This document shows, piece after piece, positions 1-64,000 of a stretch of 64,000 nt of DNA (position 1 is the first letter of the stretch; every line of letters starts with the position of its first letter). The position numbers and the translations under genes are program-made. Under the pieces are notes generated by a model, which made no database searches, was not told the DNA's origin, and saw nothing but the letters and a program-made list of their open reading frames with translations. The stretch comes from an uncultured Gemmatimonadaceae bacterium. GTDB lineage: Bacteria; Gemmatimonadota; Gemmatimonadetes; Gemmatimonadales; Gemmatimonadaceae. The stretch covers positions 480,001 through 544,000 of the forward strand of contig CAWHHI010000020.1 in the NCBI GenBank assembly GCA_963829055.1. Direction: 5' to 3'.

Positions 1-321
1 GCGCGCTGTTGGCGGCGCAGCGCGGCGTGTGAGCAACCAGACCTTCTCCCTCCGCTCTCGATCTCCGTCGCTGCGCAGCGGTATCTCCGTGCCGTCGGGG
101 ACGGCCGTGACGGGATAGTACGGCACGCGAAGGGAACGGACATTGGACCTTGGGCGCGGGTCGGGAGGGGAGGCTACGGTCGGCGCGGCCGGGCCCCACT
201 GCTCCGTTGGAGTCGGCACGCGTCTGATCGGCACGCAGCGAGCGCTCCACCGCGTTAGGCGGCGCCATCGTCGCCGCCGTCGCGCGCCTGCGGCATTTCC
301 GGCGCAGGGTGCGTGCGCCGC

Positions 322-1290
322 CTAGAAATCGATGCGAGTCACGACCCGAAATTGAGCCGCCTCCAGGTCGGGCACGGACCCCTCACGCAGGGCGACGCGC
401 GACCAGGCGAGGTCCCCGCCGATCGTGAATTGCGAGCGACCCGTGTAGAACAGACCGAGCTCGTAGATGCGGTAGCTGCCGCCGACATCCGCCGTGCGCG
501 CGGGGCCGTTCAGGCCGCGATACGCCAGCGAGAGCCCGATCGGGACGTCTGACAGCTTGCGGAAGTCGAATCCGACCTGCGCACCGATCGCCGTCAGCGA
601 CTCGTTGTCCGTCGCGGCCGCGTCCGCCAGCCCTGATTCGAGTGAGGCTTTGAGTCCCACCCATGGTCGGATGCCCCACGCTCCTCGAAGTCCGAGCGAC
701 CAGCGGTTGATCGGGACGACGCCGAGGAGGCGTTGTTTGGTGCTGTCGGTGTAGCCGCCGTCAGCAATCCCCTTGACGAACCCGTACGGATCGATCTCGT
801 ACGCTGAGGCGTGACGAACATCCCCGACCGCGGAGACGAGGAACTGCTGATTGTGCCAGATCGGGACGGTTGCGCCAAACGAACCGCCGAACGCCGCCAA
901 TGCGCCGCTCGCGACCACCGCCTCTACGCTCGTGCCCACGCGCCCGACGGCGTTCGCGCTCACGCGCAACGCGAGCCGACGCCCGAGCGACTTCTGGTAC
1001 TCGAAGTCGATGAGGAGAAATCCAATGTTGCCCTGAAGCGAATCCACCTCATCGCCGATGAGGTTTCGCACCGGGACTGTCAGATTGACGGCCGTGCCCC
1101 CACCGGTCGAGTTGAAAAAGTGCGTGGTCGCGAATGCATCGGGGACGACGCTCGACGGCAGGAACCGAAATCCGTCGAGGCAGTGACGACATGGATCCTG
1201 CGCAGCCCCGGAGCTCGCGCACAGCACGCCGAGCCCGACCGCAACGACCAGCATTCGATAGGACAGCCGGGACGACGGTCGCGCTCCCAT
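322..1290 (-). CDS. Secreted putative outer-membrane beta-barrel protein with N-terminal CxxC; paralog of 15053-16045
   Basis: ORF 322..1389; probable ATG at 1290 preceded by GAGGTG; signal-peptide-like segment, DPCRHCLDGFRFLPSS, amphipathic strands, C-terminal Phe (VTRIDF). Confidence 0.65.
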   Translation of the reverse strand: MGARPSSRLSYRMLVVAVGLGVLCASSGAAQDPCRHCLDGFRFLPSSVVPDAFATTHFFNSTGGGTAVNLTVPVRNLIGDEVDSLQGNIGFLLIDFEYQKSLGRRLALRVSANAVGRVGTSVEAVVASGALAAFGGSFGATVPIWHNQQFLVSAVGDVRHASAYEIDPYGFVKGIADGGYTDSTKQRLLGVVPINRWSLGLRGAWGIRPWVGLKASLESGLADAAATDNESLTAIGAQVGFDFRKLSDVPIGLSLAYRGLNGPARTADVGGSYRIYELGLFYTGRSQFTIGGDLAWSRVALREGSVPDLEAAQFRVVTRIDF

Positions 1291-1472
1291 GGCACACCTC
1301 GGGCGAAAGGCAATGCGCCGGGCGACAATGGGCGGCCGGCGCAGCACAACCGGAAACAATGCTGGTCGTTGCGGTCGGGGCCAGTACACCTTGGCCTAAC
1401 CCGCCTAACGTCCTCGGCTGACCGATCCGGTGAACCGATGCGGTGAACCAATGCGGGCGCGTCACCGATTGA

Positions 1473-1485
1473 CCGAAGGTACAAT
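1473..1485 (+). promoter_or_regulatory. Shared cluster operator CCGAAGGTACAAT
   Basis: TACCGT follows after 22 bp; upstream of the DUF4136-like operon. Confidence 0.65.
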
Positions 1486-1772
1486 GGGCGTGCATCGACA
1501 CCGGCCCTACCGTTCCGTCGAAGTCAGCCGGCGTGCACACGGCAGCCCGCGGTATGCACGTCGCGCGACGGGGCGCCTCGAGCGGAGCGGTCGGTCGCAT
1601 CGTGGCACACCTACCGGGATGTTCACGGGTGTCGCCTAACGAGATCCGCACTGGGAGCGAGCACGCTGATGGCACCGTCGCGCTCACGCCACGCAACCCG
1701 GCCCCCGAACGATCGTGGACCGGGCTCTCAGGCGCTCCGCACTCACCCCGCGGGACAGAGGAGGGAAGAACC

Positions 1773-2421
1773 ATGATCGGACGCTCGACCTTCGGCATCG
1801 CGTGCCTCGCGGTCGTGACCGTCGCGTGCTATCCCGGTCGCTCGGTCGACTCCACGAGCGAGTTCGTTTCGGTCACGACGCTGTACGACCAGGCGGCACC
1901 CTTCGAAGCGGTCAAGAAGTACGCCCTGCCGGATACAGTGCTCTACGTTCCGAAAAAGGAGAACGAGGAAGTTCCGGCCGCCACCCAGGCAGGCCATCCT
2001 GTCCGCGATCCGCACGAATCTGAACGCGCTCGGATGGACCGAAGTGACCAACGCGCGCACGACGCCGGTCGACGTGTACGTGGTCGCGGCCGTCACGTCC
2101 ACGACGTACGTCGGGTGGGTGTACGACTATTGGGGCTACTGGGGTTGGTACCCGTATTGGCCCGTGGGCTATGGCGCGCAGCACCAACTGGTACTACCCC
2201 CGCTACTGGTACGCGTACAGCTACACGACGGGAACGGTGGTGCTTGGCATGATCGACGGTCGGCCACAGGCCTCCAGATGGCCAGCGCGCTCCGCTCGTG
2301 TGGTCCGCGGGTGTCAACGGCGTGCTCGACTGATGCGAGCAACCAACATCACCATCGCCACGGCAGGCATCAACCAGGCGTTTCAACAGTCACCGTATCT
2401 GAGCACCGGAGTACGCAATGA
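1773..2421 (+). CDS. DUF4136-like lipoprotein (frameshifted; end approximate)
   Basis: GAGGG RBS and ATG at 1773; lipobox VVTVAC; KYALPDTV; Tyr/Trp/Gly-rich segment YWGYWGWYPYW; YSYTTGTVVLGMID and GINQAFQQSPYL lie in other frames. Confidence 0.65.
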
Positions 2422-3093
2422 TGAGACCGTTCGTCGAAGCACAGAGCGTGCACCGCGCGCGGCACGCGACGAGTGACGTGCGCGCTGTCCCTCCTCGTCC
2501 TCGTGGCGGCGCCCCTCGCCGGCGGGAACGCACAAGTCCTGACCCAGCCATACGTCGGAACCCTGTCGTACACGACGGCCTCACCGGCCGGCGACTCGAA
2601 GGACTTCGCCAACAACTTCAGCTGGCTCGGATTCACCGTCGAAGGCGACTGGTTCGCCCGCACGAACCTCTCGACCGGGTTCATCGTCGGCTGGCAGGAG
2701 ATCTACAACGAGAAGAACGGAGACCAGTTCACGTTCACCAACGGGGCGGTGACGGGTCGCACGTACGAAGCATCTGGAGGCACTCCCCATCCTCGCGCGC
2801 GCGCGCTACTGGACCGGAAGCCCGGGCGAGACGTTCATGCATTCGCCGGGCTCGGGCTGGGCACGTACTGGGTGAAGCAGACCGTCGACGTCGGCATCTA
2901 CACGGCCGATGAGAGTCACTGGCACTTCGGGGTCGCCCCCGAGGTGGGGCTCCTGATGGTGACCGGCTACGACGTCGGGTGGACGCTCAACGCCCGATAC
3001 AACTACCCGGTCGCCGCCGGCGACTACCTGTCCGGCACGAGCAACGCGTGGTCGTATTGGGGATTCGGGATTGGTCTGACCTACACGCATTGA
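2418..3093 (+). CDS. Small outer-membrane beta-barrel protein (internal frameshifts likely)
   Basis: ORF 2473..3093 with signal peptide, AGLGLGTY, WHFGVAPEVG and C-terminal WGFGIGLTYTH; directly follows the DUF4136-like gene. Confidence 0.6.
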
Positions 3094-3133
3094 CCGTCGG
3101 GCGGCCCTTCCCGCTGACTCACGTTAGGCACCC

Positions 3134-4140
3134 ATGTCATTGCTCCCGGTGCGCGCCCACCACGGCCTCGTCGCGGCGGCCATCTATCTTGCCGCCGCGA
3201 CGAGCGGCTCCGCGCAGAACCCTGATCTCATGCTGTCGAAGGCCGAGCGCGACAGCATTCTCAAGAACTACCACAACGTGTTTCCGATCTGGGGGCGCAA
3301 GGCGATCGAGAAGGGATTCGACCTGCCGTACCCCGCCGGGTTGGGCGTGAACTTCGTCTACGCGAGCCAGAACATCGATCTCACGAACCTCGGGCTCAGC
3401 ACCGGTACCAATCCGGTCGTGCCGGTCGACTTCATCAAGTTCGGCGAAACCAACGCGCCGGTGCTCACACCGAACCTGCGCGCGGATCTGTGGGTGTTGC
3501 CTTTCCTCAACGTGTACGCGTTCGGTGGCGTCGCGTGGGTCACAACGGACGTCGAAATAGCGGAGCCCGTGCCCTTCACCACGAGGGTGGAGCAGAGTGG
3601 TTATTACGCCGGGCTCGGCGGGACGGCGACGATGGGCATCAAGCACAACTGGCTGGCGTTCGACCTGAACACCGCATGGACGAAAACCGAGAAACTCGAC
3701 GAGCCGGTTCGTGCCCGCATTTTCGGCATCCGGCTCGGTCGCGCGCAGAAGCTCCAGGGCACGCAGCGGGTCGCGATCTGGCTTGGCGCCATGAAGCAAA
3801 CGCTCAAGTCCACGACCAACGGGAGCATCAACCTCAGCGAGGTCATCGCGGGCGGCGGCGACGGCGGCGGGACTTCGAGGACTACGAGGACAGCGAGTGG
3901 TACCAGGGCCTCCCTCCCGCGCAGCGGCGGGTCGTCGATGAGATCGTCAAGCGCATCCAGGGCATCGACCCTAGCGACGTCGTCGTCAATTATTCGCTCG
4001 ACAAGGCAACCGCCGACCCCTGGAACATGATCGCCGGCGCCTCCTACGACTTCTCCAAGACCTGGGCGGGCCGCGTCGAGACCGGATTCATCGGACGCAA
4101 GTCGGTGTTGTTGATGCTGAACTACCGATTCGAATGGTAG
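3134..4140 (+). CDS. Putative outer-membrane beta-barrel protein (frameshift near 3870)
   Basis: Signal peptide; PIWGRKAIEKGFDLPYPAG and RADLWVLPFLNVY; second frame ends PWNMIAGASYDFS...LNYRFEW. Confidence 0.6.
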
Positions 4141-4275
4141 CCTAACGCCGCCTGGATGGCGACGCGCTCGCCCGAGCCCCGCCGTCCGACGATCGCGCGC
4201 CGTACCTCAGCGCGGGACAATGCGGCACGCCCCGCGACTCGCTTCGACTCGCGTCGCTCGAATGACGACACGGGG

Positions 4276-4288
4276 CCGAAAGTCCAAT
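4276..4288 (+). promoter_or_regulatory. Shared cluster operator CCGAAAGTCCAAT
   Basis: CAACCT follows after 22 bp; 70 bp before the DUF1254 ATG. Confidence 0.65.
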
Positions 4289-4357
4289 GGCTCGGCCGTT
4301 ACGTCCGTTCCAACCTTTCCGGTATGACCCTGTGGGTCTCGATGCCGGGAGGCGACG

Positions 4358-5854
4358 ATGCAACGGGAGCGTAGTACGAACATCGAGTACGCGAACATCG
4401 AGCACGGGCTCCCCATCCCGCGGTCCGACAGGCGTATGCTCGAGCGCGAAGTTCCGGTTCCCACTGGACAGCTCTCCGCGGAGGAGGCGCTCGAGATCGC
4501 CGTCAATGCGTACGTGTACGCATATCCGTTGGTCATCATGGACGTGACGCGCGCCGTATCCACCAACACCGTGGGCGTGAACAACGCCCGGTTGCGCGCG
4601 CCGGTGAATCAGTTCGCCCATGCTCGATCATTCCCCGACGCGACGTTCACCGACGGTGTGCGCCCCAACGCCGACACGCTCTACTCGACCCTCTGGTTCG
4701 ACGTGTCCAGGGAGCCGCTGATCATCACGGTGCTCGACTCGGGGGGGCGGTATTACCTCCTTCCGATGCTCGACCTCTGGACCAATGTCTTCGCATCGCC
4801 CGGCAAGCGAACGACCGGCACCGGACCGCAGCGGTTCGCGATCGTCGGGCCGCAGTGGAGCGGGAAGCTGCCGGCAGGCGTGGACCTCGTACGTGCCCCG
4901 ACGTCGTCAGGCTGGCTCAGTGTGCGCATACAAACAAACGGCCCGTCGGACTATGAGGCCGTGCGCGCGTTCCAGTCCAGGCTGTGCGCGACACCCCTGT
5001 CGGTCTTCGGCACGACGTACACGCCGCCGCCCGGCAGGACCAGCCCGATCTCGGAGGCGTCGCCGGTGGAGCAGGTGGACGCGATGGATGCCTCGACATT
5101 CTTCGGGCGGTTCGCCGCGCTCACCGGCGACAACCCACCGCACGCGAACGACCACCCAATGGTGCAGCGCGTTAGGCGGCTCGGCATTCCACCCGGGGGG
5201 AGGTTCGTTCTGGAACGGCTGGCTCGCACATCGGCCGACGCGTTGGAGCAGGCAACCACGATCGCCAGGGAGAAGATCCTCGCGTACGCGCAGCGCGCGT
5301 CGCGACGCGTCAACGGGTGGTCGATGAGCGGGAACCCTATCGGTACCTACGGCACCGACTATCTGAAGCGCGCGCTGATCGCCCGCATGGGACTTGGCGC
5401 GAACACCGTCGAGGATGCGATCTACCCATCGGCGTTCGCGATGGCCGACGGAACGCCGTTCGAGTCGGCTGGGCGCTACGAGCTGCGCTTCGCAGCGAGC
5501 GAGCTCCCGCCCGCACACGCATTCTGGTCGCTCACGATGTACAACGATCGCCAGCTCTTCGCGGCCAACCCGATCGGCCGATACGCCATCGGGGATCGCG
5601 ATCCACTGCAGTTCGGTCCCGATGGGACGCTGACGCTCTACATCCAACGCGTGTCGCCAGGCACGGAACGAGAGACCAACTGGTTGCCCACGCCGCAGAC
5701 CGGCGGGTTCAGCATGAACCTTCGCATCTACTGGCCCGAGGCGAGAGCACTCGACGGCAGATGGGCACCGCCGCCCGTGAAGCGCATGGGCGCATCGGCT
5801 GAAGCGCTTCAGCGGAGTCAGGTCGTTCGACACGAATGCCTGCATGTCGCCTAA
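4358..5854 (+). CDS. DUF1254/DUF1214 domain protein
   Basis: AYVYAYPLV, RPNADTLYS, GRYYLLPMLDLWTNVF, AFWSLTMY, NWLPTP and LRIYWP motifs. Confidence 0.9.
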   Translation: MQRERSTNIEYANIEHGLPIPRSDRRMLEREVPVPTGQLSAEEALEIAVNAYVYAYPLVIMDVTRAVSTNTVGVNNARLRAPVNQFAHARSFPDATFTDGVRPNADTLYSTLWFDVSREPLIITVLDSGGRYYLLPMLDLWTNVFASPGKRTTGTGPQRFAIVGPQWSGKLPAGVDLVRAPTSSGWLSVRIQTNGPSDYEAVRAFQSRLCATPLSVFGTTYTPPPGRTSPISEASPVEQVDAMDASTFFGRFAALTGDNPPHANDHPMVQRVRRLGIPPGGRFVLERLARTSADALEQATTIAREKILAYAQRASRRVNGWSMSGNPIGTYGTDYLKRALIARMGLGANTVEDAIYPSAFAMADGTPFESAGRYELRFAASELPPAHAFWSLTMYNDRQLFAANPIGRYAIGDRDPLQFGPDGTLTLYIQRVSPGTERETNWLPTPQTGGFSMNLRIYWPEARALDGRWAPPPVKRMGASAEALQRSQVVRHECLHVA

Positions 5855-6179
5855 CAACCGCGTCGCGTTCACACTGGACCTGCGTTGTCATTGCCGACAG
5901 GGCTTGGCGTCGTGCACTGGCGTCTGATGTCGCTTCCGCGGCTACCATAGTCCAATGGCCCCGCCGGTGGCCAAATGGTGGATTGTTGGTGGTAAATCGC
6001 AGCGCACCGGTCCCATAGCACGATGGTCATCGGGCACATGCTGCGGGTGAACAATGGTCCAATTGCCGCATCCGCCACGGTGCGGCAGCCTCCAAAACAG
6101 ACCAGGAGCCGCGCGACACGCGGCGTACTGATCGCGCTCGGTTTCACCACATTCACGCACGCCTGACGAAGGAGTCGAC

Positions 6180-7760
6180 ATGATCGCGAAGTTCCTTCGG
6201 CGTCGACCCCTGGGCACTCTTTCCCTTGGCGCCGCCGTCCTGCTGACCGGCGAGCGCCCGACGCCGCAACAGTCGGCTGCTGCTGCCAATCAGCCCTCCG
6301 CCTCGCAGCAGCGGACGGACACCGCCACGAAGACGGCGTCGACCGCTACGGGCGCAGACACCGCGAAGGCAGACAGCGCCGCGAAGAAGCTTCCACCGGA
6401 GGCGCTCGAGGCGCTGGTCGCACCGATCGCTCTTTATCCTGATGCGCTACTCGCGCAGACGCTCGTTGCGTCGACCTATCCGCTCGAGATCGTTCAACTG
6501 CACCAATGGATGGAGAAGAATTCCGGGCTGAAGGACAAGGCGCTGGCGGACTCGGTCGCCAAGCAGCCCTGGGATCCGAGCGTCCAGTCCATGGCGGCGA
6601 TTCCCGAGGTGGTGAAGCGCCTGGCCGACGACATCCAGTGGACCACCAGCATGGGCAACGCGTTCCTCGCGCAGCAGCAGGACGTGATGAACGCCGTGCA
6701 GGTGATGCGGAAAAAGGCGAAGGAGAAGGGAGCCCTCGAGTCCAACGAGCAGCAGAAAGTCGAGGTCCAGACCGTCGAGTCGAAGCAGGTGATCGTGGTG
6801 GAGTCGAAGAATCCCGAGGTCATCTACGTACCGTCGTACAGCCCGACGGTCGTGTACGGCGCTCCCTATCCCTATTACCCGTATCCGCCGATCTACTATC
6901 CGCCCTATTACCCGGGCACCGCCTTCGTGGCGTTCGGGGTTGGCATGATGTGGGGCGCGGCGATCTGGGGTGGATCCTGCTGCTACGCGGGTTGGGGCGG
7001 CGGCAACGTCTACATCAACAACGGTAACAACTTCGTCGGCGGAGTCGGCGGAGTCGGCGGCGTGGGTGGAGTTGGCGGTGTTGGCGGAGTTGGCGGTGTC
7101 GGCGGAGTTGGCGGTGTAGGTGCTGTTGGTGGCGTAGGCGCTGTTGGTGGCGTAGGTGGTGTTGGTGGTGCCGGCAAGCCCGGTGGTGTCGGTGGCGCTG
7201 GGGGCGTGGGTGGTCCGGTGGCGCGGGGGGCGTTGGGGGCGCCGGTGGAGGCCGGCCGGGAGGTGCTCAACCGAAGGCTAGCCAGGGGGCCGCTTGGTCG
7301 CACAACCCGTCGCATCGGGGCGGCGCGCCTTACGGTGACAAGGCAACGGCAGATCGTTTTGGCGGTTCGTCGCCGGCGACGTGGGCAACCGCTCGTCAGG
7401 CATCGGCGGCGGCGGGGCCGGCAACCGCGGCCCGGGTGGCTCCAGTGGGGGACTTGGTGGCTCCGGTGGGGTTGGGGCTCCGGTGGGCTTGGCGGCTCCA
7501 GTGGGCTTGGCGGCGCAGGGAACGCCGGCGGCGATCGCGTCGGCAACCAGAACATTCCGAGTGATCGAGGTGGTGGCGCGGGTTCGGGGGCCGGCTCGGG
7601 TAATCGCGGCGGCTCGAGCGCCTTCGGCGGCTCGGGCGGCTACAACGGTTCGAGCGCGCGCGCCAGCAGCTCCCGGGGCGCGTCGAGCATGGGATCCCGC
7701 GGGGGGTCACGCGGCGGTGGGGGAATGTCACGCGGAGGAGGAGGAGGACGACGGAGATGA
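6180..7760 (+). CDS. DUF3300 domain protein with long Gly-rich tail (compensating frameshifts likely in the tail)
   Basis: LEALVAPIALYPDALLAQTLVASTYPLEIVQ, PWDPSVQS, IYVPSYSPTVVYG; (GGV)n repeats and C-terminal RGGGG. Confidence 0.9.
   Translation: MIAKFLRRRPLGTLSLGAAVLLTGERPTPQQSAAAANQPSASQQRTDTATKTASTATGADTAKADSAAKKLPPEALEALVAPIALYPDALLAQTLVASTYPLEIVQLHQWMEKNSGLKDKALADSVAKQPWDPSVQSMAAIPEVVKRLADDIQWTTSMGNAFLAQQQDVMNAVQVMRKKAKEKGALESNEQQKVEVQTVESKQVIVVESKNPEVIYVPSYSPTVVYGAPYPYYPYPPIYYPPYYPGTAFVAFGVGMMWGAAIWGGSCCYAGWGGGNVYINNGNNFVGGVGGVGGVGGVGGVGGVGGVGGVGGVGAVGGVGAVGGVGGVGGAGKPGGVGGAGGVGGPVARGALGAPVEAGREVLNRRLARGPLGRTTRRIGAARLTVTRQRQIVLAVRRRRRGQPLVRHRRRRGRQPRPGWLQWGTWWLRWGWGSGGLGGSSGLGGAGNAGGDRVGNQNIPSDRGGGAGSGAGSGNRGGSSAFGGSGGYNGSSARASSSRGASSMGSRGGSRGGGGMSRGGGGGRRR
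7035..7215 (+). repeat. Degenerate 9-bp tandem repeat (GGYGGNGTN) encoding (Gly-Gly/Ala-Val)n
   Basis: ggcggagtc ggcggagtc ggcggcgtg ggtggagtt ggcggtgtt ... inside the DUF3300 gene. Confidence 0.85.
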
Positions 7761-8677
7761 CCATGTCCACGTTAGGCATCATGCGCGCGGGCACCGTGGT
7801 GGCCGCCCTCACCCTGGGAACGGCGTGCAACCGGCCGCCGCAGGAGTTCGACACGCCGGAGGCCGCGGTTGAATCGCTGGTCGCCGCGGCGGAACGGTAC
7901 AATGTCCCGGCGCTCAAGAAGATCCTCGGGACGAAGGGTGCCGCCCTCGTGACCTCTCCTGACGCGGTGAGCGACAGCCTTGACGCCACGCGGTTCGCGG
8001 AGCGGGCACGAGTCAAGCAGCGGCTCGACTACGACTCGTCGAGGACGACGGCGTTCCTTGCGGTTGGAGATCTGGATTGGCCAATGCCCGTCCCGGTCGT
8101 GGAGCGTGCCGACAAGAAGTGGTCGTTCGATCCGGAAACGGGGACCGACGAGATCCTCCTCCGGCGCATTGGCCGCAACGAGCTCGATGCGATCGACGTC
8201 TGCCGCGGGTACGTCGAGGCGCAGAAAGCGTACGCCCTGGAAAAGCACGACGGCGCGCTGGTGAACCAGTACGCACAGCGCGTCATCAGCAGTCCGGGAA
8301 AGCACGACGGGCTGGCGTGGCAGGCCGCTGACGGCAGCTGGCAGGGTCCCGTAGGCCAGGCGGTGGCTCGCGTGATCGCGCAAGGGTACAGGAAGGACAT
8401 GCCCCCGTATCACGGTTACTACTTCAAGATCCTCAAGGGCCAGGGCCCCGCGGCGCCACTGGGACAACTGGACTTCGTGGTCGAGGGCGCGATGATCGGC
8501 GGCTTTGCGCTCGTGGCCGCTCCGGCCGAGTACCTGGTGACCGGGGTGAAGACGTTCATCGTCGGCTACGACGGCATCGTGTACGAGAAAGACTTCGGCG
8601 AGAAAACGCTCGACGAGTTCCGCGCGATGGAGCGGTACAACCCGGACTCGACGTGGAAACCGGTCGGGAACGAGTGA
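7757..8677 (+). CDS. DUF2950 domain lipoprotein
   Basis: ATGA overlap with the DUF3300 gene; FDTPEAA, RRIGRNEL, SSPGKHDGLAW, PYHGYYFKIL, GGFALVAAPAEY. Confidence 0.9.
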   Translation: MTMSTLGIMRAGTVVAALTLGTACNRPPQEFDTPEAAVESLVAAAERYNVPALKKILGTKGAALVTSPDAVSDSLDATRFAERARVKQRLDYDSSRTTAFLAVGDLDWPMPVPVVERADKKWSFDPETGTDEILLRRIGRNELDAIDVCRGYVEAQKAYALEKHDGALVNQYAQRVISSPGKHDGLAWQAADGSWQGPVGQAVARVIAQGYRKDMPPYHGYYFKILKGQGPAAPLGQLDFVVEGAMIGGFALVAAPAEYLVTGVKTFIVGYDGIVYEKDFGEKTLDEFRAMERYNPDSTWKPVGNE

Positions 8678-8714
8678 CGCGGTCGCGGTCGCGCGCGAGC
8701 TCTCCGACCGGCTC

Positions 8715-10409
8715 TCAGTCGCCGGGAATCGACGTCGGTGGGCGCATCGGGCCGCGTTGTGTCAACCGGACGTCGTCGCGCGACACGGCACCGCGAACCG
8801 GACCATCGACGCCCGCCACGTCTTCCATGTAGACGAGCTGCGTCGGCCGAGCGAACGCGCTGCCTGACGACTCCACGACTGTCGCGACCCGCAACAGGAA
8901 CTCCTCGCGTACGGCCAGAAACTCGAGGTAGTCCGAGGTCGACACGTACACGAAGAGCTCGATCTCGGCGGCGCGCTCGCCGAGGTCGACCAGCCGAGCG
9001 CGCGACGTCTTGGTTTCCAACCTGGGGTTGTCGGCAATCAGATCGCGAATTCCGCCGAGTATCGATCGCAGTTGCTCTGCGCTCGTGCCGTACTGCAGGT
9101 ACAGGCGAGTCTTCATCAGGATCTTTGCGCGGGTCGCGAAGTTCTCGACGCTCGACCCTGACAACGTGCCAGCCGGGATCGACAACAGCGTCTGATCCTC
9201 CGTCCGAAGTCGAATCGACCGCAGTGTGATGCCTTCGACGACGCCCGTTCGATTCGAGATGATGCACAGGTCGCCGACGGCAAGCACTCTGTCGCTCAGT
9301 AGAGCGATTCCGCCAAGCAGATTCTCCACGGTCTTCTGCGCGCCGAGCGCGATCGCGATGCCCCCGATACCAAACCCGGCGAGCGCCGTCATGGTGTCTA
9401 CGCCAGCGACCGTCAGGATCGTCAGGATGGCCAGCACCAGGATGAGCCCCTGGAACAAGCGTTCGGCGAGCAGCATGAGCGATCGCGTGCCGGTTTGCGA
9501 TCGGCCATGGACCAGGCCGCGAGCGTGCTCCATCGCCAGCGACAGCATGCGGAGGAGCAGCCACGCCACCGCGACGACCGTGACGACCGCGGCGACGTGC
9601 GCGTAGCGGAACCGGAACGCCAACGGCAATCCGATGAGCGGCGTGAGCACGTAATAGTGAATGACGTCAGCCACGATGACGATCATCGGCCACCGAAGCC
9701 CGGCATACCACACATCGAGACGGTACCGCCGTCCGGGCTCGAGCCTGGTGCGCCGTACGAAGCCGACGAGAACGGCCGACAGTAGGCGAAGCACGAGCAC
9801 CGGGATGATGATCGAAGCGGCCAGCAGGATCCATTGCGCGGCCGAGACGCCGAGCACCGAGCGCCTAACGAGCGGCGCCGGCATCACGCGTTGAGCCCAG
9901 GACTCGCCGATCGATCGGTACAGCGCCGGAACCTGGGACAGCGTCTCGGTGGAGATCAGCCAGATGGGACCCGCCTGCGGGTCGGTGACGCGCACCAACG
10001 CGATGTCCACCAGACGGTCGCCGATGACGAGCGGCCCCACGCGCTCGCGGTCAGCCGGGAGTCCGTCGTCCAACTCGCCATCGGGTCCGCCGCTGATAGT
10101 CGCGATGGGCTGGACGAAATGGCGGTCCATCATTTCACTCAGGGCCCGCGCCAACGCCTCGGCATTTCTCGCTTGCGAGCCCCTGAGCTGCAGGTACCTC
10201 GCAGCAGAGGCGAAATCGCCGCGATCCACCGCGCGCGTGAACCCGGCGATCGTGCCCCTGGGAGCGTCGCGTCCAAAAGGATCCTCGACTTGTGGCGGAG
10301 GCGTGCTCGGCGCCTGGGAGCTCGCGGCGCCTCGGATCTGGGCGACGCTCGGGCCGGCGAACGCCACCATCAGCAGGAGAGTCTTGAGCACCATGGCGCC
10401 GGCCGTCAT
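8715..10409 (-). CDS. MscS-family mechanosensitive channel with periplasmic N-terminal domain
   Basis: DPFGRDAPRGT; LAGFGIGGIAIALGAQKTVENLLGG; GVVEGITLRSIRLRT. Confidence 0.9.
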   Translation of the reverse strand: MTAGAMVLKTLLLMVAFAGPSVAQIRGAASSQAPSTPPPQVEDPFGRDAPRGTIAGFTRAVDRGDFASAARYLQLRGSQARNAEALARALSEMMDRHFVQPIATISGGPDGELDDGLPADRERVGPLVIGDRLVDIALVRVTDPQAGPIWLISTETLSQVPALYRSIGESWAQRVMPAPLVRRSVLGVSAAQWILLAASIIIPVLVLRLLSAVLVGFVRRTRLEPGRRYRLDVWYAGLRWPMIVIVADVIHYYVLTPLIGLPLAFRFRYAHVAAVVTVVAVAWLLLRMLSLAMEHARGLVHGRSQTGTRSLMLLAERLFQGLILVLAILTILTVAGVDTMTALAGFGIGGIAIALGAQKTVENLLGGIALLSDRVLAVGDLCIISNRTGVVEGITLRSIRLRTEDQTLLSIPAGTLSGSSVENFATRAKILMKTRLYLQYGTSAEQLRSILGGIRDLIADNPRLETKTSRARLVDLGERAAEIELFVYVSTSDYLEFLAVREEFLLRVATVVESSGSAFARPTQLVYMEDVAGVDGPVRGAVSRDDVRLTQRGPMRPPTSIPGD

Positions 10410-10460
10410 ACGAGCTGGTGAACGTGGACCTCAGGTAATTGAGGCCGATTAGGTATTGGG

Positions 10461-11042
10461 CTATCCAGGTGGAGCGACCACGACATAGGTCGTCGAGGTG
10501 CCCGCGAATTGCGGTTGGTACCACGTGCTGCCGCACTGCTGGTACGTCAGTCCGTTCACGACGACAGCGCTGCAGGACGGCGGAATCGTATTGACGATCG
10601 ATCCGATCACGGCCGCCGTCACCGCGACCGCGGCCGTCACCGCGACCGCCGTCGCAACCGGGTTATAGCAGCAGCCCCCGCCGCCGTAGTAGGCACCGCC
10701 GCCATGGACGTTCACGTTGACGTTGTGGTCGACGTTCACGTTCACGTTCCGATTGATGTTCGTGTTGTTGTTGATGTTTGTGTTGTTGTTGATGTTCGCG
10801 TTGTTGTTCGTGTTGCGATTGGCGTTCGTATTCGAGCCCGCGGTGCGATTACTCGTGCTCGCGCTCGGGCTCTTGCCCGAGTTGACACTCGTTCGCGCAC
10901 TGCCTCGGGATGCGCCGCCACCACCACCGCCGCCGCCACCGCCTCCTCCTCCGCCACCGCCGCGTCTCTGCGCGAACGCCGACGACGCGACGAACAACAA
11001 CGCGACGCCTATCGTTAGCATCCGATGCACCAGCTTTTTCAT
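10461..11042 (-). CDS. Secreted Gly/Asn-rich low-complexity protein (DUF6515-like C-terminus)
   Basis: Signal peptide (AFA-Q), poly-Gly, NxN repeats, C-terminal IPPSCSAVVVNGLTYQQCGSTWYQP. Confidence 0.7.
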   Translation of the reverse strand: MKKLVHRMLTIGVALLFVASSAFAQRRGGGGGGGGGGGGGGGGASRGSARTSVNSGKSPSASTSNRTAGSNTNANRNTNNNANINNNTNINNNTNINRNVNVNVDHNVNVNVHGGGAYYGGGGCCYNPVATAVAVTAAVAVTAAVIGSIVNTIPPSCSAVVVNGLTYQQCGSTWYQPQFAGTSTTYVVVAPPG

Positions 11043-11053
11043 GTCCGACCTCC

Positions 11054-11842
11054 CTACTTCTTTTTGGCGTCAGTGCGCGCGGCGCTCATGTCCATGAACG
11101 TGATCTTCTTGGCATCGGGGGGCGGGACGAACACGAACGCCGCGTCGTTGAACGACGGCGCGAGGTTCCACGTGTACACCACCATGTGCTGCGGCCGCGC
11201 TTCGTCGGTCAGCGTCGTGAGGACGAGCTTGAGCGGCAGTGGATGGGAGCCTTTCTGAATCCAGATCTGCCAGTCGAGCCCGTCCTGTCGAAATGCGTAC
11301 TGCTCGCAGGTGATGTTTTCGACCACGCTGGGCCCGATGTCCGTCGCGGCCTTGATATCGGCGACACTCGACTTGGGCGTGCCCCAGAGAAACAGGTCCA
11401 CGAATGGCATCTCGATCTCGTACTTCTCGTCGAGTCGCGTGAGCAGCTCCCGTATCGTCGCCGGCGCGTCCACCGTGGCGTAGTAGCTCACGCGCGGAGC
11501 CCAGAGCGTGAACGACTTTCCGTCGTACAGGAACGTTCGCTCGATCCGATCGTTGACCACATTGGCCACCAATCGGTCTGGGTTGCGCACGAGCATGTCG
11601 GTGGCGCTCGTGTACTGGATTCGCTGCCCATCGGTGAGCACGTCATCCGACGTCACCCGCGCCTTGACCTGGTATTCCTTCAGGCCGCGCAAGTAGGCGC
11701 CCATATCGTTGAGCGCAGTGATGGCGTCGGGATCGATCGCGGAATTCGGCGGCGTCGCCTGGGCAGCGGCGACGGCCGGTGCACGTGCGGCCATCACGCA
11801 GGTCACGGCGAGCGAAATGGCAACGCAGCTCAAGCGGTTCAT
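11054..11842 (-). CDS. DUF2092 domain periplasmic protein
   Basis: DAITALNDMGAYLRGL, YDGKSFTL, YAFRQDGLDWQIWI, LPLKLVLT. Confidence 0.85.
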   Translation of the reverse strand: MNRLSCVAISLAVTCVMAARAPAVAAAQATPPNSAIDPDAITALNDMGAYLRGLKEYQVKARVTSDDVLTDGQRIQYTSATDMLVRNPDRLVANVVNDRIERTFLYDGKSFTLWAPRVSYYATVDAPATIRELLTRLDEKYEIEMPFVDLFLWGTPKSSVADIKAATDIGPSVVENITCEQYAFRQDGLDWQIWIQKGSHPLPLKLVLTTLTDEARPQHMVVYTWNLAPSFNDAAFVFVPPPDAKKITFMDMSAARTDAKKK

Positions 11843-11905
11843 CAGGTGTCCTCCATGCGTGGCCGACAGCGACTTCCAGCATGGGTTGGCTCACCGCTGG
11901 CGACT

Positions 11906-11918
11906 ATTGCACCTTCGG
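11906..11918 (-). promoter_or_regulatory. Shared cluster operator CCGAAGGTGCAAT
   Basis: CATGCT follows after 22 bp; 64 bp before the DUF2092 ATG. Confidence 0.7.
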
Positions 11919-11997
11919 GTCATGCGTCAGCGCCTTGCCCGAGATGGCTCGCATCGCCGTCGTGCTGTTTCCCGCCGTGCACCGGCGGTCGGCGGCG

Positions 11998-12381
11998 TTA
12001 GCGGGTCGAGACTGTCGAGAAATTGAGCGGGCTCCCCACCCGTAGCTCGATCAGCTGTCCCGGCATCACTGTGATCGCGTCCGTCAGATAGCCGCGGGAC
12101 GCGCCTATCGGATCGACCAGCAGGCGCGCCGACTCGGTCGAAACGACCCCCTGTTTGATGCGGAACGTCGCATGACTAAGGCCGGTAACGGTTCCCATTC
12201 GGATCCGCGCGGTACCATGCACGAGGTAGATGACGACATCCAGCCAGTAGTCGTTCTGGACAACCAGCTGACTCGACTGTTGGCTTGCCGAGCCTGCGCC
12301 GGCCCCGCGCGCCGCGCACGCGCCCATGGCCGCTTCCATAGTTACGAGGGCGAGCACGGGGGTAAGTGCCGTGAATCGCAT
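11998..12381 (-). CDS. Hypothetical small lipoprotein
   Basis: GGAGG RBS and ATG at 12381; lipobox-like MGAC; beta-rich body. Confidence 0.6.
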   Translation of the reverse strand: MRFTALTPVLALVTMEAAMGACAARGAGAGSASQQSSQLVVQNDYWLDVVIYLVHGTARIRMGTVTGLSHATFRIKQGVVSTESARLLVDPIGASRGYLTDAITVMPGQLIELRVGSPLNFSTVSTR

Positions 12382-12452
12382 CGGTCCTCCCTGCTCCGTG
12401 GTTTTTGGAGCGTTAGGCGATACTATGGTACACGCCCATGGCAATATCAGCA

Positions 12453-12464
12453 ATTGGACTATGG
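12453..12464 (-). promoter_or_regulatory. Shared cluster operator CCATAGTCCAAT
   Basis: TACCAT follows after 22 bp; 72 bp before the lipoprotein ATG; identical 12-mer at 5945-5956 (+). Confidence 0.7.
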
Positions 12465-12536
12465 ATGGAACAGGGCGACGCCGCCGCCGTAGCTTCCATC
12501 TGCGGGCCGCGCCGGAGGCCTACGCCAGCGCGGCTC

Positions 12537-13310
12537 TCACTTCATCGTCGCGCGCACGTCAACCAATGCCTGGTCGAACGAGCTCACGCGGATGAGCCCC
12601 AGGCGCGGGTACTCGAGGTCCATGATGACATAGCTGGCGACCGCGGTCGTGGCCGCGAACCCGATCATGTAGACCCAGTTGCGCGCGTGTGCGCCCGCCA
12701 TGCCGTAGCCCGCCAACAACGCGGCCGCCAGGGCCACAGTCGCCAGCATCACCCAGATCACGGGGTGCGGGTGCATCTGCCCCGCGAGCAACCGGGCCTC
12801 CGCGATGTCGAACATCTCGTTCAGCGCCGGGATGAGCAGCACCCGCGCCGGCTCGCCCCCCGGGGCGACAGAGGCGGCGACAGAGCGCGCCCATATGTCG
12901 TCCTGGGCGCGCGCGGCGTTCGCCAACTCGATCTTCGCCGCCGAGAGATCGGGGAGCTTGCGGTAGGCAGCCAGCCTTGCGTCGAGGTAGCGTCGAAAGC
13001 CATCCCGAATCGCCGACTGCGGTTCCGCCGGCAAAAGGTCGATGCGCAGCCAGGCGGTGCCGATCGCGTTGACCTCCTGGACGATCATCTCGCGTCGGCC
13101 CTCGAATCGGTTCGCCGCGCCGGAGAACGTGAATCCCATGAGCAGCGCGAGGAGGCCGAACACCGCGCCCTCCACGATGCCGACGCCTCCACGCCCGGCC
13201 GGATCCCGTGCGAGCTCCCGGTTGCCGATACGCCGGCCGAGTTCCAGGAAGAGGAGCAGGCCGGCAAAGAGGCCGCCGGCGAACGCGAGCGCGAGGAGCA
13301 TGAAACTCAC
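12537..13310 (-). CDS. DUF4239 / bestrophin-like membrane protein
   Basis: GAVFGLLALLMGFTFSGA, EVNAIGTAWLRIDLLP, IMDLEYPRLGLIRV. Confidence 0.8.
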   Translation of the reverse strand: MSFMLLALAFAGGLFAGLLLFLELGRRIGNRELARDPAGRGGVGIVEGAVFGLLALLMGFTFSGAANRFEGRREMIVQEVNAIGTAWLRIDLLPAEPQSAIRDGFRRYLDARLAAYRKLPDLSAAKIELANAARAQDDIWARSVAASVAPGGEPARVLLIPALNEMFDIAEARLLAGQMHPHPVIWVMLATVALAAALLAGYGMAGAHARNWVYMIGFAATTAVASYVIMDLEYPRLGLIRVSSFDQALVDVRATMK

Positions 13311-13555
13311 GATTGGGCCTAACGAGAATGGTCGATCATGGGACGTCGCCGAGCAGGTGGGTGCGGCGGGTGGAGAGGAGGAACACCTGTTCGTCGGGAC
13401 TCTGTCCCTGGAACACCGGATCGACCGGCCGCCTGGACATCGTTAGGCGCCTGCCGGGCGTACGGCGGCTCTCCGGTCTCAGCGGCCCATCCGGGCGCGA
13501 GACGATTTCATCCCACATGCGGCCGAGAAGGCCAATCATGGAAATACACCTGCAC

Positions 13556-13587
13556 GGCTGCCGGCGCCCCGCGGGGCGCCGGCAGCC
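13556..13587. terminator. Perfect 32-bp GC-rich palindrome, probable terminator or RNA-stability hairpin
   Basis: GGCTGCCGGCGCCCCG/CGGGGCGCCGGCAGCC, about 30 bp downstream of the stop at 13615; no clear U tract. Confidence 0.55.
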
Positions 13588-13614
13588 ACCTACCACATTG
13601 CACCGAATGCGCGG

Positions 13615-14290
13615 TCAGAACGCGACAATGAGTCCGCCGCCGAAACTGCCCTGATGCAGCCACGCCGTACCCTCGGCCGCGTAGCACCCGTAGTAGCTGC
13701 ACCACGTGCCATACTCGCCGGACGGGACGGGCGTCACCATCCACCGGGCGTCAAAGCGCAAGCCGAAGCGACTTTCCGGCCTCATCCACTTCGCGCCTCC
13801 GCCGAGCGTCCAGGAGAACCGCGTAGAGCTATCGAGGTTTTGGCCCTTGGGGTCCAGGATGTTCACGCCGAGGGACCCTGAAATGAACGGTTTCAAAGCC
13901 TTCACCCAGCGGGAGGTCCTGCCTGAAGCCCAGCTGGATGTAGTTGTTCGCGAAGTCGCCAACCGTTTGCGTTGCGACGGAGGGCAGATCGGAATTGAAA
14001 TCGACATCCGTGTCCTGGCGCAGATACCAGATCTCCGCCGCCGAAGTGGCGCTCGTGAGGAAGCTAGTGATTCCGCCCCAGCTGACCGAGCTGTTCTCCG
14101 AGAGCTTCCCCGAGGCGATGTTGGCGAGTGCGTCCGTGTCGAACGTCCCTCCTGTCTGATAGGCGCCGAACGGGGTGATCTCGAACCGGTGCGTGGCACC
14201 GTAGTACTGGGCTTGACTGGATGCCGTGACCCCGACGAGCAGCGTCGCGGCCAGCACCGACACGCGCGCGGACGATCGCATACGGAACAT
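13615..14290 (-). CDS. Outer-membrane beta-barrel protein (frameshift near 13915)
   Basis: GGAGG RBS and ATG at 14290; signal peptide; FEITPFGAY; FSWTLGGGAKW; GLRFDARW; C-terminal GGGLIVAF. Confidence 0.7.
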
Positions 14291-14430
14291 GGTAGTCCTC
14301 CATCTCGAATACGTTAGGTATCGTCTCGGATCAGCGCGCATGGGGAGCGAAAGCCGAGGTCGAGTCCAGTCCGGGACCGGTCCCGGACGTGGAGTGCGTT
14401 GGATGATTGTCGACTGCCAGCCGCGCGGCC

Positions 14431-14442
14431 ATTGCACCTTCG
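14431..14442 (-). promoter_or_regulatory. Shared cluster operator CGAAGGTGCAAT
   Basis: AATCAT follows after 22 bp; upstream of the barrel gene starting at 14290. Confidence 0.65.
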
Positions 14443-15052
14443 TGCATCGACCGGTTCGCGAAGTTGACCGCCCCTGGGACCGCGGACGGCACCCTGAAGG
14501 CGACCTCCGCCCTCGACTTCGCGGCGAGACACGCGACCCGAAGGTCGTGCCATTGATCTTCAGCGTCTGTCTCCCGACGCGTCGGACGCCGGGTCCCGGG
14601 CGGGCAGCCGCACGCCACCGGTCGATGCGTGGTCGAGCCGGAGACGCTCGACGCACGAATCCGACAGTGCACACACCGCTAGCGCCACCACGAAGACCGC
14701 GCGGACCAGCAACGCCTCTCTCGTTAGGCGATAGCCGTGGAAGTCGCGGGACAGGTGTGTGCGCATCCGATGACCACCTCGGAACGCGATGAGACGTCGC
14801 ACCGTTCTCGGTCCGCACGGAAGCCCCACCCCCAAACCGAGTCCGTGGATGAGGGTAAGGACGGGCCGGCGGGGCCGCCCATTGTACCTTCGGGCAATCC
14901 ACGGGATGCCCACGATGGTCGGCGAGGCGCGTTAGGTGAGTTGGGCCAAGGTGCACTAGCCATTGCGGCGGGGCTCGCCAACGTTGACGACAGTCGCGTT
15001 GCGCGCACCCCTACGGAATGAGCGGGAGCATCGCGTTGCCAACGAGGTCGCC

Positions 15053-16045
15053 GTGTCACACCGATGGTCCGCGCCAAGCTATCGAACCCTGCTCGCTGCT
15101 GTCGGGGCCGCCGGGTTGGCCGCCAGTGCCGCTCCCGCGCAGAATGCCACCAGTGCTCCCGCGCAGGAATCGTGCGGCCGATGCCTCTCCGGATTCCACT
15201 TCCTCCCATCGAGCATTGTAGGCGATCCGTTCGCCACGACCTATTTCCAGAACTCCACCGGTGGAGGCATGGCGAGCAACCTGGACGTCCCCGTGCGCAA
15301 CCTGGACGGCGACGTGATCGGGTCGCTCAGTGGCGATATCGGCTTTCTGCTGGTCACGTTCGACTATCAGAAATCCATCGCGCGATGGCTCGCGTTGAAT
15401 GCGAGCATGAACGCCGTCGGACGAATCGGTACGAGCACTGAGGCCGTCGTCGCAACTGGCGTGTCGGCGGCGTTCGGCGGCTCCCTCGGCGCGACAGTCC
15501 CGCTTTTCCGCTGGCCCAGCATCGTCCTGTCGGCGATCGGCGAGGTTCGACGCAGTTCGGCGTACGAGGTGGACCCGTACACCTTCGTGAGGGAAGTCGT
15601 GGACAGCGGCTACACGGAGGAGGCGAAGAGCCTGTTGCTCGAGAATAGCAAGGTCAATCGCTACCTGCTCGGACTCCGCGGCGCCTGGGGCCTCAAGCCG
15701 TGGCTCGGCCTGAGCGCACAGATAGACCTGGGTCAGGCCGACACTCCCGCTCAGGGCGGGGAGTCCATCACCGGATACGGCCTGCAGGCCGGGTTCGATT
15801 TCGCGAAGCTGAGCCGAGTCCCCGTGGCCGCATCACTCGCCTTTCGGGGGCTCAGCGGCCCGGGCCGCAACGGAGACGTCACCGGCGGCGGCTATCAGGT
15901 AACCGAATTGGGAATCTTCTATACGGGTCGCCCGACGTTCACCGTCGGCAGTGAGTTCTTCTGGTCGAAAGTCGCGGTCCGTGCCGACGACGTGCCAGAC
16001 CTCAAAGCGGTCCAATTCCGAATCGTGACCCGGCTCAATTTCTGA
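15053..16045 (+). CDS. Secreted putative outer-membrane beta-barrel protein with N-terminal CxxC; paralog of 322-1290
   Basis: ORF 14963..16045, probable GTG at 15053; ESCGRCLSGFHFLPSS; ends FRIVTRLNF. Confidence 0.65.
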   Translation: MSHRWSAPSYRTLLAAVGAAGLAASAAPAQNATSAPAQESCGRCLSGFHFLPSSIVGDPFATTYFQNSTGGGMASNLDVPVRNLDGDVIGSLSGDIGFLLVTFDYQKSIARWLALNASMNAVGRIGTSTEAVVATGVSAAFGGSLGATVPLFRWPSIVLSAIGEVRRSSAYEVDPYTFVREVVDSGYTEEAKSLLLENSKVNRYLLGLRGAWGLKPWLGLSAQIDLGQADTPAQGGESITGYGLQAGFDFAKLSRVPVAASLAFRGLSGPGRNGDVTGGGYQVTELGIFYTGRPTFTVGSEFFWSKVAVRADDVPDLKAVQFRIVTRLNF

Positions 16046-16082
16046 TCGTTTGGGCAAAGTCGTTGCTTTTCCAGGGAGGCAT

Positions 16083-17034
16083 TCAACCTCCGCCGACCGT
16101 CGGTCGTGCCGGCCGGCGAATCCTCGTGGTCTGCCATCCGACAGTCCACGTGGTGAAGTTGGACCCCGCTCGCGTGATAGCGCCCCTCGACCACGCAAGC
16201 CTCAGCGCGTTGCTCCGCGTTACCGGCAACGACGCCGTGAGTCCGACACGCGTGTTCTCCTGGCGCTCCGGTGCCGGCACGTCGTCGACCGCTGACCGTC
16301 CACCCGAGTAGAACGTGGCATTGGCCGAGACCCAGAGCCGCGGCCCGAACAGGTACCCGACGTGCGACTGCAGCGATAGCAATGGGTCCTGCGTCTTCTT
16401 CTGGTCGCCGAGGAAGGACGAATTGGGCGTAAAAAACCACGCACCCCCGAAGAGCTCGAGCGTCCACGGACCAACGGGTCGAGAGAAGCCAACCTCTGGC
16501 TTGAATGCCCACCGGTTCGTTCCGACGTTTACGAGCTTGTCGGACGAAGTACTGGCCAGTCGGCATGGCGATCGTCACGCTCGTACCGACATACGTCGAC
16601 GGCTTGTGACGCACGAACTCCCCCAGTGACATCGCTCGGCCGCCTAACAAGCCCACGGCAAACCGCAAGCGAGCGTCGGCGAGTCCCGAGCGGTCCACGC
16701 GTGCCGCAACTTCCTGGACGTTGCCCGTGATCTTGGCCCACGCGTACGGCACCCCGACCGACACGTTCGCCGTTCGACCGGCAAGCGCGAACGTCCCGCC
16801 TACGCCGATCGCCGTGGTATATACCGTTGCGCGAACATCACTCAAGGGACTCGTCGCGTCGAACGCGATGCCGCCCGTGGTGTAACCTAACGACACGCCG
16901 CTGAACAATACGCCGAGCGGGGTTGCGGCGTACGCGCGTGGCTCGATCTCCTGCGGGCGAGCGGTATCGACACTCGCCGCCATCAGCGCGGCCATCGCCC
17001 AGGCGCCGGGCGAAATCCGGCGTAGCGCGATCAC
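16083..17034 (-). CDS. Outer-membrane transporter, Phenol_MetA_deg / COG4313-like (frameshift near 16545)
   Basis: QEIEPRAYA, SGLADARLR, PTGQY and, in the second frame, NVGTNRWAFKPEVG. Confidence 0.7.
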
Positions 17035-17801
17035 TCCGGCTCCGGTGCCTTCTTCGGCTTACGTCCGCCGAGCGTGATCCGACCCGACCCACTCAACACC
17101 TGATTGTGCAACGAGGGCCCCGAGCCTCGAAGAATATCGGTCAATCCCTGGTAGTACCGAACGCCGATCCCGATGCCCAGCCCCGGGATTCGATACTCGG
17201 CATTGAATGCCACCCCGGCATCGAATCGCTCGATGGACTGCTCGATGTCGTTCTCGACGACGGTGGAGGTGCCCTGCGGCGTGGTGCCGGCATAACGATC
17301 GTTGGCCGAGAGCAGAATGCCGAGCTGTGGTCCAGCGCCAACGCGAATCCCGCCGTCGCGATGCTGTGCCCACTGCACCAGCACCGGAATGTCCAGATAG
17401 CCGAGGTTTCGCTCCATCCTGCCCCCGACGATGAGCGGATCGAGCGCCGCGTCGTTCAATGGAATTGGATCGGCATCCTTGGCGCCCTTCGCGGAGAGTG
17501 GTATCACCCCGGTGAACAGGTGATAGTGCTCGCTGAAGCGCCACGATCCGAAGAGACCGAACAGCGTGCCCCGCGCGAACGCAGCGCCGCTCAAGTCGCT
17601 GACGTTCGCGAGGTTCATCCCGATCTCGAGCCCGATGTTGAAGTTGTCGGACGCGAGCTTGTCGCCGAACAGCATGGCGAGGACGACCTGCGCGGGCGCG
17701 CGCGACGGACACGCCGCGCCGATCACCGTTGCGGTCACCGTGATCACCGCGAGGCGCGCGGCTCGCCTCACCATCTCCCTCACCGGCACGGCCCTGCGCA
17801 T
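17031..17801 (-). CDS. Porin-family / OMP beta-barrel protein
   Basis: QVVLAMLFGDKL, YLDIPVL, GAGPQLGIL, GVRYYQGLTDI. Confidence 0.7.
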   Translation of the reverse strand: MRRAVPVREMVRRAARLAVITVTATVIGAACPSRAPAQVVLAMLFGDKLASDNFNIGLEIGMNLANVSDLSGAAFARGTLFGLFGSWRFSEHYHLFTGVIPLSAKGAKDADPIPLNDAALDPLIVGGRMERNLGYLDIPVLVQWAQHRDGGIRVGAGPQLGILLSANDRYAGTTPQGTSTVVENDIEQSIERFDAGVAFNAEYRIPGLGIGIGVRYYQGLTDILRGSGPSLHNQVLSGSGRITLGGRKPKKAPEPE

Positions 17802-17876
17802 GCTGTTGTCCAGGCTCGAAGGTGACGTGTTGGTCCACGGAGCACCCTACGATTGCGACTCGTCGTGCACGCGACC

Positions 17877-17888
17877 ATTGCACCTTCG
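17877..17888 (-). promoter_or_regulatory. Shared cluster operator CGAAGGTGCAAT
   Basis: AATCGT follows after 22 bp; 76 bp before the porin ATG. Confidence 0.7.
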
Positions 17889-17906
17889 CCCAGATCAGAT
17901 CCCAGA

Positions 17907-18290
17907 TCACATTGGCACCGGCAGGACCGATTCCACGGCCTCCCGCAGCGCCCCGAGCCGAATGGGTTTCGTCAGATATCCCGCGCAGCCTTCGTCGCGA
18001 GCGCGTCGCTCCAGATTCGGGTAGCCGGTGAGAAGAACCACCGGAATGTCTCCGGTCGACTTCGACGCTTTGAGGCAGCGCACCACCTCCCATCCGTCAG
18101 CACCCGCAAGCGACAGGTCCAGCAGAATCACGTCCGGATGCTCGTCGCGCGCGATGCGCAGCCCATCGATTCCGGTCATCGCTGTGAGCACCCGATAGCC
18201 GGCGTGACCGAGGCCAGCTGAAAACACAACGCACGTGTCCTCATCGTCCTCCACGATCAGGACCTTCGCTCCGGCGGTTGCCACGCCCAT
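17907..18290 (-). CDS. Single-domain response regulator
   Basis: KVLIVEDD, PDVILLDLSL, IPVVLLTG, YLTKP. Confidence 0.9.
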   Translation of the reverse strand: MGVATAGAKVLIVEDDEDTCVVFSAGLGHAGYRVLTAMTGIDGLRIARDEHPDVILLDLSLAGADGWEVVRCLKASKSTGDIPVVLLTGYPNLERRARDEGCAGYLTKPIRLGALREAVESVLPVPM

Positions 18291-18380
18291 CGAACACCTC
18301 CCGACATTTTCCGGCAATTCTTCTGGCGAATTCTGGCCAGTTCTGGCGGACGATATTTTTGGCGCGAACGGCTTAGACCG

Positions 18381-20336
18381 CTACTGGGGCCTAGGTCCTA
18401 TACCGCTCGGTTCGGCATTCTCTGGAGGCTCACCGAACGCGTGGTCCGAGCGTGCGGCCGCTCGGCGGATCAGCTCCATCACGTGCACGACGACGCTGCT
18501 CGATTCACCCTGGCGGGTCAGCATCTCGATCCCCCAGGTCAGGTCGAGTCCACGGACCCGCACGGCGGCCAGGCCGGCCGGTGGCAATCGCAGGTGCGTA
18601 CGAAATCCAAGACACCACCCTTCACCGCGTCGCGCCACGGACCACATCGTCTGAAGTCCCTGGTACTCGCGCTCGATCCGAGGGTAAAACTCCTGCGCTG
18701 CGAACAGCAGCATCGTTCGGTCGTAGAACGCCGGATACACCCAACGCGGCACGAAGAGAAACGGAAACTCACCGAGGTCGGCCAACGCGATCTCGTCGCG
18801 CATGGCGAGGCGATGCTCGGGCGGCAGCAGCACGCAGCAGATCGGGTCATCGATCAGCTGGTGGCGCTCGAGTTGCGCCAGGAACGGCGTCACGGATGTG
18901 AACGCGTAGCAGAGCCCCACGTCGGCCTCTCCAGACACGAGCGCGTTAGGCTGGTCTGTCGTCGGCATCTCGACGAATCGCACGTGCGCGTCCGGCAGCT
19001 CGCTGGCAGCAGCACGTACGAGTGCGCCGACCAGGTGCCCGGTGACGAACGCCGGAATGACGGCCACGATACAGTGACCTGTCGCGCCGCGCGTGGCGCG
19101 ATGTGCGTCGGCCGCGACGCCGGTAACGCGATCGAGTATGCGTTGAGCGTCTGCCGCGAAGGTCTCACCAGCCGCGGTTGGTACCACGCCCGTCGGCTGA
19201 CGCTCGAGCAGCTGCACGCCGAACATGCGTTCGAGATCGTGCATCTGCCGCGAGAGCGTTGGTTGCGTGATCGCGAGCCGTCGCGCGGCTCGCCCAACGC
19301 TCCGTTCCTCGACGACCGCCAGAAAGTAGCGAAGGTGCCGGAGCTCCAGGGCCCGCAGCGCCGTCATGTCGGATGCCAGCTCGTACGGTTGGCCCTGTTG
19401 GCCTGCCGGGATGACGGATCGGATTGCGCCCGGCGATGCGGTGTGGGCGGGCTCGCGCGCGATCGTGAGCAGTGCGTCGCGCACGGTACGGACAACCCCC
19501 GGCAGCCGGCCACGCTTGGAGATAACGTGCATCGCGATCGGCGCAGCGAGGTCCTCAACGGGAACCACCACGTTCTCCGGCGGAACCCACGCGGCGAGCG
19601 CACGGATGAACGGCGTCCACGCCTTACCGGCGGCGATCACCGCGAATGCGTCGGCAACGCCCTCCGTCGTCTGGATCGGCGCAGGCGGGGTGACGCGTGC
19701 GGCAATCTGTTCGCACACGCGGCGGTGATCACCCTCGAGACCCACCGGGCTGACGATCGTTTCGGTCGCCAGCTCGGACAGTCGAATGCTCGCGCGGCCT
19801 GCCAGCGGATGCCTGCTGGCCAGTACGGCGGCGTCGCAGTAGTTGACGACGAGGACTCGAGACTCGAGGTCCGTGAACTCGCGCGACGCTTCGACTCCGA
19901 TGCCGAGATCGGCTTCGCCGGACCGGATCGCGAGCCACTGTGTCGGCCCCGTTCCTTCGATGACGCCAAGCTCCACCATCGGGCAATCACGGGCGACCGC
20001 CGACATGAGACCCGCGATCAAACCATTCCACGTCGGCACCAGGCCCGCGCAAATGGAGCATTGGCCCGCCAGCCCGCGACTCGCCGATCGCGTGCGCTCG
20101 AGCGCCTGGGTGATCTCCTCCGTGATGGCGCGAGCCGTGACCGCGACGGACTCACCGGCGGGTGTAAGACGGAACGATCGCCGGTCGCGCACGATCAGCC
20201 GTTCGTTCAGCTCACGTTCGAGATCCTGGATCTGACGCGACAGAGCTGGCTGCGCCAGTCGAAGACGCTCGGCGGCGCGCACGAACCCGCCCTCGTCGGC
20301 GACTGCGAGGAAGTACCTGAGGTGGCGCAAGTCCAC
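18381..20336 (-). CDS. Tandem (double) LysR-family transcriptional regulator
   Basis: Two complete HTH plus effector units in one frame: VDLRHLRYF...AQPALSRQIQDLE and LELRHLRYF...TQPTLSRQMHDLE; probable GTG start at 20336. Confidence 0.85.
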   Translation of the reverse strand: MDLRHLRYFLAVADEGGFVRAAERLRLAQPALSRQIQDLERELNERLIVRDRRSFRLTPAGESVAVTARAITEEITQALERTRSASRGLAGQCSICAGLVPTWNGLIAGLMSAVARDCPMVELGVIEGTGPTQWLAIRSGEADLGIGVEASREFTDLESRVLVVNYCDAAVLASRHPLAGRASIRLSELATETIVSPVGLEGDHRRVCEQIAARVTPPAPIQTTEGVADAFAVIAAGKAWTPFIRALAAWVPPENVVVPVEDLAAPIAMHVISKRGRLPGVVRTVRDALLTIAREPAHTASPGAIRSVIPAGQQGQPYELASDMTALRALELRHLRYFLAVVEERSVGRAARRLAITQPTLSRQMHDLERMFGVQLLERQPTGVVPTAAGETFAADAQRILDRVTGVAADAHRATRGATGHCIVAVIPAFVTGHLVGALVRAAASELPDAHVRFVEMPTTDQPNALVSGEADVGLCYAFTSVTPFLAQLERHQLIDDPICCVLLPPEHRLAMRDEIALADLGEFPFLFVPRWVYPAFYDRTMLLFAAQEFYPRIEREYQGLQTMWSVARRGEGWCLGFRTHLRLPPAGLAAVRVRGLDLTWGIEMLTRQGESSSVVVHVMELIRRAAARSDHAFGEPPENAEPSGIGPRPQ

Positions 20337-20502
20337 AAAGACGCTCCGAACCGAAATGCATGAGTTCTCACCAGGGCATGGCTTTTCATACAAGAAAGTC
20401 TTAGCGGCGGATATTGGCCTCTGGTTACCTCTTAAAAGCGCGCTGCGAACCAGACCTGGGTTCGCGCGCTGACTGTTTCGGCCCGAAGCGGGCCTTGACC
20501 AG

Positions 20503-22030
20503 ATGTGCGCGATGGCGCACAGGATGCGCGCCGTGAACTTCGTCGAAGGGCAACAACTGAACTGTGGCGTGCTCGACATTCTCGTCGAGCACATCGCGAA
20601 GACTGTAGCGGATTCTGCTGTATTCATTACGGCAGAGGTGCCCGAAACGGGCGTCCGGATTCTCGCTGAATTCCCCCCGGCGGCGGCGACCGGTGCGCCC
20701 AACGCTCAGGCGCACGAGCGCCGTACGACTGGGGACAGCGAAGGCCTGCGGATGGATGAGCCGGCCGTAGCAGCCCCCGTTCAGTTCGGCGACGCGGTCA
20801 TCGGTTGGGCCGTCATGGTCGGTCCGACGCTCGCGGAGGACAAGAAGGCCGAGGGGCTGATCACACTGCTGGCCAGGTGTGCGAGCGTTCTCCTCGCCCT
20901 TCCGCGACGCGATGAGAGCGTCGAGCGCGCCAAGCGTCGCTGGGAGGATGCCGCGCGCGACGGATACTGGGAGTGGGATCTCGCGAGCGGTGCGATGCGG
21001 TTCTCTCGCCAGAGCTTGTCGCTCCTCGACTACCGGGATCGGGATCGTCCGAACCGGGCGGCGGTGTGGCTCGATCGCGTTCACCCCGATGATCGCCTAA
21101 CGCTGATCGCCTCGCTGCTCACAGCAGCGACCGACGACGACACGCCGGTCGACGTGGAGCATCGGATCGTGCGGAAGGACGGCTCGGTTGGATGGCTTGC
21201 AGTACGGGCGTTCCTCGAGCGTGATGGAAGTGGCCGTCCGATGCGGTTGATCGGGTGGCTATCGGATGTGAGTCGTGCGCGGCACGTCGAGTCGGAACTG
21301 CGGAACGCGCAGTTGTTGGCCGATGTGGGTCGCGTCGCGGCGGGCACCGCGCACGACTTCAACAACTATCTCACAATCATTCGTGGACATGCGGACCTCG
21401 CGATGCGGTCGGTCGACCCGGCGAGCAACGCCCGGGAGAGTCTGGAATTGATCAAGCACGCAGCCACGGGCGCGACGACGTTGACGCAGGCAACTGCTCT
21501 CGTTGCGTCGCAGTCAGGCCCCAGTGCAATCGCTGGTAGACCTGAACGTCGTCGTCGCGGCTGCCGAGCGGACGCTTCGTTCGCTCGCGGGAAGCACGAC
21601 GCGCGTGAACCTGAAGCTTGCATCTGACCTCTCGGCCGTGCGCGTCGAGGCGGGCCACGTGGAGCGTCTGCTCATCAATCTCGTCGTCAACGCTCGCGAC
21701 GCGATGCCAGGCGGCGGCGTGGTGACCATCGAGACGGCGGATGCGTCGTACGACACGTTAGGCCCCGACACGCGACCCCTGTTGCTCCCGGTGGCCGACT
21801 ACGTCCTCCTGACGGTGAGCGACACGGGTACGGGGATGTGCCATGCGACGCGCGCGCGCATCTTCGAGCCGTTCTTCACTACCAAACCTGGCAGGCAGGG
21901 CACCGGGCTGGGGTTGTGGATCGCTCGGGACATAATGCAGCGCTGCGGGGGCGGCATTGACGTCCGCAGCACCCCCGGGAATGGGACGACGTTCACCATG
22001 TACTTTCCTCGTGCGGAGCCGCTTGGCTGA
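20503..22030 (+). CDS. PAS-domain sensor histidine kinase (frameshift near 21500)
   Basis: GYWEWD, WLDRVHPDD, AHDFNNYL (H box), NLVVNARDAM, DTGTGM, FEPFFTTK, GTGLGL. Confidence 0.9.
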
Positions 22031-22048
22031 ACCCGCGCGCCGTGCGTG

Positions 22049-22600
22049 TTATTTCGCGCTGTAGCCCTTGCCCTCGAGGCAGGCTGCCATCGCCTTCTTG
22101 AGCGCTCCGATCTTCGCGTCCTGAGAGGCGGCGGCCTGCTGCTTTCCCGCAGTCTCTGCCTGTGCGCCGGCGTTCTTCTTTGCCCGCCGACCGCCGACCC
22201 CACCCGCGACCGCCCCGATCGCCGCTCCCTTACCGGCGTCGCCAGCGATGGCGCCGATCGCCACACCCGCCACCGCACCTTTCGCGGCGCCTCCAACGGC
22301 TGCCCCGGTGGTAGCCGAATCGGTCTTGGCCTTCGCTGCCTTCCCTGCTGAGTCTGCGTTCGGTGGCGGCGTGTTGAGGTCGTGGCCCGTCTGCTGCTGC
22401 GCCCAGTCGTAGCACGCCTTTTCGTCGGCGGCTTGCACCTCGGCCGTCTGCCCCTTCGCGGGATAGACCAACAGCCCCACCTGCTTTGCTGGAGAGGCGG
22501 CGGCTGGCTGCCCTGTTTGGCCCTGCGCGGCGAGTATTGGCGCAACCAGCGCCGTGCAGACGGCAGTCGCGACTAGACGAGCTGCGCTGGAGAATGACAT
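22049..22600 (-). CDS. Secreted glycine-zipper protein
   Basis: Signal peptide; VYPAKGQ...CYDWAQQQTG; GAAKGAVAGVAIGAIAGDAGKGAAIG; CLEGKGYSAK. Confidence 0.8.
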   Translation of the reverse strand: MSFSSAARLVATAVCTALVAPILAAQGQTGQPAAASPAKQVGLLVYPAKGQTAEVQAADEKACYDWAQQQTGHDLNTPPPNADSAGKAAKAKTDSATTGAAVGGAAKGAVAGVAIGAIAGDAGKGAAIGAVAGGVGGRRAKKNAGAQAETAGKQQAAASQDAKIGALKKAMAACLEGKGYSAK

Positions 22601-22933
22601 GTGATGCCTCCGTGGTGGCTACCTGCCGCCGATTGGCGTCGCGGCCGGAATGCCGTGCTGGCTGCATCGCCGGCGTATCGACTTAGTGCGGCGAGAGTAC
22701 GGCCATGGTACGGAGAGCGCCTCGCGGCGGGCGATAGCACCTTAGGGATACGCGAACCAACGGCTCGGCTATACGAAACCGCTGCCGGATTTGCGGACTC
22801 CGCGAAATCGTTCCCACGCCCCGCTTCCGTCGCACCGCGACGACTTGGAGGTTTTCGCCAGGGTCGATCGACGATCAGGCCTGTATCAGGGCTCGCCAGC
22901 GGATGGTGGCGAGCGTTGTATTCTGAATTGTTA

Positions 22934-22945
22934 CCAAAGGCCAAT
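22934..22945 (+). promoter_or_regulatory. Shared cluster operator CCAAAGGCCAAT
   Basis: TAGACT follows after 21 bp; 73 bp before the FixJ-like ATG. Confidence 0.65.
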
Positions 22946-23017
22946 GTTTCCGCGACCGAGTGGTCGTAGACTGTCTCCCACCGCCGACCCCTCGGCGGAG
23001 CGCTGCACGCGTCTCCC

Positions 23018-23740
23018 ATGGAGCAGGATCGGATGACTCTCATGCAAACGCAGAGTGAAGGCGAGGACGGGTTCGCCTACTGCGCTGACGATTTCACCAG
23101 GTCTGTCAGGTCGGAGGCGACGCGGCGGCCGACCGTCTACGTAGTGGACGACGACGATTCGATGTTGACGGGACTCGCCAGTCTGCTCGGCGCGGCCGGG
23201 TATCGCGTCGAGGCCTTCAACTCGGCTCTCGACTTCCTGGCCGTTCCGAGGAGAAGGCCGGCGTGCCTGGTGCTCGACCAGTTGATGCCGGAGCTCACCG
23301 GCGCCGACGTCTACCGACACCTTCTGCTCGACCCCGATCCCCTCCCCGTCGTCTTTCTCTCCGGCAGCGGCGACGTCGCCGCGGCGGTCGATGTCATGAA
23401 GGCCGGCGCCATCGACTTTCTGCGCAAGCCGGTCGATGGCGAGGAGCTGTTGGCCGCGGTCGGGCGCGCAGTCGCACGCGACCGCGCCGCAGAGGCTGAC
23501 CGCCTCGAAAGGGATCGGCTCCAGGGACGCCTCGCCCGGCTCACTGTTCGGGAGCAGGAAGTTCTTCACGAAGTCGTGCAGGGACGACTCAACAAGCAGG
23601 TGGGCGCGCGCCTGGGGATCACGGAGCGCACGGTGAAGCGCCACCGCGGAATGGTCATGCACAAGCTCGGCGTGGACTCCGTTGCGGAACTGGTGCGATT
23701 CGCCGACCGCATCGTCGAAGGCGAAGGCGCTCGCGCGTAG
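23018..23740 (+). CDS. FixJ/LuxR-family DNA-binding response regulator
   Basis: VYVVDDD, CLVLDQLMPELTG, MKAGAIDFLRKP, LTVREQEVL...LNKQVGARLGITERTVKRHRG. Confidence 0.92.
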   Translation: MEQDRMTLMQTQSEGEDGFAYCADDFTRSVRSEATRRPTVYVVDDDDSMLTGLASLLGAAGYRVEAFNSALDFLAVPRRRPACLVLDQLMPELTGADVYRHLLLDPDPLPVVFLSGSGDVAAAVDVMKAGAIDFLRKPVDGEELLAAVGRAVARDRAAEADRLERDRLQGRLARLTVREQEVLHEVVQGRLNKQVGARLGITERTVKRHRGMVMHKLGVDSVAELVRFADRIVEGEGARA

Positions 23741-23885
23741 ACCTAACGCGGCCGGCGTGCATCGCCTGTCCCGAAGGTCCCCTCGCGGCGGAATCACGGC
23801 GGGCATACAGTGAGCAATCGTGTGGCCCGGCGAGTCATCGTCCGGGTGGCGTGCTGGCCCGCGAGTACCGCCATCCCGTTCAGCG

Positions 23886-24306
23886 ATGCCATACAGCGCG
23901 CCACCGATCACGCTCGCCATCATCGAAGATGACGCGTCGATGCTGTTCGCCCTGGAGTCGCTGCTGTCCGCATCCGGCTTCCGCGTGGTCTCCTTCACGT
24001 CGGCGGAGAACTTCCTGGAGAGCCTTCCCGGACTGGCGGTCGATGGCGTGGTCAGTGACGTCTATCTCAGCGGCATGACAGCCGTCGCGCTGCTACACGT
24101 TGCTCGCCGAGCGGCACCACGTTCTGCCGATGGTCTTCATCACCGGGCACGACGACCCCGCTACGCGCGCTCTGCTCCGCGATGCGGGCGCGACATCATT
24201 CCTGCACAAGCCATTCGACGAGGCCGTGCTGCTTCGCGAGGTGGGGCGCGTGATCTCGCATGCTCCGTCTCTGCCGCCCCCCACCGGTCGAACCAGCAGG
24301 GCGTAA
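23886..24306 (+). CDS. Single-domain response regulator (frameshift near 24100)
   Basis: AIIEDD, VSDVYLSGM, then MVFITGHDD and FLHKPF in the next frame. Confidence 0.8.
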
Positions 24307-24319
24307 CCGAGCCGCGCGC

Positions 24320-26919
24320 TCAGAAGCGAACTGGCGACCTGGGAGCGGGCAGAAGCGAGGGCTCCCCGGACGGTATACGCCTGTCGTCGTGGCGTTCCTG
24401 CGGGGAAGCGGCAGATTCCTTGGCGATCACGAATGCGACTCGCGCTCCGCCACCCGGCAGGTTCTCCGCCCAGATCCGGCCGCCGTGTGATTCCACGATC
24501 ATCCGGCAGATCGACAGGCCCATCCCGATGCCATCGGGCTTCGAGGTAACGAATGGCTCGAAGACCGACTCGAGCTGATCGGACGCGATCCCGCCGCCGG
24601 TGTCGGCGACTCCCACGATCACGCCGCCGCCTGGCTCAGCCTCGACCGACACGCGCACCTGTCGCTCCGGCGCATTCGTCGCCACGATGCTGTCGAATGC
24701 GTTGAGCACGAGGTTCACGACCACCTGCTCGATCTGGACGCGGTCACCCCACACCGATGGAACCTCTGCGCTCGCTGAATGGATCAGCTTGATGCGGCGA
24801 CGTACCGCATCGCCACTCAACAGCGCGGCGATACCGGCAACGAGATCGTCGAGGCGGAATTCGGCGAGATCGGTCGGCTGCTTGCGAAGGAGTCGCCGCA
24901 AGCGGTCGATGATGGTGTTTGCACGCCGCACGTCATTGGCGACCATCTCGAGCATCCGCGTGACCTCGTGCATTTCGGGGGCGCTTCCGGCTCCGGCCGC
25001 GCCGCCCGCGAGCCACCGCTGAGCGGCCTGCACGGACAGGAGGATGGCGCCCAGCGGCTGGTTGATCTCGTGGGCGAGCGACGCTGACAGCTCGCCGACG
25101 ATACCGACGCGAGCCATGTGGGACAGCTCTTCACGGCGCTGCGTCACCTCGAGCTCGGTACGACGCCTGATGATGGAGTTCGTGAGCACGAGGCAGAGGA
25201 GGTGGAGTCCGTCGACGATCCAGGCATCCCACGAGCGCTCGTGGCGCACGACGGCAACCACGAGGACGCCGACGCAGCGGCCGCCGGCCATCATCGGGAG
25301 GCCCACCACCGACTTCACCCCGCGCTCAACGTAGCCAGCTCGGTCGCCAACCAGGTCGTCGGGCATTGACGACATCGAAGAGATCTCGACTGGCTCGCCG
25401 CGCCGCAGCCTGGCCCACGTGGCGGGAAGCCCGGCAGGGCCCAGAGCTTGTGCGGGGCCGACACCGGGTGCGGCCCAGCGATGGAGGATGCGGAGCGAAT
25501 CCGTCGACTCGTCCAGCATGGCCAGCATTGCCCGGTCGACCCCGACGAACTCCGCGGCTTGAGCGAGAATTTCCTCCGCGACGTCGTCGAGCTGCGCCCC
25601 GGTCGCGGCGACCAGCTTGGCGGAGAGTCGCAGCAGCAGCAGCTCCAACTGCCGCTGAGTCTCGCCCGCTTGCTCGGCTACGCGGCGCCGGCGGAACTGG
25701 CGCAGGAGCGCGACAATGAGCGTCGTCTGCACCGCGATCACGGCGAGTATGATGAGCAGTGGCCGTCGATACTGCACCCACGGGGACGCGACCTTGTCGA
25801 TGACACGGCTCCCTGGTGGCAGACGCGCAGGATCGAGACCGAAACGTTGCATCGTCGGCCAGTCGAACTGGTAGGACGCGGTGCCTCGCAGGTCGATGGG
25901 AGTCGCCGACGGCGGAACGCCAGCGAGCACCGCCTGAGCCATGGTGGCGGCACGCTGCCCCCAGCACGGCGAAGTCGAGTACCGCGCCACCGACGATCCC
26001 GCGCCCCAGGTGCGTGGCCGACACGCCGTATATGGGTACGCTCGTGGCCCGGACGAGCTGTTCGAGTGCCAGCACCGTCACGAAGCGAGTGCCGTCCGCA
26101 TCAGTATCCATCGACGCGAAGAGCACGACAGAGCCGCTACGAAGTGATGCGGCACGACGCAGCACGCTGGGGAAGTTCAAAGGGCTTGTGTACTCGATTT
26201 GAAGCCGACCTTCGTAGCTTCGCAGCTGTTCACGCACCAATTGCTCGATGCCGTGTTCGAAGTCACTGGTGCCAATGACCACGAGAACGTGTTTCGTCTG
26301 AGGCTCCAGTTTGACCACAGCATCCAGCGTAGCTGCCGCATCGACGCGGATGGCAACACCCGTCACGCGGCCGGATCTGAATGCCGCCAGCGAGCTCCGC
26401 CTCGTTGGAGGAGAGCAAGATGACGGGTACGTCGCCGACGAGCTCGCCGGCGGAGAGCTTCTGGACCACGCTGTGGGGAAGTCCGGCGCCGATCACGAGG
26501 TCGGGGCGCTGGACAGCGTACTTTTTCCGGATGTATTGGTAGGTCAACTGGCTCGCGGAGTTACCCTCGGCACCTGTGAGGCCCAGGTGTTCCTCGAACA
26601 GCTCGACGCGGCGGCTGCTGTCCGCCCCCAGTCGCTGGCGAATGACTTGGTCGAGGAGCGCGACAGCGGGCTGCTGGGTCGCCTCCTCGAAGAGGAGCAG
26701 GACGCGGCGGTTCGTTCGTGTCGCTTTCGCGTCCGCCGAGGTCGTCGGGTTACGCGAGGGTGCGTTTTTCGCCGCGGCCGGTGTCTGTGACAAGGCTGCC
26801 GGCGGCATTCCCATCGCCAGCAGTGCGACCAGTGCGATCACAGAGAGCATGAGGGGAACGCTCGAACCGAGGCCCGTCCCGATTGGACGCGCCTCTGGCT
26901 CGCTGATCCAGAGCCTCAC
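24320..26919 (-). CDS. Membrane sensor histidine kinase with ABC substrate-binding-like periplasmic domain and GAF (two frameshifts)
   Basis: Three ORF pieces; signal peptide, PDLVI, TM segment, GAF, ELSASLAHEINQPL, QVVVNLVLNA, FEPFVTSKPDGIGMGL. Confidence 0.85.
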
Positions 26920-27046
26920 GTTATGCGAGGAGGTGCGGCCGAACGAACGACCGGTTAGTGGTCGTCGTCATTGAATGCTCCTCGGGAATGGACACGTCGC
27001 GACCGAACACACGAGACCATCCTCGCCTGCCCAGTCGCAACCCGCC

Positions 27047-27059
27047 ATTGGACCTTCGG
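27047..27059 (-). promoter_or_regulatory. Shared cluster operator CCGAAGGTCCAAT
   Basis: GAGGAT follows after 22 bp; upstream of the sensor kinase gene. Confidence 0.7.
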
Positions 27060-27096
27060 CACGGGGGTCCCCCGTGCTCGTTACTTCGAGTTCGAC

Positions 27097-27855
27097 CTAC
27101 TTCGCGGAATAGCCCTTCCCGTCCAGACAGGTGGTGAAGCCGTCAGCGAACTTCTTCTTGCTCTGATCGGCTGCCGCCGCCGCTTGCGCCTGCGCGTCGT
27201 TCGCGGCGGCCTGATTGTTCGCCTTCTGGTTTCGGCGGCCGGCCACTCCACCCGCGGCGGCGCCGATCGCGGCCCCCTTGCCAGCGTCGCCGGCGATCGC
27301 ACCGATCGCCACGCCAGCCACGGCCCCTTTCGCCGCGCCCTTGGCTGCCCCGCCCTGCGCAGGGGGCGGCGCGGTTGCTGCACCCACCGGTGCGTACGGG
27401 TCGATTCCCGTGTTCGTCTTCGCCCACACGAAGCACTCGTTCTCGTCGAAGTGCTGCTGCTCGATCGGCTGTCCGTTCTTCGGGTACACGACGACGCCAA
27501 TCGCCGACCCGGACGCCTTGGGATCGAACGGAGGATAGGTCTTCGGGGGCGGCGGCGGGGGCGCACTCGCCGGTTCCGCGGCGGCGGGCTTGGCCGCTGC
27601 CGGCTTCGCAGCTGCTGCCTTCGTAGCTGCCGGCTGCGCTGCCTCGGGGCTTGCGACGGTCCCGGCGGAGACCATGGTCGCCGTGTCGCCTGCCGGCACC
27701 GTGGTCGCCGCTGGTGCGGCCGTGTCAGTGAGCGTGGCGCCGGCGGACGCGTCCGATCTCCCCTTGCACGCGGACAGCGATAGAGCCGTAAGCGCGAACG
27801 TGCACGTTACGACGACGATGTGCGCCGCACGGGGCGCGAATGGTCGGGTGCTCAT
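27097..27855 (-). CDS. Glycine-zipper lipoprotein; paralog of 22049-22600
   Basis: Lipobox LSAC; Ala/Pro-rich linker; same zipper sequence; CLDGKGYSAK. Confidence 0.8.
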   Translation of the reverse strand: MSTRPFAPRAAHIVVVTCTFALTALSLSACKGRSDASAGATLTDTAAPAATTVPAGDTATMVSAGTVASPEAAQPAATKAAAAKPAAAKPAAAEPASAPPPPPPKTYPPFDPKASGSAIGVVVYPKNGQPIEQQHFDENECFVWAKTNTGIDPYAPVGAATAPPPAQGGAAKGAAKGAVAGVAIGAIAGDAGKGAAIGAAAGGVAGRRNQKANNQAAANDAQAQAAAAADQSKKKFADGFTTCLDGKGYSAK

Positions 27856-27931
27856 GTTCCCCTTCCCTGGTGACGGAACGCCGGCCGAGGGCCAGCCATC
27901 ATCAGCCTAGGAGGGCGCACGCGCGAGGGAC

Positions 27932-27943
27932 ATTGGCCGTTGG
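27932..27943 (-). promoter_or_regulatory. Shared cluster operator variant CCAACGGCCAAT
   Basis: TAGGCT follows after 22 bp; 77 bp before the glycine-zipper ATG. Confidence 0.6.
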
Positions 27944-28383
27944 TGACACACCGGCCGGCAATGTCCGCCGCAGCATCGGTTCAGTCCGACGCTGCGCCAG
28001 CGCCAACTCCGGTCGGCTCAGTACGTGAGATGGCGCGCGAACCCGAAGGCGCGCAGACATCGACGACGCGGGAGCTGGGGAACGATCAGATACTCGCGAT
28101 GCGTTCCGCTTCGTCGAGCGGTCGAGCGACGGCGTACGCCAGGCGCGGCATTCGACGTTAGGCAGGCCTCTGGGCCGCCGTGTCACGCCGCCTCGCGGTG
28201 TCGCGGGGCGTTAGGCATGGAATTCTGCCTGGAATCCCACGCAATCGCCGCGATCATCGCTGCGAGGCCGTATGTTGCACTCCGGCGCGAACGGTGTACA
28301 ATTGCGTCGGTCCAGATGGTGCTGAGCTCGGTACGCACCGCGACCGTCCATTGTCGGCCGGAGAGCGATACCCCTGTGACAGT

Positions 28384-28764
28384 ATGACCGACATTGAGCC
28401 GCTGAATCTCGTCGTCGTCGACGACGACCAAGACGTGCGTACGGCACTTGGGCGGCTCCTTCGCTCGATGGGCCACGAGGTCCACGCCTTCGCGTCGGCG
28501 GAGGACTATGAAGCTCGTCCCGCCGCGGCGGACTGCCTCATCGTCGATCTCCGCTTGCCAGGAATCAACGGCTTCGAGCTGCTGGAACGCCTTCGGCTGC
28601 GCGGCTCCTCGATTCCGGTCGTGTTCATCACGGGTGACGGAGGGCCCTCACCCAGCGACGCGATGGAGCACTCCGGCACGCCGACCCTCGCCAAGCCGTT
28701 CGATGACGCTGAGCTCATCGCGGCGATCACGGGCGCCGTGTCCGCTCGCGCGAGCGTACAATGA
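28384..28764 (+). CDS. Single-domain response regulator
   Basis: VVVDDD, CLIVDLRLPGING, VVFITG, LAKPF. Confidence 0.9.
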   Translation: MTDIEPLNLVVVDDDQDVRTALGRLLRSMGHEVHAFASAEDYEARPAAADCLIVDLRLPGINGFELLERLRLRGSSIPVVFITGDGGPSPSDAMEHSGTPTLAKPFDDAELIAAITGAVSARASVQ

Positions 28765-28810
28765 GTCGCGCCGACCATTCACGAGGACACCATTGAGCAC
28801 GAATCGGCGA

Positions 28811-31400
28811 ATGCCTCCGGCGACCAATCGACAGCTCGCCGTCCGCCTGGCGGTAAGCCGCGCGCTCGGTAGAACGCGAGATCTCGACGACGTCTACAGT
28901 GCCGCGCTGGATACGCTCGCCGAGTGTCTGGACGTGTCGCGGGCGTCCGTCCTGCTGTTCGATGCTGAAGGCGTCATGCAGTTCAAGGCCGACCGCGGCT
29001 TGTCGAGTGACTATCGGGCCGCTGTGCAGGGGCATTCTCCCTGGACGCCCGATTCAGTGGACCCGAAGCCACTGCTCGTCCCGGATGTCACGCGCGAACC
29101 GTCGCTCCAGGGCTATCTGCCGGTCTTCGCGAACGAACGGATCGCTGCGCTGGCCTTCATCCCCCTGGTCAGTCTCGGTCGCGTGATCGGCAAGTTCATG
29201 CTCTACTACGACACGCCGCACGTGTTCGATGACGAAGAGATCCAGCTTGCAGCCGTCATCGCCGCCGCGGTGACGTTCGCGGTGGAGCGTGGCAGGGCGG
29301 AGTACGACGTGGCTCGCCAGAACGAAGCGTCGCCGGGATTCGAGCTGAGCGCAGGCGCCATCGGCCCATGGGAATGGGAGGAGTCCTCCGGGGTCGACCA
29401 CAACGAACGCAGCCGACGGCCTTCCGTCCGGAACGTTGCGCCAGGTGAGGCAGTGCAACGTCGAGAGCAGTCGCGACTGCCTGAAGATCCTCGATCTCGA
29501 CGGCCGCCTGATCTACATCAACGCCTGCAGGACTCGAGCGACTGGGTGTCGAAGACCCGCGCGATCTGCTGCACCGACCACTGGTCGACCTGTGGCCGGA
29601 GAAGGAGCGCGAAGCGCTCGGGGACGCCATCGCGCGAGCCAAGACCGGCGCGATCGGCAGGTTTCAGGGATCCTGCAGAACGCCCGCCGGCATCCTGAAA
29701 TGGTGGGACATGGAAATAATGCCGATCGCGGACACCAGTGGCGCCGTCGTGCAGCTCCTGGCCGTTTCGCGCGACGTGTCCGCACCGTGGCAGGCAGAAG
29801 CGTTCCAGGCCGGTCAGCATCAGGTGCTCGAGATGATCGCGACCGGCGCGCCGCTCACTCAGGTCCTGACCCTCCTCGTGCACCTCGTCGAGGATCAGTG
29901 CGACGGGACGGTGTGTTCGGTCCTGCTGCTCGACACGGACGGTGTTCATGTACGGTTGGGAGCCGCGCCGAGTCTTCCCGATGAATACGTCAGACGCATC
30001 GACGGCCAGCCAATGGGGCCGCGCGTCGGCTCGCGCGGTACCGTGATGCAGTTTGGACGACCAGTCATCGCCACCGACGTCGTCTGTGACTGCGATCCGC
30101 AATGGGACGTCCTGCGCGACGCGGCAACGACCAGTGGGCTGCGCGCCTGCTGGTCGACGCCCATCCTGTCCACACACAAGAAGGTGCTCGGCTCGTTCGC
30201 CATGCACTGCCGCACGCCGCGCGGGCCGAGCCGCGAGGAGCTCCGGCTCAGCGAGACCGCCGCGGACCTCGCCGGAGCCGCGATCGATTATCACCGATCC
30301 CAGGAGGCGCTGCGCCACAGCGAGGAACGAAACCGCGCCATTCTCCGCGCCATTCCAGACTGGATGTTCGTCATCAGCAGCGACGGCGTGTTCCTCGACT
30401 ATCACGTCGAAAAGAACCCCGAAGGTCTCCTCGCGCCGCCCGAGGTTTTTCTCGGCAAATCGATGCACGAGGTCCTGCCATCGTGGCTCGCCGAGGCCCA
30501 TCAGCGCGCGTTCGAGCGAGCGCTTGCCACCAACGAGCCCGAGACGACTCGAGTACAGTCTGGAGTCGGGGCACGAGCGGCGGTTCTACGAAGCGTGCAT
30601 CGTTCGTTGCGACAGCGACAAGATTGCTCAGCATCGTGCGGGACATCACCGACCGCAAGCGCGCCGAGCTGGATGCGGCCGCGCACCGCCAGGAGCTGGC
30701 GCATCTGAATCGGGTGCTGATCCTGGCTGAGCAGTCGGGTGCACTCGCGCACGAGCTGAGTCAGCCGCTGGCCGCAATCCTCACCAACGCGCAGGCTGCG
30801 CGTCGTCTCCTGGATCAAAACCCGCTGGACCTGGACGAGCTGCGTGCGGCGCTGGACGACGTGATCAAGAACGACAGGAGGGCGGGCGCGGTCATCCACC
30901 GCCTGCGCGAGCTCCTGAAGAAGCGGAACACTGTCCTCCAGCCCCTCGACCTGAACGACGTGACTCGGGAGGTGCTCGACCTCACGCATAGCGACCTTCT
31001 GTTGCGGCGAATGCCAATCACCACGGCGCTGACACCAGGAATTCCCGCGGTGCTCGGCGACCGCGTTCAACTGCAACAGGTCATCCTCAATCTTGTGCTC
31101 AACGCGTGCGATGCCATGAGCGCGGTCGACCCGGCCGAGCGTGAGCTCGCCCTGACCACCATTGCCGACGGCGAGTGCGTGCAGATCGCCATTGCCGATC
31201 GCGGCGTCGGTATTCCCGATGGCCAGCTCGACTCTGTGTTTGATCCGTTCGTCACGTATCGGTCGCAGGGACTCGGCCTTGGCCTCGCGATCAGTCGGTC
31301 GATCGTTCTCGCCCACGGGGGACGAATCCGGGCCGAGAACAATGCCGACCGCGGCGCAACGTTCCGCTGCTTCCTTCCCGTTGCCAACGGCCAGGTCTGA
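28811..31400 (+). CDS. Cytoplasmic GAF/PAS sensor histidine kinase (several frameshifts)
   Basis: GAF (VIGKFMLYYD), PAS, GAF (ACWSTPI), PAS, AHELSQPL, QQVILNLVLNA, GLGLGL. Confidence 0.85.
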
Positions 31401-31428
31401 AGGGCAATCGCCGCGACGGCGGCAGCGA

Positions 31429-32493
31429 CTACACCGACCAGGAGCAGCGCTCGGCCGCTTCCTCGAGACGCCGAGCCCACCACTCCCATTCAGCCTGCGC
31501 CGCTTCGGTCCCGGCGGCGAGCTGCGCGCCCTTCGACCAGAGCATCGTGCGCGCGCCGTAGATCACGGCGACATCCTCGAGCCGAGCCCACAGCGCGTCA
31601 TCGAGCTCTTGTCCGAGCTCGCGCTCGAGCAGCTGGCGGTAGTGCGCGATCACCGCGTCCTTGCTCCGCGCCAGCCGGCTCGCGTTGACGCCCAGGTACC
31701 AGCCAAGATCCGTCGTCGATGGCCCCGTTCCTACCATTGCCCAGTCGAACGCGGCAACGCCGCGCTCCGGGATGGGTGCGAAGTTCGCGACCTTGACGTC
31801 CCCATGGACCAACGTCTGCGGGAGGTCGGCCCATGCCTCGTGAACGATCCGCGCCGGACAGCGAAGCACCTCCGACGCACGTGCCGACACTCGCGCGAGC
31901 GCGGCGTCCCACCCGAGCCGCAGCCGTTCGCGGAGCGCGGGCGGCATGAGCGCGAGCGCCGCGGCATCGTCGAGCACAGTCGGGAGTACGAGTTCCGACG
32001 TCAATGACGCACGTCCAAGCCACGCCATCGAGAGCGCAGGCGAACGCCAGAATCGCGCGTGGAGTCGCGCCAGTGCCGCCAGAAGCTCGTCCTCGTGTGA
32101 GCGCGCGATGGGCTCGCGCACGTCGGGGAACACGTGCGCTCCGATGTCCTCCATCAGCAGGCCCGATCGGCCACCCTCGACCGCGTACGCGACGTACGGC
32201 GACACGAAGGCTTCCCACACTGCGTCGAGGGCGCGCTCGGCGAGGAGGGACCACTCGCGTCCCACGCGATCCCCGGTCCGAATCGCGGTCCACTCGCGCG
32301 CCGGATCGCAGAGCTTGAGGACGAAGCGCCGCGTCTCGCCGGAGGGGAGCACCGCGACGATTCGCCCGTGAACGGCCCCGGAGAACCCGACGGTCGAGAG
32401 AGGCTCCTCGCGCACACTAACCGCACCGAGCGTCGCCGGGTCTGTCAGGTCCGCGAGACAGTTCACACGGAGGGCCGGTGTCGGGCGCCGCAT
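31429..32493 (-). CDS. Aminoglycoside phosphotransferase / choline kinase-like protein
   Basis: FVLK, LLMED, LARLHA, TLVHGDVKVANF, FDW. Confidence 0.8.
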   Translation of the reverse strand: MRRPTPALRVNCLADLTDPATLGAVSVREEPLSTVGFSGAVHGRIVAVLPSGETRRFVLKLCDPAREWTAIRTGDRVGREWSLLAERALDAVWEAFVSPYVAYAVEGGRSGLLMEDIGAHVFPDVREPIARSHEDELLAALARLHARFWRSPALSMAWLGRASLTSELVLPTVLDDAAALALMPPALRERLRLGWDAALARVSARASEVLRCPARIVHEAWADLPQTLVHGDVKVANFAPIPERGVAAFDWAMVGTGPSTTDLGWYLGVNASRLARSKDAVIAHYRQLLERELGQELDDALWARLEDVAVIYGARTMLWSKGAQLAAGTEAAQAEWEWWARRLEEAAERCSWSV

Positions 32494-32497
32494 CAGA

Positions 32498-34073
32498 TCA
32501 CGGCTTCCACAAGGGAGGTGGAAAATTCCCGTAGCCCGTCGTCCACGAAAGCGGTATCTCCAGCCCCGTGCTCACGTTGAGCAACGTAACCGTTGTCCCC
32601 GCCCACCCATCGCGCGGCTCGAAGGCCGCGAAGATCCACTGCCCATCGGGCGACCACTTCACACCGGGAACGTACTTGCGCCCCGGCGGCGAGAGGGCAC
32701 GCGCGCCGGTGCCGTCAGACCGAATCGTCCAGATCTGGTTATTGGCCGCCGTGTAGGCGATCAGCTCCCCACTCGGCGCCCACTGCGGGCGCTGGCCACC
32801 GGGCGCGATCTCTCGCACTGACCTGTTCGCGATCGTCAGTATCCGCACCGAATAGCCGGTCCGGTTCCCTGTCTGGTTCTCGAACGCGATTCGCGTTCCG
32901 TCCGGCGAAATCGATGGCCATTTATTCACGAGCTCGAAGCACTCGTTGCCACCCGGAGGACTGAGCCGGTCGATGACCTGCGGACTCGTTAGGTGCAGCC
33001 GATAGATGATCTGGCTGAAATTGCAGTTACCGGCTGACATGTAGACCCACTGTCCGTCCGGCGAAGCCGTGAACCCCCCGTCCATTACCGCGGGCACGGC
33101 GATGCCACCCGCGCCCGTTCCGGACGTCGATGCGAGCAGCTGCATGGACCCGTTCAGCGAGACGCGATAGAGCGCGCTTCGCAGTGCTGAAGGTGCCGAG
33201 CAGGGCGAGAAACGACTGACCATCCGGCTGCCACTCGAGACCGAAATCGCTGGCTTCGAGATCGTGCGGGATCCCGACGAACGCGCTACCGTCGAGCGGT
33301 CCCGTCACGAACTTCGCGTTCCGCCGCACCAGGATGGTCGCGGCGGGAACGACGCTGACCCACGTCGTGTCGGGAGCGACCGAGCTTCGATCGAGTCGAC
33401 CAACGACGGCGGCACGAGCCGGCACACTCGTACCCACCTGGCCGCTGGCCGAAACCGTTATCCCCTGACCCACCAGCGCATAGGTCACGACCTCGGGGCG
33501 TAAGTTGAAGTACCGATCCTCCACGCGTCCACCGAGCGCGAACGTGCGCCCAACCTGGACGGTTGTATCCTCGACTGGCAGGGTCACGATCGCCGGCTGG
33601 CCGGGGAGCACCGTGTAGCGCACCGTGTCCACGAGACCCGCCTGCGGCACGGAGATCTCGACGCCCGCTGCACCAGCAAGATCACCCATGGTGATTCGTG
33701 CGGCGGCCGCGCCTTGAGCGGACGTCGTCTCGGCGAGGAATGTCTTGTCGACCTGGTTGCTCAAGTCGCCGACGAGCACGGTTTGCGTCCGGGGACCTAC
33801 CGGTTCGCCCAGCGGCACTGACGAAAAGCGCACGATGGCACCCGCGAGAACGTCTCCCGCCTGATCGCGCACGACCACGCGGAGCGGCTGCGGCAGGACG
33901 GCGTCGATCGTGTCGGTGACATTCGCGCCGGCGATGACATTGATCCCAGGTTCCCTGCCGTCAGGCCCGGTGGATTCAGCGCAGCTAGCCGTCACGACAG
34001 CGAACAACGCGAGGAGCGAGACGCGAGCGCAGCGGGCGGCACACGAAGAGGGCGAGATCATTCGGCGCATCAT
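32498..34073 (-). CDS. Lipoprotein with Ig-like region and TolB/PD40-like beta-propeller (frameshift near 33210)
   Basis: Lipobox TASC; SPDGQW, SPDGTRIAF, WAPSGELIAY, WSPDGQWI repeats. Confidence 0.7.
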
Positions 34074-34337
34074 AAACGCCGGCACACCACGTCGCCATAT
34101 CCGGCTCGGCGTTAGGCACCGAGGCGTCGATTGCCTCCGTGGCGTGACCCGCGAGGTGAAGACGGAACACCGGCTCGCCGATGAGCCAGTAGCGAAAGCC
34201 CCCACCCCACAGTTAGCCGAACGTCGTATTGCTGCGCGTCCCGGTTCGCGGTCACGATTAGCCGTGATATCAGCGAAGACCGGCCGACGCGACGCGGGGT
34301 AATCGGCGAGTCTCCACACGAAAACCGAGCAGACCAG

Positions 34338-37236
34338 ATGGCAACCACGAGCTCTGCATTGGGTTTGCGGTTCGTTCGTGCGAGCCCGTGGCTGTGCCTT
34401 GGTGGCGCGACGCTTGGCGCCGTCGGGTTGTTCGGCTGGGTAAGCGGCGTGCCTGGTCTCACGACGATCGTGCCCGGCCTGCCGCCCATGATGCCGAAAA
34501 CGGCACTCGCACTCATGCTGATCGGCGGCGCCGGGGCGGCGCGCCAACCATCCGACAGCCGACCGCTGCGGAACGCGCTGTCGCTCCTGGCCACCCTCGT
34601 CGTGCTCGCGTTAGGCGCGTCGCAGCTGGCCGAGTATGCACTGGGGATCGATCTGCCGATCGATCGAGCCCTCGCACGCATTGACCTGACATTGTTCCTT
34701 GGGCGGTCGTCGCCGCCGACGACACTGGCTCTGACCTGCCTCTCCGCCGCGCTCCTCCTGTCGAACCTCGGCGCGACGGCCCGTGTGACCCTCTCGCAGT
34801 GGCTCATCCTCGGTGCTGCGCTCGTCGCGTTCACGGGCCTCACCGGAATCATCCTCGAAGCGGCGCCGCTCTACCGATTGGCGCGGACGCCCGTCATCGG
34901 CCTGAGCCTTCCTTCGGCGGTCAGCCTGCTCCTGACGTCGATGGGGCTGCTGCTCGCACGTCCCACCGATGGAGTCATGCGCGTGGCTGTCTCGCCAGGC
35001 CCCGGTGGCGTTCTGCTCAGACGCCTGGTACTGCCAGCCATCGTCGCACCGGTGCTGATCGCCTTCGTCGTCACACGAGTTTTCGCCGCTCGCGGCACCG
35101 TCGGGGTTTCTACCCCCGTGGCGATCCTCGCGGCGACGATGGCCGCGGTGAGTCTTGTTCTGCTCGTCGTCATTTCGGGGCCTCTCGACCTCGCGCATCA
35201 GGACGCGGAGGTGAGCCGCACGCACACCCGGAACCTCGTCGAGCAGGCACCCGATGGCATCTTCGTGGCCAATATCGACGGACGCTACACCGACGTGAAC
35301 GACGCGGGCTGCCGCATGCTCCAGTACTCCCGCGAGGAGCTCATCGGGAAGACGATCGTCGACCTGATCCCTCCGGAAGATGTCGGGCGGCTGTGGCAAT
35401 CGAGGGAGCGGCTTCTCGAGGGCACCGTGCAGGTTGACGAGTGGACGCTTCGGCGCAAGGACGGCACCTTCATCCCGGTGGAGGTGAGCGCGAGGATTCT
35501 CCCGGACGGGCGGTGGCAGGGGTTCGTTCGTGACATCGGCGAGCGCAAGCGGCTCGAGGATGCGCTTCGCCTCTCCGAGGCGATATCAACCGGGATCCTC
35601 TCGATCTCCGCTGACGCGATCATCTCCGTGGACGCGGATCAGCGCATCACGCAGTTCAACGAGGGCGCGGAGAAGATCTACGGCTACACGAAGGCGGAGG
35701 TGATCGGCGCCCCGCTCGACATGCTCGTTCCGGCGCGGTCTCGCGGCGCCCACCATCGACACGTGGCGCGCTTCGCGACGACACCAGGAATCGCCCGGAC
35801 GATGGGGGTGCGCGAAGGCATCGTCGGGCTCCGCAAGAATGGCGAGGAGTTCCCCGCTGACGTAGCGATCTCGAATCTGGAGGTCGGTGGGTCGCGCGTT
35901 CTGACGGCCATCGTTCGCGATGCCACGGAGCAGAGGCGAACGGAGAACGAGCAGCGATTCCTGGCCGAGGTCGGTCCGGTGCTGGCAACGACACTGGACT
36001 ACGAGGAGACGCTCTCACGTATCGCCGAAATGGCCACGCGGGGACTCGCCGACTTCTGCATCGTCGATCTCGTCGATGACAAGGGCGAGGTCCGGCGGGC
36101 GAGGGTCGTCAGCCGGGATCCCGCGAAGGTCTGGCTATGCGAAGCCCTGCAACGGCTTCCGCTCGGTCCGGGGCGGCCGCCCCTCGTCAGGTCCGTGCTC
36201 GAATCCGGGCAGCCGTTCCTCCTGCCGCGCCTAACGACGGAGGAGGTCGAACGGCTCGCTGCGACGGACGACCATCGTCGGTTAGTGATCGCGGCAGAGC
36301 TGGAGTCCGTCATGGTCATCCCCCTCATCGCGGCTGGAAGACGCCTGGGCGCAATGTCCTTTCTGTCCGCGACCCCATCCCACCTGTACGGGCCGGACGA
36401 CTTGCGCATGGCGCACGAGCTCGCGCAGCGAGCAGCACTCGCCGTCGACAGCGCCCGCCTCTATCGCGCCGCGCAACGGGCGATCCAGATGAGGGACGAC
36501 GTACTCGGCATCGTGGCTCACGATCTCCGAACTCCACTCTCGCTGATCCTTCTCGAAGCCCAACTCATTGAACTGAGCTCGCACGGCGCCGAGCGCCGGT
36601 CGCGGGAACGCTGCCGAGGCGATCGATCGGGCGGCGACCCGCATGAATCGCCTCATCCAGGACCTCCTGGACGTGACCAGCATCGAAGCCGGCCAGCTGA
36701 CCATCGAACACAACCGCCTGGCCAGTGCACAGGTTGTGTCCGACACGGTGAAAGCCCACCGCGCGTTGACGTCCGCTGTAGCCATCGAGTTTCGGCTGGC
36801 CACGTCGCCGGAGGTTCCTGAGATCTGGGCGGATCGTGACCGGATCCTCCAGGTGTTCGACAACCTCATCGGGAATGCCGTCAAGTTCACCGCACCAGGT
36901 GGGTCCATCACTATTGGAGCGGCCCCTCGAGATGCCGGCGTGCTCTTTTGGGTTGGCGACACGGGGCCCGGGATCGCGATCGAGGACCAGGCGCACCTGT
37001 TCGATCGGTTCTGGCGCGCGCAGCACACAAAACGCGCCGGTGCGGGTTTGGGACTCGCTATCGTCAAGGGCATCGTCGAGGCCCACGGCGGTCGTGTCTG
37101 GGTCGAGAGCGCGCCAGCGCGAGGGAGCACGTTCTACTTCACGATCCCGGCAGCGCCGCCGATGGAGCTGACAACGGGGACAACGGGCGATCCGCCCGCG
37201 AGTCGCATCGGCGGTGTCCCGCAAGCGTCTGCGTGA
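34338..37236 (+). CDS. Membrane PAS-PAS-GAF sensor histidine kinase (frameshift near 36615)
   Basis: About 7 TM helices, two PAS domains, GAF, AHDLRTPL, NLIGNAVKFT, DTGPGI, GAGLGL. Confidence 0.9.
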
Positions 37237-37257
37237 TATCCTGACAGCCGCCACAGG

Positions 37258-37629
37258 TCAGGTGGCAAACGCTCCTTGAATGGCGGGCAACAGGTCGTCA
37301 ACCACCTTCATCTTGGAAACGAAGGCTGAGGCCCCCGCCGTCAGAACTCTAGTCCGAGTGAACGCATCGTCAGCGCCGGACACCACAACGATCTTCGCGT
37401 GTGGGATTACTCCCCTGAGGTGCCGACACGTGTCCAGTCCGTCGTGTGTCGGCATGAACAGATCGACGACGATGACGTCGGGTTGGAGTCTGCTCGCGGC
37501 GTCGAACAACGCGCCGACGTCAGTGACACAGCCCACCACGTCGCACGACGGTGCCAGCAGCCGCTCGAACGCGTTCAGGATCCCCGCGTTGTCGTCGGCC
37601 AGTAGAACGCGCAGTCGTGGGCTACTCAC
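37258..37629 (-). CDS. Single-domain response regulator
   Basis: RVLLADD, PDVIVVDLFMP, IVVVSG, FVSK; probable GTG start at 37629. Confidence 0.85.
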   Translation of the reverse strand: MSSPRLRVLLADDNAGILNAFERLLAPSCDVVGCVTDVGALFDAASRLQPDVIVVDLFMPTHDGLDTCRHLRGVIPHAKIVVVSGADDAFTRTRVLTAGASAFVSKMKVVDDLLPAIQGAFAT

Positions 37630-37988
37630 AAAGAATTCCGAGCACGCTCGACGATCTCGGGAGTCGCGCTGCAAGGGATTTCTTTCCCATGAACAGGTCG
37701 GGGAAAGCTGGGGCCAGCGAAGCCTGCGGGAGATCGAGTCTGCCTCGGCGCGTCTGATCACGTGTTCGGTCGCACCACACGCTGCCAACGTAGTTCCCCG
37801 CGTCAACTCGCCGCCAGCGCCTCTCTCATCTCCGACTCGCAGTCCCGGCGGATCCCCACTCACGTCGACAATCACGCCGGCGCTGAACTAGAGAGACAGG
37901 GCCACGTCGCGGTCTCGAAACTCCAGTGGGCTCGCACCGTACAGCCCGCGAATCATCCCGTGGAGTGGGGCATGCCGTGGAGTGGGGC

Positions 37989-39492
37989 ATGGTGACACAT
38001 GCGGCGAGAAACGGTGGAGCGCAGCGCCGAGTCCTGATGTCCATTCTCGCCTTTGCTTGCACCGGCGTGGCGACCGCACTGCTCGCCGGCTCGCTCGCCG
38101 CGCGCGGCGTGAACGCGGTTCTCGTCGCGCCGCCGGAGATCGACACGGCCGCCGTCGGGCGGTTCGTCAGCGCTTATTGCGCGCGCACCGGGCTGCCCGG
38201 AGCCGTCGTCGCGATCACCAGGGGCAATCGCGCGATCTATCTCGGTGGCCAGGGGACGAGCTCCGACGGCTCGCCGCTCGATGCGGACTCCCGGCTTCCG
38301 ATCGCTTCGCTCAGCAAGTCCTTCACCGCGCTGGCGATCATGCAGCTCGTCGAGAGGGGAACGCTCGACCTCGACCAGCCAGTACGCCGCTTCCTCCCCG
38401 AGTTCGTCGTGGCCGATGCGCGCGGTGACCGGATCACCGTCCGTCAACTCCTCGACCACACGTCGGGGATGGCGGACACCGAGTTCCCGGAGAAGAGCAT
38501 CCCGACGCCGGTATCGTTGCGAGACGCCGTCGCGCGTCTGCGCACGGCCCGCCTGGCCAGCGATCCAGGGACGTCCTTCCACTACCACAACCCGAACTAC
38601 TGGGTGGCCGCGCGACTGATCGAGGTGGTCAGCGGCGAATCATTCCCCGACTATCTGCAGCGGCACGTGTTCGATCCCGCAGGGATGCACGCCAGCACCA
38701 CGGCCGGCAGCCTCCCTTCCGTCGCGGACGTGGCGCACGGTCACATCCGGTTCTATGGCGCGTCGCTCGCGCTTCCCGAACCGCCATGGTACCTCGAGGG
38801 TGCCAGCGGCGTGGTGACGACCGCGCGCGATCTCGCGCGCTGGCTGATCGTCCAGAGCACCGGGGGCGTGTCGGCCGACGGTGTTCGGCTGATCTCGGCG
38901 GCAGAGCGTCGACGCGATGCACCGCAAGGACCTTGGCTGGAGTCTCGACCAACGGACGGGTGCAGCGCACCACGCGGGATGGCTGTTCACGTTCACCGCC
39001 AGGCAGGTCGTGCTGCCTAACGGCTATGCGATCGCGGTGGCGACGAACCGTGGCGTGAGCGTGGGCCCGGACGACAGCGAGGAGATCATGCGCGGGCTGA
39101 TCGCCATGACGCGCGGCGAGACACCCACCGTGGGCGCGCCAGTCGGCCGGATCATTGACCTCGTGCTGCTCCTGCTCACGCTCGGCGTCGGCGCGGCGGG
39201 TATCCGGAGCGTTCGACGCTCACGCACCTGGGCGGAGCGCTGGCACCGCCACGCCACGGTTTCGGCGGTACTTGGACTCGCCGCGTGGATCGCTCCGATC
39301 GTGACGCTCGCCAGTCTGCGCCGGATCGTCATGTATGTCTTCGGCGGCAGGGACGGCACGTGGACGCAGCTCGCGTACGTCGCGCCCTCGCTGGTGGTGA
39401 TGCTCGCCGTCGCGACGGCGTTCGGGGTGGTGATCGTCATCCTGCGGATCGTTCTCGTGACGCGGGACGGGACCCTCGGTCCGGGGTCCTAG
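37989..39492 (+). CDS. Serine hydrolase (beta-lactamase/PBP family) with C-terminal TM helices (frameshift near 38905)
   Basis: ASLSKSFT (SxxK), LLDHTSG, YHNPNY, HAG in the second frame. Confidence 0.85.
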
Positions 39493-39751
39493 CACGATCG
39501 GTCGGCGCGCACTGACCCCCTTCGGTCCCGCAGAGGGACGATAGGGTGGCGCTCTGGACCGCCACTGCGGGTGCGCTGCTCTTCGCGGCGTTAGGCGCGG
39601 GCTCCGCGGCCGGCCAACAAGGACAACAGGAGTGCTTTACTTCCGCCGGCGACGTGGGCCGGACCCGCTCGTTGCTCCGGTGCTCCCTCGAGCGTCGCTA
39701 CTGAGTATTGCTCAGCGCTCGCGAACCACCTCCCAACGCCGGAAGGGCCGA

Positions 39752-39976
39752 ATGATCAACGCAACGCCTGACCATGAGCGGCGCGCCGCCATCTCCGAGC
39801 GTCTGGCGCGGGTGCGCGGCGCCCTGACCGACGCCGAGTTCGCGCAGCTCGTCGTTGACGTCGCACGGACTGCGGAACGATTCGACGAGATCGTGGCGCA
39901 GCGCCGAGACGGGATGAGGGTGACGCATTACCGAAGGGCGCCGGAGCCCCTGAAGGACCGCAACGCGCGGGCGTAA
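39752..39976 (+). CDS. Small hypothetical protein
   Basis: GGAAGG RBS and ATG at 39752; 74-aa helical-looking ORF. Confidence 0.45.
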   Translation: MINATPDHERRAAISERLARVRGALTDAEFAQLVVDVARTAERFDEIVAQRRDGMRVTHYRRAPEPLKDRNARA

Positions 39977-40012
39977 TCGCGCGGGTTGACGTGGCGTGGA
40001 CGCGCGCGATGG

Positions 40013-41442
40013 TCAGGGGAACTCGAAGCGAAGCGGTGCACGACCGCTCGGGAGGCGCTCCGGAATGAGCCGCCGCAGGTACTGCGGGCGAGCCGCCGGG
40101 TCGAGGAGGCCTCCGCTAACAAAGTCCACCAGCGCCTCGAGCTCGGCGTCCGAGAGTGCGACCGGCACCCGCAGCCGAGGGTCGAGCCGGGCCAGCGCGG
40201 GGGCCGTCGGCCCAAGCGGCCCGCGCAGGTCCGCCGCAAGGAGATCCGGCGTATACGAGCTCGCCTGCCCTATGGGGTCCAGGTGGTACCGGATCGCGTC
40301 CTTCAGCCTGACGAACGCGCCGTTGTGCATGAACGCCGGCTGCAGCGCCACGTTCCGGAGCGGCGACGTGCGGAACGCGTACCGATCGGCCGGGTCTCCC
40401 GTCACCTGCTCGAGCCCGAAGTCCTCGTTCAGGCCCGGCCCGTCGAAGGTCACGTTCCCGACCGCCGGCGCCACCTGCGGCACCGCGGTGACGTGCTCGC
40501 GGAAGTCGCTGAACATCTCGTTGGACTGGCCCGACACGGCGTGACACTGGACACATCCGGCCCGGCCGAAGAAGAGCACGGCGCCACGCTTTTGTCCCTC
40601 ACTGAGCGCATTGCGATCGCCGCGCGCGTAGCGATCGATCGGCGCGTCGGTGGTGACGAGCGTGAACTCGAACTCGGCGATCGCACGGCCGACGTGATCG
40701 AACGTGATTGGCGCGCCGGCCTTGACCTGCGGGAACGCTCGCGAGAAGAGGTCGCGGTAGTTCCGGTTGGCGTTCAGCCGGCGCAGCACCTCGTTTCGGA
40801 TGTCGTCGTTGTTCCCCGGGAACGTCGAACCCCGCAACCTCCACGCGCTCGGTGGGTGGGATGAACGCCTGCGCCGCGAGCAGGTGCGGCTGGTACGACA
40901 GCGTTAGGCCCTCGGGCTGCGGGAACTGAGAATCCGGCACGGTTGTCGAACGGGTTACCGGAGCGCGCGCGGAAGCGCGAGTTCCACATCAGCGTCGGGT
41001 AGAACGCCGTGTTGATCACCATCGGCGAGCGTCGCTGATTGCGCGGGCCGGTTCGCCCCGGACCCACGATCCCGTTGTTGTCGATCCCAATAGCGATCGA
41101 CTGCGTGTCACCGAAGCCGTTCGTGGGCGAGTGACAGCCTCCACACGTGTTGTCGTCGTTCAACCCGCCGATCGGGTCGAACCACAGCATGCGCCCGACC
41201 TCGGCGACCTGCTGATCGACGCGGCGACCGAGGCGCGCCTCGAGCGTGCTCGCCATACGGCCAGTGAAGCCGAGTGTGTTCAGGTACGTCTGCAGGTCAG
41301 CGTCCAATCCAGGTGCGCCCGCTACGGAGGCCGCCGGTGCCGGCACGGCAGTGATGCCATCCACCTCCGCGCGCTCGGTGCACGCGCCGATGGCAGGAAG
41401 CATTGTCGTGACTGCGAGGACCATCCACACATTCGCTTTCAT
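40013..41442 (-). CDS. Di-heme cytochrome c peroxidase / MauG-family lipoprotein (frameshifts near 40830-40930)
   Basis: Lipobox IGAC; CGGCH and CVQCH heme motifs; LMWNSR; FRTSPLRNV; FMHNG. Confidence 0.85.
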
Positions 41443-41555
41443 GGCCGACGCCGGGTCGTGGTGGGGCGATCGTCGATTCGGCGATCGCGGTCAAGCGTTA
41501 GGTGAGCGGCAAGCGGCCGCGGTGCGGCGCCTCACTGCACCGCGGCCGACTTGTC

Positions 41556-42077
41556 TCAGATGGGATCGCAGAAGATGTCCAGGCCCCGGACGACGGGATT
41601 GTCGACGGGCTCGAAGGCGGGGTACGTGAATTTGCCGCGGAGGTATACCCTGACGTCCGGCGTTTTCCCCTGTCCGAGGAGATTGAAGTGATCGACGATG
41701 TCGACTACGGTCGGGGGCGTGGTCGGGCTGACTGGGTCGACCCAGATTTGGGTGCCGGCGTAGTCGAACACATACGTGGACCCGTCCGTTCCGCTCGCCG
41801 TTCCATGCGCGCTCAGGTTGAGCACGACTTTCAATTCGCCCGTCGGGGACTGCGACACGCGGGTCACCGCGTGGAGGACGCCGGTGCCCGTGACATCCGT
41901 CGGTAGGGCGCACAGGGTGGCGGAGAGCGTGAACTGGACCGGGACCGTCGAGTTGTCCACCACCGCGGGTACGGCCTGTTTCGGCACGTTAGGCGGCGCG
42001 GATGGTGGCGAGACGGGTTCGGCGCAGGCGACGAGCGTAACGGCGCCGAGGGCGAGCAGTGAGGCGCGGAGCAGCAT
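41556..42077 (-). CDS. Hypothetical lipoprotein
   Basis: GGAGG RBS and ATG at 42077; lipobox LVAC. Confidence 0.6.
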   Translation of the reverse strand: MLLRASLLALGAVTLVACAEPVSPPSAPPNVPKQAVPAVVDNSTVPVQFTLSATLCALPTDVTGTGVLHAVTRVSQSPTGELKVVLNLSAHGTASGTDGSTYVFDYAGTQIWVDPVSPTTPPTVVDIVDHFNLLGQGKTPDVRVYLRGKFTYPAFEPVDNPVVRGLDIFCDPI

Positions 42078-42390
42078 AGAACCTCCAGGGTTCTTGCCGG
42101 CAGAGCGCCGGCGGTGAACGTGTCCGACCGAACCGCGAAGCGACCAGATCGATCTCGTGCCTCGAGCTGCAAATCGCCACCGCCAGCATGGCCGGGGCGA
42201 CATCAAAGGTCCGCGACGATACGTCGCGTGACACCGAGACGTGTTTCATCGTGTTGCCTTCGGCAGGTCCCCCGTCCATGTTGTCACGGCACTGCGGTGG
42301 CGTCTCTGGTCACCGGGTAGAACGACGTAGCGAGCCAGGATGCGACATTGTGGTTTCGACGCGTTCTCACGGCGGGCGGTCTAACGGGAT

Positions 42391-42951
42391 ATGGATGGCT
42401 CGACGACACGCACCGACATCCTCGGGGAACAGCGTAGCGGTGCCTCCGAACCGCTCGACCGACTCGTGCCGATCGTGTACGCGGAGCTGCGCGCCATCGC
42501 CCATCGACAGCTTGCGATCGGTGGACGCGGCGGCACGCTCGCGACGACCGCGCTCGTCCACGAGGCGTACATCAAACTCGTCGACCAGTCGCAGGCGCAG
42601 TGGCGCGACCGTACACACTTCTTCGCCGTCGCGGCGCTCGCGATGCGGCATGTCCTGGTCGATCGAGCGAAGGCTCGCCGGAGGCTGAAGCGGGGCGGCG
42701 ACCAGCACCACGTCAGTCTCGACGAGGAGAACATCGGCGCCGACGATCAACCGGATGCGCTACTGGAGCTCGACGAGGCGCTGACCAGACTCGCCGCATT
42801 CGATCCGCGCCTCGCGCGCGTGGTCGAGTACCGCTTCTTCGGCGGCCTCACCGAGCAGGAGATTGCCGAGGCAATGGGCGTCACGCTGCGCACCGTCCAG
42901 CGCGACTGGGCAAAGGCACGCGCCCTCCTGCATCGCGCGCTCGCACCGTGA
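42391..42951 (+). CDS. ECF sigma factor, Ser/Thr-kinase-associated type (TIGR02999-like)
   Basis: LVPIVYAELRAIA, TLATTALVHEAYIKL, RFFGGLT..EIAE, TVQRDW. Confidence 0.9.
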   Translation: MDGSTTRTDILGEQRSGASEPLDRLVPIVYAELRAIAHRQLAIGGRGGTLATTALVHEAYIKLVDQSQAQWRDRTHFFAVAALAMRHVLVDRAKARRRLKRGGDQHHVSLDEENIGADDQPDALLELDEALTRLAAFDPRLARVVEYRFFGGLTEQEIAEAMGVTLRTVQRDWAKARALLHRALAP

Positions 42952-45828
42952 GCGAGCGTCCAGGAAGTGCCGAAGGTGGCCCGTCGTCCCTCGGTGCGCT
43001 CAACGACTGGGCGCGGATCGAGCCACTCATCGACGCGGTGCTCGACGCGCCACCGGATCGGCGGGACGTGGTCGCCCGGGAACTGAGCGGCGGCGACGAC
43101 GCCGTGTACGCCCGGCTGCAGGGTCTGGCCGCCGATTGTGCGAAAGACCACCGCCTTCTGGACCGACCGGCGGCCGAGCGCTTCGCGTCATTGTTCGATC
43201 CGGACCCGTTCCCCATTCCGGAGACGCACCTGACCGACCGCCTCTCGGCCGCAGTTGCGGACCGCTACCGGATCGAGCGCGAGCTCGGCTCGGGCGGTAT
43301 GGCGACCGTCTACCTGGCGCAGGATCTCAAGCACGACCGCAAGGTCGCGCTCAAGGTCTTGAAACCCGAGCTGGCCGCCGTGTTAGGCGCCGAGCGGTTC
43401 GTGGTCGAGATCAAGACGACCGCGGCGCTGCAGCACCCGCAGATCCTGCCGCTCTTCGATAGTGGCACCGCCGACGGATTTCTCTATTACGTCATGCCGT
43501 TCATCGACGGCGAGACGCTGCGCGCGAAGCTCGATCGGGAGAAGCAGCTGAGCGTCGGCGAGGCCGTGAAGATCACCACCGAGGTTGCCAACGCCCTGGA
43601 TTACGCCCACCGCCACGGCGTGGTCCACCGCGACATCAAGCCGGAGAACATCCTGCTCCACGAGGGCCGGCCGGTGGTGGCCGACTTCGGCATCGCGCTG
43701 GCCGTGAGCGCGGCAGCGGGCGGCAGGATGACGGAGCCGGGCCTGTCGTTAGGCACGCCGCACTACATGAGCCCCGAGCAGGCGACGGCGGAGCAAGGAG
43801 ATCACCGCGCGCTCCGACATCTACTCGCTCGCGAGCGTGCTCTACGAGATGCTCACCGGCGAGCCACCCCACCACGGCGGATCGGCGCAGCAGATCATCA
43901 TGAAGATCGTCACCGAGGAAGCGCAGCCGCTGACCCGGCGGCGCAAGTCGGTGCCGACGAATGTCGAGGCCGCGGTGGCACAGGCACTCGAAAAGCTTCC
44001 CGCCGACCGGTTCGAGACCGCAGCGAAGTTCGCGGAAGCGCTGAGAGATCCACATTTCACGACGCGTACCGACTCAGCCACGTGCCGTTAGGCAGGGCGC
44101 AGCACGCACGCCGCCCGTCGCGCGGTGGCTCGTTGGACTTGGACTCCTCGCGGCAGGGCGCCGTTGGCTGGGTGCTCCACCCACGCGGGGCCAGCCTGCC
44201 AGCCCCGGTGACGCACCTCACGATTCCGGTCCCGGGCGGCCTCGATGGAGAGGGCATCTTCCCGATGCTCGCCGTCTCGCCAGATGGCCGCTCCGTTGTC
44301 TACTTCCAGGGTGGCACCCTGTACAGGCAACGATTGGAGCGCGATGCACCCGAATCGCTCGCCACCTTCGCGATGGGCTGCTGCCCGCAGTTCGCGGAGG
44401 GCGGACGGTCGGTGCTGGTCGGTAACGCCACTCGCTTCGGGGGTGAATTGCGAATGGTGGCACTCTCCGGCGGACCGATCGTGAATGTCGCATCTCGACC
44501 GCTCGGAGAGGACATCATCAGCTCGGAATGGTTGCGCCCAGGCGTCTTCCGCCGCCACGCCGGCGACACCGCGTGGAAGCTCATCACGAAGCCGGACTCC
44601 GGAGGCGCGGTGGCCGCGTACATGTGGCCGCAGCTCCTCGAAGGTGGCCAGTCCGTGCTCTACACGATCATGGGGCCGAGCGGGATGTGGCACGACTCCA
44701 GGATCGTGCTCGAGGACCTAACGAGCGGCGAGCGCACGACCGTCGCGAGCGAGGGCACGTATGGCCGATACGTTCCGACGGGTCACGTGGTCTACATCCG
44801 CGACGATGGCACGGTGGAGGCGGTCCCATTCGACCTCCGTCGGCGGCGCGTGACCGGACGTGCATTCACGGTCGTCGAAGGCGTTCAGACCGGGTATTGG
44901 GGAGGCGCCGGCTCGTTCGCCATCTCCGACTCCGGGACATTCGCGTACGTCCGCGGATCGAACTGGCAACTGCATCAGCTGACGTGGGTCGACCGGCAGG
45001 GGAAGGTGGTGGGCCATGTCGGCGAACCGATCACCGCGGAGGGCGTGAGACTCTCACCCGACGAACGCTACGTCGTGACGTACGTGGCGTCGCCCAACGC
45101 GGATATCGCGCGGTTCGATGTCGCGACGGGCGAGCAACGCCGCCTGACGTTCGATCCGAAGACCGAGGACATTCCAGTGTGGTCCCGCGACGGGCGGCGC
45201 GTGGCGTACCGGCTCATCATGGGGGCGAACGACAACCGTATCGTGATGCGGGCGGCTGACGGACAGGGCGCGGTCGAGCACGTTGTATGCCCCACACCAT
45301 GGCGGGACGGTCCTTCCGCTCGACTTTACCCCGGACGACTCGGCGCTCGCACTCGAGGACGATGGATTGCTCATACTCCACCTCGCGAGCCAGCGCGTGG
45401 ACACGGTGAGCCGGAGCCGGAAGAGACAGGCTCAGTTCTCTCCCGATGGGCGTTGGCTGGCGTACACGGCGGAGGATACCGGACGGGAAGAAGTGTACGT
45501 CATCGCCTATCCGGCCCTCACCGGCAAGCAGCAGATCTCGACGACGGGCGGCCGGACTCCGGTGTGGTCGGCGCGAAGCGGAGAGCTGTTCTTTCTGAAG
45601 AACGACACCGTGATGGCGACGTCGGTGTCCACGCAGCCCAGCCTGGAGTGGACGACGCCACGAGCGCTGTTCGCACGACCAGATCTGGCGGCACTCGATT
45701 ATGGGTTCTCCGTATCGGCCGACGGGCGTCGGTTTCTGTACCCCGCCCGAAACCCCGACGCAGCGCCTCGGGAGATACACGTCGTCCTGAACTGGTTCGA
45801 GGAGCTGAAGGCCAGGGGCGCTCCGTGA
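42948..45828 (+). CDS. Ser/Thr protein kinase with C-terminal TolB-like beta-propeller (frameshifts)
   Basis: GTGA overlap with the sigma gene; LGSGGMATVY, VALK, HRDIKPEN, DFG, GTPHYMSPEQ; SPDG repeats; ends VVLNWFEELK. Confidence 0.9.
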
Positions 45829-46171
45829 CGGCGACCGTCAGGGCCGACGCGACCTGTACTCGTTAGGCTGCGTCCGAACACGGCCCCGCCGAGAACCGCG
45901 ACCGCGCGATTCGTCCGGACCAGATCGGCCAGGGGTCGCGACGTGTTCGCTCGACCTGGCATGCCAACATTGGCCTCGCCGCGCCACGCCAAGCTACGGA
46001 CGATTCATGACGTCAGGCCACGGCACCGTGCGCCGAGCGTCGCCGGGCAGCCCATAGTGCGCATTCGGCCGGAGTTTCCTAAGTTCTCACAACGGAGGGC
46101 CGGCGCTCGTTGAGCGGCGACGGCCCCGCCGCACCCCTCGAAGATCCTCGTTCGGCACGCACACGAAAGCT

Positions 46172-48457
46172 CTACGCGGGCGACGGCCGAGAGTCCACCG
46201 CAGGCCTGAGAACACGGGCGAAGCGCGACTCGCCACGCAGCGGATCGAACACCGGTCGGACCGCGATCCACGGCAGGTCGGTGGCGCGCACCCGCCGCGC
46301 GGCGTCGAGTGCGTCGAGCGCCCGCTCGTGCTCGCCCAAAGCCGTGTGGACCTGCGCCAAAAGCACCGGCGAAACGTAGCCGCCCCTCGCGCGCTGCTCG
46401 AGCGACGCGAGAGCCTCGCGCGCCCGGCGCTCGTCCAGCCGGACGAGCGTGACTCCCGAGGCGGCGGTGACCTCTGCGCTCTCCCCCATCAGCCCAGCGG
46501 CGTCGCGCAGGTGCGCCAGCGCGGCGGCGTCGTCCCCAACCTCCCGGCGCGCGCAGCCGAGGAAGTAATGCGCCATGCCGAACCGCGGGTTGCCCTCGAT
46601 GATCGCGCCGAGCCTCGCAATCGCCTCATGGAAGTCGCGCTCGTAATAGCGCATGACTCCCTCACTCAGCGCCACCACAGGTGACAGCGGGTCCAGCTCT
46701 CGCGCGCGGGCGAGCTGCTCCCGGCCCTCGCTAAAGCGGCCGAGTGGCACGAGGAAGTTGGTCGCGTACCATTGCGCCGGCGTCGGCATCTGCCGGTTCG
46801 ACTCGATCGCCGCGCGAAAGTCGGCTTCCGCCTCGGGCCACTTCCAGTCGAAGAGTGCCAGCACGCAGGCACGGGCAGAGAGCGCACCCTCGTGCCGCGG
46901 GTCGCGCGCCAGAGCGCGCTCAGCCGCCTGGCGCGCGGATGGCATCTCGACGTCAGGCGCCGCAACCCCGTAAATAGCCCTCGTCACATGCAACTCGGCG
47001 AGCGCCGCGAGGGCCGGGACGAACCCGGAGTCGAGTTCGAGCGCTTCCTGCAGGAGAGTGAGGCTGCGGCCGAGGCCAGCACTCGTGCGCCGATTCCACT
47101 CGTATCGCGCCTCGAGGTAGCGCTCGTAGGCAGCCACGTTATTCGTGCGCGACTCGACCAGCGGCGCTTCCGGCGTGAGCAACTGCACCCTGAGCGCGTC
47201 GACGATCGAGCGCGCGATCTCGTCCTGCACGTCGAATACGTCGGTCAACGCGCGGTCATACCGCTCCGTCCAGCGCTCGAAGCCGGTCGCTACGTCGATG
47301 AGCTGCACGGTGATCCGCAGTCGATTCCCTGAGCGCCGCAGGCTCCCTTCCAAGACAGTGCCGACCTGGAGCTGGCGGCCAATGGCGCGGACGTCCTCCG
47401 TGCGGCCCTTGAACGCGAACGCCAATGTGCGCGCCACGACCCGCAGGCCATCGAGCTTCGCCAGCGCGTGGATCAGCTCCTCGGTGATCCCGTCGCTCAG
47501 GAACTCGTTCTCCGCGTCGGCATTGTGATTGGCGAGCGGCAGCACCGCGATGGAAGGGGTGGATGCCGGGCGCGGTGCCCCGACACGCACAGTCCTCGAC
47601 GGGCGCTCACCGTCGCCTAACGCTCGCAGGAACTCCTCGACCGAGGAGTAGCGTGCGTCCGGGTCCCGCGAGAGGGCGCGGGCGATCGCCTCCTCGACGT
47701 GCCCTGGGATGGCGATCTCTCCCGACGATGAGAGCCGCGGGGCGGGTTCGCTCATCTTGCGCATCAGCGTGGCCATCGCCGTGCCGCCGCTGAACGGCGG
47801 CGTCCCGGCCAGCATCTCGTAGAGCACGCAGGCGAGACTGTAGATGTCGCTCCGGAAGTCGGTAACGCGCTCGCCTAACGCCTGCTCGGGGCTGATGTAA
47901 TGTGGGGTGCCCAGGCCAAACCCCGTCTGCGTCAGCCGCTCGGTATCGGCCGCGTCCAGGGCAGAGGCGATGCCGAAGTCGGCAACCATGGCGTGCCCCG
48001 ACGAGAAGAGAACGTTTTCCGGTTTCACGTCCCAATGGACGATCCCCCGTCCATGCGCGAATGCGAGCGCGTCACCGATCTCCGTGGTAATGCGCAGCGC
48101 CTCCTCGAGCTCCAACATGCCGTCGCGCCGGAGGCGGCTCCGCAGGGTGTCGCCCTCGATGTACGGCATGACGTAGAAGATCACCCCGTCGGCGTTCCCG
48201 GAGTCGTAGACCGGAAGGATGTTCGGGTGCTGGAGCTGGGCGGCGATCCGGATCTCACGCAGGAAGCGCTCGGCGCCGACATCGGTCGCGGTCTCGGGCC
48301 TGAGGAACTTGACCGCGACCGCGCGAGCGTGCTTCACATCCGAGGCTCGGTAGACGTACGCCATCCCGCCGCTGCCGATGGCACGCTCGATCACGTAGTG
48401 CGTGCCGAACGCCGCGCCGAAGCGGTCGAGGAAATCAGCGATCCACGGATCGGTCAT
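46172..48457 (-). CDS. Ser/Thr protein kinase with TolB-N-like and TPR domains
   Basis: IGSGGMAYVY, HWDVKPEN, DFG, GTPHYISPEQ, SIAVLPL, TPR helices, DPLRGESRF. Confidence 0.9.
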   Translation of the reverse strand: MTDPWIADFLDRFGAAFGTHYVIERAIGSGGMAYVYRASDVKHARAVAVKFLRPETATDVGAERFLREIRIAAQLQHPNILPVYDSGNADGVIFYVMPYIEGDTLRSRLRRDGMLELEEALRITTEIGDALAFAHGRGIVHWDVKPENVLFSSGHAMVADFGIASALDAADTERLTQTGFGLGTPHYISPEQALGERVTDFRSDIYSLACVLYEMLAGTPPFSGGTAMATLMRKMSEPAPRLSSSGEIAIPGHVEEAIARALSRDPDARYSSVEEFLRALGDGERPSRTVRVGAPRPASTPSIAVLPLANHNADAENEFLSDGITEELIHALAKLDGLRVVARTLAFAFKGRTEDVRAIGRQLQVGTVLEGSLRRSGNRLRITVQLIDVATGFERWTERYDRALTDVFDVQDEIARSIVDALRVQLLTPEAPLVESRTNNVAAYERYLEARYEWNRRTSAGLGRSLTLLQEALELDSGFVPALAALAELHVTRAIYGVAAPDVEMPSARQAAERALARDPRHEGALSARACVLALFDWKWPEAEADFRAAIESNRQMPTPAQWYATNFLVPLGRFSEGREQLARARELDPLSPVVALSEGVMRYYERDFHEAIARLGAIIEGNPRFGMAHYFLGCARREVGDDAAALAHLRDAAGLMGESAEVTAASGVTLVRLDERRAREALASLEQRARGGYVSPVLLAQVHTALGEHERALDALDAARRVRATDLPWIAVRPVFDPLRGESRFARVLRPAVDSRPSPA

Positions 48458-48605
48458 GGCATGTCATCATACGGGCGCTCTCGGGCTCGAGCCAGCGCGA
48501 TCGGCCGGTGTCGACTGTGCCCGCGCGCAGCACAACGAGCCACTTGACCACCCTTCCCCAGAACGCTACGGTGCCCGCTAGCTACGCGTAGGAGGCCCCA
48601 ACCGA

Positions 48606-51600
48606 ATGCAGTGCCCTCGCTGCCAGCAAGCCAACGAAGCCGGCGCCAAGTTCTGCGAGCAATGCGCCGCGCCACTCTCGCGGGCGTGCGGGCGGTGCGG
48701 GCATCCGCTCTCGGCGACGTCCAAGTTCTGTCCCGAATGCGCTCACCCCACGAGCCTGGCGCCAGCCGGCCCGCCAGCCCGACGCTTCGCCGCTCCCGAG
48801 GACTACACGCCCAGGCATCTGGCCGAGCGGATCCTCCGCTCCAGAGACGCGCTGACGGGCGAGCGCAAGCAAGTGACGGTGCTGTTCGCCGACCTCAAGG
48901 GCTCGATGGAGCTGCTGGCCGATCGCGATCCGGAGGAGGCCCGCGCGCTTCTCGATCCGGTGCTCGAGCGGATGATGGACGCCGTACACCGCTACGAGGG
49001 CACGGTGAACCAGGTCATGGGCGACGGCATCATGGCGCTGTTCGGCGCGCCGCTCGCCCACGAGGATCACGCCGTGCGCGCGTGCTACGCCGCGCTCGAT
49101 CTGCAGGCGGCGATGCGCCGCTACGCCGAGGATGCGCGCCGGGACTTCGGCGTCGAGCCGCGAGTGCGCATCGGCTTGAACTCCGGCGAGGTGGTCGTGC
49201 GCGCCATCGGCAGCGACCTGCACATGGACTACTCCGCGATCGGCCAGACCACGCATCTGGCCGCCCGGATGGAACAGCTCGCCGCGCCGGGTAGCATCCG
49301 GGTCACCGCCGACACGCTGCGGCTGGCCGAGGGGTACGTGGAGGCGAAGTCCCTCGGCCCCGTGCCGGTCAAGGGGCTCGAGACGCCGATCGAGGTCTAC
49401 GACCTCGTCGGCGCCGACCCGCAGGGCTCCCGCCTGCACGCGTCCGTCGGCTCGCGGACTGACGCGATTCGTCGGGCGCGATCGGGAGCTCGACGCCCTC
49501 GCCGACGGGCTCGCGCGCGCCGCAGCCGGGCACGGCCAGGTCGTGGCCGTCGTCGGCGAGCCCGGTGTCGGCAAGTCGCGCCTGGTCTGGGAGGTGAGCC
49601 ACTCGTCCCGCGCCGACGGCTGGCGGGTTCTCCACGCGCGCTCGGTCTCCTACGGCAAGGCCATGCCGTACCTGCCGATCATCGACCTGCTCAAGGGCTA
49701 CTTTCAGATCGAGGAGCGCGACGACGCGCGCGCGATTCGCGAGAAGGTCACGGGCCGGCTGCTGACGCTCGACCGCGCGATGGAGCCGGCATTGTCGCCG
49801 ATCCTGGCTCTGCTGGACGCCTCGCCGGACGACGCCGAGTGGCAGAACCTGGATCCGCCGCAGCGGCGCCGGCGCACCCTGGAGGCGGTCAAGCGCCTCC
49901 TGCTGCGCGAGAGCCATGTGCAGCCGCTCCTGCTGGTGTTCGAGGACCTCCACTGGATCGACAACGAGACGCAGGCCTTCCTCGACGGCCTCGTGGACAG
50001 CGCACCCACCGCGCGCGTGCTGCTGCTCGTCGACGTACCGACCCGAATACCAGCACGGGTGGGGGAGCAAGACGTACTACACGCAGCTGCGGCTGGACCC
50101 GTTGCCTCCGGACAGTGCCGAGCGAGCTGCTCGGCGCCGTGCTCGGGAGCGACGCGGGCGTGCGGTCGCTCGCCCCGCTGCTCATCGCCCGCACCCAGGG
50201 CAATCCCTTCTTCCTCGAGGAAAGCCTTCGCGCGCTCGTGGAGACCGGCGTGCTCGCCGGTGAACGCGGCGCGTACCGCCTAACGAGGGCGGTGGGCGCC
50301 GTGGCGGTGCCCGCGACCGTCCAGGCGGTCCTGGCGGCGCGGATCGACCGGCTCCCGCCGGAGCAGAAGGCGCTGCTACAGATGGCGTCCGTGATCGGGA
50401 GGGACGTGCCGTTCGCGCTCCTGCGGGCGATCGCAGACCACGACGAGTACGATCTGCGCGGCGCCCTGGCCGATCTCCAGGCCGCCGAGTTCCTCTACGA
50501 GGCGCGGCTCTTTCCCGATCTCGAGTACACGTTCAAGCACGCGCTGACCCACGAGGTGGCGTACGCCAGCCTCCTCCACGAGCGGCGCCGGACCCTGCAC
50601 GGCCGCCTCGTCGCCGCGATCGAGGAGCTCTATGCCGACCGTCTGGCCGAGCAGATCGACAGCCTCGCGCACCATGCGTTCCGCGGAGGGGTGTGGGACA
50701 AGGCCGTGTCCTACCTGCGCGAGGCCGGCGCCCGCGCGCTGGGCCGCTCGGCGAACCGCGAGGCGGCGGCGTACTTCGAGCAGGCGGTCGCCGCGGTCGA
50801 GCGCTTGCCCCGGGACGCGGACGCGATCCGGACCTCCATCGACCTGCGCGTGCAACTGCGGACGTCACTGTATCCACTCGGCGAGGACGATGATCGGATC
50901 ATCGAGCACCTGCGCGTCGGCGAGCGACTGGCCGCCGAGCTCGGCGACAACCGCCTGCGGTCCCGGATGATCGCGTTCCAGGCGCACATCGCGTGGTCGA
51001 CGAGCGACCCGATGCGCGCGATCGCGCTGTCCGAGCAAGCGCTCGCCCACGCGGAAGGCGAGTCGGACCTCGGGTTGACGGTGCTGGCGTCGTTCTTCCT
51101 CGGGCAGGCATGCCACTCCCACGGCGACTACCAGCGCGGCATCGCGGTGCTCACTGCCAATATCGATCGCCTGTCCCCCGACATGCTCGGCGAGCGATTC
51201 GGAATGGGACTGCCGGCGTCGGTGGTCACGCGGGTGTGGCTCGCGTTCTGCCTCGCCTACGTCGGGCGCTTCGGCGAGGCTCGCGCGCGCGCCGACGAGG
51301 CGGGGCAGATCACCCGGGCACTGGGGCCGCGGCCGTACACCGATTTTCATTCGCTGGTGGCCGCGGGGCTTGTCTCCTCCATGCAGGGCGATCCCGCGTC
51401 CGCGATCCCGAGCCTGGAGGGCGCGCTCGAGGTGGCGCGCCACGGCAATCTCAACCTCATGGTCAGTGCCGCGCTCGGCTGGCTCGCCCACGGCTACCTG
51501 GTCGGCGGGCGCCCGTCGGACGCCGTCGTCGCGCTGGAGGAGTCGTTGTCCCAGAAGGCCGAACTCAGGTTCGGCGCGTTTCACCACCACAGCCTGGCCC

Positions 51601-51986
51601 TGCTCGCCGAGGCCCAGCTCCAGGTGGGGAACGTGATCGAGGCGGAACGCCTGGCCGGGCAGGCGGTAGAGGGGTGCCGGCGCCAGCACCAGCGCGGGTG
51701 GGAGGCCGACAGCCTGCGCGTGCTCGCCGAGACCGCCGCGCATCCGAACCGCCTCGCGCCCGAAAAGGCTGCCGCCGGCTACCGAGACGCCTTGGCCCTC
51801 GCCAGTGAGCTCGGCATGCGGCCGCTCGTCGCGCACTGCCGGCTCGGCCTGGGCAACCTCTGCCGCCTAACGGGCGACCGCAGTCAGGCCCGCGAGCACC
51901 TCGCGGCGGCGAGCGAGATGTACGACGAGATGGACATGCCGTCGTGGCGAGGCCAGGTCGCGGTGGCCCTGCGGGACGTCACGTGA
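48606..51986 (+). CDS. Adenylate/guanylate cyclase with double zinc ribbon, STAND/AAA NTPase and TPR (compensating internal frameshifts)
   Basis: CPRC/CEQC/CGRC/CPEC; VTVLFADLKGS, GDGIMALFGAP; Walker A GEPGVGKS in ORF 49543..50283; FEDLHWID; GNPFFLEE. Confidence 0.9.
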   Translation: MQCPRCQQANEAGAKFCEQCAAPLSRACGRCGHPLSATSKFCPECAHPTSLAPAGPPARRFAAPEDYTPRHLAERILRSRDALTGERKQVTVLFADLKGSMELLADRDPEEARALLDPVLERMMDAVHRYEGTVNQVMGDGIMALFGAPLAHEDHAVRACYAALDLQAAMRRYAEDARRDFGVEPRVRIGLNSGEVVVRAIGSDLHMDYSAIGQTTHLAARMEQLAAPGSIRVTADTLRLAEGYVEAKSLGPVPVKGLETPIEVYDLVGADPQGSRLHASVGSRTDAIRRARSGARRPRRRARARRSRARPGRGRRRRARCRQVAPGLGGEPLVPRRRLAGSPRALGLLRQGHAVPADHRPAQGLLSDRGARRRARDSREGHGPAADARPRDGAGIVADPGSAGRLAGRRRVAEPGSAAAAPAHPGGGQAPPAAREPCAAAPAGVRGPPLDRQRDAGLPRRPRGQRTHRARAAARRRTDPNTSTGGGARRTTRSCGWTRCLRTVPSELLGAVLGSDAGVRSLAPLLIARTQGNPFFLEESLRALVETGVLAGERGAYRLTRAVGAVAVPATVQAVLAARIDRLPPEQKALLQMASVIGRDVPFALLRAIADHDEYDLRGALADLQAAEFLYEARLFPDLEYTFKHALTHEVAYASLLHERRRTLHGRLVAAIEELYADRLAEQIDSLAHHAFRGGVWDKAVSYLREAGARALGRSANREAAAYFEQAVAAVERLPRDADAIRTSIDLRVQLRTSLYPLGEDDDRIIEHLRVGERLAAELGDNRLRSRMIAFQAHIAWSTSDPMRAIALSEQALAHAEGESDLGLTVLASFFLGQACHSHGDYQRGIAVLTANIDRLSPDMLGERFGMGLPASVVTRVWLAFCLAYVGRFGEARARADEAGQITRALGPRPYTDFHSLVAAGLVSSMQGDPASAIPSLEGALEVARHGNLNLMVSAALGWLAHGYLVGGRPSDAVVALEESLSQKAELRFGAFHHHSLALLAEAQLQVGNVIEAERLAGQAVEGCRRQHQRGWEADSLRVLAETAAHPNRLAPEKAAAGYRDALALASELGMRPLVAHCRLGLGNLCRLTGDRSQAREHLAAASEMYDEMDMPSWRGQVAVALRDVT

Positions 51987-51999
51987 TGGGTCGGGAGGC

Positions 52000-53380
52000 T
52001 CAGAGGAACTCGAAGAACTCGGCGCGCTCCCAGTCCGACACCGAGTCACCGAAGGCGCTCGAGTCATAGTCGGCAACGGCTGCCCGGGCCTTCGCGACCT
52101 CGTGGCGCTTGACCGCCAGGAAGAGCTTGACGAACTCCTCGCCTAACGCGGCGCGCAGCGCTCCGTCGGCCTCGAACGCGTCGAGCGCGTCCTCGAGGCG
52201 CCGCGGCAGCGCGGTGACCCCGGGCAGGTCCCAGGCGATACCCCGCGCCTCGGTGGTCGGCTCGATCTTGTTCGCCAGCCCGTCGATGCCCGCCGCCAGC
52301 ACGCCCGCCATCACCAGGTAGGGGTTGGCGCTGCCGCATGGGATTCGGTTCTCGATGTGCGCGTTGCCGTTGTCGAGGTCCTTGATCCGGAACGCCGCGC
52401 TCCGGTTCTCCACGCCCCAGGTGATATTCGTCGGCGCCATCGAGTAGACCTTGTAGCGCTTGCCGCAGTTCACCGTGGGCGCGGCCAGCGCGGTCAGCGC
52501 CGTCGCGTGGGCCATCTGGCCACCCAGCCACCATCGGGCGACGTCGGTCAGCGTGCCGGACCGTCCGGCAAAGGCGTTGCGCCCCCGCTTCACGTCGAGC
52601 AGGCTCTGATGGTAGTGGCAGCCGTTGGCCGACTGGTCGGCATAGGGCTTCGTCATGAACGACGCCATGTAGCCCTGGCGCTGGGCGATCTCTTTCACGC
52701 CGGTCTTGAAGGTAAAGGCGTGGTCCGCGGCGTCGATGCCGATCGCCGGCGCGAAGTTGATCTCGAACTGTCCGCGGCCGGACTCGGCGTTGGCGGTGAT
52801 GACGTCCACGCCCGATTGCGATCATCCCGCGCACGACCTCGAACACGAACGCCTCGTCGAAGGCGTTGCGGATGGTGGAGAACATCTGCACCCCCGGAAA
52901 GACCGGCTGCCGGGTGGCGCGGTCGACCAGGTAGAACTCGTACTCGAAGCCGGAGAGGAGGCGATAGCCCATGGCCTCGAGCTGCTCGAGGAGGGCGCGC
53001 GCCACCGCGCGGGGCGCGGCCATCGCCGGCCGGCCGTCCAAGTGATACGGCTCGCACAGCAGCCGCGCCGTCCTGTCGGCCCACGGCAGCACGCGATAGG
53101 TGCTGAGGTCGGGACGGATCCTGGCGTCGGCGTAGCCGACTTCCTCGAGGTACCCAGTCCCGGTGGGGATGCCGAACTGCGCGTCGACGCCGAGCAGCCC
53201 GAGCACGAAGTTGAGACCGGACTCCGCGAAGTGCCGCACGTGGCGGGCGGGGACGATCTTCGACCGGGCGATCCCGTGCGTGTCGGACTGCTCGAAGCGG
53301 ACGAAGTCGACCTTGTCGGCCGCGATGCGGCGCTCGAGGGCGTCCAGGGGATCGGCAGCGCGCCGGCGGCGAACGGGCAT
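52000..53380 (-). CDS. Glutamine synthetase family protein, possibly a gamma-glutamyl-amine ligase (frameshift near 52815)
   Basis: DTHGIARSK, GFEYEFYL, ESGRGQFEI, FMTKP, NGCHYHQS, ENRSAAFR, ENRIPCGSANPYL. Confidence 0.88.
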
Positions 53381-55025
53381 GGGGCCTCCTATCACCAGGG
53401 CTGCCGGGTACTGTGGGCACCCGGCCGGGGCAAGTCAAGGCGAGGAACAGCGGCGGGCTCACGCTGCCACGGCGATCAAAGCGAAGACCCGCGTAGGCGG
53501 CTACTTGGTCGACCCTTTCTCCGCGCCGTGCAACGGGGACACAGCGGGAAAGTTACCTAACGAGACCTGCCCCAGATGGAAGATGAAGCAGGACGCCACC
53601 GATCAGCTGTTCCGGGGCGAGCCGTTCCGGATCGTGATGCGGAAGGCGCTCGCCACTTAGCAGCTGCGGCCGCCGGATCGCGGGGCGTCCCGCTCCCAGG
53701 CGGCTCCGGTTCGCCAGTGGGGAACGGGAACATTCAGGTGCGTCCGTAGCACTGTGTCTCGCGGGAGCGCGTGAGGAGGTTCGCGCCCCTGCCACCGCGC
53801 TGCCAACGAACCGGCGCCACGTTGGCGCCGCCGGAGTGCACGCGGGTCGCCGGCCGCGCCTGTTGTACCGTAGTCGCCGCGGCCAATGGCAGCGCGCTAG
53901 GCAGGCCGACCGGCCGGGCCGCCGGGCGGGTCAGAGGGGGATCAGCGTCACGGGCTCGACGTCGAACACGATTGTGCCGTCCGGCCAGATCCGTCACACC
54001 GAAAGCGATGGCCGCGTTAGGGTTGCCGGAGTTGTGACGGATGTCACGGATAGAATACCGGGAGAACGGCCCCGGTCACCTCCGGCTTCTTTCGCTTTGT
54101 TCGCATCCCGTAGACCTCGGTGATAACCCCGGAGACGGTGGACAATAAACCGCATTGGAGTCGTGGGAATAGTCGCGCTGCTGCTAACCGGCTGCGCCAC
54201 TGGAATCATCGGACGAACACAGCAAGTGGCGCTCGTCTCGGCGCGGCTTGTCGTCCCTCCATGATGCGTATCGGCCAAACGCCGCCTCGAAGTCCTTCAT
54301 GTGGAACGGTGGCTCGATGTCGTACCTGTCTGGTAGCGCAAGCCATTTCGGATCAAACTTCAGCACTTCTCGACGTTGGCCACGAACGCCGGGACGTATA
54401 ACGCGCGCGGGCTGGCCACCTTGAACAATGCAAGCTGTGTTTGCGCGTGACAGCCTCACATGTAGCTCGCTTGACAGCGGGCCACTCTGCTCGCGAGGCG
54501 AATGCCGCCGACGCGACACGCTTGAGGTCGGATCACGACTCGGCCTGTCGCTCGTTGAGGGACGCGTCGGCGGCGCTGAACGCGGCATCAGCGTTTCGAC
54601 TTTGCGACGCAGTCGAGCTCGGCGTGCGCAATGGGCGAATTGAACGATCGCGAAGAATCCAGCTTGACCGGGTGGGGCCGTTCCATTAGCGTAGCGTGCC
54701 ATTTGTTTACTGCTTGCACCGACGTTGGTGTGATTAGCAACGGTGTCGCCGCCACTGGTTCTGTCCTCCACAGGTACGCTGATGCCTGTATCGAGGTACT
54801 ATAGCCGCGTGGCGCGCCGGGTAAGCCGACTCACGCGCCCTTTCCGCATTTCTCACTAAGGCGACTTAGGGCGACCGCGGTTGGGGAGTCCTCCCCCGTG
54901 ATACGCCGAGCGATGTCAGGCTCCGCAGTTCGGCAACGCCGCGCCTCTGCACGGGCGACGGCGCTGTCATTGTTCGGTGATCGATCGCATAAGGCGGTGA
55001 CGGACGCCTAACGCCGCCGCGCGGG

Positions 55026-55061
55026 CCCTAGTTCGGCCCCTAGTTCGGCCCCTAGTTCGGC
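55026..55061 (+). repeat. 12-bp tandem repeat CCCTAGTTCGGC x3
   Basis: Three perfect copies read directly from the sequence. Confidence 0.9.
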
Positions 55062-55117
55062 GCCGCCGCTGGCGCCACGGCGCGGTACCGCGCGGGCTTT
55101 CGCACCACCGTTGGAGG

Positions 55118-56324
55118 ATGAGAAGAATGATTGTCATGAGAAGGACTTCCGTGCTCGGCTCGTTCCTGGCCATTCTCCCTCGCCGTGACCGGCTGTCAAG
55201 ACGCTACGACCGCGCCCGCGACCGCACGTGTCGCGCCGCAAACTGCCCGCGCGGTGAAGTCGATGTCGAGTGGCCTTTTTCTCGACCGTGCGCGCTGCGA
55301 TTGCCGGCGGCGGCCCAGCTGGCCGATTTGGGCTTCTCGGGCGCGGGCGCGCGGCGCTTGATCGATCCGAACGACTACGAGTGTCCCGCGACGCCGTCGC
55401 CCCTCAACGCCTGGTTCATCGACAAGTTGACGCAGGTCGCCACGCAGGAACCCGATGTCTTCGACGCCTTGTTCTTCTACGCCATGCCCGACGTCCCGTG
55501 GCTCGAGGCGCTGCTCTTCGAGACCGAGGACACGCCCCAGTACTTCGGGTACAACGGCGAGTACACCAAGGTCCTGCTCAAGACCGAGAGGGATGTGAAG
55601 CGCTTCTGGGACATTCCCTCAGCGGACATCCAGATGATCGGTTTCCACGGCACCGTACTGCTGGACGCCGAGCGCGTCGCCGCGACGTACGTCGCCGCGT
55701 TCGAGGGGCCCAACGGACCCGTATCGCCCGAAGAAGGCGCGGAAGTGGCGGCCATCGTCAGGCGACGTGGTGCGCCGATCGCGGACGTTGAACGGTGGCA
55801 ACCACCCAGTCTTCAGCTTCAACGCCTTCGCGATTCCAATGTTGGACGAGTCGATCCCCGCCAAGATCCTCATGGGCGATGGGATTCTGGCTGGCTACGA
55901 TGCGATCGGTTTCGGCGACGTGGCGCCGCAGGCCGTCTACGCGCACGAGTTCGGACACCAGATCCAGTTCGCGAACGAGTATTTCGGTGACCCGTATGCG
56001 ACGTCGGGTAGCTTTGCCGAGCGCACTCGGTACACCGAGCTCATGGCCGACGCGATGTCCGCTTACTACCTCACACACAAGCGCGGGGCGGCGCTGAACC
56101 AGAAGCGCGTCGAGCAATTTCTTCAGGTCTTCTTTCAGATCGGGGACTGCGCGTTTGCCGACCCCGGTCACCACGGTACTCCGAACCAGCGGATGGCTGC
56201 GGCGCAGTTCGGGTTCGACCTCGCCGACCAGGCCCAGAAGCAGGGACACATCCTCACGGCCGAGCAATTCCATGCGCTCTTCGTGGCGGCGTACCCGAAG
56301 CTGATCGCTGCCGACCGGCGGTGA
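55118..56324 (+). CDS. Secreted neutral zinc metallopeptidase-like protein (frameshifts)
   Basis: HEFGHQIQ (HExxH), ELMAD, HGTPNQR; N-terminal signal-like segment. Confidence 0.7.
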
Positions 56325-56710
56325 ACGGTCCCGATGGCCAGCCCCGACCGGTAGACTAGACGCTACCGGGCAGGGCTTGGCCTCATCGAATGGGAAATGC
56401 TGTCCCCGCCTAACGAATGCTGGCTGGAACGGCCGGCGCTCTCGCCCAACGGACCCGAGGAACGCCCGCAAGGTCCGCGTGATCGAAGCGGCGCCAGATG
56501 TCGCGGGTGAAGGCGTCGAGCCGAGCGCGGTCCATCGTCGCCACCATGTCGCACCACACGTTCACGACGATCCGCGGCGCCGGGACTCGACATCGTGAAC
56601 GCCTCCATGATTGCGATGCGGACGCCGTCGCGTATTTCACAGCATTGCACACCTCATGTACGTTCGCGGTCGCGATTTTTCACTATGAGCCAAGAAAGGT
56701 ACGGTTGCGG

Positions 56711-56742
56711 AAACGGGCCTCCTAACCCGGGAGGCCCGTTTT
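56711..56742. terminator. Rho-independent terminator-like hairpin
   Basis: AAACGGGCCTCC-taacccg-GGAGGCCCGTTTT, downstream of tRNA-Cys. Confidence 0.7.
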
Positions 56743-56826
56743 CAAACCAGAATGTTGCCATTGATGTTGCCATTACGCGGCCGCGCGTACGAGCGACCGG
56801 TCCACGTAAGTCGTTGTCGCACAAAG

Positions 56827-56898
56827 AGGCGCCGGCCGGAATCGAACCGGCGAATAGCGGTTTTGCAGACCGCTGCCTTACCACTTGGCTACGGCGCC
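56827..56898 (-). tRNA. tRNA-Cys (GCA); CCA not encoded
   Basis: Reverse complement GGCGCCG TA GCC AAGTGGTAA GGC A GCGGT CTGCAAA ACCGC TATTC GCCGG TTCGATT CCGGC CGGCGCC T folds as a cloverleaf. Confidence 0.96.
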
Positions 56899-56958
56899 GT
56901 AAGGACTCTCAAGCTATTGGCCCGCTTGCTTGTTCTCAAGCCACGCCGTTGCGCCTCG

Positions 56959-59900
56959 TCAATTCTTCACGACGACGCTCGCCGTCCCGCTCTTCCCCTC
57001 GCTCGTCGCCGTGACCGTCGTCTCGCCCTCTCTCTGCGCCGTCACTATACCGCTCTGGGTCACCGTCGCGATCTGTATGTTCGAGCTCGACCACGCCACC
57101 GTTCGCCCCGTGAGAGCATTCCCGAGCGCGTCCCGGAGCGTCGCCGTGAGCGTGCCCGTACGCTGATTGTCCCTGTCACGAAGGTTGAGCGGCGACGGCG
57201 TCACCGTCACCGTCGCCACCGGCGCCGGCACCACCGTGACCGTCGCCGTTCCGCTCTTCCCCCCTGACGCTGCCGTGATCGTCGCGCTCCCGGGCAGGAG
57301 ACCCGTGACCACGCCGGCCTGGGTTACCGACGCGGTAAGCGGCTTGTCGCTCGACCACGCGACGGCCTGTTCGGCCATCACGCTGCCGTTCACGTCGCGC
57401 ACCGTCGCTGTCAGCGTGGTCGTCGCCGCCACACTCACGCTCGCCGTCGGCGGCGTGACGGTGACGCTCCCCACGGCCGGCGGTGCGACCGTGACAGTCA
57501 CCGTTCCCGTTCTCCCCTCGCTCGTCGCGGTGACCGTCGTGTTCCCGGCACCGACGGCCGTGATGAGGCCTGCTTGCGTGACGGTCGCGATGTTGGTGTT
57601 CGCGGAGCTCCACACCACGGCGCGGCCGGTGAGCGCGTTGCCCTGCGCGTCGCGTGGGGTGGCCGAGACCTGCTGGGTGCCGCCGATCGTCAGGTTGGCG
57701 GTGGTTGGAGCCACGACCACCGTGGCCACAGGCACCGCGGTCACGGTCACCGTCGCGGTGCCTGTCTTTCCTTCGCTCGTCGCGGTGATGGTCGTGCTGC
57801 CGGGCGCGACGGCGGTCACCGTCCCGTTAGGCGCCACCGTCGCGATGCCGGTGTTGCCCGAGGTCCACGTCACGGCGCGACCCGTGAGCACGGTGTTCCC
57901 CGCATCGCGAGTCGTCGCGGTGAGCGTCCCCGTCTGCCCTACCTGAAGTGGCAGTGTCGACGGAGCCACTGTCACCGTCGCCACAGCGGCTGGAGGCGGC
58001 GCCGTGACGGTGACGGTCGCGGTGCCAGTCTTTCCCTCGCTGGTCGCCGTGATCGTCGCCGATACCGACGCCGACCGCGGTCACGGTCCCGTTAGGCGCC
58101 ACCGTGGCGATCGCGGTGTTGCTCGAGCTCCAGGTAACCGCGCGACCGGTCAACACGTTGTTCGCCGCGTCACGGGTCGTCGCCGTCAGCGTTCCGGTCT
58201 GACCGGTCTGCAGCGGCAGCGTCGTCGGTGCGACGGTCACCGTCGCCACCGCGGCCGGGGGCGGGGCGGTCACCGTCACGGTTGCGGTCCCGGTCTTCCC
58301 TTCGCTCGTGGCGGTGATCGTCGCCGTCCCAACAGCCACCGCGGTCACGGTCCCGTTAGGCGCGACGGTCGCGACGGCAGTGTTGCTCGATGTCCACGAG
58401 ACGGCGCGGTCGGTCAGCACGTTGTTCCCGGCATCGCGCACGGTCGCGGTCAGGTTTCCGGTCTGCCCCGTCTGTAACGGGAGCGTTCCTGGTGCGACTG
58501 TCACCGTCGCGACCGGCACCGCGGTCACCGTGATCGTCGCCGTTCCGCTCTTGCCCTCGCTCGTCGCGGTGATCGTCGCCGTGCCGGGCGCGACACCGGT
58601 GACGACGCCCGCGTTGGACACCGTGGCGACGCCCGTGTTGCTGCTCGACCACGTCACCGCACGCCCGGTGAGCGTCGCGCCGTTGGCGTCGAGCGTCTGG
58701 GCCTGCAGCGTCGTCGTCTGACCCACGGTCACGCTCGCGGTCGGCGGCGTCACGTTCACGCTCGCCACCGGCGCCGGCGTCACGGTCACGGTCGCGGTGC
58801 CGTTCGTTCCCTCGCTCGACGCCGTGATCGTCACGGTGCCGGCCTTGAGACCGCTCACACGTCCGGTGCTCGAGACCACGGCGATGGCCTCGTCACTCGA
58901 GCTCCACCCGACGAGCCGCCCCTGCAACTCGGCCCCGCCCGCGTCGCGGACACTGGCCGAGAGTTGGGTGGCGCCGCCCACGGGCACGGTCGACGTCGGC
59001 GGGGTCACGACGACGCTCCCGACCGGCACCTGCCTAACGGTGACGGTCGCCGTGCCACCACGCCTTCGATGTTCGCGAAGATGATCGCGGTACCGGGCGC
59101 GAGGGCGGACACCGCCCCGCTCTGCGAGACCGTCGCGACGCTGGGCGCGCCGCTGGACCACGTCACCGTGCGCCCGCCAAGGTCCTGGCCGTTCGCTGCC
59201 TTGGCGGTCGCGGCGAGCTGCACGCCCTGACCGACGACCACGTTAGGCGCGTTCGGCGTCACGGTCACACTGGCGACCGGGATCGGCGTCACGGTCACGG
59301 TCGCCGTGCCGGTCTTGCCTTCACTCGTGGCGGTGATGGTCGTCGAACCGGGTGCGACTCCGGTGACGAGTCCGCTGGCCGATACCGTCGCGATGGCCGT
59401 GTTGCCGCTGGTAAACGAAACGGGTCGGCCCGCCAGCACGTTGCCCTGATCGTCGGTCACCTGCCCGCTCAGCTGCGTCGTTTGCCCGACGACGACGTTC
59501 GCCTGCCCCGGCGAGACGATCACCGAGCTGACCGGCTTGGGGCTGACGGTGATGCTGGCCGTTCCCGTCTTGCCCTCGGCCGCGGCCGTAATCGTCGCGC
59601 TTCCCGGCGCGATGGCGGTAACGAGGCCGGTGGACGACACGCTCGCGACGGCGGGTGCGCTCGTGGTCCACGCGACGACGCGACCCGCGAGCGCCGTGCC
59701 TGACGCATCGCGTGGCTCGGCACTCAACTGCGTCGTCTGGCCGGTGACGAGGGAGCTCGTACTCGGCGTCACGGCAACCGACGCGACCGGGACGGACGTG
59801 ACGGTGACAGTCGCGACCGAGTTCTTCCCCTCAGCGGTGGCGGTGATGATGCTGCTGCCGGACGCGAGCGCCGTGACGAGACCAGCCGAGTTGACGGTCG

Positions 59901-60393
59901 CGACGGTCGCGTTGCTCGTCGTGAACGTCACCGGTCGGCCGTCGAGCGCGTTGCCCTGCGCGTCCAGCGGCTGGGCGCTGAGCTGCATGGTCTGACCGAC
60001 GAGCAGGTCACGCGTCGTGGGCGTGAGCCTAACGCTGGCAACGGGTGTCGGAACGACGCTGACTTCGGCGATCGCGCTCTTTCCCTGCGCGCTCGCCGCG
60101 ATCTGCACCGTTCCGGTCGCCACCCCGGTAACGACGCCCGTGCTGGACACGGTCGCGACCGCGGGCTTTCCCGTCGCCCACGCGATCTTCACACCCGCCA
60201 ACGCTTTGCCCGACGCATCGAGCGCTTCGGCGGTGAGCGGTGCCGTCGACCCGACGGCGACTGTCGCCTTGGATGGCGCGATAACGACGGAGGCAACCGC
60301 GCTGCCGTCAGGGTCGAGTGAGTCGCTCTTGCAGGACAGGGCCGCGACGACGAACGCCGCGAGCCACCAGGTCTTCGATTGTAAGGACCGCAT
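56959..60393 (-). CDS. Surface lipoprotein with 13 bacterial Ig-like (Big_2-type) repeats (frameshifts near 59060 and 58065)
   Basis: Lipobox ALSC; repeated VASVxVTP...WSSS...VATV...G.ATITATSEGK.GTA units across three ORF pieces. Confidence 0.9.
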
Positions 60394-60501
60394 CAGCGAT
60401 CGCGGTTTGCAGGAATCGCACCCGGAGCGGAGGGCGGAGGGCGGAGGGCGGAGGAGATGGCGGACAGCGGACTCGGACGGCATGGCGGGAGCCAGCAGCG
60501 T

Positions 60502-62292
60502 TCAGCGGTCGTCACGACGGCCTCCTTCCGCCGTCCGCCTTCCGCTCACGTCGCGCAGCGCGACCTTCGTCACCCACTCCGTGAGCGTATCCAGCACCAC
60601 ATCCGGCACCGCGCTCGTCTCGAGGTGCGAGTACTCCGAGAAGGATCCCGTCTTCGACGGCAGAAAGAGATGGTTGAGCGTGGGGAACACCTTCACCGTC
60701 ACGCTCTTGTTGCCCGCCGCGCGGGCAGCGTCGGCGAGCATCGCCGCGTGCGCCTGAAGAACCTGCCGATCGCGTTCGCCCTGCAGGATCAGCAGCGGCT
60801 GCTTCACCTTCCGGATCGTCGGCAGCGGATCGTACGAGAAATACTCGCGAACCCAGGCAGTGGCCTTCTGTCCCGGGAGCTCACCGCCGGCAAGAAACGT
60901 CTTCACCACCTCCTTCTGCTGCTGACGAAGCGAGTCCCGCCTCGCCTCCGTCATCGTCGTGTCCGACTGCAGCATGTCCTCCTGCTGCTCGAAGGAGACG
61001 TCCGCGCCGCGCTTCGCGACGCCCGCCATCAGGACCACGGCCGCAAGCTTGGGGTCGCTCGCCGCGATCATCGCCGCGATCGACGCGCCCTCGCTGTGGC
61101 CGATCACGATGATGTGCTGCGGATCGATGTCCTTCCGCGCGCGCAGCCACGCGATCTGCGCCTTCGTGTCGTCGGCCAGCAACGTCGTCGTCGCGTTCTC
61201 GAGCGTCTCGCGTCCGGTCGAGCCGCCGATGCCGCGATCGTCCACGCGCAGCACGGCCACTCCGTTTGTCGCGAGTCGCTCCGCGATCTGACGGAACGGC
61301 GCGTACTGCTCCAGCCCGGGGAGCGCAATCCGCGAATCGCGCGTCTGCAGACCGGAGCCGGTGATCATCACGACCGCTGGGTACGCGCGCTTACCCGTCT
61401 TCGGCACGAGCAGCGTTCCGGCCAGTGAGTAGGTCGCGACCGGAATCGTGACTTCTTCCGCCGTGAACGCCGCGCCAGCCGGCGCCGAGTAGTCGATCCC
61501 GGTCGCCGCTGGGGCTGGGGGCGTCGAGGACGGAGTCGCCGGCTTCGCCGCTGAGAGCTTGGCTGACAACGCGGGGAGCCACTTCGCGTTCTCTGGACGC
61601 GCCGCGGTAAAGCCCTGCGTGGGAAGCGCGATGATCGCGAGTCGGCCGGCCGCGTCGCGCCAGAGAATCATCTCCTGCCCGACGAGGCGCATGGAGAAGC
61701 GCGTGAAGGTGGCGGACTCGCCGTTGTCGAGTCGCACCGCATCGGATGCCTGACGCTCGACCGTCGCCGTCATTTGCGGGAAGACCGGAACCTGCTGCAC
61801 GCCTCCCTTCGCCTCGTCATAGCGTGCGGCGACGAACACGTTCGGGTAGAAGATGTTTCCGCCCGACCACGACGCACCTGGCGTGTACGAGATCGTCTGT
61901 GATTGTCCGTTCGTGCTCAACGTCGCGGTTCCGTTCTCGTACTTGCCCGACTGGTCCAACGTTTGGCCCTGCGCCGTGCCCTTCGCCGACGACGCGAGCG
62001 GCAGCATGTCTGCACCGAGCTCGAGCGTCGTCGTCAGGTCGATCGCCATGGCGCCGGCCGCGAGCTGCGTGTGTCCGGTCGCCGAGTAGCGGCCATCTGG
62101 CTTACACGTGACCTCGAACGTCTCTCGGCCCAGCGACTTCCCGCCTGCAACGAGGTCGTACGTGCCTGCGCCGCACAGCGACCATTTCGACGGTGTGGTT
62201 GGCGACTTCGCCTGCGCGGCTGCCGGTTCATCCATGAAGGTCACGGCCGCTATGATCATCAGCGCGCTCGAGCGCGCTCGGTTCGTTGTCAT
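60502..62292 (-). CDS. Secreted alpha/beta hydrolase with N-terminal beta-rich domain
   Basis: Signal peptide; ITGSG, VDDRGIG, GHSEG nucleophile, LQGERDRQV, LNHLF. Confidence 0.88.
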   Translation of the reverse strand: MTTNRARSSALMIIAAVTFMDEPAAAQAKSPTTPSKWSLCGAGTYDLVAGGKSLGRETFEVTCKPDGRYSATGHTQLAAGAMAIDLTTTLELGADMLPLASSAKGTAQGQTLDQSGKYENGTATLSTNGQSQTISYTPGASWSGGNIFYPNVFVAARYDEAKGGVQQVPVFPQMTATVERQASDAVRLDNGESATFTRFSMRLVGQEMILWRDAAGRLAIIALPTQGFTAARPENAKWLPALSAKLSAAKPATPSSTPPAPAATGIDYSAPAGAAFTAEEVTIPVATYSLAGTLLVPKTGKRAYPAVVMITGSGLQTRDSRIALPGLEQYAPFRQIAERLATNGVAVLRVDDRGIGGSTGRETLENATTTLLADDTKAQIAWLRARKDIDPQHIIVIGHSEGASIAAMIAASDPKLAAVVLMAGVAKRGADVSFEQQEDMLQSDTTMTEARRDSLRQQQKEVVKTFLAGGELPGQKATAWVREYFSYDPLPTIRKVKQPLLILQGERDRQVLQAHAAMLADAARAAGNKSVTVKVFPTLNHLFLPSKTGSFSEYSHLETSAVPDVVLDTLTEWVTKVALRDVSGRRTAEGGRRDDR

Positions 62293-62357
62293 TGGATCCT
62301 CTGAGAGCTGACATGCGTCGACTTGCCTTGGGTACGTATGCGACGGCGATGCTTCGA

Positions 62358-62379
62358 TAATTAGCCAATTCTCTAATTA
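62358..62379. promoter_or_regulatory. AT-rich inverted repeat TAATTAG-N8-CTAATTA, probable operator
   Basis: Lies between the divergent starts at 62292 and 62470. Confidence 0.55.
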
Positions 62380-62469
62380 AATCAAGGTCGCAGCCGCGGG
62401 TAGGCTCCGGGCCTATCTTGTTCCGGGAACAGGCACCGGCACTTCACGCCAACTCCTCGATGAAGCAGC

Positions 62470-63444
62470 ATGCCCGAGACGCTCGCTGACCAGTCGCTCG
62501 TTTCGCACGCGCAGATGATCGCTGCGCGCGACGTGATCCGGTCGCGCCTGCATTACACGCCGTCGATGACGTCGGCGTACCTGTCCGATCGCATTGGTGC
62601 GCCGCTCCACCTCAAGCTCGAGCTCTTCCAGAAGACGGGATCGTTCAAGCCGCGTGGCGTGCTCAACCGTCTAGCGAATCTGACGGAAGCCGAGCGTCAG
62701 CGGGGGCTGATCACGTTGTCGGCGGGTAACCACGCGCAGGCCGTCGCCTGGGCTGCTCGGGAGTACGGTGTGCGGGCCACCGTCGTGATGCCGACGCGCG
62801 CGACACAGGCGAAGGTGGACGCGACGCGCGGCTACGGCGGCGACGTCATCCTCACCGATGGCGATCTGTTGGCGACCGCGCACGAGCTGCAACGCGCACG
62901 CGACCTGACGCTCATTCATCCGTTCGATGACCCGTTCGTCATCGCCGGTCAGGGAACGTTAGGCCTGGAGCTGCTCGAGCAGGTGCCGGACCTCGAGACG
63001 GTGGTCGTAGGGGTCGGAGGCGGCGGGCTCATCTCGGGTGTCGCGGCCGCGATCAAGGCGCTCAGGCCTAACGCGCGCGTCATCGGCGTCGAGCCGGAAG
63101 GCGCGCCGGGCATGACGGAGAGCCTGCGGCGCGGCGAAGCGGTGCGACTCGATGCCGTGAATACGGTGGCAGATGGACTCGCCGCTCCATTCGCGGGTCG
63201 TCTCAACTACTTCCACGTGCGCGAGCTGGTGGACGAGATGGTGCTCGTGACTGATGACGAGATCGTGTCGGCCATCCCGATCCTCATCGAGCGCTGCAAG
63301 GTCGTTCCGGAACCCGCAGCCGCGGCGGCCGTCGCGGCGCTCCTGTGCGGCAAGATCCGCGTGGCGACAGGATCGACGACGGTCGCGGTCGTGAGCGGAG
63401 GCAATATCGATCGAGCGCGACTCCGATCCCTGCTCGGCACCTAA
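62470..63444 (+). CDS. Threonine/serine dehydratase family PLP enzyme without ACT domain
   Basis: LKLELFQKTGSFKPRG, SAGNHAQAVA, HPFDD, VGGGGLISG, SGGNID. Confidence 0.93.
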   Translation: MPETLADQSLVSHAQMIAARDVIRSRLHYTPSMTSAYLSDRIGAPLHLKLELFQKTGSFKPRGVLNRLANLTEAERQRGLITLSAGNHAQAVAWAAREYGVRATVVMPTRATQAKVDATRGYGGDVILTDGDLLATAHELQRARDLTLIHPFDDPFVIAGQGTLGLELLEQVPDLETVVVGVGGGGLISGVAAAIKALRPNARVIGVEPEGAPGMTESLRRGEAVRLDAVNTVADGLAAPFAGRLNYFHVRELVDEMVLVTDDEIVSAIPILIERCKVVPEPAAAAAVAALLCGKIRVATGSTTVAVVSGGNIDRARLRSLLGT

Positions 63445-63490
63445 CGCACGTCGACAGGATTCCCGCTTCCGACAACCGAAACAGCAAACG

Positions 63491-63754
63491 CTACGGCAAC
63501 TGCAACGGCAACTGCAACTGCAGGACAGGATGGCCAGGATTGGCAGGATTGAGAAGATGACCGCTTCGGCGTCGGGAGCGTGTCGCCGGGGCCTAACGAA
63601 TGAAGGAACACATCTCGGGGAGAGTGGCGTCCCGAGCGGCCGTTCCCCTCATTCCGGGCTCGTTGCGGGAGGGGCCCTTAAGTGCGACACGGAGGCTCTG
63701 TTCAATCCTGTCCATCCTGGCCATCCTGTCAGGCCGTTGCCGTTGCCGTTGTAG
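63491..63754. repeat. Composite inverted repeat built from GCAAC and CAGGAT submotifs (REP/MITE-like)
   Basis: Left arm 63491-63553 resembles the reverse complement of right arm 63701-63754. Confidence 0.75.
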
Positions 63755-63849
63755 TTCTTGTCCTCTTCGGCTGATCCTGTCGCCCAGGATGGATGCGCCA
63801 ACTGACAATCGTTTGGGGACCCGACCGCCACGACTTCGCTCGGGTACGG

Positions 63850-63999
63850 CTATTCTCGGCTCCACCGCGCACTCGTCCCTCGCACGTCGATATGCGCGAA
63901 CGGGCCGCTCGTGCCCATGGCGTGATAGAGGCCAAGCCCACCGACGAGTGACGGGTGCGCCTTCTCCACCCGTTCCACCGCGCGCAGGATCACCTGCGT
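63850..63999 (-). CDS. C-terminus of a peptidase M15 / D-Ala-D-Ala carboxypeptidase-like protein (partial, runs off the window)
   Basis: Manual translation TQVILRAVERVEKAHPSLVGGLGLYHAMGTSGPFAHIDVRGTSARWSRE*; GGLGLY and HIDVRG motifs. Confidence 0.7.
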   Translation of the reverse strand, partial: TQVILRAVERVEKAHPSLVGGLGLYHAMGTSGPFAHIDVRGTSARWSRE

Positions 64000-64000
64000 G

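Follow-up and report, generated by a model that had tools for sequence, protein, structure and literature searches.

A strand-symmetric, evenly spaced octamer resembling DNA uptake sequences in genomes of the Gemmatimonadaceae

Genomes from part of the bacterial family Gemmatimonadaceae contain a highly iterated octamer, GCCTAACG, that acts as a feature of the DNA itself: its borders are sharp, it is symmetric between strands and evenly spaced, it is conserved with turnover, and it is restricted to a lineage. We tentatively read it as an uptake or self-recognition word comparable to the DUS of Neisseriaceae and the USS of Pasteurellaceae, served by a putative reader, and from the sequence comparisons below we give this reading a probability of roughly 0.4. 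The word was noticed in a window, the whole analysed stretch of 64,000 bp, taken from a metagenome-assembled genome of a soil bacterium of this family (G000; 7,784,024 bp, 20 contigs, 66–67% GC). An earlier note on the window had proposed a lineage-specific DNA signal that matched no described system. Both points stand, given that enrichment occurs in only part of one family and that a literature search found no description of the word.

Results

In the window, CCTAAC/GTTAGG hexamers number 58 (strand split 28/30), the heptamer CCTAACG occurs 53 times on both strands (24 on +, 29 on −) against 3.5 expected from dinucleotide shuffles (shuffle maximum 9), and 43 of these heptamers are GCCTAACG against 1.06 expected (maximum 4). 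The manual counts of the earlier note (about 58 hexamers split about 30 versus 28, about 53 heptamers, mostly octamers) were accurate, all 22 of its example coordinates are correct, and most CTAA/TTAG tetramers do fall within the hexamer (58 of 83).

The copies span 253–63598. On the + strand the octamer lies at 1403–1410, 1634–1641, 4140–4147, 9863–9870, 13317–13324, 21095–21102, 36229–36236, 39015–39022, 47615–47622, 47873–47880, 50278–50285, 51865–51872, 52141–52148, 55006–55013, 56408–56415, 59032–59039, 60027–60034, 63066–63073 and 63591–63598. On the − strand it lies at 253–260, 3122–3129, 5170–5177, 7770–7777, 12411–12418, 13441–13448, 14722–14729, 18944–18951, 21756–21763, 28156–28163, 28209–28216, 34110–34117, 34609–34616, 39589–39596, 40902–40909, 41987–41994, 43747–43754, 44086–44093, 45861–45868, 57825–57832, 58090–58097, 58354–58361, 59241–59248 and 62957–62964. 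The heptamer alone is found at 16886–16892, 23742–23748, 44717–44723, 53556–53562 and 63440–63446 (+) and at 14312–14318, 14930–14936, 32987–32993, 41496–41502 and 54015–54021 (−), and five further hexamers lie at 1395, 5850, 16643, 43382 and 56721. The word also forms stop codons at the two places previously named: 5852–5854 is inside the variant GCCTAACA, and the TAA at 63442–63444, inside the variant ACCTAACG, ends a PALP-enzyme gene (62470–63444). The copy at 60027–60034 reads GCATAACG in related strains from two public runs (60029 C>A), the copy at 62957–62964 occupies the same codon column in the nearest relative's ortholog (L094), and an independent public run yielded a contig that matches 62998–63105, and with it the copy at 63066–63073, without difference.

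Across G000, GCCTAACG occurs 5,004 times (2,457 forward, 2,547 reverse), and the shorter forms CCTAACG and CCTAAC occur 6,391 and 7,103 times. By raw count it ranks 31st of 65,147 8-mers, and its z-score is the highest of all 8-mers under both Markov-1 (131 expected, 38-fold enriched) and Markov-3 (258 expected, 19-fold). The 5,275 confidently called genes hold 2,929 copies, compared with 117–147 in ten synonymous-codon shuffles and 28 when the word's own codons are left out of the pool (103-fold), so that the enrichment survives the codon-preserving check proposed earlier; 68% of all TTA codons in these genes sit inside the word. The core is CCTAAC, with G favoured over A at either side, and outside R-CCTAAC-R no flanking consensus was found among the G000 copies. 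One-mismatch forms pooled reach 1.7-fold against 103-fold for the exact word (summed codon-null rows), the three most enriched being ACCTAACG, GCCTAACA and GCATAACG. Variants at letters 2 and 7 fall to 0.16–0.37 of expectation, with all three alternative bases depleted and not one transition, and the near-match GCTTAACG is strongly depleted (2 copies against 52 expected). Corresponding drops from perfect to one-mismatch forms are 92-fold in Haemophilus and 82-fold in Neisseria, as given in PMC1939737.

We assign a negligible probability to an artefactual origin of the word, or to its being a side effect of composition, codon preference, a family of repeats or some protein motif. The assembly does look long-read, with genes split as if by indel errors, but the enrichment holds under Markov-3 and both codon-preserving nulls, the copies lack conserved flanks and stand in four frames and between genes, and the word is present in the assemblies of six other species and in the independent-run contig, while the foreign segments within the G000 assembly lack it. 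These controls refute such readings, including the basecalling artefact considered in the earlier note.

Placement is independent of frame, as had been claimed. All four stop-free frames are occupied in G000 genes, in sense as CCT-AAC (809 copies) and xGC-CTA-ACG (548) and in antisense as xCG-TTA-GGC (1,146) and GTT-AGG (426), and the two stop-making frames hold none; the sense to antisense ratio of 1,357:1,572 gives no transcription-direction bias. Density is 1.02 per kb in short intergenic gaps and 0.57 per kb in genes, and GCCTAACG contains 171 of the 663 TAA stops and 147 of the 1,401 TAG stops; copies therefore accumulate at the lowest-cost places. Replichore skew is absent on either side of a terminus-like GC-skew switch in contig C16 (159/201 and 234/230), which agrees with the earlier view that the word behaves like uptake sequences or HIP1 and not like Chi or KOPS.

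The copies are more evenly spaced than chance. Their index of dispersion is 0.75–0.78 at 2–5 kb against 1.05–1.23 for five equally frequent 7-mers, the share of gaps below 200 bp is 6.4%, compared with 15.3% under Poisson and 15.7–16.7% for the control 7-mers, and long gaps are few. Mutual repulsion extends only about 200–300 bp, a range shorter than expected for a rule of one copy per kb-sized fragment, and it may instead mark how much DNA a bound protein covers. No enrichment was seen for inverted pairs like those of DUS terminators (39 versus 31 pairs at 50–150 bp). According to PMC7811141, a relatively even spread of USS at about one per kb is an expected outcome of uptake-driven molecular drive.

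We compared 57 ortholog pairs of G000 and the congeneric G001, which total 71.5 kb and are 74% identical in nucleotides. Sites in common account for 22 of the 55 words of G000 and 22 of the 46 of G001, against 13–14% of same-phase control octamers; retention is thus about three times that of the controls, and about half of the copies are species-specific. At unshared copies the other species is mostly 3–5 letters away. Dispersed copies sit in ungapped alignments and are therefore substitutions, not insertion scars. In a second word-rich genus, copies occupy different columns of the same gene. The six other congeneric species carry 2,501–5,112 copies each (assemblies of 260–1,170 contigs). The trait is patchy, with at least 1,000 copies in 24 of 151 family genomes, and no enrichment was found among 92 genomes from elsewhere in the phylum.

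Three foreign-looking G000 segments of 31–50 kb contain no copy of GCCTAACG. By contrast, a tailed-phage contig on which terminase, portal and holin genes were found has 19 copies in 15.2 kb, five of them in the portal gene, and an integrative element of roughly 15 kb in a word-rich genome has 0.8 copies per kb. Full word density on these two elements is simpler to understand with an intracellular reader than with uptake. The word could accordingly be an intracellular self-mark or architectural site, read by a DNA-binding or tracking protein and kept by selection at about one copy per kb on every replicon; we consider this a possible but less probable explanation, for which a Chi-like nuclease-attenuating signal, a mark-sparing defence system or a nucleoid protein covering about 200 bp would be candidates. 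Besides the phage contig and the element, it would account for the spacing, where short-range exclusion and the scarcity of long gaps would reflect steric footprints together with the need to cover the DNA, and for the patchy, graded distribution, which suits a reader gene gained and lost. Genes of G001 that lack a G000 ortholog hold 0.65 copies per kb, about as many as shared genes (0.75 per kb), so that all cell-resident DNA appears to be marked. However, the phage word is a nine-letter dialect, GCCTAACGA, oriented with the phage genes, unlike in G000, and the contig may therefore belong to another host group.

Chi (RecBCD/AddAB), and KOPS, SRS and the TraB TRS of Streptomyces plasmids, which are polar words for FtsK-type pumps, are likewise asymmetric, 5–8 bp long and over-represented on chromosomes, and a translocating machine recognises them on double-stranded DNA. 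Chi, KOPS and SRS show replication skew and only mild enrichment, whereas GCCTAACG is unskewed and enriched 38–103-fold; to our knowledge, no Chi or KOPS word without such skew has been described. Against a Chi role in particular, RecC is missing from all five genomes examined, and the AddAB-type PD-(D/E)XK nuclease domain is missing in word-rich G062 and found in word-poor G120. The FtsK gamma domain occurs once per genome in rich and poor genomes alike, with a second G000 copy inside a foreign segment. We know of no nucleoid protein with a strict 8-bp site enriched 100-fold.

Among uptake genes, ComEC, a PilQ-type secretin and four type IV pilin genes were found, together with a weak ComEA-type match in G000 (35 bits). 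The two word-poor relatives examined have ComEC, secretin and HHH_3 proteins to the same extent, FimT/GspH-type pilins are distributed without regard to the word (18 of the 24 word-rich genomes, 112 of all 151), and no ComP_DUS homologue was detected in three of three word-rich genomes.

Methyltransferases fare no better. The C5 family (PF00145) is found in 6 of the 24 word-rich genomes, compared with 38 of all 151, and is missing from all three sampled g1 genomes (G000, G001, G004), PF01555 is missing from word-rich G000, G053 and G062, and PF02384 is weak in G062 and was not found in G000. All seven g1 genomes have the D12 class (PF02086), which also occurs in word-poor G007, G009 and G120 (8 of 24 word-rich against 77 of 151 overall), and all 21 relatives have an Eco57I-type protein, whether word-rich or word-poor. 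These results bear on a mutational or repair drive without any reading function, in which a methyltransferase and a VSP-like mismatch-repair partner, or another context-specific repair bias, would convert near-matches into the word. Such a drive has been proposed for HIP1, an octamer at about one per kb that is frame-independent and lineage-specific in cyanobacteria, palindromic and linked to methyltransferases. GCCTAACG shares the length, density, frame independence and lineage restriction of HIP1 but is asymmetric, and none of the families examined tracks it. Conversion could deplete near-matches such as GCTTAACG and the letter-2 and letter-7 variants, and the word is present in every sequence class. 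Yet a site-by-site bias predicts no repulsion between neighbouring copies, the depletion at letters 2 and 7 extends to every alternative base, and new copies lie several letters from the other species' sequence, which makes this drive very improbable.

The word also matches the integron core site, as the earlier note had seen: with the attC/attI consensus boxes R'' RYYYAAC and R' GTTRRRY, GCCTAACG equals the attC R'' box plus the next G in 8 of 8 letters, in G000's own integron, in those of relatives and in unrelated arrays. The uptake reading leaves this identity unexplained. In cassette arrays of relatives 41 of 48 attC sites start with the word, as do 38 of 52 in arrays of a viral contig collection (47–64% GC), both shares being biased upward because the loci were located by searching with GCCTAACG. 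The G000 integrase gene IntI (C20:208041–208958; 265.7 bits, cut-off 265) is adjoined by attC-like sites that start with the word (hairpin folds z −4.7, −2.4, −0.3), and integrons are very common in the family (IntI over cut-off in 88 of 151 genomes). IntI or a related tyrosine recombinase might thus read the word as a double-stranded attC/attI R box, or a reader, possibly an uptake receptor, might have evolved to recognise the cassette R box. We regard this link as unlikely. IntI is equally frequent in word-rich genomes (14 of 24) and overall, at 58%, and was not found in ten word-rich genomes of 88–99% completeness. Unlike attC, the dispersed copies are single 8-mers in ordinary genes with no partner box or hairpin, form no attC-like inverted pairs, are not tied to IntI and arise by substitution. 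Word-poor relatives hold large cassette arrays whose attC sites contain GCCTAACG, so that having integrons is not in itself enough to cause the enrichment. Variants point both ways: the three most enriched in G000 are also the commonest R'' variants of non-relative arrays (2, 2 and 3 of 52, which are small numbers), whereas GTCTAACG, the chief R'' variant of relatives' arrays (6 of 48), stands at 0.2-fold in G000.

Discussion

Of the options raised in the earlier note, the methylation or repair-driven and the recombinase ones find no support, which narrows the list towards an uptake-type or other protein reading. Our preferred explanation is a double-strand DNA recognition word that would be bound by a sequence-specific protein of the lineage, with copies arising by point substitutions wherever coding permits. 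The likeliest reader would be the DNA-uptake machinery of natural transformation; word-bearing DNA would be preferentially bound and imported, and its recombination would spread and maintain copies about every 1–1.5 kb through molecular drive, whether or not selection contributes. We infer both the uptake process and the receptor from the pattern of the word.

As described in PMC7811141 and PMC1939737, DUS and USS are likewise short non-palindromic words, enriched tens to hundreds of times and found about once per 1–1.5 kb, on both strands, in many frames and in spacers. They too are lineage-specific, absent from foreign DNA, sharply bounded between perfect and one-mismatch forms and relatively evenly spaced. 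The word differs from them in being 8 bp long without a flanking consensus, in showing no excess of inverted pairs and no ComP homologue, and in having the spelling of an integron attC box. Our literature search found no report of uptake sequences in this phylum. With about 5,000 copies written against the codon habits of its genome, GCCTAACG resembles the "self tags" by which Neisseria and Haemophilus mark DNA for uptake.

Results

The octamer GCCTAACG, with the core CCTAAC (hereafter the word), is over-represented in the source genome to a real and striking degree, and the excess is a signal at the DNA level. The 7.78-Mb assembly, in 20 contigs, holds 5,004 copies (2,457 forward and 2,547 reverse), along with 6,391 of CCTAACG and 7,103 of CCTAAC in a whole-genome count. 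The earlier note had proposed a genome-wide 8-mer count against Markov models and codon-preserving shuffles, and the enrichment stays under both. Among all 8-mers the word has the top z-score under a Markov-1 model (131 expected, 38-fold) and a Markov-3 model (258 expected), and by raw count it ranks 31st of 65,147 despite the TAA inside it. The codon tests used 5,275 confident genes (5.14 Mb) called by GC3 periodicity, in which there are 2,929 copies; ten synonymous within-gene shuffles leave 117–147, and a shuffle with the word's own codons kept out of the pool leaves 28, an enrichment of 103-fold. In these genes the word accounts for 68% of TTA codons and 21% of CTA codons.

Within the window, which spans C20:480001-544000, the earlier manual tally proved accurate: there are 58 CCTAAC/GTTAGG hexamers (28/30 by strand) and 53 CCTAACG heptamers (24 plus, 29 minus), with 3.5 heptamers expected from dinucleotide shuffles, and 43 of the octamers, with 1.06 expected. 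Most CTAA/TTAG tetramers (58 of 83) do fall within the hexamer, all 22 example positions are correct, and the two stop codons credited to the motif are real and are located in the variants GCCTAACA and ACCTAACG. The window copies sit in ordinary chromosomal genes, encoding sensor kinases, Ser/Thr kinases, a LysR regulator, glutamine synthetase, a beta-lactamase-fold protein, a PALP enzyme and several DUFs.

Information content across the copies is limited to R-CCTAAC-R, falling to about zero past the single base that flanks the core on each side; the base 5' of the core is G in 79% and A in 12%, and the base 3' of it is G in 90% and A in 7%. In REP and MITE repeats the conserved element extends past the core and usually includes a hairpin. 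The word carries no information outside R-CCTAAC-R and is therefore neither a REP nor a MITE. In genes, copies occur in each of the four stop-free reading frames and in neither of the two that would create a stop. Genes carry 0.57 copies per kb, compared with 1.02 per kb for short intergenic gaps (1.41 in convergent, 0.97 in tandem and 0.71 in divergent ones), and among stop codons the word supplies 171 of 663 TAA and 147 of 1,401 TAG. The higher intergenic density and the use as stop codons indicate that copies gather where their cost is least.

Orientation does not follow transcription (1,357 sense and 1,572 antisense copies), and adjacent copies share the same orientation in 2,890 of 5,610 cases. 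The replichore-skew test suggested earlier gave no skew: contig C16 has a change of sign in GC skew and gene orientation at about 550 kb, with 159 forward and 201 reverse copies ahead of that point and 234 and 230 beyond it. KOPS/SRS motifs have strong polarity that switches at the terminus, and that reading is rejected here for want of any polarity switch. An apparent all-plus listing in genomes of other genera (G119, G161, G061, G086) had hinted at strand polarity there, which direct counts over 400 kb of G119:C1 reject (105 forward and 130 reverse, both present in each 20-kb bin).

Close neighbours are scarce among the copies, and so are long gaps. Pairs less than 200 bp apart number 300 vs 763 expected, pair classes of 500–1,500 bp are in excess (2,596 vs 2,018 expected) and classes of 3–10 kb are depleted. 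The index of dispersion is 0.75 at 2 kb, 0.78 at 5 kb, 0.90 at 10 kb and 1.17 at 20 kb, compared with 1.05–1.23 at 5 kb for five equally frequent control 7-mers, and gaps below 200 bp make up 6.4% of word gaps vs 15.7–16.7% for control 7-mers. This spacing is what a process satisfied by a single copy per stretch predicts, and also what a bound protein with a footprint predicts; a mutational bias acting site by site does not predict it.

Among the near-matches, three variants are enriched (GCCTAACA 35-fold, ACCTAACG 33-fold, GCATAACG 4.5-fold), and variants at letters 2 and 7 are depleted to 0.16–0.37 of expectation, GCTTAACG to 0.04. Summed, the one-mismatch forms stand at 1.7-fold, about 60-fold below the perfect word. 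For the uptake sequences of Haemophilus and Neisseria, drops of 92- and 82-fold to one-mismatch forms are reported (PMC1939737).

The possibility that the word is an artefact is rejected, given that the trait occurs in assemblies of other species, that the genome contains word-free segments and that a contig from an independent run carries the word. Near-identical DNA was found in 20 runs from 16 studies, and the independent-run contig spans window 62998-63105, one word included, with zero differences. Two public runs contain related strains with A for C at window 60029, which changes GCCTAACG to the 4.5-fold-enriched GCATAACG. In Logan contigs from four runs, short pieces over an 8-kb stretch, one of 40 listed differences (276 in total) lies in a word, a figure that is no measure of conservation and no evidence that the word is absent from any place.

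Three segments, each at a contig end, hold no copy: C6:5,440-55,038 (L085-L087), C11:1-44,055 (L088-L090) and C6:591,808-623,330 (L091-L092). About four word gaps of at least 9 kb are expected over the whole genome. The first segment starts after a DDE transposase; its genes include housekeeping ones (shikimate pathway, trp genes, amidase) and a further copy of FtsK, a protein present once in each of four other genomes. On account of these housekeeping genes and the second FtsK the segment looks like DNA from another organism, and it was probably either merged into the assembly or recently acquired.

Genes are apparently split or fused at window 52000-53395, 18381-20627 and 40013-40789. The glutamine synthetase covers profile positions 88-340 only, in a 269-aa frame, a 748-aa window frame has two LysR HTH domains, a MauG-type peroxidase is truncated and the D12 methyltransferase of this genome lies in two pieces at C8:134909-135647. 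The split and fused genes are likely indel errors of long-read assembly. Window 56802-57068 and 63477-63743 reach summed contig depths of up to 428 and 400, vs about 5–20 elsewhere, in all four public runs, and are probably repeats or sequences common to many organisms. Other repeats of the genome are about 767 copies ending in ...CTCCGCTCGGAATGACA, about 378 copies containing GGAGTCGAGGAATCG with a conserved 3' extension, and tandem (GGGAATC)n arrays (240 matches).

The ortholog alignment envisaged in the earlier note was run against 378 kb of the congener G001, with 57 pairs aligned at codon level (71.5 kb, with 74% identity over all nucleotides and 56% over third positions), and dispersed copies arise as substitutions. 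The two genomes share 22 words, with 33 found in the source genome alone and 24 in G001 alone; of the control octamers taken in those two phases, 13–14% are identical, or 28% where amino acids agree. Unshared copies mostly oppose sequence differing at 3–5 letters, with amino-acid differences in 45 of 57. The PALP gene of the window has one word position in common with its nearest relative, and another word-rich genus has its words in other columns. Taken together, sharing above controls, the unshared copies and the differing columns mean that the word is both maintained and continually created, independently in separate lineages. G001 genes with an ortholog in the source genome carry 0.75 words per kb and those without 0.63–0.65, and no DUS-like core-gene bias is detected at this sample size.

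The closest public relatives of a protein from the window come from Gemmatimonadaceae and Gemmatimonadota MAGs. All seven genomes of the source genus hold 2,501–5,112 copies. Among 151 sampled family genomes, 24 are word-rich (at least 1,000 copies, up to 1.3 per kb), 38 have 61–999 and 89 have 60 or fewer, usually under the reversed-word control (hand count). Outside the family, no enrichment is seen in any of 92 genomes from eleven further families of the phylum; the highest count, 91 copies, is under that genome's own control. These tallies include the depositor-restricted G021, G047, G048 and G146 (family) and G205 and G234 (phylum), none of them word-rich, and no conclusion depends solely on these genomes. 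The trait comes and goes from genus to genus, and in one case inside a genus, g54, whose genomes have 3,896, 4,141 and 66 copies.

The word has a counterpart in integrons. An attC site has R'' and R' boxes, an imperfect inverted repeat 50–150 bp apart, folds as a hairpin and occurs in arrays beside intI. In word-poor relatives, same-strand runs of the word at steps of about 550 bp are integron cassette arrays, with attC sites of the form GCCTAACG...(T/C)GTTAGGC. R'' plus the next base reads GCCTAACG in 41 of 48 (relatives) and 38 of 52 attC sites, shares that are biased upward, the loci having been found via the word. When viral contigs were scanned for two words 300–330 bp apart, most of the stretches obtained were attC arrays, of unrelated GC content (among at least 120 stretches). 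The dispersed word is thereby identical with the widespread attC box in eight of eight letters, which is what keeps a link with integrons alive as an explanation.

The source genome itself has an intI at C20:208041-208958 on the minus strand (265.7 bits vs a model cut-off of 265; stretch L093, C20:190,001-210,000), and attC-like sites at C20:192696, 205101 and 207188 begin with the word and fold as hairpins. In this small integron the attC-like sites lie on the 3' side of intI, an unusual arrangement. The attC features are found in a few sites beside this intI and not in the dispersed copies, which are substitutions without a partner box. That the dispersed copies are themselves attC sites is rejected, with no excess of inverted pairs (39 vs 31) and no link to IntI, which does not track enrichment in the family sample (14 of 24 word-rich genomes vs 88 of 151 overall). 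Integrons are recorded in Gemmatimonadota and Verrucomicrobiota (PMC8618304).

A search for the gene that reads the word contrasted three word-rich genomes (the source genome, G053 and G062) with two word-poor ones (G120 and G007). Rich and poor are not separated in these five by PF01555, PF02384, PF00145, ComEC, HHH_3, secretin, FtsK_gamma, ComP_DUS, RecC or PDDEXK_1. The earlier note had looked to a methyltransferase, a ComP-like pilin or a recombinase that follows the enrichment, and none of those tested does so. HIP1-type words are palindromes with a cognate methyltransferase, whereas the word is asymmetric. C5 methyltransferases occur in 6 of 24 word-rich genomes vs 38 of 151 overall, D12 methyltransferases in 8 of 24 vs 77 of 151, including word-poor genomes (and in 7 of 7 of the source genus), PF01555 in none of the three word-rich genomes tested, and PF02384 is not found in the source genome and weak in G062. 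The asymmetry and these counts speak against a HIP1-like, methylation-linked word, and the idea that methylation or repair drives the word through mutation was likewise tested and found wanting, as no methyltransferase family tested tracks it. An Eco57I-type protein is universal in the relatives (21 of 21) and does not track the word either. Conservation of this methyltransferase-domain protein of about 1,000–1,100 aa in all 21 genomes sampled from the order is unusual for a restriction-modification gene.

Chi sites have an orientation bias with replication and are read by RecBCD or AddAB. A Chi reading is rejected on the lack of replication skew, on RecC (0 of 5 genomes) and on the AddAB-type domain PDDEXK_1, which is present in the source genome and in word-poor G120, weak in G053 and not found in word-rich G062. 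Transformation machinery comprises a type IV pilus or secretin, ComEA and ComEC. On this uptake side, ComEC, secretin and the HHH_3 protein are in all five genomes, word-poor relatives included. The source genome has four pilin genes on the type IV pilus side, and its ComEA-type match is weak. GspH/FimT pilins (112 of 151 genomes) bear no relation to the word.

Mobile DNA carries the word as well. The IMG/VR viral contig L202 (15.2 kb; 15,179 bp), a fragment of a tailed phage with terminase, portal and holin genes, has 19 copies, nearly all as the 9-mer GCCTAACGA on the coding strand and five of them within the portal gene, a dialect and an orientation rule that differ from those of the source genome. 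Among 80 of at least 120 viral stretches, word-bearing phage-like DNA is limited to L202 (17 solo copies) and the weaker L198, L208 and L214 (9, 7 and 6). No HK97-type capsid gene was found in the source genome. The AT-rich viral contig L222 (IMG/VR, 30% GC) has tandem units of about 108 bp at 9,234-10,169, each with GCCTAACGGCAATACGCGGCA, and these have no connection with the signal in Gemmatimonadaceae. G053, a complete word-rich genome, consists of replicons of 5.31, 1.11 and 1.04 Mb and a 20,952-bp contig, G053:C4 (L297). The first ~6 kb of this contig recurs at its end, which makes it a circle of about 15 kb whose assembly overlaps itself. With genes for a tyrosine integrase, a DUF5906 primase-like protein and an HTH_17 protein, it resembles an integrative element, and it has 12 unique copies (0.8 per kb); samples of the chromosome and megareplicons have 0.2–0.9 per kb.

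Discussion

We rank a word like the DUS and USS, serving in DNA uptake or self-recognition, first among the readings, with a probability of roughly 40%, because in its overall profile the word is closer to proven uptake sequences than to any other known class. As in those systems, one short, specific word is strongly over-represented genome-wide, occurs in either orientation and in several frames and spacers without replication polarity, stands at about one per kb with relatively even spacing, and is missing from three foreign-looking segments of 31–50 kb. It differs in that the ComP receptor of Neisseria has no counterpart (ComP_DUS homologue) in the three word-rich genomes contrasted. To our knowledge the USS receptor itself is unknown, so a novel receptor for the word may exist.

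Two rivals stay alive, also because no gene was found that tracks the trait. A reader acting inside the cell is consistent with the short-range exclusion of copies and with a phage and an integrative element that are word-rich. The link with integrons could take the form of a borrowed tag: some Gemmatimonadaceae would have a receptor tuned to the near-universal attC R'' box, most plausibly at transformation uptake, and would fish cassettes, with the box at every attC, from environmental DNA, their own chromosomes, plasmids and phages filling with the tag as a by-product. We hold this to be a long shot. If true, it would couple natural transformation with the integron cassette pool.

Among the matches listed for the word, full-text literature gave no description of it as a genome signature, and a full-text search gave no report of uptake sequences in Gemmatimonadota. 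We know of sequence-specific uptake or self-tag words firmly established in two proteobacterial families only. The on/off pattern between genera and once within a genus means that whole-genome phylogenetic profiling should be able to identify the reader gene, and since G053 is complete, with four replicons, and word-rich, there may be a strain that is tractable. The word can also serve as a strong host marker when phages, plasmids and mis-binned contigs are to be assigned. In Gemmatimonadota, one of the major phyla of soil, the genomic signature of uptake or self-tag words is seen undiminished. The identity with the attC box, if not chance, bears on cassette movement between soil bacteria.

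Follow-up and report, generated by a model that had tools for sequence, protein, structure and literature searches.

Class II activation by a dimer of the NarL/FixJ family is an already known mechanism. As far as the accessible parts of the published accounts go, StyR activates as a phosphorylated dimer positioned at about -40 (PMC2442086), a sigma-70 promoter is switched on by EL222 through an 18-bp box located 21 bp ahead of the -10 hexamer (PMC5001607), and T-N4-C-N4-G-N4-A, the skeleton of LiaR, is read by a lysine equivalent to K188 of NarL and K182 of DosR (PMC4482077). We analysed a 64,000-nucleotide stretch of DNA from an uncultured Gemmatimonadaceae bacterium (the window), which shares with the 95 kb before it an island of 125 kb that holds 33 places with an oriented 18-bp element and about 30 predicted promoters. 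By sequence, the island has three features expected of a NarL/FixJ-family class II operator, namely a C-N4-G inverted repeat, a linked receiver-HTH regulator with the helix lysine, and a site abutting the -35. The island's own FixJ/StyR-type regulators probably bind this element as dimers and activate in class II manner from about -43.5. This regulon was not found described in the literature searched (most subscription journals and all figures lay outside its scope), and neither was any account of the targets of these FixJ/StyR-type regulators; exact motif spellings retrieved only unrelated eukaryotic papers. Three genes of the window are needed for the comparison with known systems:

23018..23740, + strand: RR3, a FixJ/StyR-type response regulator with a receiver and a LuxR-type (GerE-type) HTH; helix TERTVKRHRG
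24320..26919, - strand: sensor kinase with an N-terminal sensor region, GAF, HisKA and HATPase; in pieces in the assembly
18381..20336, - strand: double-LysR protein, likely a target and a weak rival reader; its gene carries a weak site

Over its full length, RR3 best matches the solved structure 1yio, presumably StyR (E 2e-42), followed by FixJ (6e-34) and DevR (1e-14), and the closest solved structure to its HTH is EL222 (E 2e-11), whose recognition helix is near-identical to that of RR3. The EL222 box shares the C-N4-G register of the island element and differs in its outer bases; it reaches 7.2 bits, where the median site has 16, and under a symmetric matrix a fraction of 5e-5 of 60,000 random 18-mers match or beat it. 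Against what we take to be the 12-bp EL222 consensus, 23 of 34 Verrucomicrobiota sites have no mismatch, with means of 1.8 mismatches for the island's own sites and 6.0 for random sequence. EL222 is switched by light via a LOV domain, whereas RR3 combines a receiver with a GerE-type HTH, and an EL222-type LOV-HTH system was rejected because RR3 has no LOV domain; the EL222 promoter PBLind is synthetic, whereas the island promoters are native. StyS/StyR of Pseudomonas fluorescens ST (compare TodS/TodT) differs in that one catabolic operon is under StyR, as against an island-wide set here, and no styrene genes are annotated here.

The island core GGAC-N4-GTCC is the middle of the published DosR/DevR consensus TTSGGGACTWWAGTCCCSAA, and GGGACTAAAGTCCC occurs exactly in some Verrucomicrobiota sites, whereas the outer bases differ in this genome. 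The DosR/DevR regulon is likewise large, single-input and stress-related, but its targets differ from those of the island, and a DosR ortholog was rejected as the reader because the island regulators are nearer StyR and FixJ than DevR. FixL/FixJ provide the best NCBIfam matches of the island regulator and kinases; FixLJ proper was nevertheless rejected, since the scores fall below the cut-offs (174 vs 255; 153 vs 850) and the FixJ helix, SPRT[IV]EV, is unlike that of RR3. At fixK, FixJ is cited as recognising the motif GTACGTAG, and the island has no fixK-type gene. A CRP/FNR class II promoter was rejected as well: the consensus of the island sites is unlike the TTGA-N6-TCAA-type box, and no Crp-type HTH gene was found in the island. 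Nor was any sigma-factor gene found there. In S. meliloti, a homologous kinase, a FixJ-type regulator and a single receiver (SMa1684/SMa1686/SMa1688) form a small cluster, compared with 125 kb here, and the accessible parts of the published accounts give no target or binding site for them.

The 18-bp element and its sites

The full element is an imperfect inverted repeat, ATTGGAC-N4-GTCCAAT, with a weaker upstream half that the first-pass annotation, which described 12-13 bp, had missed. Its 16 sites were all present at the positions and on the strands it gave, all are non-coding, and the search matrix was built from them (leave-one-out scores 11.3-21.5 bits):

142..159, - strand: predicted operator before an amidohydrolase gene that runs on before the window; TACTAT at 21 bp
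1383..1400, - strand: predicted operator, ACT variant, before ORF 322-1290; hexamer at 21 bp
1468..1485, + strand: predicted operator before unit ~1533-4140; TACCGT at 22 bp
4271..4288, + strand: predicted operator before the DUF1254/DUF1214 gene 4358-5854
5939..5956, + strand: predicted upstream operator of the DUF3300-DUF2950 unit; without hexamer at 21-23 bp
6046..6063, + strand: predicted proximal operator before DUF3300 (6180-7760) and DUF2950 (7757-8677); CAGCCT at 22 bp
11906..11923, - strand: predicted operator before DUF2092, DUF6515-like and MscS genes
12453..12470, - strand: predicted operator before ORF 11998-12381; TACCAT at 22 bp
14431..14448, - strand: predicted operator before ORF 13829-14290; AATCAT at 22 bp
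14881..14898, - strand: predicted operator of uncertain target, the next confident start being 591 bp off; TACCCT at 23 bp
14940..14957, + strand: predicted operator, ACT variant, before ORF 15053-16045
17877..17894, - strand: predicted operator before the outer-membrane beta-barrel gene 17031-17801
20413..20430, - strand: predicted weak operator (14.1 bits) before the double-LysR gene; without hexamer at 21-23 bp
22928..22945, + strand: predicted operator before FixJ-like RR3; kept in the G011 ortholog
27047..27064, - strand: predicted operator before the sensor kinase; GAGGAT at 22 bp
27932..27949, - strand: predicted operator before the glycine-zipper gene 27097-27855; the island's last site

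Genes were called with a simple program, and the assembly contains single-base errors; the first gene of unit ~1533-4140 is split, likely by assembly insertions. Loose copies of GT[CGA]CAAT at 7897, 13603, 16010, 21524, 26888, 28296 and 28756 were rejected, scoring below 12 bits as full sites.

A sigma-70-type nAnnnT -10 hexamer lies 21-23 bp 3' of the element at most of the 33 island places. In the window, where this distance had been described from the start, 14 of the 16 sites bear it out and those at 5945 and 20413 do not, while a start codon 64-77 bp after the site, reported as frequent, occurs at 6 (7 if the regulator starts at 23018). The element is centred at -42.5 to -44.5 from the predicted start, about -43.5, rather than near -41. 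Starts are predicted some 35 bp past the final T of the element, near 1520, 4323 and 6098 on the + strand and near 11871, 12418, 14396, 17842, 27012 and 27897 on the - strand. Among 16 sites outside the training set, the hexamer stands at 22 or 23 bp in 12, against a background of 5.8% (sequence only), and a start codon lies at most 350 bp ahead in 13, against 34%. The C and G of the C-N4-G core, whose columns were within the matrix, are present in 33/33 own and 34/34 Verrucomicrobiota sites. The T at -10, in the upstream half that was absent from the first matrix, occurs in 33/34 Verrucomicrobiota and 18/33 own sites, and the complete T-N4-C-N4-G-N4-A in 32/34 and 14/33. We infer that the promoter-proximal, stronger half fixes the direction.

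Among the 32 of 296 soil RNA pieces listed, contigs of three runs end at 14377-14382, which is 14-19 bases into the transcript predicted to start at 14396; one contig ends at 12407 (predicted start 12418), and the first base of another, 6090, precedes the predicted start at 6098 by 8 bases. Contig ends of this kind cannot map starts and carry no weight in the argument.

Regulators of the island and candidate readers

Three FixJ-type regulator genes are found in the island: RR1 (C20:392.7 kb) and RR2 (C20:404.6 kb), upstream of the window, and RR3 (window 23018). RR1 and RR2 are frameshifted in this assembly, probably through assembly errors, and all three proteins have the TVK lysine, which by our own reading of the sequences would be equivalent to DosR K182. 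Of the several FixL-type kinase genes in the island, some have MASE1 domains and one has an SMa1684-like N-terminal sensor; the kinase at 24320..26919 is homologous to SMa1684 in both sensor and kinase parts, and one PAS-containing kinase piece matches FixL mainly in the segment before the phospho-histidine. A FixJ/StyR-type response regulator is the likely reader of the element, since sites cluster beside such regulator genes and the site takes a different form in a neighbouring paralog clade. The kinases (SMa1684-like sensor, MASE1 types) would phosphorylate the FixJ-type regulators, RR1, RR2 and RR3 would share the element, and their dimers on it would recruit RNA polymerase from about -43.5. 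Single-domain receiver genes are also preceded by the element, and their products could damp the response.

The first-pass annotation had assigned activation to RR3. The sites it described at the RR3 gene and at the neighbouring sensor kinase gene are both present, the RR3 helix is the most EL222-like, its one close ortholog, in G011, retains the site upstream, and the neighbouring kinase resembles SMa1684, which adjoins the only FixJ-like gene found in a 49-kb stretch of S. meliloti. Positive feedback of RR3 on its own gene and the kinase is plausible from this arrangement. It seems unlikely, however, that RR3 and this kinase form a single master activator that turns on the island by positive feedback on their two genes: the RR1 promoter bears sites too, and none of five motif-bearing relatives searched yielded a close RR3 ortholog (best 44-49% identity; assemblies 77-92% complete), whereas all five retain RR1- and RR2-type genes. 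The assignment is supported as far as a FixJ-like reader goes, RR1 and RR2 being the regulators conserved in motif-bearing relatives, and because the island encodes three such regulators, RR3 is likely one reader among several, not the sole one.

A reader of another kind is more improbable, whether it be the double-LysR protein, a NarL-type fusion whose gene lies at C20:382 kb or an alternative sigma factor from elsewhere in the genome. A weak site precedes the double-LysR gene, which 4/4 congeners searched retain, and 41 sigma region-2 matches were counted genome-wide; but a search of G029 (83% complete; 7 exact motif matches) did not find the double LysR, and none of these candidates fits the palindrome, the TAnnnT hexamer and the covariation seen with FixJ-type paralogs.

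Promoter orientation and extent of the island

Slightly lower still we place the reading that the same regulators bind but mainly repress, covering the -35 until a signal releases them. The final base of the element does overlap the predicted -35 hexamer; these hexamers are nevertheless poor (TGGCCG-like), the spacing from element to -10 is fixed to 1-2 bp, and across all 33 island sites the hexamer is found in forward orientation at 25 and in mirror orientation at 3. A steric repressor needs neither fixed spacing nor one-way orientation. EL222 and StyR can repress from other positions, according to the accessible parts of their accounts (PMC5001607, PMC2442086). Orientation and spacing support the earlier description of an activator-type operator that is oriented and adjoins a poor -35.

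Seventeen matches of at least 15 bits were found in the 95 kb before the window, against 0.49 expected from the genome remainder (39 matches in 7.63 Mb outside the island, whose outer boundary was picked after seeing the matches), which is a 35-fold enrichment outside the training set. Equal frequency in coding DNA or random orientation had been named as grounds against the motif; 16 of these 17 matches are non-coding, where non-coding DNA makes up 22%, and the orientation is the one-sided count given above. A matrix made from Verrucomicrobiota sites only places 15 of its 28 genome-wide matches inside the island (1.6% of the genome). The cluster is not the 28 kb first described but 125 kb; as first described, no convincing copy lies at 28-64 kb of the window, where one coding match reaches 15.3 bits. 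Although 22 of the 39 matches outside the island are coding, the idea that the element is a chance or dispersed-repeat remnant is refuted for practical purposes by the enrichment, the unrelated flanks of the sites, the fixed -10 spacing and the cross-phylum conservation.

Predicted target genes and recurrence in other bacteria

The island genes include amino-acid decarboxylase/antiporter, glutaminase, efflux and envelope genes. The shared regulon first described for the envelope cluster is supported, and it also takes in acid-resistance modules. Because arginine and ornithine decarboxylase/antiporter operons, glutaminase, an aspartate-alanine antiporter and asparaginase/aspartase lie downstream of sites, acid stress appears, by a modest lean, to be the most likely inducing signal. 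The analysis offers a predicted binding site, promoter geometry and target list for FixJ/StyR-type regulators, and would link dozens of envelope proteins of unknown role with textbook modules of acid resistance in uncultured bacteria that are abundant in soil. Induction of DUF3300 with DUF2950 was reported in two RNA-seq studies, with no function given. The homologous DUF2950 clusters, in which a search had been proposed, often lack the element: one non-coding match was found at 10 other Gemmatimonadota loci, 9 matches vs 4.2 at 45 Acidobacteriota loci, and no excess at four proteobacterial loci. DUF2950 was accordingly rejected as a marker of the regulon.

The element is also present in congeners, in islands of Verrucomicrobiota, in a single Acidobacteriota genome and close to SMa1684-1688 of S. 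meliloti. In G061, one 125-kb stretch holds both FixJ-like genes together with 17 of the 26 strict matches, and in G068 all three matches lie at most 3 kb from the single FixJ-like gene; G063 has two FixJ-like genes and one match, and no strict match occurs in G069 or G070, both of which carry FixJ-like genes. Three S. meliloti sites lie within 3.6 kb at the SMa1684/SMa1686/SMa1688 genes; the S. meliloti sites include ones ahead of SMa1683 and of SMa1688. In the 2013 table of transcription start sites for S. meliloti 1021, 0/4 sites have a start at the predicted place, and one of the four overlaps annotated genes; the arylsulfatase operon has no start whatever in that table, and may therefore have been uninduced in the dataset.

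On a broader and more tentative reading, a single portable EL222/DosR-type box may wire acid-defence/envelope islands that exceed 100 kb in uncultured Gemmatimonadota and Verrucomicrobiota of soil and form smaller outposts in Acidobacteriota and S. meliloti. Several FixJ-type regulators, each with a different kinase input, would act through that box, and two bases in the promoter-distal half-site would separate neighbouring paralog clades. If true, this would show which DNA site a large and mostly uncharacterised subfamily of regulators recognises, and would give DUF3300, DUF2950, DUF2092 and DUF1254 proteins a shared role in stress. Of 12 regulator loci with E[KQR]T[VI]K helices, 8 have sites nearby, compared with 0 of 14 SxRTVE-clade loci. 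Among 36 sites near SEITVK-type regulators, 24 have A[TC]AC as their upstream half, compared with 0 of 59 near others; neither set of counts is phylogenetically independent. In this genome, exact matches of the SEITVK-type variant lie near SEITVK-type genes in 6 of 6 cases.

The operator and its distribution

All 16 window sites reported by the first-pass annotation were recovered at their positions in a sequence check, and in a 14-column scan matrix built from them they had leave-one-out scores of 11.3-21.5 bits. In the 95 kb preceding the window, a stretch whose outer limit was fixed after the matches were known, 17 matches of >=15 bits were found versus 0.49 expected from the remaining 7.63 Mb. 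Three properties absent from matrix building are borne out there: non-coding position (16 of the 17 matches, where non-coding DNA is 22%), orientation (13 of these 16 face a start <=350 bp away; background 34%) and spacing, with the hexamer nAnnnT at 22 or 23 bp past the last T in 12 of the 16 (background 5.8%). Of 33 sites of >=14 bits in the whole gene island, 25 carry the hexamer forward and 3 at the mirror position. As claimed, sites precede most units (14 of about 17 transcription units in window 1-28 kb, by gene map reading), and convincing copies are absent past 28 kb, the matrix scan giving one match, coding, in window 28-64 kb. The site, judged from sequence, is a real, oriented, predicted operator of a large regulon conserved across phyla and unreported in the literature searched, which held no account of motif or regulon; since figures and most subscription papers lay outside the search, a comparable logo from a relative may already be present in HT-SELEX/DAP-seq atlases. 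DUF2950 and DUF3300 are termed uncharacterised in the consulted part of PMC4653623.

In 21 Verrucomicrobiota loci, chosen solely for bearing a DUF2950 gene, 34 non-coding matrix matches were found versus 1.9 for column-shuffled matrices, and the 22-23 bp spacing to the hexamer is kept as in the Gemmatimonadaceae genome (G000). Because conservation there extends six bases further upstream than the matrix (T 0.97, G 0.62, G 0.85, A 0.65), the predicted element is an 18-bp imperfect inverted repeat, ATTGGAC-N4-GTCCAAT. The upstream half is degenerate in G000, with a mean of 2.5/6 matches versus 1.1-1.4 at control positions. With the hexamer set at -12 to -7, the site is centred at -43.5, varying between -42.5 and -44.5. 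Its last T is also the opening base of a poor -35 hexamer (TGGCCG, for example); the proposed poor -35 is retained, and the proposed length of 12-13 bp and centre near -41 are replaced. A matrix trained solely on Verrucomicrobiota places 15 of its 28 genome-wide G000 matches inside the island. Lone strong sites beyond it (C4:208666, C6:132268, C6:74925, C11:205570, C18:63659 and C20:784378), several of which are followed by the hexamer after 22-23 bp, are possible outlying regulon members. At window 1390-1410, copies of the word CGTTAGGC overlap the upstream half of site 1383.

Occurrence in other genomes

G061, a Verrucomicrobiota genome, has a parallel island of 125 kb. Of 26 strict matches in the genome (control 0), 17 fall inside this island, as do the genome's two FixJ-like genes; translations read by eye add AspT, asparaginase, PPK2 and sulfatase genes. 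Strict matches number 12, 8, 7 and 1 in four other Verrucomicrobiota genomes (controls 0-1) and 1, 0, 3, 0 and 0 in five Acidobacteriota genomes. Among 60 relatives scanned, the exact 14-letter pattern occurs in 6-9 copies in each of four congeners with DUF2950 and in 2 and 5 copies in two congeners without it, and is absent from 23. A matrix scan of four proteobacterial DUF2950 loci gave no motif excess. Four near-identical small ORFs are repeated in the G061 island, each near a site:

L160:7213-7650, small ORF
L160:16576-17013, small ORF
L159:9545-9976, small ORF
L162:10392-10829, small ORF

In 49 kb of Sinorhizobium (S.) meliloti 2011 pSymA there are 4 matches (control 0.7), 3 of which surround genes named SMa1684-1688 in the 1021 table. 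In the portion consulted of the 2013 start table (PMC3616915), 0 of the 4 sites have a start mapped where predicted and the SMa1683 operon has no start; relative to the listed SMa1684 start, one site lies on the opposite strand at about -77.5. SMa1686, according to the part of PMC4560400 consulted, is a FixJ-like core gene for which no tie to microaerobic growth or symbiosis is known.

Candidate regulators

Five lines (position, covariation, skeleton, helix and geometry) point to the FixJ/StyR family as candidate reader of the site. No sigma-factor or Crp-type gene was found in the island (C20 ~385-511 kb), which encodes three FixJ/StyR-type regulators:

RR1, C20:392.7 kb, helix SEKTVKVHRS
RR2, C20:404.6 kb, helix CEQTVKVHRS
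RR3, window 23018, helix TERTVKRHRG

RR1 and RR2 are frameshifted in the G000 assembly, and their orthologs in congeners are open; the RR2 interval shows one gap in two short-read contigs and none in two flanking contigs. In G068, 3/3 strict matches lie <=3 kb from the sole FixJ-like gene, while G069 and G070 have FixJ-like genes and no strict match. Sites lie nearby at 8/12 loci with an E[KQR]T[VI]K helix and 0/14 SxRTVE-clade loci (counts that leave out the unpublished G013 locus), and near the regulator at 15/19 metagenome loci, mostly of near-identical RR2 orthologs. The SEITVK clade forms a single branch (support 99/90) in a tree of 58 rows that omits the frameshifted RR1 and RR2 of G000. 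The upstream half A[TC]AC is found at 24/36 distinct sites near this clade versus 0/59 elsewhere, these being kin genomes and not independent, so that the P value carries no weight, and exact matches to the SEITVK variant, genome-wide in G000, are near SEITVK-type genes in 6/6 cases:

C20:362000-380000 (L258), adjoining the island, SEITVK-type cluster with its own site variant (GATAC-CATC-GTGCAAT type)
C12:32000-38200 (L013), second SEITVK-type cluster with a variant of that type

The LiaR consensus T-N4-C-N4-G-N4-A, read by a lysine common to NarL and DosR (PMC4482077, in part), has the same skeleton as the present element, whose core matches the DosR consensus (PMC2275270, in part). Among solved structures, the HTH closest to that of RR3 is EL222's (LGITERTVKRHRGMVM vs LGLSEKTVKMHRGLVM), and an RR1 ortholog matches 1yio, FixJ and EL222. 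The EL222 box GGTAGCC-TTTA-GTCCATG, which lies 21 bp ahead of TATAGT in PBLind-v1 and drives that promoter (PMC5001607, in part), aligns in register with the element and scores below most sites; StyR-P activates from ~-40 (PMC2442086, in part). The predicted operator would work like the EL222, StyR and DosR boxes and is not part of the FixLJ, DosR or EL222 systems.

The assignment of RR3 as activator fared unevenly: its HTH has a 91%-identical counterpart only in G011, where the gene's promoter retains the site, but its best match in five motif-bearing relatives is 44-49%, and RR1- and RR2-type genes are present there. The split sensor kinase of the window shares homology with SMa1684 over its sensor portion as well as its kinase portion. 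In G061 the partner of one regulator is a PAS kinase and that of the other is a MASE1 kinase. The simplest reading is that several inputs would converge on one box. Because single-domain receiver genes (C20:403.9 kb, SMa1688) are also preceded by the site, feedback need not be only positive. Window 20503-22030 (+) and 28384-31400 hold additional PAS/GAF kinase fragments and a single-domain receiver that lack a clear site.

Island genes and assembly

The island, extending from about C20:385 to 511 kb, includes before the window two arginine-type decarboxylases, an ornithine decarboxylase, PotE and AdiC-like antiporters and glutaminase; an aspartate-alanine antiporter, asparaginase, aspartase, DASS carrier, RND efflux, PPK2 and SulP; and phosphoketolase, glycogen phosphorylase, aquaporin, TamB/BamA-like proteins, DcaP and MASE1 kinases. 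Within the window it holds DUF1254, DUF3300, DUF2950, DUF2092, MscS, beta-barrel and glycine-zipper genes. The gene map places sites as follows:

C20:417.8 kb, ahead of the decarboxylase run
C20:456.3 kb, ahead of the RND-glutaminase-AspT run
C20:475.2 kb, ahead of the aspartase run

Since glutaminase and the pairing of a decarboxylase with an antiporter are established modules of acid resistance, acid stress would be the likeliest inducing signal.

The window corresponds to C20:480001-544000 of the G000 assembly (7.8 Mb, 20 contigs, 86% complete). Genes were called with a custom codon-score caller, and the nearest records to the window DUF2950 protein are Gemmatimonadales from soil-type metagenomes. 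The assembly bears likely single-base insertions (a base absent from short-read contigs at window 1991, 2178, 2277 and elsewhere), so that numerous genes split here are probably whole in the living organism. Further single bases are missing from short-read contigs at window 2460, 2767, 13899 and 16545 and in locus L257. A 651-aa protein at window 18381-20336 (-) consists of two tandem LysR units. Three congeners have full-length homologs of it at 56-58% identity, and a fourth has a partial one.
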